From positions 192,001-256,000 of the forward strand of contig CAVTCR010000062.1 in the NCBI GenBank assembly GCA_963733195.1: 64,000 nt of DNA, given 5' to 3'. Below are positions 1-64,000 of the stretch, piece after piece. The notes under the pieces were generated by a model that was given only the letters and a program-made list of their open reading frames with translations, was not told the DNA's origin and made no database searches. The position numbers were made by a program, and so were the translations under genes. Source of the stretch: an uncultured delta proteobacterium (lineage in GTDB: Bacteria > Desulfobacterota > Binatia > Bin18). How positions within the stretch are numbered: the first letter of the stretch is position 1; each line of letters begins with the position of its first letter.

Positions 1-372
1 CTTGTTGAAGTCGAAGTTCACCCCACGCAAAATGATCCTCTTCGGCGCAGGTGGTGGTGGTGGTGGCGGTGGCGGCGGTGGCGGCGGTGGCGGTGTTGGC
101 GCTGGTGGCGGTGGTGGTGGCGGTTCTTCTCTCGCTAACAAGCAACCCGCAACGCCACCGACAACAGCGCCAATCCCGGCGCCCAGCATGGCGTTGTCAC
201 TATGTTCATTGCTATTCCCACCAGTTGCGTAACCAATCCCTGCACCAATACCAGCGCCGATCACGGATCCGGCTATACAGTAAGTCAGTCGCCTGTTGGC
301 CGTACACCCTGCTGTAAAAGATAAGAGCGTAAGACCCCACAGGATCCAAAATTTTACTCCTCTACCTTGCAT
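1..372 (-). CDS. OmpA-family lipoprotein with glycine zipper and proline-rich linker (runs off window start)
   Basis: Manual translation from ATG 372: MQGRGVKFWILWGLTLLSFTAGC (lipobox-like), GAGIGAGIG...GAGIGAVVGGVAG, poly-Pro, then IILRGVNFDFNK typical of the OmpA C-domain start; AGGAG RBS upstream. Not in ORF track. Confidence 0.85.
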   Translation of the reverse strand, partial: MQGRGVKFWILWGLTLLSFTAGCTANRRLTYCIAGSVIGAGIGAGIGYATGGNSNEHSDNAMLGAGIGAVVGGVAGCLLAREEPPPPPPPAPTPPPPPPPPPPPPPPPAPKRIILRGVNFDFNK

Positions 373-426
373 GTCTCGACTCCTTTCTTCCCAAAAATTT
401 CTGCCCCACTGCAAGTTATCAGAGAA

Positions 427-496
427 AGAATACAGATGCTACTGGTTCAAGGCTACGCGAACGGTTCAGGTTATCGTTCAGATTTCGGTTCAGATT
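427..496 (-). promoter_or_regulatory. TGAAC-repeat promoter cassette copy 1 (upstream of OmpA gene)
   Basis: GTTCA on + at 445, 464, 476, 488; TATTCT on - at 432-427. Confidence 0.8.
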
Positions 497-560
497 GTAG
501 GTTTTGGCACTGAATGAGTGCCCCGCAGGTTGTTCGGGTCAAACTAAAAGATTCTCGTGA

Positions 561-1727
561 TCAGTCGAGCTGAGCCTGCACCCCCTTCTCGCGAAGACGG
601 TGCCGAAGCTGAGCCAAGTCCTTGCGATACCTGTCTTCCAGGGGAGACTGTTGCGTCTGTGAGGGTTCTTCAGTATGGTGTCGTTGCCAGCGGCAAAACG
701 CCAATTCCGTCGCGGTGTGGTGCATTTGTCTCAGCACGAGCCAGGAGCGGAAGCCATGGTTCCTCAGCGCCCGCCATTCAGCTGTCAGGCGACTGCGGAT
801 GGAAGACAGGCGAGCATACTCCTCTGACGTGAGGGAACCGAGCTGTACCTCGTCGCGCAACCCTGCAGTGACCACATTCGCCTCGCGGCGTAATGCGAGG
901 ACGGTGATGACGAGCAGCGTAAGGCCGCCGGGACCGATGAACATTGCGACGATGAGAGGAATAGTCACAAAGAGTCCAATCTCATCCGGAGCCGGCTGGC
1001 ACGGCCCTCCTGAAATCTCCTGGTTGCAGAGCACTCCCATAATCATCTGGGAGGCAATAGCATTCCAGGCAATATGCTGCAAGATCGCACCGACCAAGCC
1101 GATCACTGGTGCGAGGAGCCGCATCTTTGCAGAAAGGGCTTCGCGAGCGTATCCGAACCCTGCCCCAGCAGCTGCGGTGAAGGCAGCATGGTTGAATCCG
1201 CCAAGGAAGGATCGCAGATAGATACTCTGCACGAGCCCGGACATTCCGCCCTGTACCGCAGCCAGCGTGAAGTAGCCGAGGTTTTCGGTCATGGCAAATC
1301 CCGTACCCACCAACGCCCCATAGACGATGCCATCAATGACATTGTCGAACTCTTCGTGCCAGAAGAGGAGAAGGATGAACAGAGCTATTGCCTTCGATAT
1401 TTCCTCGATGATGGGTGCAACAAGGACTGGCGTGAGAAGATGAGCCCTATCCGCACCTACAATGTCGATTACCCAGATATGAAAGAAATCGTTGACTGTG
1501 GAGGAGAGGAACGCGGCGATCACCGCGCCCCAGAAGAAGGCCACGAGCAGCAAGCGACCTGGCTCTCGTTCGTAGCGGTCGATAAGAACGAGCAATCCTG
1601 AATAGCAGACCGCGGGGACAAGAGCGGTGAGGAGGATGATCAGAGGCGTCCCCGTTATAAGCCGGACGAACCAGACGACGGGAATGAGAGCCAGAGCAAA
1701 AATACCAATGACGAACCCTCTTCTCAT
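561..1727 (-). CDS. PrsW-family intramembrane metalloprotease
   Basis: DRYEREP, APIIEEISK, GFAMTENLGY, HAAFT, HIAWN motifs; multiple TM helices. Confidence 0.9.
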   Translation of the reverse strand: MRRGFVIGIFALALIPVVWFVRLITGTPLIILLTALVPAVCYSGLLVLIDRYEREPGRLLLVAFFWGAVIAAFLSSTVNDFFHIWVIDIVGADRAHLLTPVLVAPIIEEISKAIALFILLLFWHEEFDNVIDGIVYGALVGTGFAMTENLGYFTLAAVQGGMSGLVQSIYLRSFLGGFNHAAFTAAAGAGFGYAREALSAKMRLLAPVIGLVGAILQHIAWNAIASQMIMGVLCNQEISGGPCQPAPDEIGLFVTIPLIVAMFIGPGGLTLLVITVLALRREANVVTAGLRDEVQLGSLTSEEYARLSSIRSRLTAEWRALRNHGFRSWLVLRQMHHTATELAFCRWQRHHTEEPSQTQQSPLEDRYRKDLAQLRHRLREKGVQAQLD

Positions 1728-1884
1728 GCAAGAGCTGTAGCATTACCTGGCTAGCACTGCCCGGCTAGGCACCTAGCACGATGAGGGTATCGCTGTCGCC
1801 CGCGCAGCGCAGATATAGGAGGGAACCCATATCCGCGTCAAACCGCGACGCCATGATCCATAGCCAGCAGCAAATTTGCGTGCC

Positions 1885-2160
1885 TTAGAGCGTTCTGCGT
1901 CTGAAGAGATTCACGACTGCCAGGAGAATTACCGCTCCGACGAGCGAGATCAGCAACGCCGGAAAACTAAAGTTGCCCTGATTCAGGGTCCCGATGCCGA
2001 ACAGGGGGGAGAGCAACACCCCACCGAGAAAAGCCCCCACGATACCGACGACGATATTTAGCAAGACCCCTTGTTGCGCGTTGGTCCCCATGATCATACT
2101 TGCGATCCAGCCGATCAATCCGCCCACGATGAGCCAGACGATGAGACTTGTGAGATCCAT
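1885..2160 (-). CDS. GlsB/YeaQ/YmgE stress-response (transglycosylase-associated) membrane protein
   Basis: IVWLIVGGLIGWIAS...NIVVGIVGAFLGG...SLVGAVILL pattern. Confidence 0.9.
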   Translation of the reverse strand: MDLTSLIVWLIVGGLIGWIASMIMGTNAQQGVLLNIVVGIVGAFLGGVLLSPLFGIGTLNQGNFSFPALLISLVGAVILLAVVNLFRRRTL

Positions 2161-2258
2161 AAGATACCTCCTTCTATAAATTCTGTGACCGCAGGAAGGA
2201 ATCGGGCCCGCCGAGCGTATCCGATTCTCTTCTCTTGGTTGAATGGGGTGAACCAGCC

Positions 2259-2510
2259 TTACGAGTCCAACGGGATGCGGATCTTTTGTCCGGGGAAGAT
2301 CCGGTCTACATCCTTGATCACTTCCCGGTTTGCCTCGAAGATTCTCGGATACTTGTTGGCATCGCCATAGTACTGCTTGGCAATCTTAGAGAGTGTGTCC
2401 CCCTTTCGGATGAGGTAGTACTCAACCTTTTCCTGCTCCGGCGGATGCTGCAGGCTGGCGACATCGATTTGGCCTACCCCTGGATGTTCCCTGCCATCAG
2501 CACGGCCTTC
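2259..2510 (-). pseudogene. BON-LysM (Kbp/YgaU-like) remnant; most of BON domain missing
   Basis: Manual translation: KAVLMAGNIQG (BON end), frameshift, then [50 protein letters not shown] (LysM). Confidence 0.75.
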
Positions 2511-2603
2511 TGCCTCCTCCTTACAGATACGAAAAAGTCTTGCAGAACGTTCCCTGGCTCAAATTGGCGAATGAGGGCTTCCCATGTCCGTTACCTGGCA
2601 GAG

Positions 2604-2673
2604 AGCATACTACTGGTTACAGTTCAAAGATAGGTGGACGGTTCAGGTTAGCGTTCAGATTTCGGTTCAGATT
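2604..2673 (-). promoter_or_regulatory. TGAAC-repeat promoter cassette copy 2 (upstream of BON-LysM/GlsB/PrsW)
   Basis: GTTCA at 2622, 2641, 2653, 2665; TATGCT on - at 2609-2604. Confidence 0.8.
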
Positions 2674-2926
2674 GGGGACGTCGGATATGCTCAGAACGAT
2701 GCGTGGCGGGACTATAGCTTGTAAATCCGAGCATTATCGGAACAACCGTGCCGATCTGTTTGCGTCGCGTGAGACGAGTGCACTGAGCGATCCGACTGTG
2801 TGTAGAAGCAGCTGGGGAGTGTCGGGACGGATCTCATACGGGACGTAAAGTGACACAAAAGGGCAGTTCCAGGATTTGAGCGTGGCCGCTTGTGAATCAC
2901 TGTGATTCTCTCTCCTGGGCTCACTG

Positions 2927-4876
2927 TTAGGTCCCCTCCTGTAGGCGCGACTCGGCTGTCAGGTGCAGGAACAAGATGCGGCGCACTTCGTTGATGGTGT
3001 GCGGGTTGGCCTGACACGAGTGTCCGGAGCGGACTACCAATTCGGAATCCACATCGTCGAGATGGGCGCTCGAGTACTCCACGATGCCGTCGTTGCCGTT
3101 TTCCACCGGGCCGTTGCCTTCCACAGCAATGATCGAATGTGTGGCGACACCTGGGGTCACTGAGATCGATGCGAGGGTGCGGATGAAGCGCGTCCCTGGC
3201 GTCATGTTGTGGACGGCAGTCGGTATAACCCCCATGGCCGTGAACGCTAGCGCTTCCTTGTTCCGTAGCACCAAGTCGTTGACGCCGTGCACGACGTCGA
3301 GGGGGGCAGTGATAAAGCGAGCAGCCCAGTGACTGAGACGGCTCCCAGCGAAGTAACTCCCACGCTGCGGTGTGGCGATGAATATCAGACGCCGGACGAA
3401 AGGAAGCGGGTGCACGAATGACAAGCGGCGGAGGAGGTCCCGACTCGCCTCCGTCAGGGCGAGTTTCTCCAGCGGCGTTTTGCTGAAGTGGTCCCAGAAA
3501 TGGGTGCCGCTGTCGATGGCGGCCAGCTTGGCCAGCAGCCCGCCTTGGCTGTGCCCGATCACCACCATTTTGCGCAGCGCCGGGTCTTGATGCTCGGGGT
3601 CGAGCCGTTCGAGCGCGGCACTGAGGGATTCGCGTAGCAGCATCGCCGAGTAGAGGACCGGGTTCCCGGTGTTGTAACTGAACAGCCAAAACTGGAAGTG
3701 CTCGCTGATCCGCGGGTCGTTATCGATCTCGTTTACCATCTCAGCCCAGCGGCCCGCGCTCGACCCCGTCCCGTGGACCAGGACGACCGGCATGCGACCC
3801 GGCTTATACGGGCTGAGTGCTGCCAGGCGGCTCTTCTCGTCGATCACCCCAGCACCCTGCAAGAAGCCCTTCAACTCTTGCTGCCAGACCGGGGCTTCAG
3901 CCAGCGTATAGGCCAGCGCCGCCGTCGATTCGACCTCAAGCGGAACGATTCTATCGTCGATCGTGACTGAGCTAGGACCGTACGAGGTATCAAGCTGCAG
4001 GGACGCACGTACACGACCTACCGCCAACTGCTTCCTGGGGTCAGCGATACGCAGGAGTGCGGTCACTGGGACCTTCGCCCAGGGCTGGACGAAGTCCTGA
4101 AAGCCCGCTTTGGGATCAAGCGGGACCGTCCCGGCAGCCAGGGGCGCACCAACACCCGGCCAGCGATAGCGGGTTATCAGCCCAGTCACTTGCAGTTCCG
4201 CCACCGGCACGAAATCAGTGAGCTGGCGGCTCCCCCAGCGCAGGCTCGCCGGGTCGAACTCTACGTCGAGCGCCCCGAAGGGCAGAGCGAACGTTCCCCC
4301 GCGCAGCTCGACTACAGCACCATCTTGCGATTTGAACCCCTCGGTGATCCCCCGGTTGTAGAGGTCAGCGGCTAGCCGCAGCCGCGGGTCGAAGGGGTCC
4401 GGCAAACGGTGGCCCTCACCCGGAAAAAGGAACGTATAGGCGTACACCACGGCTGCCAGGTAGTAAGGGCGTTTCCCGGTGTTTTCAGCGTAGAAGAAGG
4501 AGAGTTCTGCGAGCGCGCAGATATCGTCTCTCCCACCCCGGTCGGCGGCGACCTCGGCGTGGAGGTCAGCCAGCGTCGCCTCGGGCGTATCCTCAAAGCG
4601 TGCGAAAAGATCTCGCCGATAGAGTACGTTCTGGGTTGGATTACTCAGCGTATTAGCCGAGAGGATGCTGGCGGTCAGCGTGTGGTGCACGGCGCGCGGG
4701 TCGATCCGTTTCACCCCGACCGGGGTCGAGCAGGCGCTCGCAATCAGGAAAAGGCAGATGAACAACACCAGGCGGTGGTAGCGACTGTACGCCTCAGCTT
4801 TCGTTGTTTCTAGAGAACACGACAAGGGCGTGCCGCGCCAACTGGATGTTCTCAAGTCACTCCGTTGGTGTACCAT
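2927..4876 (-). CDS. Alpha/beta-hydrolase (esterase/lipase family) lipoprotein
   Basis: Lipobox IASAC, VVLVHG, GHSQGG nucleophile, NDGIV, SGHS; paralog of 23305-25272; true start may be downstream. Confidence 0.85.
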   Translation of the reverse strand: MVHQRSDLRTSSWRGTPLSCSLETTKAEAYSRYHRLVLFICLFLIASACSTPVGVKRIDPRAVHHTLTASILSANTLSNPTQNVLYRRDLFARFEDTPEATLADLHAEVAADRGGRDDICALAELSFFYAENTGKRPYYLAAVVYAYTFLFPGEGHRLPDPFDPRLRLAADLYNRGITEGFKSQDGAVVELRGGTFALPFGALDVEFDPASLRWGSRQLTDFVPVAELQVTGLITRYRWPGVGAPLAAGTVPLDPKAGFQDFVQPWAKVPVTALLRIADPRKQLAVGRVRASLQLDTSYGPSSVTIDDRIVPLEVESTAALAYTLAEAPVWQQELKGFLQGAGVIDEKSRLAALSPYKPGRMPVVLVHGTGSSAGRWAEMVNEIDNDPRISEHFQFWLFSYNTGNPVLYSAMLLRESLSAALERLDPEHQDPALRKMVVIGHSQGGLLAKLAAIDSGTHFWDHFSKTPLEKLALTEASRDLLRRLSFVHPLPFVRRLIFIATPQRGSYFAGSRLSHWAARFITAPLDVVHGVNDLVLRNKEALAFTAMGVIPTAVHNMTPGTRFIRTLASISVTPGVATHSIIAVEGNGPVENGNDGIVEYSSAHLDDVDSELVVRSGHSCQANPHTINEVRRILFLHLTAESRLQEGT

Positions 4877-5058
4877 GGAGATCTTCTCCGACTATCCAGA
4901 GCTGAAAGAAGTCGTTGACGTGAATGATGACCCGTCTCTCCATCCAAGAGAATGGAGACAAAGGAGGGAGATACGGTGAGGAGCAAAAAGCTGGGGCGAG
5001 GCAAGGTAAACACAACTGCGAGTTGTTTCAGAGGTGGTCTTAAAAGTCAGGGAAGTTA

Positions 5059-5170
5059 GTCATTGCGATTGGAACGAAGCACTCATTGCCCGCAAAAGAG
5101 ATTGCTTCGTCGCGAAGCCTGTCCTGAGCGATAGCGCAGCGAAATCGAAAGGGCTCCTCGCAATGACAGC
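5059..5170. repeat. Palindromic REP-like element (GTCATTGCG...CGCAATGAC family) with nested insert
   Basis: Terminal inverted repeat GTCATTGCG/CGCAATGAC; related copy at 17156-17385. Confidence 0.6.
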
Positions 5171-5222
5171 TCCCACCCATGTTTACGAAACGCTCTAGCC
5201 ATGTGTTAGCGTCGCCTGTCAG

Positions 5223-5699
5223 TTACCCTTTCACCTCGAACTCCTTTGTCCCGGTCGAGCGTCCGTTTAAGGAAACCTCCACTTTATAAGTTCCAGCGGG
5301 CCAGCCATCTGGCTTTGAGATATGGAACTCCGTTGCCGCAGGGCCAGTCGGCGCAATGGTCTGAGTGGACTCATTCACCACCTGCCCGTCTTGGTAGGTC
5401 CACTTCGCTGTCAGCGTAGCGCTCGGGGCTGAGCCGTTAGTGACAACTGTCGCGTAAATCGTATCTTTGGGTGCAAATGAAGTTATCTGTTGCTTCACCC
5501 GTTTGTCGGCCCCGATTTGATTCCCGAGTTCAACTGTGGTGACTGTCACAGCAGGTGCAGCGGGCGGAGGAGTCATGGGTGCAGCCGGCGGAGGGGCAGT
5601 GGCTCGCGGAGCCGGTGGCGGCTCAGACTTCCCACAAGCTGCAAAAATCAAGGCTAAGCATAATCCTAACAAGAAAACTGTCTGTCTTGAGTAGCGCAT
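5223..5699 (-). CDS. Hypothetical lipoprotein (Pro-rich linker, beta-rich domain)
   Basis: Signal peptide/lipobox FAAC, RBS GGAGG. Confidence 0.75.
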   Translation of the reverse strand: MRYSRQTVFLLGLCLALIFAACGKSEPPPAPRATAPPPAAPMTPPPAAPAVTVTTVELGNQIGADKRVKQQITSFAPKDTIYATVVTNGSAPSATLTAKWTYQDGQVVNESTQTIAPTGPAATEFHISKPDGWPAGTYKVEVSLNGRSTGTKEFEVKG

Positions 5700-5721
5700 C
5701 GCTCACCTCCCCTTTTTTGTC

Positions 5722-5988
5722 TTACGCCTCTGGAATTTTGAGTACCTGTCCCGGACGGATCACATCCGGATTCTTGAGGATGTCGGTATTCGCTTCATAG
5801 ATCTTCCGCCACTTGTTCGCGTTGCCGTACAGACTCTTGGCGATCTTCGACAGAGTGTCTCCTTTGGCGACCGTATATGTGCGGGCCGCACTCTTTGCCG
5901 GGGCGGGGCTCGGTGCAGGGCTCGGCGCGGTGGACGAGCCTCCACTCTGCACATTGGAAAAATCTGGTTTGGGTTTATTGTCCGCCAT
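5722..5988 (-). CDS. LysM peptidoglycan-binding protein
   Basis: [30 protein letters not shown]...[10 protein letters not shown]. Confidence 0.9.
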
Positions 5989-6131
5989 AGGATTCCTCCT
6001 TTCTCACAGTTATTGAACAAACATTTCCACGAGCAGCCAGCCGTTCTCTCTTACCTGTCCGGGCTCTTTACACGACCGTCGCCCTCAGGTGTTCTTATAT
6101 ACCTTCCTGTCCTACATTCAACAGTGTTGCC

Positions 6132-7091
6132 TTAGCTCTTCACCCGCACGATACAGCGGAACCCGAGGTGACACGTCGAGGTGTCGATCGGCTGGGACAT
6201 GCGCGCCGCCGGTCGGTACCTCTGACAGTAGTTCGGCGCACACAGGTATGAGCCCCCCTTCATCACCTTGCGTGGGATCCGAATGTCGGGCATCCGCGGA
6301 TCATAGCTCTGCTCCCGCTCCCCGCCCGTGGGGTTGATACTTCCGCAACACGAGTGCGAGATCTGGCTGTGCTCTTGGTACCAGTCTGTGGTCCACTCCC
6401 ACACGTTGCCCGCCATGTCATACAGCCCGTAGCCGTTGGGCGGGAACGAGCCCACCGGCGCCGTCCACTCGTATCCGTCGGTCAGCAGGTTCTGGACAGG
6501 GAACTCGCCCTGCCAGGTGTTGGCCATTGACTTCCCACTGGGAGTGAACTCATTCCCCCAGACGAACTCCGCACCGTCCAGCCCTCCACGTGCGGCGCAC
6601 TCCCACTCAGCCTCGGTCGGCAACTCTTTCCCCGCCCACTTTGCGTAGGCTTCCACGTCCTCGTACGCAACATGCACGACAGGGTGATTGGCACGGCCTT
6701 TTAATGTACTGACCGGTCCTTGCGGGTGGCGCCAGTTGGCGCCGGCCACGTACGTCCACCAGGTGTAGGGGTTGCGCAGGTCGACGGACTGACGAGGTTT
6801 TTGGAACACGACCGAGGAGGGCACGAGCATCTCAGGCTTGGCGCCCGGATAGTCCGCCGCGTTCGGCACACGCTCGGCGAGCGTCACATGACCAGTCGCC
6901 TGGACGAAACGGCGGAACTGGTCGTTGGTCACCGTGTACTTGTCCATCCAGAAGCCACCGACAGTTACTGTATGTGCAGGTGCCTCCTCTGGATAATGGT
7001 GATCAGAGCCCATCAGGAAGGTGCCACCGGGAATCCACACCATACCTTCAAACGGCGGCTTACCGAGATCAATTGCCGCTTCCGTTGCCAT
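6132..7091 (-). CDS. Formylglycine-generating enzyme family protein (SUMF1/FGE-sulfatase)
   Basis: LPTEAEWE, GLYDMAGNVWEW, KGGSYLCAPNYCQRYRPAAR, HLGFRC. Confidence 0.92.
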   Translation of the reverse strand: MATEAAIDLGKPPFEGMVWIPGGTFLMGSDHHYPEEAPAHTVTVGGFWMDKYTVTNDQFRRFVQATGHVTLAERVPNAADYPGAKPEMLVPSSVVFQKPRQSVDLRNPYTWWTYVAGANWRHPQGPVSTLKGRANHPVVHVAYEDVEAYAKWAGKELPTEAEWECAARGGLDGAEFVWGNEFTPSGKSMANTWQGEFPVQNLLTDGYEWTAPVGSFPPNGYGLYDMAGNVWEWTTDWYQEHSQISHSCCGSINPTGGEREQSYDPRMPDIRIPRKVMKGGSYLCAPNYCQRYRPAARMSQPIDTSTCHLGFRCIVRVKS

Positions 7092-7132
7092 AATTGCTAC
7101 CTCCTATCCAACTGCGATGTCTCGCGCACGGG

Positions 7133-7954
7133 TCATTTCTTCGGGAAGAGGAATGTCACGACTACCCGAACGCCCCACTCCGGCCCGCCATCCGGGACTT
7201 CAGGGTAGTACCTGCCCCCCATGCCCAATTGCACCGGCTGTGTCCCCACCCGCAGCACTTGGCTCACGATCCCGTTGACCGGCACCGTCCCCTGCTCGTG
7301 CCGCCAGTCGTACGTCGTCTCAGTGTTGGCAGTCAACGAGAGCCCCTTCTTAAATGTGTACGACAGAAACGGCTGCATGAACGTCGAGTTCACGTTCTCC
7401 CTGCGACTGGTGCCGGCGAGCGACCAGATGTGGTTGGCGAGGATGCCATACGTCCACGGGCCGGACTGCTTCAGCAAGACCGCTGTCGGCCCCAGCCCAA
7501 ACTTCTCGGCCCCCAACAGTTCATCGGTCGCTGTGGGCAGGAAGAAGGCCGGACCGATACCCCAAATGACTCCGCCCGGGCCGGGTGCCTTGGGGGAGAA
7601 GAACTGGCTCGCGAGGATGTCACCTAGGCCGAGCTGGTTGCCCGAGCCGGGAAAGATCTCATCCTGCTGGATGACCGGGACGATGGTGCGAGTGATGAGG
7701 TTCCAGTCGGCGTTGAGCGTGAACGGGATCACCGGCTGTACGTTGAGGGTGTAGCGGAACCCGTCACCACGGTGGCCGAGGTGGGCGTCGTAGTTGTTCT
7801 GAAGCGGCACGCTGATGAGGCTGGCCACTGGGTTCTGTAGCTGTTTGGCCAGGTCTTCCTCACTATGCTGTGCATGCGCCTGACCGCTGAACAGAAAACT
7901 TCCTACGGTCGCACCCAGCAACGTCACAACCAGTCCCGTAATGTAGTCACGCAT
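7133..7954 (-). CDS. Outer-membrane beta-barrel / transporter ('neuromedin U'-like annotation family)
   Basis: Signal peptide, LAKQLQNPVASLISVP, LNVQPVIPF, GLGDI, C-terminal VTFLFPK. Confidence 0.75.
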   Translation of the reverse strand: MRDYITGLVVTLLGATVGSFLFSGQAHAQHSEEDLAKQLQNPVASLISVPLQNNYDAHLGHRGDGFRYTLNVQPVIPFTLNADWNLITRTIVPVIQQDEIFPGSGNQLGLGDILASQFFSPKAPGPGGVIWGIGPAFFLPTATDELLGAEKFGLGPTAVLLKQSGPWTYGILANHIWSLAGTSRRENVNSTFMQPFLSYTFKKGLSLTANTETTYDWRHEQGTVPVNGIVSQVLRVGTQPVQLGMGGRYYPEVPDGGPEWGVRVVVTFLFPKK

Positions 7955-8136
7955 GTAGTCACTCCTTGATTTCTTCCGTCTATCAAAAACTACTCAACCA
8001 GCGCGGCGAAGTCCGGCCTCCCAACCGCTGCTGCGAAGGTCGGGAGGCAAGTACTTCCGAATAATATCCATGATGTCAGGACACATTCACTCAGGGGCGA
8101 GTAGCTACGAGTGCAAACTCGTGCGAGTCTTGGATT

Positions 8137-9022
8137 ATGATACCCCAAGACTCTTGGACTACTCGCCTCAAGGACTATATCGTGAAAGTACTCCCTTGGG
8201 CACATGGGCATCAACGCAAAGGGATTACGACCTTTGTGAACGCAATCATTGAGAAAACAAACCCGGCAACCAAGCCGAGCTAGCACGCAGCTTGGGCAAT
8301 CAAGAGGCGGCGCTCAAACGCCTGTCGCGCTTGCTGCATAACGAGCGGCTGGCTCCCCAGCGCCTGGCGGATGCGGTGTTGGCGCAGGCGCTGCGACAGT
8401 TGCCGCCACAGGGAAAATTGCGCTTGGCCGTGGACTGGACGAATGAAGGGACGCAGCATTTGCTGGTGGTCTCACTGGTTACTGGGGGCCGCGCAGATGC
8501 CGCTCTATTGGCGCGCCTACGAACGCCATGGTCTTGAAAGGGCGCATGCGTGGCTATGAGACAGCGGTCATCCGCCGCGCAATCACGTGGATGCAACGGG
8601 CAATTGGACGACCGCCGCTTGATCGTGACGGCCGACCGGGGCTTTGCCGATGTGGCGCTGGTAGACGTACTGAAGGAGCTGGGCGTAGAGTTCATTATTC
8701 GGGTCAAAGGGCGCACCAAAGTCTCTTGTCAGGAGCACTGGTGCAACCTCCACACCCTGCGCTTTGTGGGCAATGCGCGCCAGCGCAACCTGGGACGCCT
8801 GGCCTATTGTGAGAGTGCCCCGCATCGCTTGTGGCTGACGATAGAGTCGTACGCGAGACCGCTATGGGCAGTGGGACACGTGGTACTTGATTGCCAATCG
8901 CTGCCGCCGGGCCCAAGCCACGGCCGCAGAGTATGCGCGTCGGTTTGGCTGTGAGGAAGGGTTTCGCGATGCCAAATGGGAACTGGGCTTTGTACAAGCG
9001 CGGATCACGCAGATCCAAGCGT
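8137..9022 (+). mobile_element. IS4-superfamily DDE transposase, frameshifted and 3'-truncated
   Basis: MIPQDSWTTRLK...KRLSRLLHN, LAVDWT, IVTADRGF, FIIRVK, EEGFRDAK motifs spread over several frames. Confidence 0.8.
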
Positions 9023-9503
9023 GGTTTTCGCGGAAGTGAGGGAATTGCTCCTTCTTCGGATAGTTGTACATCTCTGGCTCTTCCTCGGCATGGAGGTGGT
9101 AGAGGTTGCGAAGAACTCGTCGAAGCCGTGATTGGTGGGCAACATGTGGTTTAGGTCGCCGAGGTGGTTCTTGCCGAACTGCCCGGTGGCGTAGCCCTGC
9201 TCTTTGAGCAGCGCCGCGATGGTGACGATCTTCTCCGACATGCCGACCGGGGCGGCGGGATACCGACCTTGGACAGCCCGGTGCGATAGACGCTCTGCCC
9301 AGTGATGAAGGACGAGCGCCCGGCGGTGCAGGACTGCTCACCGTAGCTGTCGGTGAAGCAACATGCCTTCCTTGGCGATGCTGTGCGATGTTCGGCGTTC
9401 GATACCTGATCAACCCGTGCGAGTAGCAGCTCAGATTCGATTGACCGATGTCATCGCCCCAGATAACGAGGATGTTCGGCTTCTTTTGCGTTTGCTCTGT
9501 CAT
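9022..9503 (-). pseudogene. Arylsulfatase N-terminal fragment, truncated at IS junction
   Basis: KKPNILVIWGDDIG, EQSCTAGR (CxxxR formylglycine motif), TGQFGKNHLGD, NLYHLHAEEEPE across frames; ends abruptly. Confidence 0.85.
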
Positions 9504-9800
9504 TGTATTTCCTCCTAAAAATGTGTTCATTTGATTGACCAAGGAGAGGGGAAGGATCGACGTGTGTGAATCCCCCGTGGTCTGGATGATATCCCTTGAA
9601 CGAGGTCATGATGCTGTGAGATAGGTCGGGTGGCGGATCTCGGTTAGACATTTTGGCACTCTACTCCCGCAGTAAAATACTCGCCTGAACTCCGAATCGT
9701 ATGAGATGTGCGGCATCCATCTCTCAGGCTTCTTTATGCCACAATGCAGCGGAAGCCGACGTGCGTGACGCTCTCAATTGCCATGCTCAAGTTGAGGAGT

Positions 9801-9870
9801 ATAATACGTTTGGATATGGTTCGGGGGTAGAGCAATAGTTGAGGGTATCGTTCAGATTTCGGTTCAGATT
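9801..9870 (-). promoter_or_regulatory. TGAAC-repeat promoter cassette copy 3 (upstream of sulfatase operon, divergent from EAL gene)
   Basis: GTTCG 9819, GTTGA 9838, GTTCA 9850, 9862; TATTAT on - at 9806-9801. Confidence 0.8.
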
Positions 9871-9988
9871 AGACAGGAGTATTACGACGACTTGTGTATA
9901 CTGGTAACAAAAGATAAAGAGCAGAAGGAAGGAGAGGCTGGAAGCTGGAGACCAGCCGCGCTTCCTCTCAAGTTTCAGGAGAGGCGAC

Positions 9989-10741
9989 ATGATCGAGCTT
10001 AAGGCGATCCAAGAAGGGTTGGCCAAGGGTGAATTCTTTCTCGAGTACCAACCCATCTGCTCCCTCAAGAGCAACCACTGTGTCGGGGCGGAAGCTCTGA
10101 GCCGTTGGCGGCGTGGTCCCACTGTGCTTCCCCCTGGTGAGTTCATCCCCTGCATCGAAAACACCCCCCTGTCCGGGCTGCTGACTTACTGGGTCATCGA
10201 GACAGTGGGACGGGAGCTGGGGAACTGGCTCCGCGCCCATGCTGGCGTTCACGTCAGCATCAACGTACCCCCGGAAATACTGGGACGTGGGGGATTGGCC
10301 TACGCGGCGACCAAGGCGGGTTTGATGGACGTAGCGCACAAGATCGTCCTTGAAGTCACTGAGAGGGGGGTGCCCGACAAGCTGGGGATCCAGGCGCTTA
10401 ACTTCGCCGGACGCTATGGGACACAGGTCGCATTAGACGACTTTGGCTTAGAGGACGAGAACCTCGCGGTTCTCTCCCGCGCCCACATAGACATCATCAA
10501 GGTCGACAAGCTCCTGGTAGATCAACTCGGCGATGAGCCCGGGCTGCCGCCATGGCTAGAGGCGCTGTCGGCCTTATTGCGAGTGACGCCGCTCCAGGTC
10601 ATCGTCGAGGGGGTGGAGAGGGAGGTACAGGTCGAAAAGCTCAAGGAAGCCGGGATTGAGTTGGCCCAGGGGCTGTATTTCTCACCTCCGTTAGCGATCA
10701 AGGCCTTTGAGACGTTTGCTCGCAACCGGCAGCAACATTGA
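9989..10741 (+). CDS. Stand-alone EAL-domain protein (c-di-GMP phosphodiesterase-like)
   Basis: YQPI, GAEALSRW, SINV, LEVTE, ALDDFG, IKVDK, EGVE, QG motifs. Confidence 0.9.
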   Translation: MIELKAIQEGLAKGEFFLEYQPICSLKSNHCVGAEALSRWRRGPTVLPPGEFIPCIENTPLSGLLTYWVIETVGRELGNWLRAHAGVHVSINVPPEILGRGGLAYAATKAGLMDVAHKIVLEVTERGVPDKLGIQALNFAGRYGTQVALDDFGLEDENLAVLSRAHIDIIKVDKLLVDQLGDEPGLPPWLEALSALLRVTPLQVIVEGVEREVQVEKLKEAGIELAQGLYFSPPLAIKAFETFARNRQQH

Positions 10742-10825
10742 GGCGCGCATCATTCATCCTTCCTTACTTCTCACATGCGTTGGACAGGATAATTTTCTCG
10801 AAGGCAGTCTGCATGGTCCCCACCC

Positions 10826-11485
10826 TCACCACGTATAGTGGAGGCCGAGGCCAAGATAGTCGACTTGCTGCCGAGACCCCGGAACGGTGCTCTGAGAGTT
10901 CCCCACAAAACCTTCGAGCATGAGCGACAGGGAGCGGTCCGGAGCATGGGTCTCGTTCCACCGCAACCCCGCACGCAGGGAGAAGTCGGTACTCCAGTCG
11001 TAGTCTTTATGAGACGTAAACTCGGCCGCGCCGATCGGTTGGATGGTGTGATCGAGGAGCAGCCAGGGGCTCGCGAAATCCAGCCCGAACTTCGCCGCCC
11101 GTGGTTTGAGAGAGCCAGGTTCCAAAGCTGAGAGAAACCACCCACCACCATAGAGCGAGACCATATCCGTCAGCCGGTACAAAAGGGTGACATCCAAGCT
11201 CTCCGCACGAGGATGGATACGAGCGATACGGTCATAGAGCACATCATTCAGCGGAGAGGGGGAGGCAGGCGAAGCGCTAGACCCCGGCAGTAAGGAGCCG
11301 TTTCTCTCCCACCACGCGGCGGTGTTCACCTGCACCTCGCGGGCGAACACGGCGGTCGTGTACCCGGTGCTGTACACATCATCTGCAGCCCTGGCGCCCG
11401 GTAGGGGAAACAGGCAGACAGCACTGATAGCACTGAGAAGGAGCACGCTCAGTCCTCTAAGAAGTTTGTTCTTCATCAGAGTCAT
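10826..11485 (-). CDS. Exported protein resembling the C-terminal barrel part of DUF1207 (possibly degenerate)
   Basis: Signal peptide; YGGG, DWSTDFSLRAG, DYLGLGLHY terminal aromatic pattern; shorter than I recall for the family. Confidence 0.5.
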   Translation of the reverse strand: MTLMKNKLLRGLSVLLLSAISAVCLFPLPGARAADDVYSTGYTTAVFAREVQVNTAAWWERNGSLLPGSSASPASPSPLNDVLYDRIARIHPRAESLDVTLLYRLTDMVSLYGGGWFLSALEPGSLKPRAAKFGLDFASPWLLLDHTIQPIGAAEFTSHKDYDWSTDFSLRAGLRWNETHAPDRSLSLMLEGFVGNSQSTVPGSRQQVDYLGLGLHYTW

Positions 11486-11818
11486 CTCCAGTTTGCTCAG
11501 CAGATGGTCGATGGATTTATAATGTAACGCTGATGCCCCACATCGTCTGTGACATTCGTGCTATAAATGTTGGAATCCTGCGACAATCGTGCCGGGGGAC
11601 GTTTGGCGGACGGCGGACAGTTACCGGAGGGATACCTGGTGTCCCCTGGCACAGCCTGCCAGCGGCAGCAATTCTCATTTTGACCTATTAATCCTCGCCC
11701 CTGTACGAAAGTGTTCCTTAGACGATATCTTGATCGCCTCCCGGTCCGAGATCAGTCCGTTTTGTGGACTCTGTGTAGGTCACCCGATCTTTGTGCTATG
11801 GCTAATATTCCCATGTAT

Positions 11819-11888
11819 TTATTACGTCTGGCTACGGTTCAGTGGTAGATAAATCGTTTAGGGTATCGTTCAGATTTCGGTTCAGATT
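11819..11888 (-). promoter_or_regulatory. TGAAC-repeat promoter cassette copy 4
   Basis: GTTCA 11837, GTTTA 11856, GTTCA 11868, 11880; TAATAA on - at 11824-11819. Confidence 0.75.
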
Positions 11889-12068
11889 CACAGACTCCGC
11901 CAGAGTGGTATCGTCGACTCAAACGGTCCAGAAAGCTCGTGACCGTCAACGCGGATCAAACTGAGGGAGATGCTTGGGTAAGCCTCTTTCCATCGACCCC
12001 GCTGTCTTGCATTTGCCTGCTTCTCTAATCGAAGGGCCGGTGATATCCCAACTGCCGCCGCATCATCG

Positions 12069-12598
12069 CTATGCAGCAGTCGCACTCTCGGCTTTCGTTT
12101 GCACGGTCTCCGACCGCCTAGCAGACCCACGTTGCTGAGCGAGTAGCACCACCGTGCTCCGCGGGCTGGCAATGTAATGATCGGACGGATCGATTTGGAC
12201 CTCCCGACCAGGCTCCGCGAAATCCTCACCGTTCGTTAGGCTCGTATCGATAGCGCGGTGCCAGCCGTGGCCAGACTCGAGTAGCGGCAGTTTCACCCAT
12301 TGTGACTCGAAGTGGGCGTTGAAAATGAAGAACAGGCGGTCAACGCCGAGATCGGATCCATCTTCACTAGCATCAAGCTGATAGCAAAGCGTCCGCACGT
12401 TCTCATCTTGCCACTTGGGACGATCCAGGTCCAGCGAAAACCAGGTGAGGTCCGGCACCTGATCATCAGGAAGACTTCAGTTGCATTCTTCGAGTAGATA
12501 GCGAAATTCACCCCCTCCGGAGTGAGGGTGGCCCCGAGCGGAAAGTGGGTGCCCTTCTCAACCGTCTTCGTAGTGCGATGTTTGAGTTCATACGGCAT
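12069..12598 (-). pseudogene. glgX: Glycogen debranching enzyme remnant: N-terminus joined to C-terminus by large internal deletion
   Basis: GTHFPLGATLTPEGVNFAIYSKNAT (GlgX N-term) abuts PDLTWF...FFIFNAH...WHRAIDT...PRSTVVL (C-term); catalytic domain absent. Confidence 0.85.
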
Positions 12599-12856
12599 TT
12601 TATGCCCTCCTTCTTCCCGCCGGCACGAATCTCAGCCTGCGTAGCAGGCGGGTAGAATATAGCCCCGTGTGCAGCATCAGTAGAACACGGGGATGATGAC
12701 GGTCAATCATTCATCACAGCCCGCGGAGCGGGCGACAGACGATTTATGGCGGCAACGTTTAGTGCCATAGATTACCTCTCTGTGACGAGGTGTTTACTGG
12801 ACGATTACCTGTTAGCGAAAGGGCCTGGCGCTGTTGCCATAGTCTGGCTGAAGGGT

Positions 12857-12926
12857 AGAATACGTTTGCCTGTGGTTCAGGGACAGTCAAAGAGGTTAAA
12901 TTATCGTTCAGTTTTCTGTTCAGATT
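12857..12926 (-). promoter_or_regulatory. TGAAC-repeat promoter cassette copy 5 (glgX promoter, divergent from wHTH-STAND regulator 1)
   Basis: GTTCA 12875, degenerate box ~12894, GTTCA 12906, 12918; TATTCT on - at 12862-12857. Confidence 0.78.
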
Positions 12927-12969
12927 TGTCACGAGGGATGTTGTTGAGAGGGGAAGAAAGGGAGTGGTC

Positions 12970-15900
12970 ATGGCATCAGGCCACGAGACATTAACCCAAC
13001 CAGCAGTGAGATCTGACCTCTACTTCGGCCCGTTTCGCTTAGAGGGCGCCAAACACCTGTGGCGGGGCGAGCATCTCGTAGAGATGCGGCCCCGGCCCCT
13101 GGCCGTGTTGCGCTACTTGGCCGGGCGGCCGGGCCAATTTATTAGCAGTGAGGAATTACTCAAACGCTTATGGCCGGGCATCTACGTGACCAAGACGGTA
13201 TTACGAGTCTGCGTGCATGAGATTCGACAAGCACTGGAGGAGGACCCGACCACTCCCCAGTTTATCGAGACGGTGGGCCGTCAAGGGTATCGGTTCATTG
13301 CCCCACTCGCCACTACCGCTCCTCCAGTTACCAGTTATCAGTTGGCAGTTGGCAGTTCGGACACAGCAGAAACGAAGCCCCCACAACTGGGCCTTGAGAA
13401 TTGGCAACTGGCCGACTCCCTTCGTCGGCCGTGCACAGGAACTGGCCAGGTTGCATGAGATGTTCGAACGCGCGCGGCATGGCGAGCGCCAGATCATGTT
13501 TCTCTCAGGCGAGTCCGGGATCGGGAAGACGGCATTGGTGGATTGCTTTCTCGACCAAGTGCGGAACCAGCGAGCCGTGCGGATTGGCCAGGGGCAATGT
13601 GTTGAACAGTATGGCTCTGGGGAAGCCTATTTACCGTTGTTGGAAGCGTTGGGACAGTTGTGTCGAGAGCCGGGTGGTGAGCAGGTGTTGGCCGTGCTGC
13701 ATCGCTATGCGCCGACGTGGCTGGCACAGATGCCTGGACTGCTCAAGGCCGGTGAACTGGAAGCAGTACAACGGCAAGGACAAGGCATCAACCGAGAGCG
13801 CATGCTGCGGGAGTTGGCCGAGGCTATTGAGGCTATAGCGGCTGACGCGGTGCTGGTGTTGGTCTTAGAAGACCTGCAATGGAGCGATCTCTCGACACTG
13901 GACGTCTTAGGGTATCTGGCGCAGCGGCGGCGGTCGGTGCAGTTGTACATCCTGGGCACGTATCGACCCGCAGACGTGGTGGCGGGTGGGCATCCATTGC
14001 GCCAGGTGGTGCAGGAACTGTACGGACGGAGGCAATGCGAGGAACTCGCGCTCGAACTCTTAAGCGAAGCGGAGGTGGAAGAGTATCTGCAGCAGCGCGC
14101 CGGTCGGCGGACCGCCATCGCTAAGCTCAGCCAGATGATTTATCGCCGAACGGATGGGAATGCGTTGTTCATGGTGAGTTTTGTGGACTATTTACTGCAG
14201 CACGGGCTGCTAACCGAAGACGAGGGTCAAGGCCAGCTACGGGCAGACCTCAGCGCCTTCAGGCGGCTCGTACCCACCAGCTTGCAGCGGATGATTCTAC
14301 GACAGATCGAGCACTTATCTGCGGACGAGCAACAGTTATTACACGTTGCGAGTGTGGGTGGGATGACGTTCACGGGAGCAGAGGTGGCGGGAGTGGTCGG
14401 AGGTCTACTAGAGGAAGTGGAAGACATGTGTGACCGTTTAGCCAGCAGGGAGCGGTTAATCGCAGTGGCCGGGCTTGCCGAGTGGCCGGACGGGACAGTG
14501 ACGGTGCAGTACCAGTTTCGCCACGCGCTCTATCAGCAAGTGTTATACGAGCAGATAGGACAAGCGCGGAGGGTGCGGCTCCACCAGCAATTTGGTGAGT
14601 GGAAAGAAGGGCGATATGGAGAGCGGACGGTAGAGATCGCCAGTGAATTAGCAGTCCATTTCACCGAAGGGCGGGAGTATCGCAGAGCGGTACAGTATCA
14701 CTACCAGGCGGCGAGAGATGGCGCTTCAGCGCAGTGCGTATTATGAAGCGAATGACCACTGCCAAAAGGGGTTAAAGCTGTTTGAACGGTTACCCGACAC
14801 ACTGGAGCACGTTCATTTGGAACTCGCCCTCCGCAAGCTGCTTAATACAGCGCTGGTCTCGACGCACGGCTATACAGCAGAAGAACTTGCTCAGAACCTC
14901 CGTCGAGCACAAGAGTTATGTCAGGAGACAGGGAATACAGTGGATCTTGTCCCTGTTTTGACTGGACTCGGTCGCCTGTATCAAGTGCGCGCTGCCCGCA
15001 TCGCAACAGAGGCAATCGCAGCGCAAGAATGCCGCCTTCTTGAGTCCGTTCACGACCCGCTGCTTGCCTTACAGTTGCACTCCCAACTTGCCAGCATCAA
15101 CGTGATGGGCGGGGCTCCGGTTCGTGCCCTAGCGCATCAGCAGCAAGCCCTCACTCTCTATGACGCCACGGCGCACCATGCGTTATTCCTGTCGTTTGGT
15201 ATAGATCCGATGGTGACTGTTTACGGCCTGGGGAGCTGGAGTGCATGGTTCGCTGGGTACCCCGAGCTCGCTCAGAGCTACCTGGAGAAGGGTTTGGCCC
15301 ACGCTGACTCTCTCTCTAATCTCTTCTCTAGGGTTCTGATCCGGGCAAACGGCGCGCAGCTATTCCTCTTCCGGCATGAACCTGATGCGGCGCTGTCATT
15401 GGCTCAACAGGGTTCTGCCTTAGCGCATGCACACGGGATCCCACAAGACGTCATCACAGGAAGTATCATGCAGAGTTGCATTGCGCTGCAACAAGGAGGG
15501 ACCGACAAAGAGATCGCAGCAATCAGTGAAGGACTTGAGCAGTATCGAATGACATGCGCTCAGCTTCACCTTCCCTTCTATCTTTCCGTCCTGGCCGAAG
15601 GGTATATGCAGCTGGGCAGACTTGAGGAAGGGCTGCAGGCCGTATGTGAAGCGCTACAGTTGTGCGAGGTACATTTTGATCGATACTGGGAAGCTGAGCT
15701 CTATCGGCTGAAAGGCGAGCTACTTCGTCTGAACGCGGAACGCAGAATGCAGAATGATGAACGGCAAAGCCAAGAACAAGGGACGAGCAGCATTCCCCAT
15801 TCCTCACTCATCATTTATCATTCATCGTTCTGCCGAGGCCGAAGCGTGTTTCCTCAAGGCCATCGAGATTGCTCGCACACAACAAGCAAAGTCACTAGAG

Positions 15901-16059
15901 CTGCGTGCGACGATGAGTCTCGCCCGTCTCTGGCAACGGCAAGGAAAGCACCGCCAAGCACACACTACGTTGTCTGCGATCTATGGCTGGTTCACGGAGG
16001 GTTTTGATACGAAAGACCTGCAGGAGGCGAAAGCGTTACTCGATGCCCTGCGAGAGTGA
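12970..16059 (+). CDS. Transcriptional regulator: OmpR/PhoB-type winged helix + STAND (AAA_16) ATPase + TPR; three apparent frameshifts
   Basis: FGPFRL...[12 protein letters not shown]...[12 protein letters not shown]; Walker A GESGIGKT; Walker B LVLEDLQW; [12 protein letters not shown]...[13 protein letters not shown]...[11 protein letters not shown]; ORFs 12964-13458, 13217-14746, 14718-16007, 15754-16059 join. Confidence 0.88.
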
Positions 16060-16327
16060 ACGGCTACGGCTTGGCCGCCGTGCGCGGCTTCAGACCCCCT
16101 CTCCCCAGTGAACAGACTTCCAGTCTGCGCATAGCCAGGATGGCTGCATCACTCACGGGTGGCACGGTCAGGAGACCGGCCACAGCGAGGGGGAGAGATC
16201 CTTGTCAAATCCCTACCTTGAGCACACCACTAATGATATGGTAGGTCTACGCAAGATCTGAATGCGTTGTATCCTCACTGTGTGTTCACTGTCAGGGGCC
16301 GGCCCCTCCTCGGGGGGCATCCCGCCA

Positions 16328-16452
16328 GTCATTCCCACGTAGCTTGTCCCAGGCACTCCAGGGACCTGTCCCAAGTTCTACTGGGAGCGGGAATCCAGTT
16401 TTCTGTTCCTGGATTCCGGGTCGCGGCCTGCGGCCCCCGTATCACGTACGGG
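16328..16452. repeat. REP-like palindromic element (GTCATTCCC...GCGGGAATCCAG/CTGGATTCC...GGAATGAC)
   Basis: Nested inverted repeats between convergent genes. Confidence 0.55.
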
Positions 16453-16564
16453 GCAGGCTTGCGCGGAATGACGGACTGCCACTTGTCCCAGGTTCTACCG
16501 GGACGAGTGTCCGACACAGGTCGAAGATGTTGTTTCTGAGCAGCAACAAGCGACGAAGCACTCT

Positions 16565-16759
16565 CTATGGCTTTTGCTGTTTCATCACCATCTGAACCAA
16601 GAATGCCACCAACTCCTCTAGCGACTCGAAGTGCTCGGCTTGGTGTGACACCAGATGCTCAACCCGCCCTTTGAATTGGCCCTGCTCGATCCGTGCCTCA
16701 GCATGGATCTGCACAACAAAGGCTCTTCTGGCCGGCAAAGAAGGCTGATTTTTTGCCAT
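16565..16759 (-). CDS. Small hypothetical protein (64 aa), convergent with regulator 1
   Basis: MAKNQPSLPARRAFVVQIH...GRVEHLVS...FESLEELVAFL; RBS GGAAGG; own copy of the promoter cassette. Confidence 0.75.
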   Translation of the reverse strand: MAKNQPSLPARRAFVVQIHAEARIEQGQFKGRVEHLVSHQAEHFESLEELVAFLVQMVMKQQKP

Positions 16760-16814
16760 GGGATCTCTGTCCCTTCCATCAACCAACAGCAGGTGTGCGT
16801 CGAGTGCCATAAGT

Positions 16815-16884
16815 ACAGTAATATTTGCCGCGGTTCAGAGATAGGTATACGGGCCAGTCTATCGTTCAGCTTTTCGTTCAGTTT
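16815..16884 (-). promoter_or_regulatory. TGAAC-repeat promoter cassette copy 6
   Basis: GTTCA 16833, degenerate 16852, GTTCA 16864, 16876; TACTGT on - at 16820-16815. Confidence 0.78.
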
Positions 16885-16904
16885 GTCCTCAGAGAGAAGT
16901 AAAT

Positions 16905-16965
16905 AATATGAACAGAAAACTGAACTATACGCGTCTATTCATAAACCGTTCCGTCACGTAAGAAT
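16905..16965 (+). promoter_or_regulatory. Divergent, 10-bp shorter variant of the cassette facing the + strand operon
   Basis: AATATGAAC-AGA-AAACTGAAC-N16(ending CTATTCA)-TAAAC-N12-TAAGAA. Confidence 0.5.
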
Positions 16966-17155
16966 CTTCCTTTATGTTAAGAGTTCGCTTCCAATAAGAG
17001 ATCGAGATCACCACAAGGGGGGATGAGTGGTGAATGCGCCGCCGGGGTATTAACAAGGTAAGACGGAGATAGAGAGGGGTTGGGCTCTGTCTCATTATTT
17101 ATTAGGACCGTGAGACAAAACCCTAACCGCACAGAGGAGCAAAGCAAGCGATGCT

Positions 17156-17385
17156 GTCATTGCGAGGAGTGGTACGCGACGAAGCAATCTCTGTTTTCGG
17201 GCAAAGATTGCTTCGCTCCGCTGCTCAGAAACAAATCTTCAATCCTCCGTCCCAGGCTCTGCCTGGAACGGCAGTAGTCAGGAGACTCCGTCTCATTCCG
17301 TCCCCAGGCAGAGCCTGGGGACGAGCATGTGTCCCGTTTTTACTTGAAAGCTTAGCGTCAGCGCTATGGACAACTCGCAATGACG
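17156..17385. repeat. Composite REP-like element (GTCATTGCGAG...CTCGCAATGAC enclosing CCCAGGCTCTGCCTGG/CCAGGCAGAGCCTGGG)
   Basis: Two nested inverted-repeat pairs. Confidence 0.65.
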
Positions 17386-17452
17386 CCTTGGCTTTATGCC
17401 AGGCTGTAGAAGTTTTGTCCCATAGTCCTTATATAGATAACCAGAAGAAACG

Positions 17453-18413
17453 ATGAGGAGGAGGAAGCGTATGTATGCATGGCTAGTGTTTGTTCTCAGT
17501 GTGCTCTGTTTGGGGGGGATGCCCACGGCAAGCAGCGCGCAGGCGCGGAGTGGGAGTATGTTCGACGTGATGGGGGAATCGCTGACCGGCGACGTCTATG
17601 CTGAGTCCGCAGGGTGGCGGGAGTTGTCGCTCGGCAGCCTGTTCTCAGAGGGGTGGAACGAGCCCTGGGCAAGTCCGCCGGCTGGTGAGGGAGGCGCGCC
17701 GCGGCAGGGCTGGCTCAATGCGTACGACGGCGTGTTCTATCGCCTGGGCATCGCGACGTTTAACTTCGCCGACGACTTCAATCAGAACGGCAAGCAGTAC
17801 GCGGGGGGGCTGACGTTCTACACGCCGTTCAACCGGCGGTTCGAGTTACGAACAGACATCCCGTCGGTTGTTTCCAATAAGGGAACAGGCACCAACTACG
17901 AAGTCTCCTTCGGCGATTTGCAGTTCACGCCCCGTCTGTTGCTCTCGGAGACGCGCAATTTCACCCAGTCCTTCAATGTGACGTTGCGGGTCCCGACCGG
18001 CAAAGTCGATAACGGGACCGGGGTGGCCGCCGTGACCCCGGATTACGAGTTTTGGGCCAACGTGTGGCGCGGCTTGGTGCTGCGCGGTGGGGTAGGCGTC
18101 TTTGTTCCCTATGGGGGCCAGTCTCGCAACGAGGTTGGGGCTCGCACGACGTTCATAAGTAACCTCGCGGCGGGCTATTACTTTACCCAGCACGATCGCA
18201 TCCCGTTCGGAGATCTAGTTGGATACGTGTCGAGCCAACCTCTCCCAACTGACGGAGGGCCCTGGCTCGAAGACGACGACCGTCACTCTCACCCCCGGGT
18301 TCCGCACGCACTTGGGGGCGGATTGGTATTTATTGGGTGGCGTCGACATCCCGGTGACCGACCCAGAGCCGTTCAACTATCAACTACTCACCGGGATAAT
18401 GAAAGTATTCTAG
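17453..18413 (+). CDS. Exported beta-barrel-like protein; frameshift near 18230
   Basis: Signal peptide, alternating beta strands, continues in ORF 18219-18413 ending GIMKVF. Confidence 0.65.
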
Positions 18414-18457
18414 GACGGCGTCAGCTGAGTGGCGACTCTTGAGGCCTCCCCTTTCAG

Positions 18458-18916
18458 GTGGGATGCGTGACACAAATATCCGTACCGGAAGAGACAACAC
18501 GTATCCGCTGGTGGTGGTACCTACCCGTCGCATTCTTGGTCGGTGTGGCCTGTCACCAGATTTGGCTCACTCGCAGTGCAGATCTCAATCCCTGGTCAGG
18601 GGGAGGCTTTGGCATGTTCTCGACGATGGACGCCTGGGGGAATCGCCGCCTGCAAGCGCTCGCCATACGGCCAGGCATCCGCCGAGAGGTGGAGATTCCT
18701 CCTGCGCTGGGGGAAATGACGCGCCGGGTCCGTGCGTTTCCCTCCGCAGCCAACCTGCGCGCGCTGGCGCTCGAGTTGAGCGGAGAGCCAACTCCTGACG
18801 CCGGCCCGCTTGAGGCGATAGAGATTCAGGTGTGGACCGTTGACTATGACCCTGTCACTTTGGCGCCCACTGGTTCCTTGCTCCGAGCACTCAGGGTTCC
18901 CATTGACGAGCCCTGA
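18458..18916 (+). CDS. Hypothetical membrane-anchored protein (PWSGGGFGMFS motif)
   Basis: ORF with N-terminal TM segment, overlaps next gene. Confidence 0.65.
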   Translation: MGCVTQISVPEETTRIRWWWYLPVAFLVGVACHQIWLTRSADLNPWSGGGFGMFSTMDAWGNRRLQALAIRPGIRREVEIPPALGEMTRRVRAFPSAANLRALALELSGEPTPDAGPLEAIEIQVWTVDYDPVTLAPTGSLLRALRVPIDEP

Positions 18917-19790
18917 GACCCCTACGCAAGTGCCGCGCAGGGCGTTTCGCTGGCCTGAGGAGAAGGTGGACGGAGTAGACCTGGCCTTGCGACTAACCCT
19001 GCTGACGCTGTTGCTCCGCCACATTGGAACAGGGGTGGTACGACCACTGATCCTCGGCCTCGCGGTCCTCGGGTTGCTGCTGCCCAGTTGGTTGCGCCGG
19101 CCTGAGTTATGGATCGCACTGACCGTTCTGACCGGGTTGCGGGTTGTGCTCGACTGGTCCCTAGCAGACAACCATGCGTATCTGCTGTGTTACTGGTGCT
19201 TCGCCGTCTCGCTGGCGCTGGTTTCACATGATGTTACTCGTTGTCTCTCGCTGAACGGCCGCCTGTTAATCGGTTGGGCCTTTGCCTTTGCCGTTATCTG
19301 GAAACTCTTTTTGTCCCCCGACTACCTCGACGGTCGTTTCTTTCGAGTGATGATGTTGACTGACGCTAGATTCGCAGATTTTACCCAGCTTGTTGGGGGC
19401 CTGAGTCCTGACCTGCTTGTGGACCTACGAGCGTTCGTGCAAGGGCAGCCACTAGAGGCGATTACGCCCCCGCAAGAGCCGGCCCGTTTCCTCTGGCTCG
19501 CGCAGGTGGCGACGGTCTGGACGGTCATGATTGAGGGTGCTGTCGCACTCGCTTTTTTGTGGCCAGTGGATCGGGGGCTCTCGCCATTCAGAGATGCGGC
19601 ATTGCTCTGCTTCTGTATTACTACGTATGCGATCGCAACGGTGGAGGGATTTGGCTGGCTGCTCCTAAGCATGGGCATTGCGCAATGCGAGCCGCAGCGA
19701 AACTGGACCAAACTTTGTTACCTCGCCACTTTTGGGGTGATCCTTGTGTACCGTGAAATCCCCTGGATGCAGTGGCTGGTTGAGCGTTAG
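18903..19790 (+). CDS. Polytopic membrane protein, HTTM/vitamin-K-dependent carboxylase-like (tentative)
   Basis: Multiple TMs, DNHAYL, WKLFLSPDYLDG, 'IE' in later helix; start uncertain (TTG 18903). Confidence 0.55.
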   Translation: MTSPETPTQVPRRAFRWPEEKVDGVDLALRLTLLTLLLRHIGTGVVRPLILGLAVLGLLLPSWLRRPELWIALTVLTGLRVVLDWSLADNHAYLLCYWCFAVSLALVSHDVTRCLSLNGRLLIGWAFAFAVIWKLFLSPDYLDGRFFRVMMLTDARFADFTQLVGGLSPDLLVDLRAFVQGQPLEAITPPQEPARFLWLAQVATVWTVMIEGAVALAFLWPVDRGLSPFRDAALLCFCITTYAIATVEGFGWLLLSMGIAQCEPQRNWTKLCYLATFGVILVYREIPWMQWLVER

Positions 19791-19825
19791 CAAAACTTTG
19801 AATTTTAGCTCGTAGGGAGGAATCT

Positions 19826-21118
19826 ATGTCCTGTGTTTCCATACATCAAACGCTGCAACGGAATCGTGTGCACCACCTGTGGAGCAACGTCGCTCGCGTC
19901 GCTGCTGCAACCCTGCTGTGTTGCACTCCGTATGCGGCGTTTGCGAAGACCAAGTCGGACTTCGAGAAACCGCCAGTCCTGGAGGCGAAAGCCCTGGTAC
20001 CGAAAAAGCTGCTCACGGGGAAGGGTGTTCGCATAGAGAACAAGGTCCCTACGGATGGCGTGATGGGGACGTTCACCATTCACGCTGATGCGGACACCTA
20101 CCACGAAAATGCCGGAACGTACCAGGTTCGCGGTCGTGAATTGTTCACGATTCGCATGGGAGAGTTACCCGCGATCGTGAAGTTGGAAGAAACAAGCAAA
20201 ACGGGGACGTTTGTAAAGTCTGTAGCAGCAAACGCGGCCCGGCCGGTCAAGGCTGCCGGGCATATGATCATGAATCCAGTTGACACGGTCACGGGATTGC
20301 CCAGCGGCGTTGGGCGCTTATTCGAGCGGGTTGGGACTGGGGCTGAGCAACTGTGGGATGCGTCGGCAGACTCCGATCAGAGTGGCCTCAAGCAGGCAGG
20401 CGCAGCCACCAGAGATGCACTCGGCTACGAGCAAGAGCGGCGCGAGCTGGCAAAGAAGCTTGGGGTAGACCCGTATACCACAAATCCAGTACTCGCTCAG
20501 AAGCTCGACGAAATCGCGTGGGTGTCCTTTGCCGGTCGCCTTGGGGTCAGCGCAGCAATGGCTGTGGCCGTGCCGGGATCGATGATCATAACTGGCGTGA
20601 GGACCGTAGATAATCTCGTATGGGACACGCCGCGGGGGGATCTGATCGTGCGGGTCGAGACGAAGCTCAAGGAGATGAAGATCCCGGAGGCATCCAGCCG
20701 TGCGTTCATGCACAATCCCGCCATCCCACTGAGTTTGCAGGTCTCCATTGTTGAGAACCTCACCCGCCTGTCCGGGGCTTCAGGGCGCGCGCGCGTCATC
20801 GCGTTAGCGGGTGGTCTCGTTACAGAAAGTCAGACGCGATTTGTTGCCAGCGCGGTGCGCATGCTTGCCGACTACCACGAAGAGACGAAGCCGATCACGG
20901 CAATCGCAGCACCCGGGCCGATACTCGGCCGTGACCGCGACGGGACCCTCGTCGCTCCCGCACCGGTGGACTACATCTCATGGACCGAACGGGTCGCCTC
21001 GTTTGCTACCAGTCCTGACTTGAAGGCGGCACAGCGGACCGTCTTGCTCTCAGGGAAGATGTCGCCGCGCGCCAAGAAAGAGTTCGAGGCGCTCGGTTGG
21101 ACCGTACAGGAGTTCTAA
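19826..21118 (+). CDS. Hypothetical exported protein
   Basis: 430-aa ORF, RBS GGAGG, signal peptide, KKLGVDPYTTN motif. Confidence 0.75.
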   Translation: MSCVSIHQTLQRNRVHHLWSNVARVAAATLLCCTPYAAFAKTKSDFEKPPVLEAKALVPKKLLTGKGVRIENKVPTDGVMGTFTIHADADTYHENAGTYQVRGRELFTIRMGELPAIVKLEETSKTGTFVKSVAANAARPVKAAGHMIMNPVDTVTGLPSGVGRLFERVGTGAEQLWDASADSDQSGLKQAGAATRDALGYEQERRELAKKLGVDPYTTNPVLAQKLDEIAWVSFAGRLGVSAAMAVAVPGSMIITGVRTVDNLVWDTPRGDLIVRVETKLKEMKIPEASSRAFMHNPAIPLSLQVSIVENLTRLSGASGRARVIALAGGLVTESQTRFVASAVRMLADYHEETKPITAIAAPGPILGRDRDGTLVAPAPVDYISWTERVASFATSPDLKAAQRTVLLSGKMSPRAKKEFEALGWTVQEF

Positions 21119-21259
21119 ATCGAGATGCATGAGATTGGCGCATCTGCGTAGGGGCGAAGCATTCGACCGGGCTACATCAGCAAAGAGTCAGGAGCCCGGT
21201 TCTGAATGCTTTGCCCCTATTGAGGAACGGTCATCCTTTGTCGAAGAAGGAGGGTCGTC

Positions 21260-22087
21260 ATGGAGATGAAACCAGTTCTGCTCAACGTCGCAAACACCCT
21301 CGCCCAAGTCGGGCTAAAGATCATTGCCGCGTTCGTGCTGTACTTAATCGGCCGGTGGTTGATTAACTTCGTTATCCGCCTGATGCAGCGCGGCCTTGAA
21401 AACCAGTATGTTGACCCAACCCTCCAGCGTTATCTCCGCTCAATCGTCTCTGTCCTGCTCAATGTTGCGCTGGCCCTTGCCATCCTCGGTTACTTTGGTG
21501 TGGAGACGACCTCGTTTGCTGCACTGTTCGCCGCGGTTGGCGTAGCGGTTGGTGTAGCCTGGAGTGGCTTGCTCGCGAACTTTGCGGCGGGGGTGCTCCT
21601 TGTGATCTTGCGGCCGTTCGAGGTTGGTAACACTATCAGCGCGGGTGGTGTAACTGGCACGGTCAAGGAGATCGGACTGTTCGCGACGATAATTGACACC
21701 GCCGACAACGTGCGAACGTACGTCGGCAACAACAAACTCTTTTCTGATAACATCCAGAACTTTTCGGCGAATCCCTACCGCCGAGTTGACCTTGTCGCGC
21801 AACTCGATCACCGCGTTGATCACCAGACGGTAATACAACTGTTAAAGAGCGGGCTCGGTGAGATTCCGCATGTCCTCTCTACCCCACCGCCGGAGGTCGA
21901 GATTCTCCAGTGCAACCCCACTGGCCCAGTGCTCGCCGTCCGTCCCTATTGCCATCCGGGTCATCACGGGCAGGTGTATTTTGCAACGAATCGGCTCATC
22001 AACGAAGCCTTGGAGAAGGCGGAGGAGTCTGTTACCGAGCAGCTTTCCGTTTCCCCTCATCAACCGCAGGGGCAGACGGTAGGCTAA
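21260..22087 (+). CDS. mscS: Small-conductance mechanosensitive channel
   Basis: LANFAAG..RPFEVG..GTVKEIGLF..NFS..RRVDL. Confidence 0.9.
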   Translation: MEMKPVLLNVANTLAQVGLKIIAAFVLYLIGRWLINFVIRLMQRGLENQYVDPTLQRYLRSIVSVLLNVALALAILGYFGVETTSFAALFAAVGVAVGVAWSGLLANFAAGVLLVILRPFEVGNTISAGGVTGTVKEIGLFATIIDTADNVRTYVGNNKLFSDNIQNFSANPYRRVDLVAQLDHRVDHQTVIQLLKSGLGEIPHVLSTPPPEVEILQCNPTGPVLAVRPYCHPGHHGQVYFATNRLINEALEKAEESVTEQLSVSPHQPQGQTVG

Positions 22088-22135
22088 ATCAGACCACATG
22101 ACATTCGTACACTTTACACTACGATCCCTCGGGCG

Positions 22136-22192
22136 TGTCATTCTGAGCGAGCGAAGAATCTCTCTGAGACCCTTCGTTTCACTCAGGGTGAC
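22136..22192. repeat. Palindromic REP-like element
   Basis: TGTCATTCTGAG...CTCAGGGTGACA with inner GAAGAATCTC/GAGACCCTTC. Confidence 0.55.
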
Positions 22193-22273
22193 AACTTTGG
22201 TGTGCCAATTTTGTGTGTTTCGATTTAGCATTGTCTATTGTCACGCGCCCGACTCTCCTAAGAGGCTCTAGAA

Positions 22274-23269
22274 TTGAAGCGATTCATCACCACCATCATT
22301 ATTGGTTTCATTCTTTTGGGCATGCTCATCTGGGGGACACTCGCGATTGTGTACTCCAACATTCCCTCAGCGTCACTGCGTACCACCTTGAGTTGGGCAT
22401 TCGCCCTTGGGAGTGTCTCTATCCTCCTCTTCCTCCGCCCGTGGAGGCGGGCCGTGTTCATGTTCCTGACGGTCTTCGCCGGGGTTCTCCTGTGGTGGCT
22501 GTCGATTCCTCCCTCACAGAATCGTGACTGGCAGGCTGACGTTACCGCGCTATCCAGCGCGGAGTTCGACGGCGACCGAGTCACGATTCGGAACATTCGT
22601 AACATCGATTACCGCACCGAAACAGATTACACGGTGCAGTATTACGACAAGACCTTCGACCTCTCCAAGTTACGCACAGCGGACTTGTTCATTTCCTTTT
22701 GGGACTCTCCGTATATCGCCCACACCATTATGAGCTTTGGTTTTGGCGGGAACGACTACGTGGCGATTTCTATTGAGACCCGCAAATCCAAAGATGAAGA
22801 GTACTCCGCGATCAAAGGGTTCTTTAAGCAGTATGAGTTGATTTATATCGTCAGTGATGAGCGTGACGTGGTTCGTTTGCGCACGAACTTCCGGGGAGAA
22901 AACGTCTATCTGTATCGACTCGACGCCAAGCCCGAGCTGGTCCGTAGCGTTTTTCTCGACTATTTCACTTATATAAATCACCTAAAGGAGCAGCCAGAGT
23001 GGTACAACGCGCTCACGCACAACTGCACCACTGCCATTCGTGGGCACGTGGTCCCGCATACCAACAACACCCAACGGTTGCCGAACTGGAAGCTTCTCGT
23101 TAATGGCTATTTGGACGGGCGGCTGTACGAGACCGGGGTGATAGACCAGAGTCTCCCCTTTCCGGAGCTTAAAGCCCGCAGCCATATCAATGAGCGCGCC
23201 AAAGCGGCGGACGATGCCCCGGATTTCTCGCAGAAAATTCGCGAGGGACTCCCAGGTATGGGTGAATAA
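22274..23269 (+). CDS. DUF4105 (Lnb N-terminal domain-like) membrane protein
   Basis: AHTIMSFGF, ISIETR, YELIY, WYNALTHNCTT. Confidence 0.85.
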   Translation: MKRFITTIIIGFILLGMLIWGTLAIVYSNIPSASLRTTLSWAFALGSVSILLFLRPWRRAVFMFLTVFAGVLLWWLSIPPSQNRDWQADVTALSSAEFDGDRVTIRNIRNIDYRTETDYTVQYYDKTFDLSKLRTADLFISFWDSPYIAHTIMSFGFGGNDYVAISIETRKSKDEEYSAIKGFFKQYELIYIVSDERDVVRLRTNFRGENVYLYRLDAKPELVRSVFLDYFTYINHLKEQPEWYNALTHNCTTAIRGHVVPHTNNTQRLPNWKLLVNGYLDGRLYETGVIDQSLPFPELKARSHINERAKAADDAPDFSQKIREGLPGMGE

Positions 23270-23304
23270 ATTTTTCCTTTGCAAACCAACTGTACGGAGA
23301 AAAG

Positions 23305-25272
23305 ATGGAAACGACGCCAAGACATCCACAACACGGAACGATGAGGCACCCCAATGCGCTGGTCGCGGGCGTTGTCGGATGTGTACTTCTGGCCTCAGCC
23401 TGCGCACTGCCAGTGACAGTCAAACGGGGCGAACCTGAGACCGTGCAGCGCGAGTTGACCGGCTACGTTCTCACGACCGGGGAGCCGAGCCTGGCAAGCG
23501 AAAACACCTTGCGCCGCTACTTTTTGACCGAGCGCTTTGAGGATTACCCCGAGCATGCACTTGCCGAGCTCCATGCTGCTGGCATCCGCAACGACGATGC
23601 GAACGCTCTCTTCGTGCTCTCGGAGCTGTCGTTCTCTCACGCTAAGGAAAGCGGCAAGCGCTCGTACTATCTCGCGGCGGCCGTGTACGCGTATGCGTTC
23701 TTGTTCCCCGACGGGGCGGGCACACCGCCTAACCCTATCGATCCCCGCCTGCGGGCAGCCTGTGAGTTGTACAACCGCAGCCTTGCCCAAGCTTTCCTCT
23801 CCGAGGATGAGAAAGAGGTCGCGGTGAAGGCGGGAGTATATCCACTGCCCTTCGGATCACTCACGGTCACGTTTAACGAATCTCAATTGATCTGGGCTGG
23901 TGACCGGAGTCTCACTGGCTTCGTCTCAGCAGCCGATATCCAGATTACGGGCCTTAACAACCGCTATCGGCGTCCAGGTATTGGTGCGCCCCTGGCCGCC
24001 AGTACCGTTCCTCTTAATACTGCGCGGGGAGAGCACGACTTTGTGGCTCCAAAAGTCAAGGTGCCTACCAATCTCTTCCTGCGCATCGAACAACCTAAGC
24101 AAGATCTAGCGAGCGGACACCTGCGGGCGGCACTCGAACTGCGCACGACGCTGGATGCCGACGTTGTCCGGGTTGATAACCGAGACCTCCCTCTGGAATA
24201 CGAGCCGACCGCAGCCCTGGCTTACCAACTCAGCGAATCGACTGTCTGGCAGCGGGAGTTTGCAGGGTTTTTCACGGGTGACTTGCTGCGGATCGAGAAG
24301 GCAACCAGCCTGGCGGCCATGGCCCCACACCGGCCGGGGCGCATTCCGTTGGTCTTCGTCCATGGGACGGCGTCGAGTGCGGGGCGGTGGGCGGATTTGG
24401 TCAATGACTTGCTGAGCGACCCGCGGATCCGGGATAACTACGAGTTTTGGTTCTTTACCTATGACACGGGGAATCCTATTGCCTATTCCGCCGCCCGCTT
24501 ACGGCAAGCACTGCGTGCCGCAGTCGCACGGTTTGACCCGGACGGACGCGACCCTGCCATGCGGCGCATGGTGTTGATGGGCCACAGCCAGGGCGGCTTA
24601 TTAGCGAAGATGATGGTCATCGATACCGGGACCAAGCTCTGGGATAATGTCAGCTCGGTTCCCCTCGAGCAGCTCAAGTTGAGCGACGAGAGCCGGAAAC
24701 TGCTACAGGACAGTCTGTTTGTTGAACCCCTGCCCTTCGTGCGGCGGGTGATCTTCATGTGCACCCCTCACCACGGTAGCTATCAAGCAGGCGGCCGCAT
24801 TATCCATTGGATCACCCGTTTTATGAAACTCCCGGGCGATGTGCTCAATCTCAGCACGGATATGCTGCAAGGCAACGCCGATAAGCTCAAGATCGCGGCG
24901 AACACCAAGATGCCGACCAGCATCGATAACATGACGCCGACCAACCCTTTCATCAAGACGTTAGTGACGATCCCGATCGTGCCGCAAGTGGCGGCGCACT
25001 CCATCATCGCCGTCAAAGGCGAAGGCCCGCCGGAGAATGGGAACGACGGGGTGGTCGAGTACAAGAGCGCGCATATTGACGGCGTGGAGTCCGAGCTGGT
25101 GGTCAACTCCGGGCACTCTGCCCAGAGTAATCCCCACACCGTAGAGGAGGTGCGTCGCATCCTGCTACTCAATGCCAGCGAAGCCTGCGCGCAGGTTGGG
25201 GTTGCATGTGTGAAACCAATTAGGAAAAACGATGAGAACTTCGAAGCGGAGACCCGGGCCCAATTGAAATAG
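23305..25272 (+). CDS. Alpha/beta-hydrolase (esterase/lipase family) lipoprotein, paralog of 2927-4876
   Basis: LASAC lipobox, VFVHGTASS, GHSQGG, NDGVV, SGHS. Confidence 0.87.
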   Translation: METTPRHPQHGTMRHPNALVAGVVGCVLLASACALPVTVKRGEPETVQRELTGYVLTTGEPSLASENTLRRYFLTERFEDYPEHALAELHAAGIRNDDANALFVLSELSFSHAKESGKRSYYLAAAVYAYAFLFPDGAGTPPNPIDPRLRAACELYNRSLAQAFLSEDEKEVAVKAGVYPLPFGSLTVTFNESQLIWAGDRSLTGFVSAADIQITGLNNRYRRPGIGAPLAASTVPLNTARGEHDFVAPKVKVPTNLFLRIEQPKQDLASGHLRAALELRTTLDADVVRVDNRDLPLEYEPTAALAYQLSESTVWQREFAGFFTGDLLRIEKATSLAAMAPHRPGRIPLVFVHGTASSAGRWADLVNDLLSDPRIRDNYEFWFFTYDTGNPIAYSAARLRQALRAAVARFDPDGRDPAMRRMVLMGHSQGGLLAKMMVIDTGTKLWDNVSSVPLEQLKLSDESRKLLQDSLFVEPLPFVRRVIFMCTPHHGSYQAGGRIIHWITRFMKLPGDVLNLSTDMLQGNADKLKIAANTKMPTSIDNMTPTNPFIKTLVTIPIVPQVAAHSIIAVKGEGPPENGNDGVVEYKSAHIDGVESELVVNSGHSAQSNPHTVEEVRRILLLNASEACAQVGVACVKPIRKNDENFEAETRAQLK

Positions 25273-25377
25273 GGCAAGGCGAGAGATGTTTCATTTCTTT
25301 GTTCGATATGGCCTAAGCCATAAGAGGAACATCGTCAAAACTCAGAAGAAGGAGGAACGAGCAATGAAGAGATTAAC

Positions 25378-26445
25378 TGAAGCCTGCGCGTAAAGGGGTC
25401 GGGGGTAGCAGAGAGTCAAAAGTCTCTGCATGGTCTCGGGCTTATGGTAACCAACCTCAGCCCGTGCCCCCGACGCACTGCTGAAGATAGTGGAACAAGT
25501 GAAAGAATACTACGTTGACCCCTCTCCCCAATGGCAACGAGGTCGTCCGCGGACGTTCTCCGGTCGCGCCTTTCTGCTCTGGCGGTAGTGGCGGTGGTGC
25601 TGCGGACCTTCAAACCCCAGGAGCTGCGCACGCTCTTGACCAAGGACGACGGCCTGCGGCAACGGCTGGGTTTAGATCGCGTCCCGCACCGGCGCACCCT
25701 GGCGCGGCGACTGGACGCGACGCTGCCGGAGGCCGAAGCGCAAGTCCAAGCCCTGGGGCAACAGATTCTGGGGGAAGTGGCGCCAGGTCCGGATGAGCCC
25801 CAAGCTTCCGCCATTGATGGGCGCATGTACCAAGCCCAAGGGCCGTGCTGGCATAAGCGCGACCGGGCGCAGGGGCGGATACCTCCGGGCTGCGCAATGT
25901 GGACAGGGAGTCGGCGTGGTCCAAGAGTGGGTATCGGGGCTGGGTGCAAGGCTATCGGTTGATCCTGCAAGGCTTGGTTTTTCCCACTCCCGTGCCCCTC
26001 TTTGCCCGCTGGTGTTCCAACGCAGTAGGGGAAACCACCGTGCTGGAAGAGGCCCTGGCCGCTGAGCAACTCCCCGTTACCGAATTCTTGCTGGGCGACT
26101 CGACCTTTGGCGGGGCTGACCTCGTGGCCCCCTATGCTCAACACGGTGGCTGGTTGCTTACCCCCCAGCAGTTGCCGAGGAACCCGGACTCGTGGAAACG
26201 TGACCTCTATGCTTATCGACGCGAAACCATCGAGTTGCTCTTCCAGCGCCTCATCCAAGCCTATGACCTTAAAACCTGCCCTACCAAAGGCTTGGCGCGT
26301 ACGGGCACCTTTGTCCTCGCTAGTGTGTGGCTCTATCAAGCGCTTGTTCTCGACAACCATCACCATCACCGACCTGTCGCTCACATCAAAGAGATCATCG
26401 ATGAAGGCCGCTGGCGCATCGCGGCCTGAATTACGCACGGCTTCA
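25378..26445 (+). mobile_element. ~1.07-kb insertion sequence with frameshifted DDE transposase (25531-26429)
   Basis: Imperfect terminal IR TGAAGCCTGCGCGTAA / TTACGCACGGCTTCA; SAIDG, LLGDSTF, RRETIELLFQRL motifs; interrupts an RBS+ATG at 25364. Confidence 0.75.
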
Positions 26446-26649
26446 TATAGATGGTAGGCGTGGGTAGCGTATTAGCGCAGTTTGCTCAGGCGTCCCACAT
26501 GGTTCAGATTGAGCACGTAAGTTCGTCAGGACACATAGTATGAAAGATTAGGTCACCCAGATTGACGGTGCCTATCGCATCACCGATTCGTGCGTCTCAC
26601 TCAATTCGGTCGTGCATGCCTGGCGCGATGACTTGTCGCCCGAGAGTAT

Positions 26650-27903
26650 CTAAGGAACACTGGTCAAATCTTTCCACGTCTCCCCGTCGGAGGAAGTCAA
26701 AATTACTCCTCTGCCGACAGCAACGAAGCGTGAACCATTCCAGGTGATGCTCATCAAGTCCGCCGTCGTGCCAGACTTTCTGGCCTTCCACTGTTTTCCG
26801 TCCAGGGAAGTGACAAGTACCCCACTAGAGCCGACGGTGACAAACCTCTTACTGCCCCAAGCCACCGCACGGAGCGGATCAAAAACGTTGACCCTGACCT
26901 GAGTCCAGGTCTTCCCATCCGGCGAGGTGAAGATGCTGCCTTGGCGCGCTTTGCTACCCACTGTGACAAATAGCGCCCCGTTCCAGGCAACGTCCGTGAG
27001 CAAGGCGTTCGTGCGGAACTGACGTGTCCACGTCTCCCCATCCGGCGACGTCAGCAGGGCGCTGGTGAGACCGAATTTGCCACGATTGGTGTTCCCGAGG
27101 GCAACGAAAGCGGAACCAGTCCAGATCACGTCGGCAAAGACCGACTCATTGCTTTCGAGAGCAGAAGTCCTGTCAGTCCAGGTTCTACCATCCGGTGAGG
27201 TAGCAAGACACCCACGTCCGTAGAAACCTCCCACCGCGACAAACAGTGAAGTATTGGCGGCGACACGGGTAAAGGCGCAGGTCGAGACAGTGGCGGCGAC
27301 CATCCACCTCTGCCCGTCCGGCGAGATTAGAATACGTTCTCCCACGGCGACAAACGCCGTGCCGTTCCAGGCAACGCCGTATAACACGCCGGGCTTCTCT
27401 CCCGACTCGAGCAGCCCAGGAGAGTCTCTTATCGACACCTTGCTCCAGCGCACTCCGTCGGGTGAGGTCAACGCCACCGTTGCGTTCAGGGACCCGCTAC
27501 CCACCGCAACAAACTGTGCATTTCCCCAGGTGACATCATAAAGGTAATAATCTGTGAGTTGCCGTGCCGCTACCGGCTCACCGGACCCCTGTTGCGCAGC
27601 TGCTGGTGCGACATTCCTGCCGAGGGCGAGACAGCAAGAGAAAAAGAGGCCGAAGCTGACAAGGCGGGCTTTCGTGTGGGAGCTGAATCTTCCTTCCCCG
27701 AGCAAAACAGCCTCCTTGCGTCCAATTCTCAATCTCCTGAAAATTAGCCTTACCGCGCCACCGCTCTCTCTACCGCCTGGAGCCCGCTTGATATCCTTGC
27801 TCGTATGCCTGTTGTTGGGACCTCTTATGGGAGTCGTAAATGTACCCGCCTGCCAAACCCGTTGCCCCGCCGATCGCCGCCCCCAGTCCGGCATTACCAG
27901 CAA
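26650..27903 (-). CDS. Beta-propeller repeat protein (BNR/WD40-YVTN-like; TSPDG-W repeats)
   Basis: Seven repeats of (V)AWNG..FVAVG....TSPDG..W; real start likely downstream of 27770. Confidence 0.8.
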
Positions 27904-28054
27904 TCGCGCCGATCAGCGCCCCACCTGCTGCACCCATCGCCCCGCCACTGACCACCCGTTGCTGGGTCGGGTTCATCTCAGAGCATCCCCCTAACCACAC
28001 TGTCACAAGGAAGAGTAGAGCTGTTGTGAAACGTCTCATACCGTTTTTCTCCAT
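27770..28054 (-). CDS. Glycine-zipper lipoprotein
   Basis: LGGC lipobox, [27 protein letters not shown]. Confidence 0.85.
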   Translation of the reverse strand: MEKNGMRRFTTALLFLVTVWLGGCSEMNPTQQRVVSGGAMGAAGGALIGAIAGNAGLGAAIGGATGLAGGYIYDSHKRSQQQAYEQGYQAGSRR

Positions 28055-28056
28055 AA

Positions 28057-28505
28057 TTAAGTGCTTATGTTGGCTTTCATTTCTTCGTGCCGGGCGTTGT
28101 ACTCACTGCACCGCCTGTGGGTCGCGCCGTCTGGGCACGGCCATTGCCACGTCGCGAACCGCATGAGGGAGTCTACCGGGCGTTCCCCCATGTACTGAGA
28201 GTTCTGCTTGGCCCACCCCACGAACATCTGCACCGCTTGCCGGCGCTCCGGCTGCGGCTCGGGCAGGCAGAACAGCGGCTTCGCCTCAGGGCCCGCCTGC
28301 TGCGCCATATAATAGTGGTAGGCCCGACCACATACCCGAAGCAAAAACCGATCGCCGGCCCATGTAATGGGTCAGTCTCCGGCGCTGTACAGAGTTCAAC
28401 GAGATCCTGCGTCGTTCGCACAAGGAATGTATCTCGTGTGACTGCCGCCGATGGCATGGGCCATAAGCAAAGTATGGATAAAATATATAATGCTCTGTAT
28501 CGCAC
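28057..28505 (-). CDS. Rap1a/Tai-family periplasmic protein; frameshift near 28325
   Basis: GTG start with GGAGGAG; TTQDLVELC...FCFGYVVG/AYHYY...FCLP...WAK...WPCP Cys pattern. Confidence 0.7.
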
Positions 28506-28609
28506 GGTCTCCTCCTTAATACATAATACACACAAAATATTGACCACTTTGTTCCCAGACGGAGCAGACGGTCCGCCGATTACCTTAGCGCATGGCTGCG
28601 GGACACCGC

Positions 28610-29059
28610 TCACGCAGCCGTTCTGAGACTGAGAGGCCGGTTGACTCTCTGCTTCCTGATCCGTCTTATCTGGGCAGGGCGCTGCTGACGCCACTGCGTG
28701 AGTCCCTTGCGCACGTAATCTGGGTCGAGGCCTAAGGCTGTACAGATATTGACAAAAGAGAACGGCCAGCATTCATCCTGGGAAAAGAACCACGCTTCGG
28801 CTTCTTTGGCGAGACGCTGAGCGCGTTTGCCGTCCTCAACAAAGGGTTTGACAAAACAATTAAAGGCGTCTTCCAGTACCGCACGCATGAGGGCAAACTC
28901 GCCCTGGCCGTGGTCGTGTGGAAGGCCGAAGAACTGCTCCGGCAGCACGGCAACTGAAGATAAGGTGAGACTCGCCGCAGCGGCAGTGGGGGGTGACGGG
29001 AATATGACAGCACTAAAGGGTTGGCCTCGATCTTCCAGCGAGGTACACACGTCCTTCAT
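28610..29059 (-). CDS. Conserved hypothetical protein
   Basis: LMRAVLEDA...EAEAWF...WPFSFVNICTALGLDPDYVRKGL; RBS GGAGG. Confidence 0.7.
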   Translation of the reverse strand: MKDVCTSLEDRGQPFSAVIFPSPPTAAAASLTLSSVAVLPEQFFGLPHDHGQGEFALMRAVLEDAFNCFVKPFVEDGKRAQRLAKEAEAWFFSQDECWPFSFVNICTALGLDPDYVRKGLTQWRQQRPAQIRRIRKQRVNRPLSLRTAA

Positions 29060-29103
29060 AAAGAAAACCTCCGACAGAGAGATAAAAAGGGCGATGCTTC
29101 TTG

Positions 29104-29346
29104 CTATTTCCCGCCCAGCGCAGATTGAACCTTTTTGAGCGTGTCAATGTTTTTCTGCAGCCCACTGACATGATCTTGCATCTCCACAATCGAGGTGCCC
29201 AACTCCCCGACCGAGCCCAGGGCTCCAGAGCCGGCGGCTTGTTTTATCGCCGCCCCTCCCAGGTCTTTCAACTGTGCATCTGCCTTTTGCTGGCTCAACG
29301 AACCGCAGATGAAACCGATGCCAAACATGCCAATGAGTGCGGCCAC
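29104..29346 (-). CDS. Small exported hypothetical protein; upstream in-frame ATG (29382) is followed by TAA at codon 4
   Basis: Hydrophobic N-terminus, helical C-terminus; GAGG RBS before 29382. Confidence 0.55.
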   Translation of the reverse strand: MAALIGMFGIGFICGSLSQQKADAQLKDLGGAAIKQAAGSGALGSVGELGTSIVEMQDHVSGLQKNIDTLKKVQSALGGK

Positions 29347-29503
29347 CCGCAGACTTCGAGCGCTTGTACTTTACTGTGTCATGATATCCTCACTCTAAAA
29401 ATTGTAATTGTAAGATTCGTATGTTGCCCACGGTCCTGAACTCTCCGGCGGATTCCCGCAGAGAGCAGGCTCCCCGGGATTCTTCTCGCCAACCTCAGAA
29501 CTG

Positions 29504-30253
29504 TTATGTTCTTCGTACCGCTGGAGCGGGTGCATCCGCCACTACGACCTTGTCCGTCTCCTCTTGCCCCAGCCAACGGTACGTGAACCCTGCGAGAATC
29601 GCTCCCACGATCGGTGCAAACCAGAACAACCACAACTGTGCCAGTGCCCAGCCGCCTACAAACAGCGCTGGTCCCGTGCTCCGCGCCGGGTTGACCGAGG
29701 TGTTCGTCACCGGGATGCTAATGAGATGGATCAGGGTTAGCGCGAGCCCAATGGCGATGGGCGCAAACCCCGTCGGCACGCGGCGGTCTGTGGCTCCTAA
29801 GATGATCAAGAGGAACATGTAGGTGAGGAAGAGTTCGGCCACGAACGCCGCCACCAATGTGTAGCCTCCGGGCGAATGGGCTCCATACCCGTTCGCGGCG
29901 AACCCGCTCTGCACGGCATCAAACCCCTCTTTGCCACTGGCAATCAGATACAATACCCAGGCTCCGATCACAGCTCCCGCCACTTGCGCCACAATGTAGG
30001 GGACAAGATCCGCACTCGGGAAGCGGTTACCTGCCCAGGCACCGATGGACACCGCCGGGTTCAGGTGACAGCCCGAGATGTGCCCCACGGCGTACGCCAT
30101 GGTCAGTACGGTGAGCCCGAAGGCAAGGGAGACACCCAGTAACCCGATGCCCACGTTGGGGAAAGCGGCCGCGAGCACGGCACTGCCACAGCCGCCGAAC
30201 ACGAGCCAGGCGGTTCCGATAAATTCTGCGACTAAGCGATTCGCCATTGGCAT
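29504..30253 (-). CDS. aqpZ: Aquaporin Z
   Basis: [25 protein letters not shown]. Confidence 0.95.
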
Positions 30254-30314
30254 ATACTTCTCCTCTCTTTTAAAAAATTTCTTTGTCACAGCTGGCTGCC
30301 ATTGTCTAGGAGAT

Positions 30315-30384
30315 AGAATACGTGCGGCTATGGTTCAGAGATAGGCGAATCGTTCAAGTTATCGTTCAGATTTTGGTTCAGATT
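30315..30384 (-). promoter_or_regulatory. TGAAC-repeat promoter cassette copy 7 (aqpZ operon, divergent from PAS kinase)
   Basis: GTTCA at 30333, 30352, 30364, 30376; TATTCT on - at 30320-30315. Confidence 0.82.
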
Positions 30385-30478
30385 GTGCGAGAAGGCTCCT
30401 CCACCCCGGTATATCCTGGTATGGTGTGAGTCTGCGGCCAACTGAAGACTGAGGCTGCCTACAAGTCGGGAGGGAAGT

Positions 30479-33469
30479 ATGTCTATCCTTGAGGCGGAAC
30501 CCGGAGCTTTGCAGGAGGTCGAAGAACTGCGTCGACAGGGGACTGAGTCCTGGCGCGAGCGAGGGGAAGAAGCGCTCCACAGTAGGAAGAACTGGCTTCC
30601 GCTGATTTTTCATGGTGTGTCGGACCTCCTCTTTCTTATCGGGGTGGAAGCTGGGCCGCAGTTCCGCTGTCTTGCGGTCAACCGCTCGCACCTCAAGAAG
30701 ACTGGGTGGATGCAGGAGCAGTTGGTAGGAAAACTCATTGCAGAGGCCCTCCCTCTCAAGCAAGCACAGTTTGTAATCGAAAAGTATACCGAGGCGGTGC
30801 GAAGCCGCAGTCCGACCGTCTACGAAGAGAGCACAAACGTACCTGGCGGACGGTTGACGGTGGAGACAACGTTGACTCCTGTTTTTGATGAACAAGGCCA
30901 TTGTCTCTACTTGTTAGGGGCCTCTCGTGATATCGCCGAGCGGAAGCGTGCCGAGGAGGCGTTGCGGCAAGCACATACTGACTCAGAGCAACGCGTGCAG
31001 GAGCGCACGGCAGAGCTGCAACGGGCTAATGAGGCCTTGCGGGCAGAAATCGAGGAACGCAAGCGGGTTGAGGCCGCGTTGCTAGCAGCTGAGGAAGATT
31101 ATCGGACGCTCTTTGAAAACGCTGTGGAAGGCATTTATCGCTCAAGTCTGGACGGAAAACAACTCCGAGCAAATCCTGCCTTGGTGAAACTGAACGGTTA
31201 CAGTTCGGAGGAGGAGCAGATTTCAGGGGTGAATGACATTGCTACGGAATGGTATGTCGATCCCCACCGGCGCGAGGAGTTCACGCGCATTCTTGAAGAA
31301 CAGGGAACGGTCACCGATTTCGAGTCAGAGATTTACCGCCATAAAACGCGAGAGCGGATTTGGATTTCGGAGACGGCAAGACTCGTGTACGCGTCAGATG
31401 GCACGCCTCTCTACTACGAAGGCACGGTGCAAGACATCACCACCCGCAAGCGGGCGGAAGAAGCGTTGCACAAAGCCCACGCCGAGCTTGAGCAGCGCGT
31501 GCGAGAGCAGACGGCTGAACTTTCACACGCGAACACCATGCTACAGGAGGAAATTGAAGAACGTAAACGCATCGAGGAAGCGTTACGAGAAAATGAGGAA
31601 CGTTACCGCGATCTCTTTGAGAATGCTAACGATGCGATTGCTACCTTCACCCTTGACGGCAAGATCACCGCTCTGAACCGGGCGGCGGAGCGGCTAATAG
31701 GCTGGTCGCGAGAGGAGCTAATTGGCCAGGACCTTTACAAGGTTGCTACCCCTGGCTCCGTTGTGCTAGCGGAAGAACGTGCGTTGCGCTTCCTCGCTGG
31801 TGAGAGACTGCCCTCTCCAACGTTTGAGTCCGAACTGCTACACAAAGATGGGAGTGTGGTGGCAGTGGAGTCTCGTACCCGTGCGATCCGCGATGCCGCC
31901 GGGAAGCCGGTCGGATTTCAAGGGATCTACCGTGACATTACTGAGCGAAAGAGCACGGAGCGCGCCCTCCGGGAGAGCGAGGAGCGCTATCGCATCATCA
32001 GCCAGTCAATCTCTGATTACGCCTTCTCTTTTCGCATTGGCGATCAGGGGGAGCCGACGCTTGAATGGCTCACCGACAGTTTTACCCAAGTCACGGGGTA
32101 TCCAGTCTTCGAAGTGGTGGGCAAGCCTAATCCACTGTCGCATTACGTCCATCCTGAGGATCTCGGTCGGCTCCTGCGCACCATCAAGAACTTGCAACCG
32201 GGAAAATCCATCACCTACGAATTCCGCATCATCCGTAAGGATGGCGCGATGTGCTGGCTGCAGTCGCGTGTCCAGGCAATTAGCGACGAGACCGGCAAGC
32301 TAGTACGCCTCTATGGAGCCGCCCGCGACATCACCGAGCGCAAGCTGGCTGATACTGCCCTGCGTGAGAGCGAACAGCGGTATCGCGCCGTCGTGGAAAC
32401 GCAAACTGAGCTGATCTGTCGTTTCCTGCCTGATACGACGCTGACCTTTGTGAATGAAGCCTATTGTCGCTACTTTGGCAAGTCGCGCAAGGAGTTGCTC
32501 GGCACCAGCTTCTTAGCTTTGATTCCTGAGCATGCGCAGCCTGCGGCCAAAGCGCATATCGACTCTCTTGTTGCTCACCCGCGTCTCGTGGTCAATGAAC
32601 ATGAGGTGATCGCTGCCGGAGGAGACCTTCGTTGGCAACGGTGGACGGATCAGAGCATTGTTGACGAAACTGGTCAACTGATAGAGTTTCAATCAACTGG
32701 GCTGGATATCACTGAACGAAAGCGCACCGAAGAGGCACTGCGCCAGCTACAGGCGGAACTCGCCCACGTCAGTCAAGTTCTAACGGTGGGGGAGATGGCG
32801 GCCTCGATCGCTCACGAGGTCAACCAGCCGCTCGGCGCGATCGTCGGCAATGCCGATATTTGCCTGCGGTTACTCGCAAACAAGACGCCCGATCTGGATC
32901 AGGCGCGCGACGCCCTATCTGACATCATCAAGGACGGGCACCGGGCAAGCGACGTGATCGCCCGCATTCGCGCACTCGTCAAGAAAGGAGTCCTGCAAAA
33001 GACGAGCTTCGACCTCAACGAGGTCATCCGCGAAGCCACTGTGCTTGTCGGCCATGAAATACAGAGAAATCATATCAGACTGCGGACCAACTTTGCCGCC
33101 GACCTCCCGCCTACACTCGGTGACCGCGTTCAATTAGGACAGGTGATGCAGAACCTAATCATGAACGGGATCGAGGCTATGAGTCAGATCAAGGAACGAT
33201 CCCGGGAACTCGTCATCAGGTCTGAGAGAGACGGTGAGAGCGGGGTGCTGGTCGCGGTACAGGACTGTGGCGTCGGGATCGACCCGCAGGAGGCGAAGCG
33301 GATGTTCACAGCCTTCTACACAACCAAGCCAGGAGGGATGGGCATGGGGTTGGCGATTTGCCGCTCGATCGTCGAGGCGCACGGTGGTCGGCTGTGGGTC
33401 GGGCCAAACGTCGGGCCGGGGTCAACCTTCCAGTTCACTCTCCCGTCCGGTTGTGAGGAAGAGAGATGA
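30479..33469 (+). CDS. Cytoplasmic multi-PAS sensor histidine kinase (FixL/NodV-like)
   Basis: Five PAS/PAC units ending DIT/DIA, H-box SIAHEVNQPL, N, G1 DCGVG, F, G2 GMGMGL boxes. Confidence 0.93.
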   Translation: MSILEAEPGALQEVEELRRQGTESWRERGEEALHSRKNWLPLIFHGVSDLLFLIGVEAGPQFRCLAVNRSHLKKTGWMQEQLVGKLIAEALPLKQAQFVIEKYTEAVRSRSPTVYEESTNVPGGRLTVETTLTPVFDEQGHCLYLLGASRDIAERKRAEEALRQAHTDSEQRVQERTAELQRANEALRAEIEERKRVEAALLAAEEDYRTLFENAVEGIYRSSLDGKQLRANPALVKLNGYSSEEEQISGVNDIATEWYVDPHRREEFTRILEEQGTVTDFESEIYRHKTRERIWISETARLVYASDGTPLYYEGTVQDITTRKRAEEALHKAHAELEQRVREQTAELSHANTMLQEEIEERKRIEEALRENEERYRDLFENANDAIATFTLDGKITALNRAAERLIGWSREELIGQDLYKVATPGSVVLAEERALRFLAGERLPSPTFESELLHKDGSVVAVESRTRAIRDAAGKPVGFQGIYRDITERKSTERALRESEERYRIISQSISDYAFSFRIGDQGEPTLEWLTDSFTQVTGYPVFEVVGKPNPLSHYVHPEDLGRLLRTIKNLQPGKSITYEFRIIRKDGAMCWLQSRVQAISDETGKLVRLYGAARDITERKLADTALRESEQRYRAVVETQTELICRFLPDTTLTFVNEAYCRYFGKSRKELLGTSFLALIPEHAQPAAKAHIDSLVAHPRLVVNEHEVIAAGGDLRWQRWTDQSIVDETGQLIEFQSTGLDITERKRTEEALRQLQAELAHVSQVLTVGEMAASIAHEVNQPLGAIVGNADICLRLLANKTPDLDQARDALSDIIKDGHRASDVIARIRALVKKGVLQKTSFDLNEVIREATVLVGHEIQRNHIRLRTNFAADLPPTLGDRVQLGQVMQNLIMNGIEAMSQIKERSRELVIRSERDGESGVLVAVQDCGVGIDPQEAKRMFTAFYTTKPGGMGMGLAICRSIVEAHGGRLWVGPNVGPGSTFQFTLPSGCEEER

Positions 33470-34128
33470 GTGAAGAGTCGCCCGTCGTTTTCATCGTCGA
33501 GGATGATCCGTCGTTTTGCACGTTCCTGAAGCGCCTGGTCAACCTTTTGGGCATAGAGTCAAAAGCTTTTGCGTCGGCGGAAGAATTTTTGCACAATGCT
33601 CCCCTGGATACCCACGGATGTTTGGTCCTCGATATCCAGATGCCTGGTATGAATGGCCTTGAGTTACAGCGTGAACTTGCCCACGCGGGCATTCTGTTGC
33701 CAGTCATATTCATCACTGGTCATGGTGATATTCCAATGTCGGTGCAAGCGATGAGGGCGGGGGCTGTCCATTTTCTGTCCAAGCCACTGCGGAACCAGGA
33801 GTTGCTAGACGCGATTCGGGAGGCGATCAAACTGGACCGGGAGGCAAGACGACAGCAGATGGAACTGACAATCCTGCGTGGGCAGTATGATTTGCTCTCC
33901 GCCCGTGAACGTGAAGTGTTTGCGTTAGTCGTCGCTGGGCTGCTCAACAAGCAGGTCGCCGAGAAATTAGGCACCAGCGAACGAACAGTGAAGGCCCACC
34001 GCAGTCAAATCATGAGAAAGATGCAGGCCCAGTCACTGGTAGATTTGGTTCGTATGGCTGATAAATTAGGCCTCGAGCCGCCAAAAGCTGAAGATCCTTA
34101 TAGGGTTAGTATCGCCAAAGATCAATAG
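33466..34128 (+). CDS. FixJ/NodW-family response regulator (REC + LuxR HTH)
   Basis: VEDD, LDIQMP, ITGHG, KP, LSAREREV...NKQVAEKLG; ATGA overlap with kinase. Confidence 0.93.
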   Translation: MSEESPVVFIVEDDPSFCTFLKRLVNLLGIESKAFASAEEFLHNAPLDTHGCLVLDIQMPGMNGLELQRELAHAGILLPVIFITGHGDIPMSVQAMRAGAVHFLSKPLRNQELLDAIREAIKLDREARRQQMELTILRGQYDLLSAREREVFALVVAGLLNKQVAEKLGTSERTVKAHRSQIMRKMQAQSLVDLVRMADKLGLEPPKAEDPYRVSIAKDQ

Positions 34129-34168
34129 CTTGGCTAAATCAGACCTGCACGCAAAAGTACCCGCCCAA

Positions 34169-34235
34169 TTGCCCCAAAGGGCAAATCGACTGCACCAAAG
34201 GACAGCTTTATCCCCTTCCTGCTCCGATATATGCT
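34169..34235 (+). promoter_or_regulatory. Putative FixJ-type operator pair and -10 upstream of regulator 2
   Basis: TTGCCC-CAAA-GGGCAA palindrome at 34169, related CTGCAC-CAAA-GGACAG 21 bp later, TATGCT at 34230. Confidence 0.5.
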
Positions 34236-34403
34236 CTGCCACGGAAAAGTTACCTGCGAGTTTCGCTCACACTTTGCGATAGAACACGGAGAATAGTCAC
34301 TTTTAGTGATTTTCACTCTATGTGGTCTTCCTTAGGGGCTCTTCGCCTATTCCAGTGCAAACTCCTGTAATGATACCCCAAACTGTGTTGTTAAGGAGTT
34401 CAA

Positions 34404-36410
34404 ATGGTTCAAGCCAAGAAGACGTTAACTCAGACATCAGCCGAGTCAGCTCTGTGCTTTGGTCCGTTCCGTTTGGAGATGAGCAAGCGGCTGTGGCGCG
34501 GAGACCGCCTCGTGGAGGTACGCCCGCGACCTCTGGCCGTGCTGCGCTACTTGGCCGAGCGGCGGGGCCGGTTGGTAACCGCAGAGGAGTTGCTCAGGCA
34601 GCTGTGGCCCGGCATCTACGTGACCAGGACCGTGTTGCGGGTCTGTGTGCATGAGCTGCGGCAAGCCTTGCAGGATAACCCTGAGACTCCTGAGTTTATC
34701 GAGACCGTGGGTCGCCAGGGGTATCGATTCATTGCTCCCATCTCCACCCCCACCAATGCCCCTCTCGTTATCAGGAATCAGTGGTTAGTTGTCAGTTCAG
34801 ACAAAGAAAAAACGCAGCTCCCACAACTGGCAACTGATAACTCGTCCTCAGTAACTAACAACTGGCAACTGACCACTCACTTGGTCGGACGCCAGAAGGA
34901 ACTCGCTCGTCTGCGCGATGCATTCGAGCGGGCGCAGCGGGGGGAGCGACAGAGTGTGTTTCTCTCTGGCGAGGCAGGGATTGGCAAGACTGCTCTGGTA
35001 GATCACTTGCTCACCCAGATGTCAGCAAGTGGCCCTGTGTGGATCGGCCGCGGGCAGTGCCTCGAACACCATTGCCTGGGGGAAGCCTATTTACCGTTGT
35101 TGGAAGCGTTGGGACAATTGTGCCAGGATCCGAAAGGAGAGCCAGTGCGGGCGGCACTCAGCCGCTATGCACCGCTGTGGCTGGCGCAGATGCCGGGGCT
35201 GCTGAAGACTGGCGAGCGAGAAGCAGTACAGCGACAGCTACAAAACAGTGGACACGAACGGATGTTGCGGGAGTTTGTCGAGGCTGTCGAGGCAATGGCG
35301 GCTGAGACAATGGTGGTACTGGTGTTCGAGGACCTACAGTGGAGTGACTCGGCGACGCTTGATGCGTTAACATACCTGGCCCGGCGGTGGAGCCCTATCC
35401 GGTTGTACCTTATCGGCACCTATCGGCCGGCGGAAGCGGTAGTGAGTGGGCATCCGTTGCCGCAGATGCTGCAGGAGTTGTACGGGCGGCGGCAATGCGA
35501 GGAACTGGCGTTGGAGCTTTTCACCGAAGCAGAGGTGGAAGAGTATCTCAGGCGGCGCTTAGGCCAGAGCTTCCCCGTCAGCACCGTAAGCGAGCTGGTC
35601 TACCGTTATACTGACGGGAACGCGCTGTTCATGGTGAACTTTGTGGACTACCTGTTGGAACAGGGGCTGCTGGTCAACACTGGTAGTCAGGTGGAGTTAC
35701 GAGTAGAGGGGGCAGTACTTAAGGAACTGATGCCAAGGACGCTGCAGCAGCTGGTTCTGCGGCAAATCGAAAGGCTAAACATCGAGGAGCAATATTTGCT
35801 CGGGGTCGCCAGCGTTGGTGGCAGGACCTTCACGGCGGCAGAGGTGGCGGCAGTAATAGGGCGTAGACTGGAAGAGGTGGAAGGGGTGTATGATCGTTTA
35901 GCGGCTACAGAGCAGTTGATCCAGGCAGAGGAAGCGAAGGAGTGGCCGGACGGAACGCTCACGACGCGGTATCGATTTCGGCACGCGTTATATCAGCAGG
36001 TGCTGTATGAGCAGTTGGGCCAAGCGCGGCGTGTACGCCTCCACCGCCACATCGGTGAATGGAAAGAGAGAAAATACAGAGACCAGGCCGCGGAGATTGC
36101 GGGGGAGTTGGCTAGACATTTTACCGAAGGGCGGGACTATCGCCGGGCGGTGAAGTATCACTACCAGGTAGGAAAAACTGCGCTGCGTCACAGTGCATAC
36201 CGCGAAGCGATCGACCACTGCAAAGAGGGGCTTGGCCTGCTAGAGCGGGTACCCGATACCTCCAAGTACCAGTGGCAAGAAGTGGCCCTACGGAAGACCC
36301 TGAATACCGCATTAATAGCGACTCAAAGCTTTGGGGCGGAGGAGTTGGTGCAGAATCTCTTCGATCCTCTCCATGAGAGAAAGTTTTCCACCAGTAAGGT
36401 ATTGCACTAG
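34404..36410 (+). CDS. Winged-helix + STAND ATPase regulator 2, C-terminal TPR region truncated
   Basis: Closely similar to regulator 1 (GEAGIGKT, FEDLQW); similarity stops after EELVQNL (~36358). Confidence 0.85.
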   Translation: MVQAKKTLTQTSAESALCFGPFRLEMSKRLWRGDRLVEVRPRPLAVLRYLAERRGRLVTAEELLRQLWPGIYVTRTVLRVCVHELRQALQDNPETPEFIETVGRQGYRFIAPISTPTNAPLVIRNQWLVVSSDKEKTQLPQLATDNSSSVTNNWQLTTHLVGRQKELARLRDAFERAQRGERQSVFLSGEAGIGKTALVDHLLTQMSASGPVWIGRGQCLEHHCLGEAYLPLLEALGQLCQDPKGEPVRAALSRYAPLWLAQMPGLLKTGEREAVQRQLQNSGHERMLREFVEAVEAMAAETMVVLVFEDLQWSDSATLDALTYLARRWSPIRLYLIGTYRPAEAVVSGHPLPQMLQELYGRRQCEELALELFTEAEVEEYLRRRLGQSFPVSTVSELVYRYTDGNALFMVNFVDYLLEQGLLVNTGSQVELRVEGAVLKELMPRTLQQLVLRQIERLNIEEQYLLGVASVGGRTFTAAEVAAVIGRRLEEVEGVYDRLAATEQLIQAEEAKEWPDGTLTTRYRFRHALYQQVLYEQLGQARRVRLHRHIGEWKERKYRDQAAEIAGELARHFTEGRDYRRAVKYHYQVGKTALRHSAYREAIDHCKEGLGLLERVPDTSKYQWQEVALRKTLNTALIATQSFGAEELVQNLFDPLHERKFSTSKVLH

Positions 36411-36880
36411 CAAATGGTGAAACAAAAAGTCGCAAGGGAGGAACCTTCATGAGGCAGGCTACAAGAACGCAGGCGTGCACCTGCGTTCTTGTAGCCTTGG
36501 GGTGCGTGTCCGACATTTGAATGCGTATTGGATAACGTAACGCACCGGAGCGCGGGAACGAGCGGAACTGACACGTTGACCAAGGAAAAAGATCGCAAAA
36601 GGTTGGTTAAGTTCTCAAGTCGATCGACGCGCAGACAGCGATTTTCCCGTAGTCTGCCAGCAGGTGTAGCCTGACCTACGGGTTCAAGAGTCGGGAAAAA
36701 GAGAAAATGGATAAATGAGGAAACGGCTACAGGTATTGTTCTCTTCCTTTTCGCTTCTTACCCTTCCCACCGTTTCTCTCTTTCTCTCCCTGTCCATAGG
36801 ACGGGCCTGTGCTCGCCGTCGTTAGTTACTCGTAGCAGCGGAAAGGTTACTGAGCAGTTCGCGACAGAAAGGAGAAAAGT

Positions 36881-38804
36881 ATGTCGAAGGATAACGGCTT
36901 TACAAATGCATTGGAGCGGGTCAAGGTCGCGCTTGCGGCAATGGGTTCTGGGAATCCCCAGCCGTATATCGACTGCTGGGCGCAGTCTGACGATACCACG
37001 CTCTTCGGGGCCTGGGGCACGCTGTGAACACGATGGGGGAGTGGCGGAGACAGAGAGTTGGAGGGCTAGGAGGATGGCGGAGGGAACAGAAGAGCGCCTG
37101 TAGATGCGTATGCGCGGGAAGCCACAGCGCTTGCATTGGCAGATGCGACGTTGACGCTGTGGGCGTATGTGATGCAGCCGACGTTTAGCGCAGGTGTTTG
37201 CGGAGTATCGAGGGTCGGAGTTTTGAGGAGACGCTGACCTTTGCGCGATTTGTGGATTTGATTGGGGACGCGCTGGTGGAACATAAGGGGAGTGGGAGGC
37301 AGAGTTTTACGCGGGCGCAGGAGCAGGGGACGTTGGAGACATCGAGTGAAGCGGTGTACGGGAAGTTGCGGCGGGTGCCGTTAAGTTGAGTTGGGTCTTA
37401 CCGAAGGGACGGCGCGGTTGCGGGCGTTACTGCCGCCGCACATCGGCCGTCGGAGTTGCCGCAGTATCGCGACTAACGGTCGTGGTGGGCGATGGCAAGA
37501 CGCTCAAGCGCGTGGCAAGCGCTTACTGCCGCGCGGGGCGCGGCAGGCAAGGTGTATGGGGGAAGTTACTCGTGGCGTTTCTCCAGTCAGGGCGTCGCGT
37601 GGCGCTGGCGCGATCCGGATGGGGAGCGCAATGAGTGTCGGTTAGTGCCCAGGTGGTGGAGCAAACGCGCACGTGGTGAGCGGCCCCCGGTTGTGGGTGT
37701 TAGATCGGCAGTTTTGTGATCTCGTGCAAACGGCCGCTGTAGCGAGGACGGGGATCACTTTCTGATACGCTATCATACGAAGGTACGCTTCTGTCCCGCT
37801 CCCACCCAGACGGCGGTAGTCACGCAGGATGCCCAGGGGCGGCGCGTGTGGAAGACTGGGGCTGGTTAGGAGCGGAGACCAATCCGCAGCCGGCGTTCGT
37901 GCGCCGCCTCACCTTAACGCGGCCTGGGGAAGAGCCCATCATCTGGTGACGGATCTGCTGAACGCGGTACGCTACCCGCAGCGATCTGCTCACCGTGTAC
38001 CTAGCCCGCTGGGGGATTGAGCGAGTCTTTCAACAGATCACCGAGGTCTTCGCCCTGCGCCGGTTGATTGGCAGTGCGCCGCAAGCCACGGTGTTTCAAG
38101 CCGCGTTCTGCCTCTTGCTCTACAATATGGTCCAGGCGCTGCGCGGCTACATCGCGCTGGCCCAACCCGAGCCGTGTCTGGCCGAAGCCGTGTCGGCGGA
38201 ACAGCTCTTTTATGACGTGCAGCGAGAGCTGACCGCCGTCAGCGTTCTTGTTCCACCGCTGATGGTGGTCACCGCCTATACCGAGGAGTTGTCACAGGAA
38301 GAACTCTGTCAGCGTCTGCACGGTTTGTTAGATTCGGTCTGGACCCCGCGCTGGCGCAAAGCCGTGAATACCAAGCCCCGGCCCAAAGTCGCCAAAGCGA
38401 AACGGTCTGGCGCCCATAGTCGATGCACCGCTTGTTACATGCAGCTCGTCAGGAACATCGCGTGGAGGCTGCGGTTGCCTAAGCAAAGGTGTTCACAGCT
38501 AGTGGGCTCTGGGGTCCCCATTGAGAAGGGCTATCGGCAGCTCACGGAGACCTTCCGTTGGGTCGGCAGTCGCTTCAAGGGTGGGCCGTTGGTTCCAGAG
38601 AACACCGTCGTGTTTTCCAGCGGCGACCTCGCCTATACGGTTGGCTTTGAGCGGGGCGAGGTCGTTGTGGATGGTGGCGCGAAGCATCCGATGACCATCC
38701 GCGTGACCCATGTCTACCGACGGTTTGGCGATGAGTGGCGGCTGGTACATCGCCACGCGGACTTTCCCCCGGAGGACCAGAGGAGTATGGCTGATGCCGC
38801 CTGA
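36881..38804 (+). pseudogene. SnoaL/NTF2-like (YybH) gene split by an IS
   Basis: MSKDNGF...DDTTLFGAWG (36881-37017) resumes as PIEKGY...GDLAYTVGFE...RVTHVYRR..EWRLVHRHAD after 38505. Confidence 0.85.
37018..38504 (+). mobile_element. IS4-family element, ~1.49 kb, heavily frameshifted transposase
   Basis: IRs CAC(TA)GCTGTGAACAC; flanking GGCCTGGGG / GGCtCTGGGG target duplication; VVVGDGK and YLARWGIERVFQQI (YREK-like). Confidence 0.85.
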
Positions 38805-38859
38805 AGAATTCGAAGAGGTTCTTCGCTTCCGGTTCCCCTGGCACTTGAGTGACGATCAC

Positions 38860-39123
38860 GTGGCGATGGTCTGCCAAGCGGAAGTGATCGCCACTCCGTA
38901 GACCCTGGCCGCCAATCCTGATCTTGCCTATCCGCAGACACGCGGCGCCCGCCCACCAGATTTGGCAGAGCGGGCCCAGTACTTTGCCGCAGTGGGTGCC
39001 CTGGCAGTGGAAGATGTCGAGGTACAAAGACTGATGGCTGAAGTGTTTAGTCTTGCCAAGCCGTTGTCAGTCTTGCGGGAAGAGCTACTGCAGAGTCGGG
39101 TGCTTGAGCAAATGAGAAAATAA
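38860..39123 (+). pseudogene. C-terminal remnant of a probable FAD-dependent oxidoreductase
   Basis: AYPQTRGARPPDL...EDVEVQRLMAEVFSLAKPLSVLR resembles the tail of such enzymes; no start. Confidence 0.4.
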
Positions 39124-39173
39124 ACAGTGCTGTAGAACAAAAACACAGCGTAGGAGCGAACGGGACTGACACG

Positions 39174-39407
39174 TTAACAAAGAAGAAAGATCACAAAGAA
39201 ATCTAGACTTTCCTCTATCTCCCCGGCATTGAAACGGCGCTCGAATTCGTCAGAGGTCAACTCATACTGAGACTCGAAGGTCTGCAGCCGTTGAGCAGTC
39301 CTTTGCAAACTCAGTTCCAGCATCCGTAGTTCAGAACGCAGAGCCGATTCGATCAACGGCTTGAGCACGATTTGCGCGTTAGTTGTGATAGTGATCTGTT
39401 GAGCTAT
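39174..39407 (-). pseudogene. Degenerate small antitoxin-like protein
   Basis: RLQTFESQYELTSDEFERRFNAGEI pattern; apparent start is ATA, no toxin partner seen. Confidence 0.45.
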
Positions 39408-39521
39408 AGGTGTCTTGCTCCAACGCTTGTACGGCGCTCACGATAGTAAGGCTTTCCCGAAGCGGAAGACGTTTGACAAGCGAGGGGAATCGGCAGGATA
39501 ATCCGCGGCTAGAGAGGGGGA

Positions 39522-41522
39522 GTGATGGCTGGCCAGACGCCTTCAGTCGGGATGTCGCGCAAGCTGGCGGCGATCTTCAGCACCGATGTCGCGGGTTACA
39601 GCCGCCTCATGGGCGACGATGAAGAAGCCACTATCCGTACCCTTACCGCCTACCGTGAAGTCATCTCCTCTTTGATCCAGCACCACCGTGGCCGGGTAGT
39701 CGATGCGCCCGGCGATAATCTGCTGGCCGAGTTCGCCAGTGTGGTTGATGCGGTGCGCTGCGCGGTGGAGATTCAGCAGGAACTCAAAGCCAAGAATGCC
39801 GAGCTGCCTGAACATCGTCAAATGCGGTTTCGTGTCGGCATCAACCTGGGCGATGTGATTGTCGAGGGCGAGCGATTGTACGGCGATGGGGTCAACATCG
39901 CCGCCCGGCTGGAGAGTCTCGCTGAGCCGGGCGGGATTTGCATTTCGGGCACCGTGCATGACCACGTCAAGAACAAACTGGCACTGAGCTATGAGGACCT
40001 GGGTGAGCAAGTAGTGAAGAATATCGCCGACCCGGTGCGGGTGTACCGAGTATCGGAAGCGATCCCCTCTCCCCTCGTGGGAGAGTGGCCAGGGTGGGGG
40101 GACTGTCAGGAAAGCAGAGAGTGCAAAGTTCCAGGTTCACGGTTCAAAGTCAGAAGTTGAGCGTAGGGCGGGCTTTGCCCGCCAAAAATGGACGATAGTG
40201 GCTGTGACTGGCTTGCTGCTCATCGCGGCAACTATTGGGGCCGTTCGCTATTGGTTTTCTCCGATCCCTAACCCCCAACCCCCAACCCCTAGCACCCAAT
40301 CCGCACTGAGGAGGCGCTTCGCTGCTGCCCGACAAACCCTCCATTGTCGTGCTGCCCTTCGTCAACATGAGTAAAGACCCCGAGCAAGAGTATTTCAGCG
40401 ACGGTTTCACCGAAGATCTGATGACTGACCTCTCCAAGATCTCCAGCCTCTTTGTCATCTCCCGCAACTCGGCTTTCACCTACAAGGGCAAAGCGGTGAA
40501 GGTGAAAGAGATCAGCAATGAGCTGGGGGTGCGGTATGTGCTGGAAGGCAGTGTAGCAGAAGGCCGGCCAGCAGGTACGAATCAACGCCCAGTTGATCGA
40601 TTCCACGACAGGAAATCATCTGTGGGCGGAGCGTTATGATCGAGCACTGAAAGACATCTTCGCTCTGCAAGATGAGATCATACAGAAGATTGTGTTCGCG
40701 CTGAAAGTGAAACTAACAGCGGAGGAACAAGAACGGTTTTAGGCGCGCTCCCTACGGACAACCTGGAAGCCTATGATTTTTTCTTGCGCGGACTGGAGTA
40801 CTTATCTCCGCACTACAGGAAAGACACGAATGCCCAGGCGCGGCAGATGTTTGAGAAGGCTGTTGAGTTGGACCCCAAGTATGCAGGGGCGTACATGAGC
40901 CTGGGTGCGACTTACTGGTTAGAGTGGGTCTTGCAGTGGAGTTCGGACCCCCAGAACTTAGAGCGGGCCTTTGAACTGATACAAAGAGCGATAGCCCTGG
41001 ATGACTCCTTGTCCGGACCCCATGTGTTATTAGGTGATCTCTATCTGGCGAAAAAGCAGTATGAGCCAGGCCATTGCCGAGTTGGAGCGAGCTATCGTTC
41101 TCGACCCCAATAATGCTTTTGGTTATGCGGACCTGGGGAATATTTTGACTTTTGCCGGGAGGCCGGAGGAAGCCATCGGGTTGACGGAGAAGGCAATACG
41201 CCTTGATCCTCATTATCCGCCCATTTGGATATGGATGTTAGGCCACGCCTACCGCTTGGCAGGACGATATGAAGAAGCAATTGCCGCCCAGAAAAGAGCC
41301 ATCGTACGTAACCCCGATATACCGGTTCAGTCGGCCCACCTTGAACTGGCTGTCATTTATAGTGAGTTAGGCCGGGAGGAAGAGGCTCAAGCTGAAGCGG
41401 TGGAAGTTCTCAAAATAAATCCCCATTTTTCTCTTGAGGTTGCAAGGCAGATCTGGCCTTACAAGGATCCAGCAGTATTAGAGCGCATGCTTGCCGCCCT
41501 GCGTAAGGCTGGGCTCAAATAA
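39522..41522 (+). CDS. Class III adenylate/guanylate cyclase + TolB-N-like + TPR protein, several frameshifts
   Basis: AAIFSTDVAGYS, PGDNLL, FRVGINLGDV, GDGVNIAARL; IVVLPFVNMS..EQEYFSDG; TPRs; ends LRKAGLK. Confidence 0.88.
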
Positions 41523-41830
41523 TGGAGAGTGGAGAATTGAAAATTGAGAATGGGGAAACAAGCTGGAGGCTGAGGGAAGAGGGGATGAAAAATGATGAGT
41601 GAGAGACGAGGAGTGAAAGCAGAGCGAAGTACTCTCATTTTTGGGCGGAGGTTGATTCGTCGTCTACGACTCCTCGCAATGATAGTATCACCTTGGCTGC
41701 CAATCTCTTCACTTCGTCCAGGAGTGTGTCTCGCCCGAAGATTCATCATGGACACGACGGAAAGCAACCTCTCTTTCCAGGTTTCTTCTTTTACTCATCA
41801 TTCATCATTCTGCGTTCCTCATTCTCTTCG

Positions 41831-42629
41831 TTACTTTCCCTTAAACACCGGCTTGCGTTTCTCCCGCCAGGCGCGGTGGGCTTCGTGGCTGTCTTCGGTC
41901 TGTCCGAGCAACATGAAGCGATAGATATCGGTCTGTGCCGCGTCCTTGAGCGAGGCGATATCTAACCCTTTGTTGAGCGACTCTTTCGCCATCTTCACTG
42001 CTAGTGGCGGTAATGCCGCCAAGCGTTTGGCGTAGTTGTATGCCAAGTGGCATCAGTTCAGGCAGTGGAACGACTTTGTTGACCAAGCCAACACGATAGG
42101 CTTCTGCTGCATTGATACGTTCACCGAGTAGTACCATCTCCATGGCTTTGCCACGACCGACATAACGCGCGAGACGCACTGCGCCACCGTAGGCTGGAAT
42201 GATCCCTAGCGGAACTTGCGGTAGTCCTAATTCAGCATTTTCCGAGGCTAACAGGATGTCACCACATAAGGTGATCAGACAGCCAATGCCGACGGCAAAG
42301 CCGTTAATCGCTACCACGACCGGTTTGGGATAATCGGCAACCGCATTAAACACCGCAAAGCCACGCGGACTCACCGTCGCCAGATGTTCACCAGCAGAGT
42401 TTACACGGTGGGTCTTCGGATTGCCCAAGTCCGCACCGGCAGAAAAGGCTTGCGTACCTGTGCCGGTTAGCACTGTCACCAACACTTCTGGATCGTCTTC
42501 CATCACTTTGAACACATCGACCACATCTTCCGACATCTGTGTAGTCCAGGCATTACGCTTCTCTGGTCGATTGAGTGTGACAGTGGCGATGTTCTCCGCT
42601 TTTGCATAGATAAGTGTTTCGTATGACAT
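41831..42629 (-). CDS. Enoyl-CoA hydratase/isomerase, frameshift near 42045
   Basis: LNRPEKRNA, AFSAGADL, KPVVVAING, REKRKPVFKGK. Confidence 0.88.
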
Positions 42630-42707
42630 GAGGCCTCCGTATTGCGTGTTGCGTAATGCGTAAAAATTAACCACCACCCTCCCCCTTACGTTTTACGTTT
42701 CACGTGC

Positions 42708-44064
42708 TTATTCCTTTCCATTCCCGTGTACTTCAAACACCATATGCCCTACAGCTTCCTGAGCTGCAATACGTTCGACAACTTCAGGCGCAAGTTCAAT
42801 CCGTCGATGTTCAGGAAACTTGTCACGATACAGTAGGGGGCGCAGATAGAATTGGTCAGGATAGTCGACTTGCGCGCGACTTTTGTAGGAACTTAAGAAC
42901 CAGCTGCGCCGGAGAAATTCGGGATTGAAATAGGACTCCCAGTGATCTTCGAGCCAGTTGACCTTGCGATGATAGTCGTGAAACCCTGCGGTCATCACGT
43001 CAATATCTGCCGCCCAGTAGAGAACAACAAGTGGTGTGTATCCTCGTCGTCCATCTTCGGGATACTCACTTCGCTCCAATCGTTCCGCAACCATTCGTAG
43101 TTTGCCCTCGCGATCGTATTGCTCAATGCGCAGTGGGCAGAACATCTTCTTATCGATCCAGTAGATGAGTTTGCTGCAATAATAATCAGGCAACCAGTCT
43201 GGTCGGGGTAGCGATTCCACCACGTAACATTCCACGCCGCCATCGGAAGTGTACGCAGGGTAACTATCTCCCATCACTTTCAGTGCTTTGGCTTCTTGCT
43301 CATAAATCGAACCATCTTGGCGAGTGATCGGCACCACCGCGCGGGTGTTAGGAAAGCGCACGGTAGAGTACAACACATCAGTGCCAAGAATCTTCCAAGA
43401 AAACTCCCACGGGTCGCGCCCTTGTAAATCATCAAACGACTGGGCGTTATACGGGAAGCGATCGGTGCGGCGCGGTTGGGGTTGGCGACGAATACGACGC
43501 AGTCCTGGTCGATACAAGTAGCGGTCTTGCTTCTTGGTGAAGGAATGGTCAGTACGATACTCAAACCAGAGCTGCTGATCGCCGTCCGATTCCGGTGGGC
43601 TAGTGAATTGTGAGAACGCACGCATGTACTGCGTTCCCGGCGGCATACGCAGCAGACTTGCCACTCCGTCTTGAGGAAAATAGAGAATTGCCGTGTTGTT
43701 CTTCAGCGTGGTGAGGATGTACCCGTCTGCGGTTATACTTTGCACAACACTGAGCCAGATGTGCGAGAAGCGTGGACGCAGGGTGTCAAGTTCAAACGCA
43801 AGATAGCCTAACTCTTCAGCGGTATACGGCGGTACGAAAAGGATACGGCTCAGCCGGCAGATACGGAATCTGCGAATCACGCGGAGTTTCAACTCGCAAA
43901 TCGATAGTCGCGCGTTCGTCCGCTGAAAGTTCGTCGAGTGTTTTCCATGTTTTGCTTACGCCTTGGGCAGCAACAGGTAGCGCTCTGTGTAACCCTACAC
44001 TGACAAACAGGCTGACCACTACTACCCAAGAGAATCGTGCTTGGTATGATACGTGTCTATGCAT
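42708..44064 (-). CDS. DUF1329-family exported protein, frameshift near 43836
   Basis: YLYRPGLRRIRR, SFDD, CYVVES, YCSKLIYWIDK, EQYDREGKL. Confidence 0.7.
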
Positions 44065-44460
44065 GCAAAACTCAGAGAAGCAATTTCATTATTCAATCAA
44101 CGTGAGTACTTCAATTGTCACGAACTCCTCGAAGACATCTGGCGTGATGCTGAAGGAGACGACCGCCATTTCTACGAAGGATTGATCCGCTTGGCAACGG
44201 GCATGCATTTGCGCGTCAACCGTCGCATCCCGCAGGGAGCAGTAAATCTACTGAAGCAAGGCTTGATGCGTCTGGAAAATTATCGTCCGACATATAATGG
44301 CGTCGATATCGCACGCTTATACACTGATATCGAATCCCACCTCGAAGAAGTCAAAGCCTCGAAGAATCCCCAAGCAGGGTTTTTTGAGCGTTGGCGGGCA
44401 CCACGGATTCATCTTCGTCAGTTAAAAGCACTATGCTTCTGGCGGGCGCAGCCCGGCTGA
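44059..44460 (+). CDS. DUF309 family protein
   Basis: LFNQREYFNCHELLEDIW...FYEGLI. Confidence 0.88.
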   Translation: MHAKLREAISLFNQREYFNCHELLEDIWRDAEGDDRHFYEGLIRLATGMHLRVNRRIPQGAVNLLKQGLMRLENYRPTYNGVDIARLYTDIESHLEEVKASKNPQAGFFERWRAPRIHLRQLKALCFWRAQPG

Positions 44461-44614
44461 GAACTAGGGGAAATGGGGAAAGAGTCTAGGAGTCTGAGCG
44501 TCTAGGAGTCGAAACAAGGTCTTCTCCTTTTCCCCGTTTCCCTTTTCGCCGTTTGCCCTCTTGAAACCGTAGCACACGTCGTGTGCACTAACGCACGGTC
44601 TCGCTTCCTCACTC

Positions 44615-45232
44615 TTAGTATGTTTTCAATTTCTTCGACCGTATCACGCGACTATGCGGAATCCGTAGCGAGCCGCGTTTACGGGCGCCATAAATTGCCC
44701 CGATGGCACTTCCACAGCGTGGAGTGGCTTCCCACGATAACTTATCGCCGATGGGAACAGAGTGACTCCCGGAGAATTGTGCGTCTTCACCTTTGTTGAT
44801 CCCGTTCGGAGCCGCCGCCAGCTCAATCCTACCACTGACCCTGCCAAGCTCATTGATCACCGCAACTTCTACCGTAGGAGCATTACACAGCCCACGTCCG
44901 CCATTCCGCATCGTCCCAGAAATCCAAAAATTGCCACTCGGATACTCAACCCAGGCTTTTGGCTGCCTGAGGCTTGGCGAAGGCAAGGCAGTACGTTGCG
45001 CTCGTGCTCCCCGTCGTGGTGAAGAGTTGCCGGGTTCTTCAGTGACGGATGTTTCCGACTGTCCTTCCGGGAGCGAGAATGGCGCAGTTCCTTTCTGGAA
45101 CGGTGTGGCTCCAGGAGCCGGCTTATCACCGTAGTGGATCACCCCTTTCTCGTCTTCCCATTTGTAGATGTCTTGTGCGTGAGCAGCCGGCAATGGGACA
45201 GTCAAGCACACTATCACCAGAAGTGTTCTCAC
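44615..45232 (-). CDS. DUF4124-domain exported protein
   Basis: Signal peptide, IYKWEDEKGVIHYGDKP. Confidence 0.8.
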   Translation of the reverse strand: MRTLLVIVCLTVPLPAAHAQDIYKWEDEKGVIHYGDKPAPGATPFQKGTAPFSLPEGQSETSVTEEPGNSSPRRGARAQRTALPSPSLRQPKAWVEYPSGNFWISGTMRNGGRGLCNAPTVEVAVINELGRVSGRIELAAAPNGINKGEDAQFSGSHSVPIGDKLSWEATPRCGSAIGAIYGARKRGSLRIPHSRVIRSKKLKTY

Positions 45233-45411
45233 GCTTTGCTCCTTTCGGGTAGACTCATCCTTTTCGTTATAAAGGGGGACAACACCTCACCGCAAGAGTC
45301 ACGGTCCCATTGCGCCCCGCCAGGTTTTCTTATAGGCCAAAGGCTTACCTCTAGCACCTGGGCACTCAGCCTGAGGTGCTGGGACACGCAAGATGAGGAG
45401 TCCTAACGCTC

Positions 45412-46482
45412 ATGGCTATGACAATTCCAGTCACCCGTACGACAAGTCCGAAGGCGAAGCCGCGCGATGAAGAACTTGGGTTTGGTCGATATTTCACCGA
45501 CCACATGTTCTTGATGGATGCTACTGCCGACCAAGGCTGGCATAATCCGCGGGTTGTGCCGTACGGGCCATTAACGCTAGAACCCTCAGCCGCAGTGTTG
45601 CATTACAGTCAGGAAATTTTTGAAGGCTTGAAAGCCTATCGTTCACCACGTGGGACGACGTTGCTCTTCCGGCCCGACAAAAATGCCGCGCGCTTGAACC
45701 ACTCGTGCGAACGCATGTGCATGCCGAAGATGGATACGGAATTGTTCCTCTCAGCCATCAAGAGTGTGGTCTCGACTGACCGTGATTGGGTACCACGAGC
45801 ACCAGGCACGTCGCTCTACATTCGTCCGGCGATGATCGCTACCGAACCCTTCCTCGGGGTTCGCCCATCGCAGAGCTATCTCTTCTTTATCATCCTCTCG
45901 CCAGTAGGTGCGTATTATGCTGAAGGCTTCAATCCAGTAAAGATTTTGGTTGAAGATCACTACGTCCGCGCGGTGAGAGGCGGAACCGGAGACGCGAAGA
46001 CTGGCGGAAACTATGCTGCTAGCCTCGCAGCGGCAGAAGAGGCGCATCACAAAGGCTACACCCAGGTTTTGTGGCTCGACGGTGTTGAGCGGAAATACAT
46101 TGAAGAAGTCGGCTCGATGAATATCGCTTTTGTTATTGATAACGAACTCGTCACCCCGTCGCTCAACGGCTCAACGCTCGCAGGCATCACTCGGGACACG
46201 GTGTTACAACTAGCGCGGGATTGGGGCATTCGTGTTGCCGAGCGACAGATCAGCATCAGCGAAGTGTTCACCGCCGCAAAGAACAGACGATTGAGTGAAG
46301 TCTTCGGTATGGGCACAGCAGCAGTAATCTCACCTGTCAGTGAGTTAGCCTACAAAGAAGAAAAACTCACGATTGGCAACGGCAAGGTCGGGCCATTGGC
46401 ACAACGTCTCTTCGATGACATCTCCGCCATCCAACGCGGTCTCAAGCCCGACCCACATGGGTGGGTGGTAGAGGTAGATTAA
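45412..46482 (+). CDS. ilvE: Branched-chain amino acid aminotransferase
   Basis: GFGRYFTDHM, LHYSQEIFEGLKA, SLYIRP, AKTGGNY, EEVGSMN, GITR. Confidence 0.95.
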   Translation: MAMTIPVTRTTSPKAKPRDEELGFGRYFTDHMFLMDATADQGWHNPRVVPYGPLTLEPSAAVLHYSQEIFEGLKAYRSPRGTTLLFRPDKNAARLNHSCERMCMPKMDTELFLSAIKSVVSTDRDWVPRAPGTSLYIRPAMIATEPFLGVRPSQSYLFFIILSPVGAYYAEGFNPVKILVEDHYVRAVRGGTGDAKTGGNYAASLAAAEEAHHKGYTQVLWLDGVERKYIEEVGSMNIAFVIDNELVTPSLNGSTLAGITRDTVLQLARDWGIRVAERQISISEVFTAAKNRRLSEVFGMGTAAVISPVSELAYKEEKLTIGNGKVGPLAQRLFDDISAIQRGLKPDPHGWVVEVD

Positions 46483-46488
46483 GGTGGA

Positions 46489-47799
46489 TTACCGCCCACT
46501 CTGCAGGAGAAAGTTCGTCGAATAGGCATCCGGTGCTGCTTCAGCTACCGCCTCGTTGAAATACCACTCGTTCTCACGGTCGATTGCTTTTTTCTTGCTG
46601 GTTGGAGCCTCACCGATCGTGGCTTGGTTTTGGATCATATCTACTAACACCCAGTTTGGTACGAAGTGTTGCTCTTCTTCGTAGTTGTATTTTCCATCCC
46701 TGAGTGGTTTCGCTGGGTACCCTTCATACGGCTTCTTGGTATAAAAAATACTCGCCACATGCGATTTCCACAGCGCATCTTCTTGGTTGTACATTTCGTG
46801 AATCAGCGGCGAGAAGAAATCTTTGTCGATATAGAGAATCCGTTTGCTGTAGGCATAACTACGCGGATACGCAGTCGGCGTTCCTTCGATCACCCACACC
46901 TGCCGTTTCTCCCATGACACACAAGGAAACGCAGCCAGGATTCCGTGTTTGCCATCGCGTGGCGCACACCACTGCGAGGGGTCGCCATACTTACCACTAT
47001 GGGCAATAGCAAGGACTTCCTTTTCGGCGAGCACGCGGAAATCCCAATGGGCAATGCTACCGTTAAAGCCGTACATCGCATCGACATCAAAGTCCGAACC
47101 ACCTAACGCCGCACTGCGATCAGAAAAACTGATACGTCGCACCTTGCGCATTTCTGGAGCGTAAATGTAGGTGTCCTCTGGCCGATCGCGCGGGATGTAG
47201 TGAAAGAATAACACTGCCAAGCCTTTCAGGTCAGTCGGCATCCAGATAGGGCCAAACAGATTGGAGTGGCGCGTTGGCGGATTATGCGGGATCACTGGCT
47301 GTGGCTCTGTGTATAAACGGCCAACCCACATCAGCCGCCGCCAGGCCATTTCATAAGTTCGCTCGCTCGATCCGCTACTGTCCACAACGTCCGCGACAAA
47401 GGTCGTTCCAGCATTGTCGATCACCGCCGGACTGTGTTCGTGATTCCACATGACTTTGAAACCTGCGAGCGGATCATTGGCATCAATCGCCGGAAACGGA
47501 GCACCGGCAACGTAGTTCATGATGTCGCGTCCGTCTTCAGAAATCTTGACTTGCGCCGCATATTTCTCGGTCGCTTCTTTATATGCTTCGGGCCATTTGA
47601 CCTTGCGAGTCTCGATCACTTGGATCGTCATGCCACGGTCAACCATCCAGCGGATCGATGGTGTGAGGAATTCTTCGGCTTGGACAGCGTTCTCTTTGGT
47701 GATGATGTCACCAGGTTTGATGTCGGCGTGTGCAGAATAAAGAAAACAGATAGTGAAAATGGCAACGAGAAATGCGCAATATGCAGATGAGTGAGTCAT
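46489..47799 (-). CDS. DUF1329-family exported protein
   Basis: KPGDIITKEN, YVAGAPFP, YIYAPEMRKVRR, YSKRILYIDK. Confidence 0.8.
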   Translation of the reverse strand: MTHSSAYCAFLVAIFTICFLYSAHADIKPGDIITKENAVQAEEFLTPSIRWMVDRGMTIQVIETRKVKWPEAYKEATEKYAAQVKISEDGRDIMNYVAGAPFPAIDANDPLAGFKVMWNHEHSPAVIDNAGTTFVADVVDSSGSSERTYEMAWRRLMWVGRLYTEPQPVIPHNPPTRHSNLFGPIWMPTDLKGLAVLFFHYIPRDRPEDTYIYAPEMRKVRRISFSDRSAALGGSDFDVDAMYGFNGSIAHWDFRVLAEKEVLAIAHSGKYGDPSQWCAPRDGKHGILAAFPCVSWEKRQVWVIEGTPTAYPRSYAYSKRILYIDKDFFSPLIHEMYNQEDALWKSHVASIFYTKKPYEGYPAKPLRDGKYNYEEEQHFVPNWVLVDMIQNQATIGEAPTSKKKAIDRENEWYFNEAVAEAAPDAYSTNFLLQSGR

Positions 47800-48109
47800 G
47801 GGATTTTCTTGAGTATGGTTGCGATTGCAAGCGAAAAGGGCGCACTGCCGTGCACTGGTCACGACTTAAGGGTACATGCCGCTTTTTGGGCTATGCCAAA
47901 GCGGATGAGGGTTCCTTCTCCCTTCCGGGAGAAGGTCAGGGATGAGGAGAAGAGATAAAATGCCCCTTCTGTTTCGATCCCCTCACCCTAGCCTCCTCCG
48001 ACTACGCGAAGGACAAGCTCTCCCACCGTGGAGAAGGAATTGCGACACAAGCGACGGCTTAAGTTGGGACCGGTGACAGCTGTGCGCCCCTACAATAAAG
48101 CAAGGATTC

Positions 48110-48589
48110 CTATCCGCCGTAATTCAGGTTCAGCTCTTTCAAGGTAAGGGCATCGCTCTGTTTCTTGAGCCCTGCCTCGACAACCTCACCAACCACAACT
48201 GTGTGATCACCATATTCGTGAAACCCGACAACTTTGCACTCAACCCACGCAGGGGCATCACTGAGGATCGGGCAACCCGTGTTGGCTCCGGTTTCAAAAG
48301 CAAACCCCCCAAGTTTTCCACCTTCAGGTTCGACATGCTTGAAGAACGCAAAGGCTTGGTCTTTCTGGCCAGTCCCTAAGAAACTCAGAGTAAACACTTT
48401 CCCGTTCTTCACCATTCCATGCGCGCCAGAATCACCCTTGACCCCCACAACCACAAGAGGTGGCTTAAAAGAAACTTGAGTTGTCCAGTTGACCGTGGCG
48501 AGCGTGATTTTGTCGCCTTCCTTCGCACCCAGTACTTGTAGTCCGTACGGAATCATCCGTAACGCGGTCTTTCTTGCTGCTTCATCCAT
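48110..48589 (-). CDS. Flavin reductase family protein
   Basis: IPYGL, QVSFKPP, ECKV, GDHTVVVGEV. Confidence 0.9.
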   Translation of the reverse strand: MDEAARKTALRMIPYGLQVLGAKEGDKITLATVNWTTQVSFKPPLVVVGVKGDSGAHGMVKNGKVFTLSFLGTGQKDQAFAFFKHVEPEGGKLGGFAFETGANTGCPILSDAPAWVECKVVGFHEYGDHTVVVGEVVEAGLKKQSDALTLKELNLNYGG

Positions 48590-48735
48590 GGTGGGTCCTC
48601 CTTACTTTTATCGCGAGAATGGGCAGACGATAGCCGCCTGCCTTCCCCTCTGTCAATCATGGAGCCAACCTTGCCCCTGAAGAAGGAATTTGCTTAGATT
48701 CGCCTTCATTCATTGGACTGAGGAGGATCTTCTTC

Positions 48736-49041
48736 ATGGGTAATTTTGTCAAAGTGGCCCAGGCAAGTGAAATTCCCGCTGGTCAAGTCAAATGTGTAGA
48801 AGTTGGCGACAAGCGGATCGCGATCTTCAACCTCGATGGAACGTATCATGCAGTAGATGAGGTCTGTCCCCATCAAGCCGGGCCACTAAGCGAAGGAGAG
48901 ATCGAGGGCACGGTCGTCACCTGCCCGTGGCATGGGTGGGAGTTTGATATCACTACGGGTGTGAATCGTGACGATCCAGACACGGTACTAGAAAAGTTTG
49001 CCGTAAAAGTTGAGGGAAATGATATTCTGGTTGAGGTGTGA
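48736..49041 (+). CDS. Rieske [2Fe-2S] ferredoxin
   Basis: CPH...CPWHG. Confidence 0.92.
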   Translation: MGNFVKVAQASEIPAGQVKCVEVGDKRIAIFNLDGTYHAVDEVCPHQAGPLSEGEIEGTVVTCPWHGWEFDITTGVNRDDPDTVLEKFAVKVEGNDILVEV

Positions 49042-49211
49042 GGATAGGAAACATGATGCGTAAAACGTGGTGCGTGATGCGTAAAATGTAAGCCGTAACA
49101 TGTGGACACAACACGTACCACGCAACACGTCATAACATAGTGCGTGTTACATGGCCTCACTTTCTATATCTGCGCTTTCTTCAGTCACCAAGCTCTGTTA
49201 ACGTCTTTTCC

Positions 49212-50285
49212 ATGAAAACTCCCTTGTCCTCTTGGCATCGCGCTCACGGAGCGACTTTCGTGAATGACCGTGGCATTGAACTGCCGGAGCGATTCACCGA
49301 TCCAGTCGAAGAGTATCAAGCTGTTCGGGAAAAAGCCGGTTTAATCGACCTGTCGTTTCGCGTTCAAGTTCGCATGACTGGTGAGGATCGGATTTCATTC
49401 CTCCAAGGTATGATCTCGAATGATGTCAAAGCGTTACAGCCCGGCACCGGCTGCGCGGCAACGTTGCTAACCGAACAAGGTCGCATCGTTGCTGATCTTC
49501 GCGTGTATGCCTTGGACAATGCGCTCCTTCTCGATGTCGATGCACGAGTCAGAGAGAAAATGATAGAGGCACTCTCACGTTTTATCATTGCTGACGATGT
49601 CGAGATGGAGGACCTGAGTGAACAGCAAGTGACGTTTGCTGTACAGGGACCGACGGCAGCTCAGATCCTTGCTACTGCCGGACTGTCGCTTTCGTTAGAT
49701 AAGCCGTTTCAACACCAGGAGGTAAAACTGGCGGGTATTACCGCTCGGGTTATCCGAGTGAGTGACACTGGCGAGGAAGGATACGAAGTCCTCGCCCCAG
49801 TTGAATATGCAGAACAATGCTGGACAGCACTGCTGCACGCAGGTGAACCCTTGGGGCTTCGTCCGGTCGGTCTCGCCGCACTGCAAATGCTTCGGGTTGA
49901 AGCAGGCATTCCGTGGTACGGCCTGGATATGGATGAAGGACGGATTGTCCTGGAGGTCGGCTTAGAACATGCTATCAGTTTTAAGAAAGGCTGTTACTTA
50001 GGACAAGAAGTCGTCGAACGGGCAACAGCGCGTGGCCATGTCAATCGTAAACTGAGTGGACTGCTGCTTCATGGAAATACACTTCCAGAAAATGGCACAA
50101 AACTCTTCCACGGTACTCAAGAAGTTGGCTGGGTAACAAGTGCCGTTCAGTCGCCACGTTTCGGGCATCCGATTGCGCTCGGATATGTGCGACGCGAGCA
50201 TCTCACGCCTGGTACTCAACTACGGATTGACAGCCACGGAACGCCCATGATAGCGGAAGTGGCAACGCTACCGTTTTCTCGGTGA
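49212..50285 (+). CDS. ygfZ: YgfZ/GcvT folate-binding protein
   Basis: KGCYLGQE signature, GcvT fold. Confidence 0.88.
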   Translation: MKTPLSSWHRAHGATFVNDRGIELPERFTDPVEEYQAVREKAGLIDLSFRVQVRMTGEDRISFLQGMISNDVKALQPGTGCAATLLTEQGRIVADLRVYALDNALLLDVDARVREKMIEALSRFIIADDVEMEDLSEQQVTFAVQGPTAAQILATAGLSLSLDKPFQHQEVKLAGITARVIRVSDTGEEGYEVLAPVEYAEQCWTALLHAGEPLGLRPVGLAALQMLRVEAGIPWYGLDMDEGRIVLEVGLEHAISFKKGCYLGQEVVERATARGHVNRKLSGLLLHGNTLPENGTKLFHGTQEVGWVTSAVQSPRFGHPIALGYVRREHLTPGTQLRIDSHGTPMIAEVATLPFSR

Positions 50286-50311
50286 TTCCGAGTCTCGTTC
50301 AGGAGGGAGTT

Positions 50312-50461
50312 ATGGCTCAGCTTGGTAAACGTTATTTTTGTGAAACCTGCGGCACGGAAGTGCTCTGCAACAAACCTAGTACTGGTAACGATGGTAACCT
50401 CAATTGCTGTGACAAGGACATGCAGTTGAAAGAGGCAAAGCCGTTGCCGTCATCGGACTAA
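50312..50461 (+). CDS. Desulforedoxin-like miniprotein A (49 aa, C-terminal KPLPSSD)
   Basis: MAQLGKRYFCETCGTEVLCNKPSTGNDGNLNCCDKDMQLKEAKPLPSSD; RBS AGGAGG; below ORF-track cutoff. Confidence 0.85.
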   Translation: MAQLGKRYFCETCGTEVLCNKPSTGNDGNLNCCDKDMQLKEAKPLPSSD

Positions 50462-50533
50462 GGGCACTCATTTTCGGCTTTTAGCTTGTAGGGGCGCAGC
50501 ATGCTGCGCCCCTACTATTTTCGGCTCTTTCCT

Positions 50534-52066
50534 ATGCCCACCGCCGATCTGCTCCTTCATGGAGGACGAATCCTCACACTTTCTTTGACTAGACCAACTG
50601 CCGAAGCGATTGCCATCGCCGATGGCAAAATTCTCGCCATTGGCAAAGAACGTGATCTACGTGTACTCACTTCTCCTCGCACGCAAAAGATTTCTTGCGC
50701 TGGACGCACGGTTATTCCAGGGTTTATTGATCCGCATTTGCATCTTTTCTCCTGGGCCAGCCGCTTGTGCGGCGTTGACGTCAGCACTGCTCGTTCGTTT
50801 GGAGAAATTCAAACACTACTCACACACCGCCTTTCTTCCCTTGCTTCAGGAACCTGGCTCCGTGGCTATGGCTACGACGAGTTCTTTTTATATGAGAAGC
50901 GTCACCCTACTCGCTTCGATCTCGACGCCGTTTCCATTACACATCCCATTATCCTCCGTCATCGTACTGGCCATGCTGCGATTTTGAATAGTATGGCGTT
51001 ACAGCAAGCAGGAATCGATCGATCGTTCACACCACCCGCAGGCGGCATTGTGGAACACGACCCAGCTACACGTGAGCCGACAGGTGTGGTCTATGAGCTA
51101 GAGAAATTTCTCCGCACAGTTATTCCGCCACTACCTGATGACGAATTTATGACCGCAGTACAGCAAGCGAGTAACGAATTACTCCGTCACGGCGTAACCT
51201 CATTTCACGATGCCAGTGCGGGGAACACGCTGGAAGATTTCGCGTTGTTTCAGCGATTGCGGGACGACGGGATTCTCCAGTCTCGCGCTACGGTCATGAT
51301 CGGTAGCGATTCCTTGCCTCAGCTTATAGAGGCCGGATTGGTACCTTTCAGTGAAGATGAACATCTTCGTTTAGGTAGTGTGAAGATCATGTTGCACGAA
51401 GGTAGCGGAGAGGTATACCCACCACTTGAGGAATTGAACGAAATGGTGTGGCAGGCTCACCAGCACGGTTTCCAAGTGGCATTACATGCAGTCGAAGAAG
51501 GACCGATTTGCGCTGCACTTGAAGCCATCGGGATCGCGTTACAACGTCAGCCACGCACAGATCATCGCCATCGCATTGAGCATTGCACGCTCTGTCCGCC
51601 GCCGTTTATTGAGAAGCTGATTGAAACCGGGATCGCCGTTGTTACGCAGCCCGGGTTTCTTCATTTTTACGGCGAAAAATACCGAGCTGGAATCCCTCCA
51701 GAACAACAGGAGTGGTTGTATCGGACAAAAAGCTTGCTCGCTTCAGGAATTCCGGTCGCTGGCAGTTCTGATTGTCCGATTGCTCCGCTAGCGCCTCTAA
51801 TAAGCTTGCAAACTGCAATGACAAGAAAGACGAGAGAGGGAATGCCTCTCAACCCTCAGGAACAGCTTCCCCTGAACGATGCTTTGACATTATTTACCAG
51901 TGCCGGTGCTTGGCTTAGTTTTGAAGAAGGACAAAAAGGAAAGATTATGCCCGGTATGCTGGCCGACCTCGCCGTGCTTGATGGTGACTTGCGCACGACA
52001 CCAACAGAGGAGATTGGTAAGCTCAAGGTGGTTATGACGATGGTTGGGGGAAAGATTAGTGACTGA
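50534..52066 (+). CDS. Amidohydrolase 3 family (YtcJ-like)
   Basis: PGFIDPHLH, GHAAILNS, HAVE, RIEH, GSSD, GMLADL. Confidence 0.9.
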   Translation: MPTADLLLHGGRILTLSLTRPTAEAIAIADGKILAIGKERDLRVLTSPRTQKISCAGRTVIPGFIDPHLHLFSWASRLCGVDVSTARSFGEIQTLLTHRLSSLASGTWLRGYGYDEFFLYEKRHPTRFDLDAVSITHPIILRHRTGHAAILNSMALQQAGIDRSFTPPAGGIVEHDPATREPTGVVYELEKFLRTVIPPLPDDEFMTAVQQASNELLRHGVTSFHDASAGNTLEDFALFQRLRDDGILQSRATVMIGSDSLPQLIEAGLVPFSEDEHLRLGSVKIMLHEGSGEVYPPLEELNEMVWQAHQHGFQVALHAVEEGPICAALEAIGIALQRQPRTDHRHRIEHCTLCPPPFIEKLIETGIAVVTQPGFLHFYGEKYRAGIPPEQQEWLYRTKSLLASGIPVAGSSDCPIAPLAPLISLQTAMTRKTREGMPLNPQEQLPLNDALTLFTSAGAWLSFEEGQKGKIMPGMLADLAVLDGDLRTTPTEEIGKLKVVMTMVGGKISD

Positions 52067-52228
52067 GCGATGAGTAACGAAGATCTGCACGTAAGGATGT
52101 CACATGATGAAGTGAAAGACGTGTCTAGGTTTGCCTTTCACTCGATTCATCTGTTATGTGCATCCTACTGCACTACTTCTGAATTTCCTATCTACGTTTT
52201 ACGTATCACACTTTACGTTTCACGCCTT

Positions 52229-52939
52229 ATGTCTTTCTCAGCCGTTCTCTACGAAAAAGAAGGTCCGTTGGCGATTGTCGCGCTCAATCGGCCCAAGATG
52301 CTCAATGCCTATAACGTCGAGATGCGTGATGATCTCTATGAGATTCTCTGCGCTGTGCGAGATGATCCCGAGGTCCGGGTCATGATTCTGCGTGGGGAAG
52401 GTTCGGCTTTTTCTACTGGCGGGGACGTCTCAGAGTTTGGCTCGGCTCCATCACCAACCAAAGCCCGAGAGATTCGCTGGCGACGTAATGTATGGGGAAC
52501 GTTATTGAGTCTGCCTCAACCAACCATCGCCGCAGTGCATGGGTTTACGGTTGGTGGCGGTATGGAAATGGCCCTGCTCTGCGATATCACTATTGCCGCA
52601 GATGACACAATTTTCTTCTTACCAGAGACTGGACTGGGAATGATTCCAGGGGTTGGTGGTACACAAACTGCGCCACGTGCTATTGGTCTGGGACGCGCAC
52701 TGGACATGGTTTTGACCGGCAGAAGAGTCAACGCCGAAGAGGCGAGGAACATTGGTCTGGCGAACCGCGTTGTCCCGCGGGAGACCCTCTTGACGGCAGC
52801 TAAAACTCTAGCGTACACACTTGCCAAATGTGATCCCAGGGTTCTTACCCTGGCGAAGCAAGCAATTCGTCAAGGAGCAGATCTTCCTCTGGCTGAGGGA
52901 CTTCAGTTAGAGAAGCGTCTGTTCGCGATGATTGCTTGA
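52229..52939 (+). CDS. Enoyl-CoA hydratase/isomerase
   Basis: LNRPKMLNA, AFSTGGD, GGGME, PETGLG. Confidence 0.88.
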   Translation: MSFSAVLYEKEGPLAIVALNRPKMLNAYNVEMRDDLYEILCAVRDDPEVRVMILRGEGSAFSTGGDVSEFGSAPSPTKAREIRWRRNVWGTLLSLPQPTIAAVHGFTVGGGMEMALLCDITIAADDTIFFLPETGLGMIPGVGGTQTAPRAIGLGRALDMVLTGRRVNAEEARNIGLANRVVPRETLLTAAKTLAYTLAKCDPRVLTLAKQAIRQGADLPLAEGLQLEKRLFAMIA

Positions 52940-53010
52940 TAGACAGATTATGGCTTCTTGCTAAAAGCTAATAGTGAACGGCGAAATGACAACGTAATAA
53001 AGGAGCGGCA

Positions 53011-54570
53011 ATGAACACTGCGAATTTTTTGAGCATTCCTGGCATGATGTTTCCGGATCAGGAACTCATCGTCTTTGAAGGAACCCGCCTGACCTATGCC
53101 TCAGTGCTGGAGCGCGTGCGGCGACTGGCAACGAGCCTGCAAAAGCTCGGGGTGAAACCAGGCGACCGCGTGGCGGCGCTACAGACCAACTCAAACCAAT
53201 TTATTGAGACCTATTATGCCACTGCAACTCTGGGCGCGACCTTCGTGCCGCTCAATTATCGCGCTAAACAGCCGGAAATTGAGTACATGGTCACCGCGGC
53301 TGATGTAAAGGTCCTCTTTGTCGGCTCACGGTATGTAGACCAAATTAAACAACTCCAGCCCAAATTCACCAGCGTGACGCATTATGTGGCGATGGAAGGA
53401 TCGTCACCCGGAATGTTGGATTTTGAGAGACTTGGTTGCAGAAAGGTTCACCGGACATCGACGATGCTGAGGTGGACGAGAGTGACGTAACGATTCTCAT
53501 GTACACCAGTGGTACAACCTCGTTGCCCAAAGGTGTGATGCTTACCTACGGCGACTTCACCAACTACGTCGTCGGCACGGTCGAGATGGCCGATGGCACC
53601 GACCGTGGGACTTCGCTCTTGTGCGCCCCGCTCTATCACATCGCTGGCACGGCCAACATCATGACCGCGATCTGGGCAGGCCGTAAGATCGTCGTCCTAA
53701 AACAGTTTGAACCTAGGGAATGGCTGGAAGCTGTCCACAAAGAGAAGATCACTCACGCCTTCGTCGTGCCAACGATGATGAAGCAACTCATCGATCACCC
53801 CGAGTTCTCGAAGTTTGATATGTCGAGCTTGCAAAATCTGTCCTATGGTGGCGCACCGATGCCGTTCCCGGTAATCCGCAAAGCCATTGAGGTCTTCCCA
53901 AAAGGAACAGGTTTCGTCAACGCATTCGGACAAACCGAAACGACTTCAACCCTGACCGTCCTTGGCCCAGCCGATCATCGCCTCGACGGCCCCCAGGCTG
54001 AAGTCGAGCGTAATCTCAAACGTCTAACTTCGGTTGGCTTACCCCTTCCTGATGTCGAAGTACAAGTGCTCGACGACGATAATAAACCCCTTCCTGCCAA
54101 TGAAATCGGTGAAGTCGTTATTCGTACCCCGCGCGTCATGAAAGGCTATGCTGGCCAGGAAAGCGCGACAGCCGCCCTGCTGGATGCTGACGGCTGGCTG
54201 CATACGCGTGACATGGGTTATCTCGATGAAGATGGCTATGTCTATCTCGTTGGTCGCAAAGACGACATCATCATCCGTGGTGGTGAGAACATTGCACCGG
54301 CAGAAATCGAAGCGGTGCTTGCACGCGCATCCGTCAGTTGATGAAGCCGCAGTGATCGGTGTCCCTGATGTTGACTGGGGACAAAAGATCGCTGCGTTTG
54401 TCGCTTTACGTCCCGGAAAAACGGCGTCGAATGATGAACTTGCGGATTTCTGCCGTCAACGACTGGCGAGTTTTAAGAAGCCTGAGATCATTCGCTTTGT
54501 TGACGCGCTACCGAAGAACCCATTGGGCAAAATCCTGAAGAAGGAACTGAAAGCTCAGTTTACCGAATAG
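53011..54570 (+). CDS. Acyl-CoA synthetase (class I adenylate-forming), two frameshifts
   Basis: YTSGTTSLPKG, FGQTE, WLHTRD, GRKDD, LPKNPLGKILK. Confidence 0.9.
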
Positions 54571-54613
54571 CAACCGTAGGGGCGCCGCCTACCGTGCCCC
54601 TATAGACATTTTG

Positions 54614-55390
54614 ATGCCCGCCCTTACCTACGAAAAACGCGGCAACGTTGCTTGGATTCAGCTCTGCCGTCCTGAAGCTGGGAATAAACTTACTCCCACG
54701 ATGGCAGAAGAGCTGACTACTTGCTGCCAAACCGTCGAAGAGGACGATGAGCTAGTACTTGCTGTGCTCACTGGCAGCGGAAGTGCTTTTTGTCTCGGCC
54801 TTGAATATCCTGCGGATAAAACAGGAACCGCAGCAGCCCAAGTCATTCAAGCACAATTTGGTGAGCTGCGGTGTGTTGAAGCGATCGCAGCGATCACCAA
54901 ACCGACACTGGCGGCACTCAACGGTGACGCGCTTGGTATCGGCTTAGAACTGGCCCTTGCCTGTGATTTGCGACTTGCTATCGAAGGTTTCCATTTTGGC
55001 TTTCCGCAAGTCACGCAAGGATTAATGCCGTTCGGCGGCGGTACGCAACGTTTGCCCCGGTTGGTCGGTCAGGCCAAAGCGCTTGAGTTAATTCTCACTG
55101 GCGAAAGCATTGACTCGACAGAAGCACAACGGATCGGGCTCATAACCTCTGTTGTTCCGGCTGCCACTTTCACAACCCGTGTTGATGAGGTAGTACAAAA
55201 TCTGCTAGAGAAAGGTCCCATTGCGCTCCGTCTGGGGAAAGAAGCTGTACACAAAGCGATGGATCTGACCCTTGATCAGGGGCTACGTTTAGAAGAGGAT
55301 CTGTACGCACTGTTGCAAACGACCCAGGACCGCGCTGAGGGAATACAGGCGTTTCTCAGCAAGAAAAAACCAACGTTCACAGGACAATAA
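54614..55390 (+). CDS. Enoyl-CoA hydratase/isomerase
   Basis: KPTLAALNG, GLELALACD, GGTQRLPRLVG, KKKPTFTG. Confidence 0.88.
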   Translation: MPALTYEKRGNVAWIQLCRPEAGNKLTPTMAEELTTCCQTVEEDDELVLAVLTGSGSAFCLGLEYPADKTGTAAAQVIQAQFGELRCVEAIAAITKPTLAALNGDALGIGLELALACDLRLAIEGFHFGFPQVTQGLMPFGGGTQRLPRLVGQAKALELILTGESIDSTEAQRIGLITSVVPAATFTTRVDEVVQNLLEKGPIALRLGKEAVHKAMDLTLDQGLRLEEDLYALLQTTQDRAEGIQAFLSKKKPTFTGQ

Positions 55391-55413
55391 TCGCTCTTAC
55401 AGGAGGAAATCGC

Positions 55414-55530
55414 ATGGCAAACCAGATCGGCAAAATGTATCTCTGCGAGAAATGCAACTCGCAGGTTATCGTCACCAAAGGCGGTAACGGTACCTTAAAG
55501 TGTTGCGGCGGTGAGATGAAGAAGAAGTAA
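55414..55530 (+). CDS. Desulforedoxin-like miniprotein B (38 aa)
   Basis: MANQIGKMYLCEKCNSQVIVTKGGNGTLKCCGGEMKKK; RBS AGGAGG; CxxC-x15-CC; below ORF-track cutoff. Confidence 0.85.
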   Translation: MANQIGKMYLCEKCNSQVIVTKGGNGTLKCCGGEMKKK

Positions 55531-55674
55531 TCCTCGACTGTTCGCATTAGCTATCAGCCTTCAGACAGTAGGGTGGGCATTGCCCACCTTTTCTGTTTCT
55601 GGCTTGCAGCACCTTTGCACCACAGCTATATTGTGGACTAATAAGGTCCAAGAAAACCAACGAGGATATCGCGC

Positions 55675-55971
55675 ATGCCTGCCCCGATCACTGCCGAAGA
55701 GATTCACTCATTAATTACCCAAGCCATCCCTGATTCGCAGGTGCAGGTGCGTGACACAACCGGCGGCGGTGACCATTACGAAGCACTTGTTGTTTCTTCC
55801 TCGTTTTCTGGCAAGAACAAGGTCAATCGTCACCGTATGGTGTATGGTGCGTTACAAGACGCGATGGTACAGCGTATTCACGCGCTTGCGTTAACCACAC
55901 TGACACCTGAAGAGTTACAACAAGAGCAATCAGCAAGTGTCGTCAACATTCAACCCCGCAAATCCCGCTAA
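55675..55971 (+). CDS. BolA-family protein
   Basis: GGGDHY, FSGK..V.RHRMVY, IHAL. Confidence 0.9.
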   Translation: MPAPITAEEIHSLITQAIPDSQVQVRDTTGGGDHYEALVVSSSFSGKNKVNRHRMVYGALQDAMVQRIHALALTTLTPEELQQEQSASVVNIQPRKSR

Positions 55972-55984
55972 GGAGGAGTCGCCA

Positions 55985-56305
55985 ATGGCAGAAGACGTTC
56001 TCAAAAAGATTGATGAGCAAGTGAAACAGAACAAGATCATGCTGTATATGAAAGGAACACCTGACTTCCCCATGTGCGGATTTTCTGCAGCAACGGTTCA
56101 GGTACTGGATTCGTATAAGGTCCAATATGCCAGCCTGAACGTGCTCGAAGATCCTGCTATTCGTGACGGAATCAAACGCTACGCGAACTGGCCGACGATT
56201 CCGCAGTTGTACATTAATGGTGAGTTTGTTGGTGGCTGCGACATCATCCGCGAAATGCACGCGAAGGGCGAGCTCGAGCCGTTGATTCGTGCGGCGCAGA
56301 GTTAA
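55985..56305 (+). CDS. grxD: Monothiol glutaredoxin (Grx4)
   Basis: MKGTP..PMCGFS, WPTIPQLY, GGCDI. Confidence 0.93.
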   Translation: MAEDVLKKIDEQVKQNKIMLYMKGTPDFPMCGFSAATVQVLDSYKVQYASLNVLEDPAIRDGIKRYANWPTIPQLYINGEFVGGCDIIREMHAKGELEPLIRAAQS

Positions 56306-56461
56306 GAGCCATAACACCGTAGCGTGCGCTCTGTGCACGAAGAACTTTCTTTTTTCGTCATGCCTGTGTAGATGGGCATCCAACCTTTCTAGGGGCAGGT
56401 CAGAGTACCTGCCCACCCTTTCCCCTTCCCTCCCACCCGCAAATTGACTACAGTTTGGACT

Positions 56462-57054
56462 ATGAGCACCCAAACCGCTTTTGTCTCGACCGAGACCTTC
56501 ACGCAGAAAGAATTCAAACGCTGGCTTGATGAGCGGCCAAAGTCAGACATCAACCACTACGAGTTACTGCGAGAGAGAATTGTCATGAGTCCACCGGCTG
56601 GCTGGCCACATGGGTCTGTAGAAACCAATATCTCATACACCACTCGGAACTTCACCCGTATCCACGTGGTCTCGGCATCGTGCTTGGCTCCAGTGCAGGA
56701 TACGACTTGCCTTCTGGTGACACTGTCGAACCGGACATTTCCTTCATTTCCGCCGCACGGCTTGCTGCCGGACCAGAACCACAACTAGGGAAATTCCTTC
56801 GCATCGTTCCCAATCTGGTTGTCGAGATTCTCTCGCCCGCAACTGCGCAGAAAGATCGGACGGAAAAAAAAGCAATTTACGAAGAAAACGGCGTGGAAGA
56901 GTATTGGATTGTCGATACCAAGCGCCGAGAGATTACGATGTACAACCTCTCGGGTAAGCGCTTCGGTCGTGGAAAAGTGTACACCGCACGCGATACGGTG
57001 CGCTCGCGAGTATTAGCTGGATTCACGCTTTTAGTGAAGGAAGTGTTCGCATAA
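56462..57054 (+). CDS. Uma2-family endonuclease, frameshift near 56635
   Basis: YELL...MSPP...H; EPDISF; PNLVVEILSP; GVEEYWIVD. Confidence 0.85.
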
Positions 57055-57092
57055 TTTGTGAAACATGGCTCGCCACCAATGGCCGCAGCAGT

Positions 57093-58115
57093 CTACCGTG
57101 ACACCGCTACACCCCACGGCAGAGTGCCAGCAGGGATGGTAGTCAGAACCGTGTCCGTTTCTGTGCTAATTACCGCAACGGTATTGGCCCGACCAACAGT
57201 AACGTAGAGTTTCTTTGCATCAGGTGTTAGCGCTACCCACCAGGCACGTTCACCTTCGAGCGGAATCGTCTTGGTGACGGTATTGGTCGCCGTATCAAAC
57301 ACCCGCACTTCTTTTGAGCGTCCATGCGCAACGTAGGCTTTTTTCCCATCCGGCATCACGGCAATCCCCACCGGACGTTCACCCATCTGAATTTTGGCAA
57401 CTTCAGTGTTGGTTTCGGTATCAACAACATGCACTGCCGAGGAACGTTCGCTGCTCACATACAATCGCTTGCCATCGGGTGAGACGGCCACGCCACGTGG
57501 GTTCTCACCGACTTTGATTGACGTGACAACGGTATTGGTTGCCGTATCGATAACATTCACATCATGTGAAGTTTCATTTGGAACATACGCCCGTTTCCCA
57601 TCGGGTGAAAGAATCACTGTCTCTGGCTCAATACCAGTAGTGATTCTTTTGAGAATCTTTTTGTTCTTGATATTGATCACCAGCAATTCACCACCGTTCT
57701 CATTCACCACATAAAGCCGCTTTCCATCTGCGGTGATATCGATGCCTTCAGGATCAATGCCGGCTTTAATCTTGGTCACCACTTTGTTGGTCGTGGCATC
57801 GATCACCGAGACATCATTGGAATTTCCATTCGAGACGTAGACACGTTTATTATCTGGAGAAACGACAATTCCACGTGGACGTTTTCCAACCTTCACCGAT
57901 GTCACCACTTGATCGGTGGCTGCGTCGATCACCGTTACATCGTCAGATTTTTCGTTGGTAACATAGACGAAGGGAGCAGCGAGGACAGATGAAGAAAAGG
58001 CAAAAGGCAGGAAAAAAGTAGCTAATAGCCAGTAGCCAGTAGCCAGCATGAAAACGGAGTAGTCAGTAGTCAGTAGCCAGTAGCCAGCATGTTCTCGATT
58101 ACTCCCTTGCGCCAT
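57093..58115 (-). CDS. YVTN beta-propeller protein (PQQ-catabolism associated)
   Basis: Repeated YVTN/SPDGKR units; start uncertain (58049 or 58115). Confidence 0.88.
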   Translation of the reverse strand: MAQGSNREHAGYWLLTTDYSVFMLATGYWLLATFFLPFAFSSSVLAAPFVYVTNEKSDDVTVIDAATDQVVTSVKVGKRPRGIVVSPDNKRVYVSNGNSNDVSVIDATTNKVVTKIKAGIDPEGIDITADGKRLYVVNENGGELLVINIKNKKILKRITTGIEPETVILSPDGKRAYVPNETSHDVNVIDTATNTVVTSIKVGENPRGVAVSPDGKRLYVSSERSSAVHVVDTETNTEVAKIQMGERPVGIAVMPDGKKAYVAHGRSKEVRVFDTATNTVTKTIPLEGERAWWVALTPDAKKLYVTVGRANTVAVISTETDTVLTTIPAGTLPWGVAVSR

Positions 58116-58171
58116 TTGTCTTTTTCTCCTGTCTCTACTGACTACTGAATGCTGACTACTGACTACTTGAT

Positions 58172-58576
58172 TTAGTGCGCCGGAGCGGGCGCCGCACCTC
58201 CGTCTTTGCATTTTGATGCAGAACGCATGTAGGTAATGATCTTCCACAGCATGTCATCCGGCAGGCGGCCTTTAAAGCCGATCATTTCGGTTTTCGGCAC
58301 TCCAACAGACAATGTCTTGAAAACCGCAGCGTCGTCGCTGCCATGTTTCCATTCGCAATCAAACAAGCTGGGACAGCGGCTGCCCGGTCGTGAGGTGGTT
58401 TCGGTGGCATGACAGTAACCGGCACACACGCCTTCAAACATCCCTTTGCCTTCGGCGATTGCCTTCGCATCGCCCGCAAACGGATTCTTGGTCGGAGGAG
58501 TTTGGGCATCAATGGGGGTACTAAGCGTGAGTAAGGCGAACAGGGCGGCACCAACAAGAAGCAACGTTCTCTGCAT
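58172..58576 (-). CDS. Periplasmic c-type cytochrome with atypical CxxxCH motif
   Basis: Signal peptide, AIAEGK.MF..CAGYCH, distal Met (TEMIGF), W.IITYM. Confidence 0.8.
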   Translation of the reverse strand: MQRTLLLVGAALFALLTLSTPIDAQTPPTKNPFAGDAKAIAEGKGMFEGVCAGYCHATETTSRPGSRCPSLFDCEWKHGSDDAAVFKTLSVGVPKTEMIGFKGRLPDDMLWKIITYMRSASKCKDGGAAPAPAH

Positions 58577-58614
58577 TAGCTGAATATCTCCTGTTTGTTG
58601 TAAACACAGGTGGC

Positions 58615-59475
58615 TTATTTTAGTTTCTGCATCTCAGCGAGGCTGTATGTCGCCGCAAACGGTTTCCGAAACGGAATGCCATACCGCTCCATGAGCGTTT
58701 TCAACGTTCCGTCGGCAGTAAGCTTCGCCAGTGCGGCATCAATCTGGGTACGGAGTTCAGTGTCAGTTTTTCGTGTTGCGACGTGCTCGTTCCAGCAGAT
58801 CGCCGCTGGAGGTTCGTAGCCTGCCGCGAACGTCAATTTCGCTTCCGGGTGATTCCGTAGATGCCAACCAGCTAACGGCCCCCACAGTAAGGCAAGGGAA
58901 GCTTCACCTTTAGTGACTCCTTCTAAAGCAGAGGGCACGGAGAAAAACGTTCGCATCTTCGCCTTGCGCGCATTCAAGGCAAAATTCGCGATCGTTTGCG
59001 CTTGAATGGCAACAAGCGTGTCACCCAACGTATTCAGGTTGTTCTGCGACATTCCCTCGCGCCCGATCAGCTCAAACGCTGCACCATAGTATGGTGCACC
59101 GAGCGCTGCTTTCGGAGCATCTTTGATCGAATCCTCTCCTGGCATGCTAAAGATTGCATCACATTCATTTCTTCCCAGCTTGCGAGTGGGAAAGTCACTT
59201 TCTTCAATTTCCTGAATCTGCGTATAGTTCTTCGTCCACACCGGAACAAACGAGCGATTGAGTACTCCCGCAACTGCCTTCGCAGTATCGAAGTCGAAGC
59301 CGTTGCTTTCTTTCACAGAGGACAGAGGCAGATTGTCTTCGAGGAGACAGACACGAAGTTCGGGTAATGATTCAGCCAGAGCAACGTAAGGTAGACAGAG
59401 ATAGAAATAGAAGAGAAAAGTGCGCAAGGGCGTAGCAATTTTCCAGTGGAAGTGGTGAGTAGAAATGCCGTTCAT
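58615..59475 (-). CDS. MxaJ/XoxJ-like periplasmic substrate-binding protein
   Basis: LRVC..DNLPLS...GFDFD, PYY, ALLWGPLAGW; position in PQQ cluster; start uncertain. Confidence 0.8.
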   Translation of the reverse strand: MNGISTHHFHWKIATPLRTFLFYFYLCLPYVALAESLPELRVCLLEDNLPLSSVKESNGFDFDTAKAVAGVLNRSFVPVWTKNYTQIQEIEESDFPTRKLGRNECDAIFSMPGEDSIKDAPKAALGAPYYGAAFELIGREGMSQNNLNTLGDTLVAIQAQTIANFALNARKAKMRTFFSVPSALEGVTKGEASLALLWGPLAGWHLRNHPEAKLTFAAGYEPPAAICWNEHVATRKTDTELRTQIDAALAKLTADGTLKTLMERYGIPFRKPFAATYSLAEMQKLK

Positions 59476-59638
59476 GCTCTGCGAAACTCCGCCCTGCTTG
59501 TCGACGCTCGGCGGCGAACGGGAGTCACCAGCAGGCAGTTGACATACCGTTCGCCCGGAGCGTAGTGAGACGAAGTCGAAGGGTGAATGAGGGACAATAG
59601 CCATCAATTTCTTTCAGTCCAATTCGCATCGTGATGTA

Positions 59639-61351
59639 TTATCGCGGCAAGGCGTAGACGATGACCGCGCTGCCTTTGGTTCCCAGTGGATTCTCGCCGA
59701 CGATAGTCACGGCCAAGCCACCACCACCACTCGGCACGGCCACATACTGCCGTCCACCGACTTTATACGAGGTAGGCTGTCCGCGCACTGGTGAGCCGGT
59801 TTGCGACTTCCACAGGAGTTGTCCAGTCGTATCATTGAAAGCCATCGCATACCCTGTCTGATTACCAGTAAATACCAGCCCACCAGCGGTCGTTAAGGTT
59901 CCACCAACCAAGGGGTAATCATCCTTATAGCGCCACTTGATCGCCCCAGTAGCAGGATCAATCGCCGAGAGATGGCCATACGAAGACTGATCATCCGCTT
60001 GCGTCGCTCCCGGTCCGCCCCCCCAGAACGGGATGCCTTGAATGAAAGTGGACACAGCCTTTTCCATCTTGCCGCAACTTTCAACCACTGGCACGTACAT
60101 GAGCTTTGTTTGTGGACTGTACGCAGCAGTCCATGCTCCATTCTGCCCACCAACGTTTCCTGGGCAGATATATTCCTTATTGCCGCCTTGTACCGGAAGA
60201 TACTTCGGATCGACAATCGGGCGGCCCTTTTCATCAAGTCCTTTGGCCCAGTTGAGTTGCTCAACGTATTGTGACCCGTGGAGATATTTTCCGGAGTTCC
60301 GGTCGAGAACATAGACAAAACCGTTACGATTGGGCTGTGCAAGGGCCGGTACCATTGCCCCACTCCGGTTCACATCAACAAGAAACATACCCGTGTTTCC
60401 GTCGTAATCCCACTCGTCGTGTGGGGTAAACTGAAAGTACCACTTTACCTCACCGTTATCAGGATTCATCGCTAAGACAGAGTTGGTGTAGAGGTTATCG
60501 CCAGCACGAGTATCACCGTTCCAGTCTGGAGATGGATTGCCGGTCGCCCAATAGAGGATGTCGGTTTTGGGGTCATAGGAGCCGGTTACCCAAGCAGGGC
60601 CGCCACCGGTCTTCCATGAATCTCCCGCCCAGGTTTCTACACCCTTTTCACCTTCGCCAGGAATGGTGTAGCGACGCCAAGTGCGTTTGCCGGTTTCTGC
60701 GTCATACGCATCAATCCAACTGCGCACACCGTACTCACCACCAGCGATACCGATGATGACATTGTTCTTGACCACAAGCGGAGCCGCAGTTGAGCTGTAG
60801 CCGACTTTGTAGTCGTCCATTTCTGTGTTCCAGATCACTTTGCCGGTCTTACGATCCAGTGCGACCATACGAGCATCAAGCGTCGCAACAAACACTTTGT
60901 CACCAGACAGTGCTACGCCGCGATTCGTAGGCCCACAGCAAATGCGCAGATCCTCTGGCATTTGGTGAACATATTTCCAGATCGGCTCACCGGTGGCAGC
61001 GTCTAGCGCATACACGTGATTATAGGCAGCGACGATGTACATAATGCCATCGGCGACGATAGGCGCAGTTTCTAGCTGCCCTGGAATACCGGTCTGGAAA
61101 ATCCAGGCAACTTGCAGGTTTTTGACGTTCTTGGTGTTGACGTCTTTGAGTGGGCTGAAGCGCCAGTTCTGGTAATTCCCACCGTACATCAGCCAGGATG
61201 ACGGATCGTCAGTTCCGTTGAGTAAACGTGCAGCCGTAACAGGCTTCAAGTTCCAATCTTTTTTCCCATTCTGGGCCTGCACTGCCAACGGACAGAGCAC
61301 CATGAGTGAAACGAGACTTCCGGCTAATTGCCGCAGCCAGGACTGTTGCAT
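59639..61351 (-). CDS. PQQ-dependent alcohol dehydrogenase, lanthanide-type motif
   Basis: Vicinal CC (ICCGPTNRG), GGEYG, GNPSP, TPHDEWDYDG. Confidence 0.92.
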   Translation of the reverse strand: MQQSWLRQLAGSLVSLMVLCPLAVQAQNGKKDWNLKPVTAARLLNGTDDPSSWLMYGGNYQNWRFSPLKDVNTKNVKNLQVAWIFQTGIPGQLETAPIVADGIMYIVAAYNHVYALDAATGEPIWKYVHQMPEDLRICCGPTNRGVALSGDKVFVATLDARMVALDRKTGKVIWNTEMDDYKVGYSSTAAPLVVKNNVIIGIAGGEYGVRSWIDAYDAETGKRTWRRYTIPGEGEKGVETWAGDSWKTGGGPAWVTGSYDPKTDILYWATGNPSPDWNGDTRAGDNLYTNSVLAMNPDNGEVKWYFQFTPHDEWDYDGNTGMFLVDVNRSGAMVPALAQPNRNGFVYVLDRNSGKYLHGSQYVEQLNWAKGLDEKGRPIVDPKYLPVQGGNKEYICPGNVGGQNGAWTAAYSPQTKLMYVPVVESCGKMEKAVSTFIQGIPFWGGGPGATQADDQSSYGHLSAIDPATGAIKWRYKDDYPLVGGTLTTAGGLVFTGNQTGYAMAFNDTTGQLLWKSQTGSPVRGQPTSYKVGGRQYVAVPSGGGGLAVTIVGENPLGTKGSAVIVYALPR

Positions 61352-61536
61352 GGACGCGATCCTCCTTTGTTCGGTTAAATCCTGACCGAACGCGGTCGAA
61401 AAGTACTGCCTTTTATGGAATGGGTCAAGGGAAGCGAAAGGATGAAAGGGTGAAGCGGCGAAAGGGTGAAACGGTGAAAATTTTCGTTTTCGTCTTCCTT
61501 TTCCCCATTTCCCCTTTTACCCGTTTCCCCTGTGTT

Positions 61537-63245
61537 CTACTGCGGCAGAGCAAACACAATCAGCGCACTGCCCTTGCTTGCTAATGGCGGCTCGCCGGCA
61601 ATGGTGGCAACAATGCCGCCACCACCCGAGGGCATGGCGATGTATTGGCGACCACCAATCTTATACGTCGCTGGCTGACCACGCACCGAGGCTCCAGTCT
61701 GGAACTGCCACAGGACTTTGCCGGTTGCATCGTCAAACGCTTTGACGTGCCCTTCTTGATTGCCAGTAAATACCAGTCCGCCCCCAGTCGCCAGGGTTCC
61801 ACCCAACAACGGATATTTTTCCTTATGTCGCCATTTCACTGCGCCAGTTGTCGCATCAATCGCGGAGAAGTGTCCATAAGAGGTACCGTCATCACCTTGG
61901 CTGCCATTCCAGCCACCACCCCAAAACGGAATCCCTTGAATGAACATTGCCGACGCTTTTTTCATCTGCATACAGCTTTCGATTACTGGCACATACATGA
62001 ACTTCGTCATCGGACTATATGCAGCAGTGTAGGAACTATTCTTACCACCCGGTGCTCCGGGGCAGATCCATTCTTTTCCTTCTTCCTGTGGGACGAACTT
62101 TGGGTCGACGATAGGTCGACCATTCTCGTCGAGCCCCTTGGCCCAATTAAGCTGGTCCACATATTGTGAACCGTGAAGGAATTTTCCTGACGTACGATCC
62201 AGAACATAGAGAAAGCCATTCCGGTTGGGCTGAGCCAGCGCTTTCACGTTGCGACCGTTACGCATCACGTTGACAAGAAACAGATCAGTGTTCCCGTCGT
62301 AATCCCACACATCATGTGGAGTGAACTGGAAGTGCCATTTCACTGCACCAGTATCGGGATTCATCGCTAAGACGGAGTCGGTATACAAATTGTCACCCTT
62401 ACGAGCGTCGCCGTTCCAGTCTGGGGCTGTATTTCCCGCCGCCCAGAATAGCACATCTTGTTCGGGGTCATACGAGCCCGGTAATCCAGGTGGGGCCGCC
62501 ACCATACTTCCAGGAATCGCCTTCCCACGTTTCGACGCCTTTTCTCTCCCTCTCCTGGAGTTGTATACGTACGCCACTTGCGCTCTCCTGTTTTAACGTC
62601 ATAGGCATCAATGTACCCACGGATTCCGTACTCGCCGCCAGCAATGCCCACAACCACTTTGTCTTTCACCACCAACGGAGCAACGGTCGAGCTAAAGCCG
62701 TTGGCATATTTATCGATCTCGACATTCCATACCACTTTGCCGGTTCGGCGATCGAGCGCGACCAATCGCGCATCGAGTGTTGCCATGAAGACCTTGTCGT
62801 CAGCAATGGCAAACCCGCGGTTGGTTGGCCCGCAACACACGCGCATGTCATCTGGCAGCGGATGATCGTATTTCCAAATTGGTTCGCCAGTGACCGCATC
62901 GAGCGCGAAAGCGTGATTGTACGAAGCAGTGAGGTAGAGAATGCCATCAGCAACAACTGGTGACGCTTCGAGTTGTCCGGGAATACCAGTTTGAAACACC
63001 CAAGCGACGGAAAGCTTCTTCACATTCTTTTTGTTAATGTCTTTGAGTGCACTATATCGCCAACTGTGATAGTCCCCGCCGTACATTAGCCATGCTGATG
63101 GGTCTTCTGTTCCTTTCAGCAAGCGTTCTTGGGTGACCGGTTTGAGATCGTAGGTCTTCTCTTCTCCAGCCTGTGTTCCCCCAGGTAGCAATAAGAGCAG
63201 ACCGACAAGGCTTTTTACGAGTTTCTCTCGCCAATGACCAACCAT
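61537..63245 (-). CDS. Second PQQ-dependent alcohol dehydrogenase, frameshifts near 62540 and 62475
   Basis: VCCGPTNRG, GGEYG, TPHDVWDYDG; ORFs 62367-63272, 62468-62653, 61537-62577 join. Confidence 0.9.
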
Positions 63246-63504
63246 AGCGCTTCCCTCCTTAACATGGGCCATGTTCCTCTGTAGGTGGCGGCAAATTACT
63301 GAGTTTTGCTGGGCCGATCAAGAGAAGGCAGCAGACTCTAGACCTGGCACACCAAATGGGGCAATAAGGAGGAAAGAGTCTAGGAGTCTAAGAGTTGGGG
63401 AGTCGAGAAAAAAGAGACGGAGAAAGGACAAGCGCTTATTTTTTTATCCTTTTCGCCGTTTCCCCTTTTCGCCATTTCGCCCAGTAAACAAGGAGGGTTA
63501 CGTC

Positions 63505-64000
63505 ATGTTACAAGTGTATTCCATGCCCGTCGGTTGGCTTGAGTTCGATAGCAAACTATTTTTTCCTAATCGTCCACTCGGTACGATGATGACCATTCCG
63601 GTGCCGAGCTACCTCATCACCCATCCCAAGGGCAACGTCGTCTTCGATACAGGCGTGCATTGCCAGGTCATGCAAGATCCAGTTGCGCGCTTGGGTGAAG
63701 CGATGGCAAAAAGCTTCGTGTCACGCACCAAACCAGGTGAAGAAATTGTTGCCCAGCTTGCACAGTTCAAACTCACCCCGAACGACATCAAATATGTGAT
63801 TAATTCACATTTTCATTTTGATCACTGTGGTGGTAACGAATTCTTCCCTCAGTCCACGATCCTCGTACAAAAAAACGAGTTGGAGACCGCCCACGATCCC
63901 AAGCTATGCAAGAAAGCGTTTTTTGATCCCAAAGATTGGGACCACAAGTTGAACTATCAGACGGTGGACGGCGAATACGATATCTTCGGCGATGGCACGT
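63505..64000 (+). CDS. Metallo-beta-lactamase fold, N-acyl-homoserine lactonase family (runs off window end)
   Basis: Manual translation: IPVPSYLITHPKGNVVFDTG...INSHFHFDHCGGN; RBS AGGAGG; not in ORF track. Confidence 0.88.
   Translation, partial: MLQVYSMPVGWLEFDSKLFFPNRPLGTMMTIPVPSYLITHPKGNVVFDTGVHCQVMQDPVARLGEAMAKSFVSRTKPGEEIVAQLAQFKLTPNDIKYVINSHFHFDHCGGNEFFPQSTILVQKNELETAHDPKLCKKAFFDPKDWDHKLNYQTVDGEYDIFGDGT

Follow-up and report, generated by a model that had tools for sequence, protein, structure and literature searches.

What are the seven copies of a 70-bp cassette that lie in the 64,000-nucleotide stretch analysed here (the window), and which protein reads them? A direct coordinate check placed all seven on the minus strand where the initial annotation had described them (Table 1), with its hexamers 12 bp past the last box: TATTCT in three copies and TATGCT, TATTAT, TAATAA and TACTGT in one each. 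The third box had been called degenerate in some copies, and it is exactly TGAAC in only three of the seven; box 4 reads CGAAC in cassette 3. The 12/12/19 spacing is present in the window cassettes but is one of several variants, beside 12/21 and 11/12/19. Likewise, the minus-strand rule holds for all seven, but a box-based search found an eighth, shorter site on the plus strand. This site has two boxes, a degenerate spacer box 21 bp further on and a -10 without its final T, and is directed into plus-strand genes including MscS. When the seven copies are compared in pairs, identity is 0.91 over the columns of the boxes and the -10; it is 0.48-0.53 for the two long spacers and 0.24-0.29 for the flanking 40 bp. 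The 12-bp spacer is partly conserved.

Table 1. Positions of the cassettes, candidate regulators and predicted target genes in the window
Feature	Position	Strand	Remarks
Cassette 1: four TGAAC boxes, -35-position hexamer, -10	427..496	-	5' of OmpA-domain lipoprotein gene
Cassette 2	2604..2673	-	5' of LysM-like remnant, transglycosylase-associated protein, PrsW
Cassette 3	9801..9870	-	5' of sulfatase remnant and later genes including a formylglycine-generating-enzyme-family gene
Cassette 4	11819..11888	-	5' of partial DUF1207 gene
Cassette 5	12857..12926	-	predicted to drive glgX remnant; head-to-head with regulator gene, 43 bp from regulator ATG
Cassette 6	16815..16884	-	first gene behind is the 64-aa protein
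Cassette 7	30315..30384	-	target aquaporin; divergent from PAS kinase, response regulator and second wHTH-STAND gene
Eighth site, shorter, 12/21 spacing	16905..16964	+	back-to-back with cassette 6; box-based search
Proposed cognate regulator: OmpR-type winged helix, AAA_16 STAND ATPase, TPR	12970..16059	+	Pfam; tblastn against L002
Second wHTH-STAND paralogue, recognition helix nearly identical	34404..36410	+	ends at ~residue 630 of the orthologue
PAS histidine kinase, FixL-like	30479..33469	+	part of rival regulator pair
FixJ-like response regulator, rival candidate	33466..34128	+
OmpA-domain gene, 5' part; target of cassette 1	1..372	-	Pfam
Sulfatase N-terminal remnant; target of cassette 3	8862..9542	-	sequence comparison
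Partial DUF1207 gene; target of cassette 4	10826..11485	-
glgX/isoamylase remnant with internal deletion; target of cassette 5	12069..12598	-
64-aa protein, unnamed family; first gene behind cassette 6	16565..16759	-
Aquaporin (MIP family); target of cassette 7	29504..30289	-	Pfam

Promoter features of the cassettes

A PWM scan of the genome returned 11 copies against none in a shuffle scanned on both strands, and the box-based search returned 19 sites against none in the reversed genome. All 11 PWM matches are followed by a same-strand reading frame, and the random orientation that the initial annotation had named as evidence against promoters is absent. For a non-circular test of the -10, 54 distinct sites were picked on their TGAAC boxes alone, leaving the -10 unused. 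TA stands at offset 12 past the last box in 52 of the 54 and TAnnnT in 44, and at the other offsets from 5 to 21 TAnnnT never occurs in more than 6. The hexamer 17 bp before the -10 reads T-R-T-H-Y-C, its first T being present in 98% of the 54 sites. The claim that there is no TTGACA-like -35 is correct as worded, but the -35 position is constrained all the same. The cassettes have the features of sigma-70-type promoters, namely a TAnnnT at a fixed position and a constrained hexamer 17 bp upstream. Structured RNA and known RNA families were rejected, as positions 1-40000 of the window have no Rfam match and the cassettes fold no better than shuffles (z -0.4 to 1.4).

The seven cassettes are, by these sequence criteria, real promoters, with start sites predicted ~7 nt past the hexamer. 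Available sequencing runs, which are assembled contigs, cover a share of at most 0.13 of the words of the window and do not enter the evidence. In addition, the fixed -10, the gene-matched orientation, the lack of RNA structure and a winged-helix regulator head-to-head with one copy support the initial proposal of activator-dependent promoters belonging to one regulon. A wide distribution was not found in a phylum sample of 400 other genomes, only one of them from the same family: six had a match, one each, against 17 matches here and 5 in the reversed control.

The candidate regulator and the arrays of its family

The gene facing cassette 5 (the 12970 gene) encodes the proposed regulator. The initial annotation had thought of a winged-helix activator of the OmpR/PhoB or SARP type; the winged helix is there, but neither a receiver nor a BTAD domain accompanies it. 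The winged helix (Pfam Trans_reg_C, residues 36-109) occupies the N-terminus, there is no Response_reg match, and no BTAD match was obtained with Pfam at E up to 0.01. In the structure model, only a disordered linker (residues 117-134) separates the winged helix from the ATPase. The protein is a one-component wHTH-STAND-TPR regulator, neither a phosphorylated OmpR/PhoB regulator nor a SARP. Its AAA_16 match is above cut-off, with Walker A and Walker B intact in both the window copy and the orthologue and with G167, G170, G172, K173 and D288 as invariant ATPase residues. His505, within F-x-H-A-L, is invariant in 105 homologues, and by its position it may correspond to the MHD-type histidine at the end of STAND nucleotide-binding modules, which in AfsR lies in an F/Y-H-D motif. 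The Pfam TPR matches are below cut-off; the AlphaFold model (pLDDT 92) has helical repeats from ~residue 518, and its top fold match is the STAND-TPR protein 6mfv, with an E of 8e-12 but a TM of only 0.29. Comparison with the intact orthologue by tblastn shows the gene broken into four reading-frame pieces as assembled here, and rpoB and rpoC are split in the same manner.

Near-identical paralogues are the gene at 34404 and one on contig C65, and the head-to-head layout of regulator and array is found in the window, on contigs C65, C87 and C18, and in relatives. The motif occurs in 5 of 36 same-family genomes, and among these 36, which are kin to each other, a close orthologue (winged-helix match at E <1e-44) is present in 4 of 5 motif-positive against 0 of 31 motif-negative genomes. 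The remaining motif-positive genome, G008, is 74% complete and its best winged-helix match reaches only 2e-34. Taken together, the sequence comparisons suggest that the 12970 regulator is the most likely protein to read and switch on the cassettes. Several TGAAC-type paralogues exist in the genome, and it may be one of several readers.

The pairing of regulator and boxes extends across the family. The homologues examined, 139 in all, were collected for their likeness to the window protein; 83 of them, including 14 of the 22 paralogues from the genome of the window, face a three-box array of their own. An array was called when the three-box score exceeded the 95th percentile of scores from 500 upstream regions used as controls, and 56 of the 139 have no significant array. 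The signal is specific to a period of 11 or 12 bp, other periods being found for 0-2 of the 22 own-genome paralogues, and the 11-bp period is common in other clades. Beside regulators with the helix type of the window, all five arrays have the 12/12/19 layout (one as 11+20, one with a last gap of 20 bp). In general, box number and spacing vary with the adjoining regulator subfamily while the -10 stays fixed. The family has a second promoter type (33 of 99 arrays). In 20 of 33 cases, a near-consensus -35 ends the arrays with other cores, and the -10 lies at 17-18 bp.

The 99 arrays hold 38 distinct 5-bp cores, and the box sequence appears to follow the recognition helix across the family. The strongest helix-box association among 384 column pairs joins residue 79 with box position 5: Lys or Arg at 79 goes with C at that position in 36 of 38 clusters, against 2 of 15 for other residues. 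When the residue-79 rule was tested with phylogeny taken into account, four of four pairs pointed the same way, but only at p = 0.125; the rules for residue 76 found no support. Residue 84, which by helix register is the position of PhoB Arg201 and AfsR Arg92, tracks box position 1. The A at box position 4 in 95 of the 99 arrays is partly a product of the registration prior, and we give it no weight as evidence.

Proposed mechanism, its rivals and known systems

We consider it likely that each cassette combines promoter and operator, its TGAAC boxes being the winged-helix half-sites of the wHTH-STAND-TPR activator encoded by the 12970 gene and its paralogues. The -10 is by convention counted as -12 to -7, and the boxes then start at -72, -60, -48 and -29 and the conserved hexamer spans -35 to -30. 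The window promoter type has three boxes upstream of the -35 and one within the spacer. In the proposed mechanism, a ligand, whatever its identity, would bind the TPR, and the ATPase would exchange ADP for ATP and then oligomerise, so that multiple winged helices on flexible linkers could fill the array. Two winged helices would closely flank the -35 site, one on its upstream and one on its downstream side, and together they would recruit RNA polymerase to a poor -35; the site itself may thereby be left free for sigma region 4. Our literature search found no such layout of winged helices flanking a free -35. The divergent promoter of the regulator gene itself is also covered by the array, a hint of autoregulation.

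Repressors classically bind between the -35 and the -10, where one of the boxes lies. The same wHTH-STAND protein might thus mainly repress, its spacer box blocking polymerase until a ligand releases it, and the overlap with the regulator's own promoter region would also fit. We regard this as unlikely: the poor -35 and the base-exact spacing are needed for activation but not for repression, AfsR activates from a half-site within the spacer, and Salmonella PhoP does so with its box placed 12 nt ahead of the -10. It is very unlikely that the boxes are read instead by the FixL/FixJ-like two-component pair at 30479-34128, which is divergent from cassette 7 and has a similar kinase-regulator-wHTH arrangement in two relatives. 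The FixJ-like regulator was rejected as the reader, having an orthologue in only 2 of 5 motif-bearing relatives (none at E up to 1e-40 in the other three, which are 74-84% complete); moreover, two genomes from other families that lack the motif have matches to the pair at E up to 1e-60, and it cannot explain arrays whose sequence tracks winged-helix paralogues. It could, however, act upstream by controlling the wHTH gene at 34404.

The T-R-T-H-Y-C hexamer and the partly conserved 12-bp spacer might be sigma determinants, in which case an alternative sigma factor, or some other unlinked regulator, would read the cassette and the wHTH gene would be a further target or a neighbour. ECF promoters have 16-17 bp between -35 and -10, whereas the last box is 12 bp from the -10, and GAAC as an ECF-type -35 was rejected on this mismatch with the ECF consensus. 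In addition, the covariation of helix and box implicates the winged helix, and the other-core arrays carry their own near-consensus -35 in the cases counted above, all of which makes this reading highly improbable. Least probable, with hardly any weight in our judgement, is that the cassette spread by copying within the island, as a dispersed repeat, the end of a mobile element or a small RNA. The spacers are more alike than the flanks and the copies may share descent, but the orientation of the 11 PWM matches, the Rfam and folding results, and a box layout that changes with regulator subfamily around a fixed -10 argue against it.

Among known systems, the activator proposed here is close in plan to AfsR, the large SARP of Streptomyces coelicolor, which binds two adjacent 11-bp repeats at the afsS promoter, from -40 to -19 and overlapping the -35 (PMC10936776). 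Both have an N-terminal OmpR-type DNA-binding domain, a STAND nucleotide-binding module and TPR, direct-repeat half-sites with one inside the -35/-10 spacer of a promoter with a poor -35, and a small-protein gene among the targets. Unlike AfsR, the window regulator lacks BTAD, that is, half of the SARP module, and among PDB sequences it matches AfsR in the TPR region only. Its spacer half-site starts ~2 bp further upstream, the next half-site is 19-21 bp off and a further two are spaced at a period of 12 bp. The contiguous 11-bp repeats of SARPs are not seen in the 12/12/19 cassettes. PimR, a SARP-LAL, uses three direct repeats of 11-bp period upstream of the -35 of the pimM promoter (PMC5930380). 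In the published passages on PimR, the repeats lie between regulator and target gene and an OmpR-type domain is fused to an ATP-binding module, a likeness to the second promoter type of the family; PimR, in contrast, has the SARP module, those passages mention no spacer half-site, and the window type has both a spacer half-site and a 12-bp period. By analogy, the window regulator would work like AfsR and PimR, with activation predicted, but is not a SARP.

The class II promoters of PhoB and Salmonella PhoP, where the architecture I box of PhoP is 12 nt before the -10 (PMC3973317, PMC3335776), share the winged-helix fold and a half-site read by recognition-helix residues. The window regulator, however, has no phosphorylation switch because it has no receiver domain, and its half-sites do not form an adjoining pair that spans the -35. 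CadC, ToxR and HilA, the best sequence matches of the DNA-binding domain, also have an N-terminal winged helix without a receiver, but the matches span only ~110 residues, far below family cut-offs, and in the window regulator a STAND ATPase follows the winged helix.

Wider meaning and proposed target genes

Regulators of this ~1000-residue wHTH-STAND type are abundant: of 8000 clusters scored, at least 2342 match at E up to 1e-30, and most are named by their domains alone. A literature search found no published description of the cassette motif or of the wHTH-STAND regulator family, and no published sites or targets for such regulators. For one subfamily, the cassette supplies a concrete predicted operator, promoter geometry and regulon. 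The host is uncultured, and no array was found beside the nine distant homologues from cultured bacteria that were picked from search matches. The family-wide pairing yields dozens of natural helix-box pairs, which allow a direct test of how the recognition helices of OmpR-type proteins specify the half-site they read, a long-standing question. Tentatively, we suggest that a lineage-restricted, BTAD-less wHTH-STAND-TPR family may comprise many largely orthogonal regulator-operator pairs with a partly readable code, one branch of which would flank the -35 by an ATP-driven oligomer. Such a family could offer a kit of ligand-gated activators.

We propose a regulon of envelope and osmotic-stress-type genes together with the 64-aa protein, for which an atlas search returned unnamed clusters only. 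Same-strand genes lie downstream of the cassettes as first described, but glgX, sulfatase and DUF1207 are remnants or partial genes. The OmpA and aquaporin labels hold by Pfam, whereas the supposed BON-LysM gene is only a LysM-like piece with no BON domain. The sulfatase remnant resembles the start of a Pfam Sulfatase protein; this label and the LysM one are tentative. With several targets reduced to remnants, the regulator frame-broken and its paralogue truncated, the regulon may be partly decayed.

Promoter cassettes and the genes behind them

The cassette is a real feature. The initial annotation had placed seven copies on the minus strand of the window, and the sequence matches every coordinate exactly, with a -10-like hexamer 12 bp past the last box in each; box 3 matches TGAAC without mismatch in 3/7. 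The genome-wide PWM scan proposed there, run over 6.9 Mb, found 11 copies; a shuffle of both strands contained 0. A looser, box-based search gave 19 sites genome-wide, 8 of them inside the window, against 0 in the reversed genome. The eighth window site lies back-to-back with cassette 6, making a bidirectional unit. A lone AATCTGAAC box elsewhere in the window has no array and no -10 at the expected distance. The cassette DNA had no match in Rfam, and RNA folding of the cassettes gave no signal.

To avoid circularity, TGAAC boxes alone were used to pick 54 distinct sites, drawn from the genome and from fetched loci. TA stands at offset 12 in 52/54 of them and TAnnnT in 44/54. In addition, 98% carry a T 23 bp upstream of the -10, where a -35 hexamer at 17-bp spacing would begin; the consensus of this hexamer is T-R-T-H-Y-C. 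The -35, described earlier as poor, is indeed a poor hexamer, yet its position is constrained. The strict pattern occurs in 5/36 same-family genomes vs 0/24 genomes from other families. Scanning a species-level genome collection returned 8 rows, which fall on 7 loci and belong to MAGs titled Deltaproteobacteria, Proteobacteria or Enterobacteriaceae; they overlap the same-family relatives and are not independent of them. The looser pattern stayed at background level in a 400-genome phylum sample.

In the window, the cassettes lead into genes for an OmpA-domain protein, the 64-aa protein and an aquaporin, and into sulfatase, DUF1207, glgX and LysM-like remnants, the last accompanied by genes for a transglycosylase-associated protein and PrsW. 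Elsewhere, TGAAC cassettes precede genes for MscS, sulfatases, FadL-type outer-membrane proteins, bestrophin-like proteins, an ion channel, DUF202, DUF1622, DUF937-OmpA, DUF533 and DUF2092. We infer that the targets form an envelope and osmotic-stress set. The 64-aa protein has 305 homologues, none with a family name, and no Pfam family. The remnants retain intact promoters, and glgX is down to its two ends. A stand-alone EAL-domain gene, divergent from cassette 3, lies between it and cassette 4. A separate stretch has genes for PQQ-dependent dehydrogenases together with those for a beta-propeller and a solute-binding protein; frame breaks split some of these genes.

Coordinates of the features discussed (window positions unless a contig or locus is named)
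Feature	Position	Strand	Remark
Target remnants	2255-2440, 8862-9542, 10826-11485, 12069-12598		
EAL-domain gene	9989-10741	+	
Cassette 5	12857-12926	-	
-10-like hexamer in cassette 5	12902-12907	+	
wHTH-STAND-TPR regulator gene	12970-16059	+	
64-aa protein gene	16565-16759	-	first gene past TGAAC cassette in 13/28 loci examined
Eighth TGAAC site	16905-16964	+	box-based search; 12/21 spacing
Lone box	26502-26510	-	
FixL/FixJ-like pair	30479-34128	+	
PQQ-dependent dehydrogenase stretch	57093-63272	-	
rpoB, rpoC	G000:C71:133111-141235		
Tandem wHTH-STAND paralogues	G000:C65:133126-141410		
Cassette before another wHTH-STAND subfamily	G000:C8:70267-70546		
Plasmid homologue, cultured Paracoccaceae	L219:1270-1410		

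The proposed wHTH-STAND-TPR regulator and its family

The product of the divergent gene whose ATG stands 43 bp from the end of cassette 5 combines an OmpR-type winged helix with an AAA_16 STAND ATPase and TPR-like repeats. The gene is split into four frame pieces; rpoB and rpoC are each broken into at least three frames, so indel errors are frequent in this assembly, and the breaks in the regulator gene are probably assembly errors too. The intact orthologue at locus L002 (1004 aa) retains Walker A, Walker B and the invariant His505, and its domain search found neither a receiver nor a BTAD domain. Its structure model, built with an alignment, is confident (pLDDT 92), and the top fold match is a STAND-TPR protein. 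By the tests available the regulator is a STAND protein, set apart from SARPs because it has no BTAD and from OmpR response regulators because it has no receiver domain. As transcription regulators, the accessible part of a 2026 STAND survey cites MalT, GutR and AfsR only (PMC13581612), and a literature search covering few subscription journals returned no description of the motif or of the regulator family.

The head-to-head layout of regulator and array recurs on contigs C65, C87 and C18 of the same genome, in relatives and in metagenome loci. Winged-helix matches below 1e-44 occur in 4/5 motif-positive vs 0/31 motif-negative family genomes, the sole motif-positive genome without one (G008) being 74% complete. 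A regulator homologue at 43% identity carries the label Candidatus Binatia, which makes membership in that group probable for the host. The array overlaps the regulator's own upstream region, which suggests autoregulation. Between boxes 2 and 3, a conserved GATA reads on the opposite strand as a -10-like hexamer aimed at the regulator ATG and may be the regulator's own promoter. On C65, three near-identical wHTH-STAND paralogues lie in tandem, with the same upstream repeat words before each. On C8, a full cassette precedes a short gene remnant and, beyond it, a same-strand wHTH-STAND gene of another subfamily, a possible regulator cascade.

Searching the genome with the winged helix gave 44 matches. 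From the genome and fetched loci we kept 139 near-full-length, non-redundant homologues with 200 bp of upstream DNA, and in 83/139 a three-box array points away from the gene (score above the 95th percentile of 500 control genes). In the window's own genome 14/22 have a significant array (p = 7e-7), against 0-2/22 for other periods. By a second score 99/138 pass, one row holding N bases being dropped, and these 99 arrays comprise 38 different 5-bp cores. The window-like promoter type, with the last box 12 bp upstream of TAnnnT, accounts for 32/99, the -10 itself belonging to its definition. In a second type (33/99), boxes of 11-bp period lead into a near-consensus -35, with TAnnnT 17-18 bp past it in 20/33; the remaining 34/99 fit neither. 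Since the upstream boxes stand about equally far from the -10 in both types, the 19-bp gap of the window type is the stretch with the -35 hexamer, and an extra half-site lies beyond it. Nine distant homologues from cultured bacteria have no significant array; upstream of a plasmid homologue from cultured Paracoccaceae there is a hint of two boxes in divergent orientation, with one TGAAC, short of a significant array.

Covariation of recognition helix and box

Spacing follows the helix type: 5/5 arrays adjacent to the window's type have 12/12/19 spacing, exact or off by 1 bp, and a Lys79 sister subfamily pairs with 12/21 spacing. Among 384 residue-base associations over 54 clusters, the strongest joins residue 79 to box position 5 (z 8.6, or 7.2 with coarser clusters); associations of residues 76, 83 and 84 likewise rank near the top. 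C at box position 5 is found in 36/38 clusters with Lys/Arg79 vs 2/15 with other residues, and G at position 1 in 3/5 clusters with Arg84 vs 2/38 with Glu84, counts that include kin and are thus non-independent. By helix register, residue 84 corresponds to PhoB Arg201, which bonds a guanine (excerpt of PMC3973317), and to Arg92 of AfsR, by which the first T of the half-site is read (excerpt of PMC10936776). On a tree of 482 columns and 54 rows (69/99 had a long enough frame, and near-duplicates were dropped), the residue-79 rule runs in the same direction in 4/4 supported pairs (p = 0.125); residue-76 rules are unsupported on it. The putative helix-box code is a strong lead, short of a result.

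Proposed activation and alternatives

These sequence comparisons support the initial reading of activator-dependent promoters of one regulon with a winged-helix reader, and sharpen it. Building on the observed geometry, linkage, co-occurrence and covariation, we propose that an autoinhibited regulator would be switched by a ligand and would then oligomerise, as the available portions of two accounts of STAND biology suggest (PMC10936776; bioRxiv 10.64898/2026.09.02.748808). The oligomer would occupy half-sites at about -72, -60, -48 and -29 with several of its winged helices, and helices on both sides of the -35 site would recruit polymerase. That the family consists of code-bearing, orthogonal activators with such a flanking mode of activation is a tentative reading, somewhat short of an even chance.

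Alternatively, the regulator at 12970 might act as a repressor, which we consider unlikely. The FixJ-like pair adjoins cassette 7 and might read the boxes in its place, but the FixJ-like regulator is found in 2/5 motif-bearing relatives, and this explanation is quite improbable. A similarly small probability attaches to another sigma or another regulator reading the cassette, and it is very doubtful that the cassette is a dispersed repeat.

The proposed flanking activator may work like known systems. AfsR uses a pair of 11-bp repeats spanning -40 to -19 at a promoter with a poor -35 (available text of PMC10936776), and the window system would be alike in its repeats at a poor -35. For PimR, three repeats precede the -35 in the stretch that separates regulator and target (available text of PMC5930380), an arrangement that the window system may share. 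The 12-nt distance of Salmonella PhoP architecture I, as given in part of PMC3335776, resembles that of the window cassettes.
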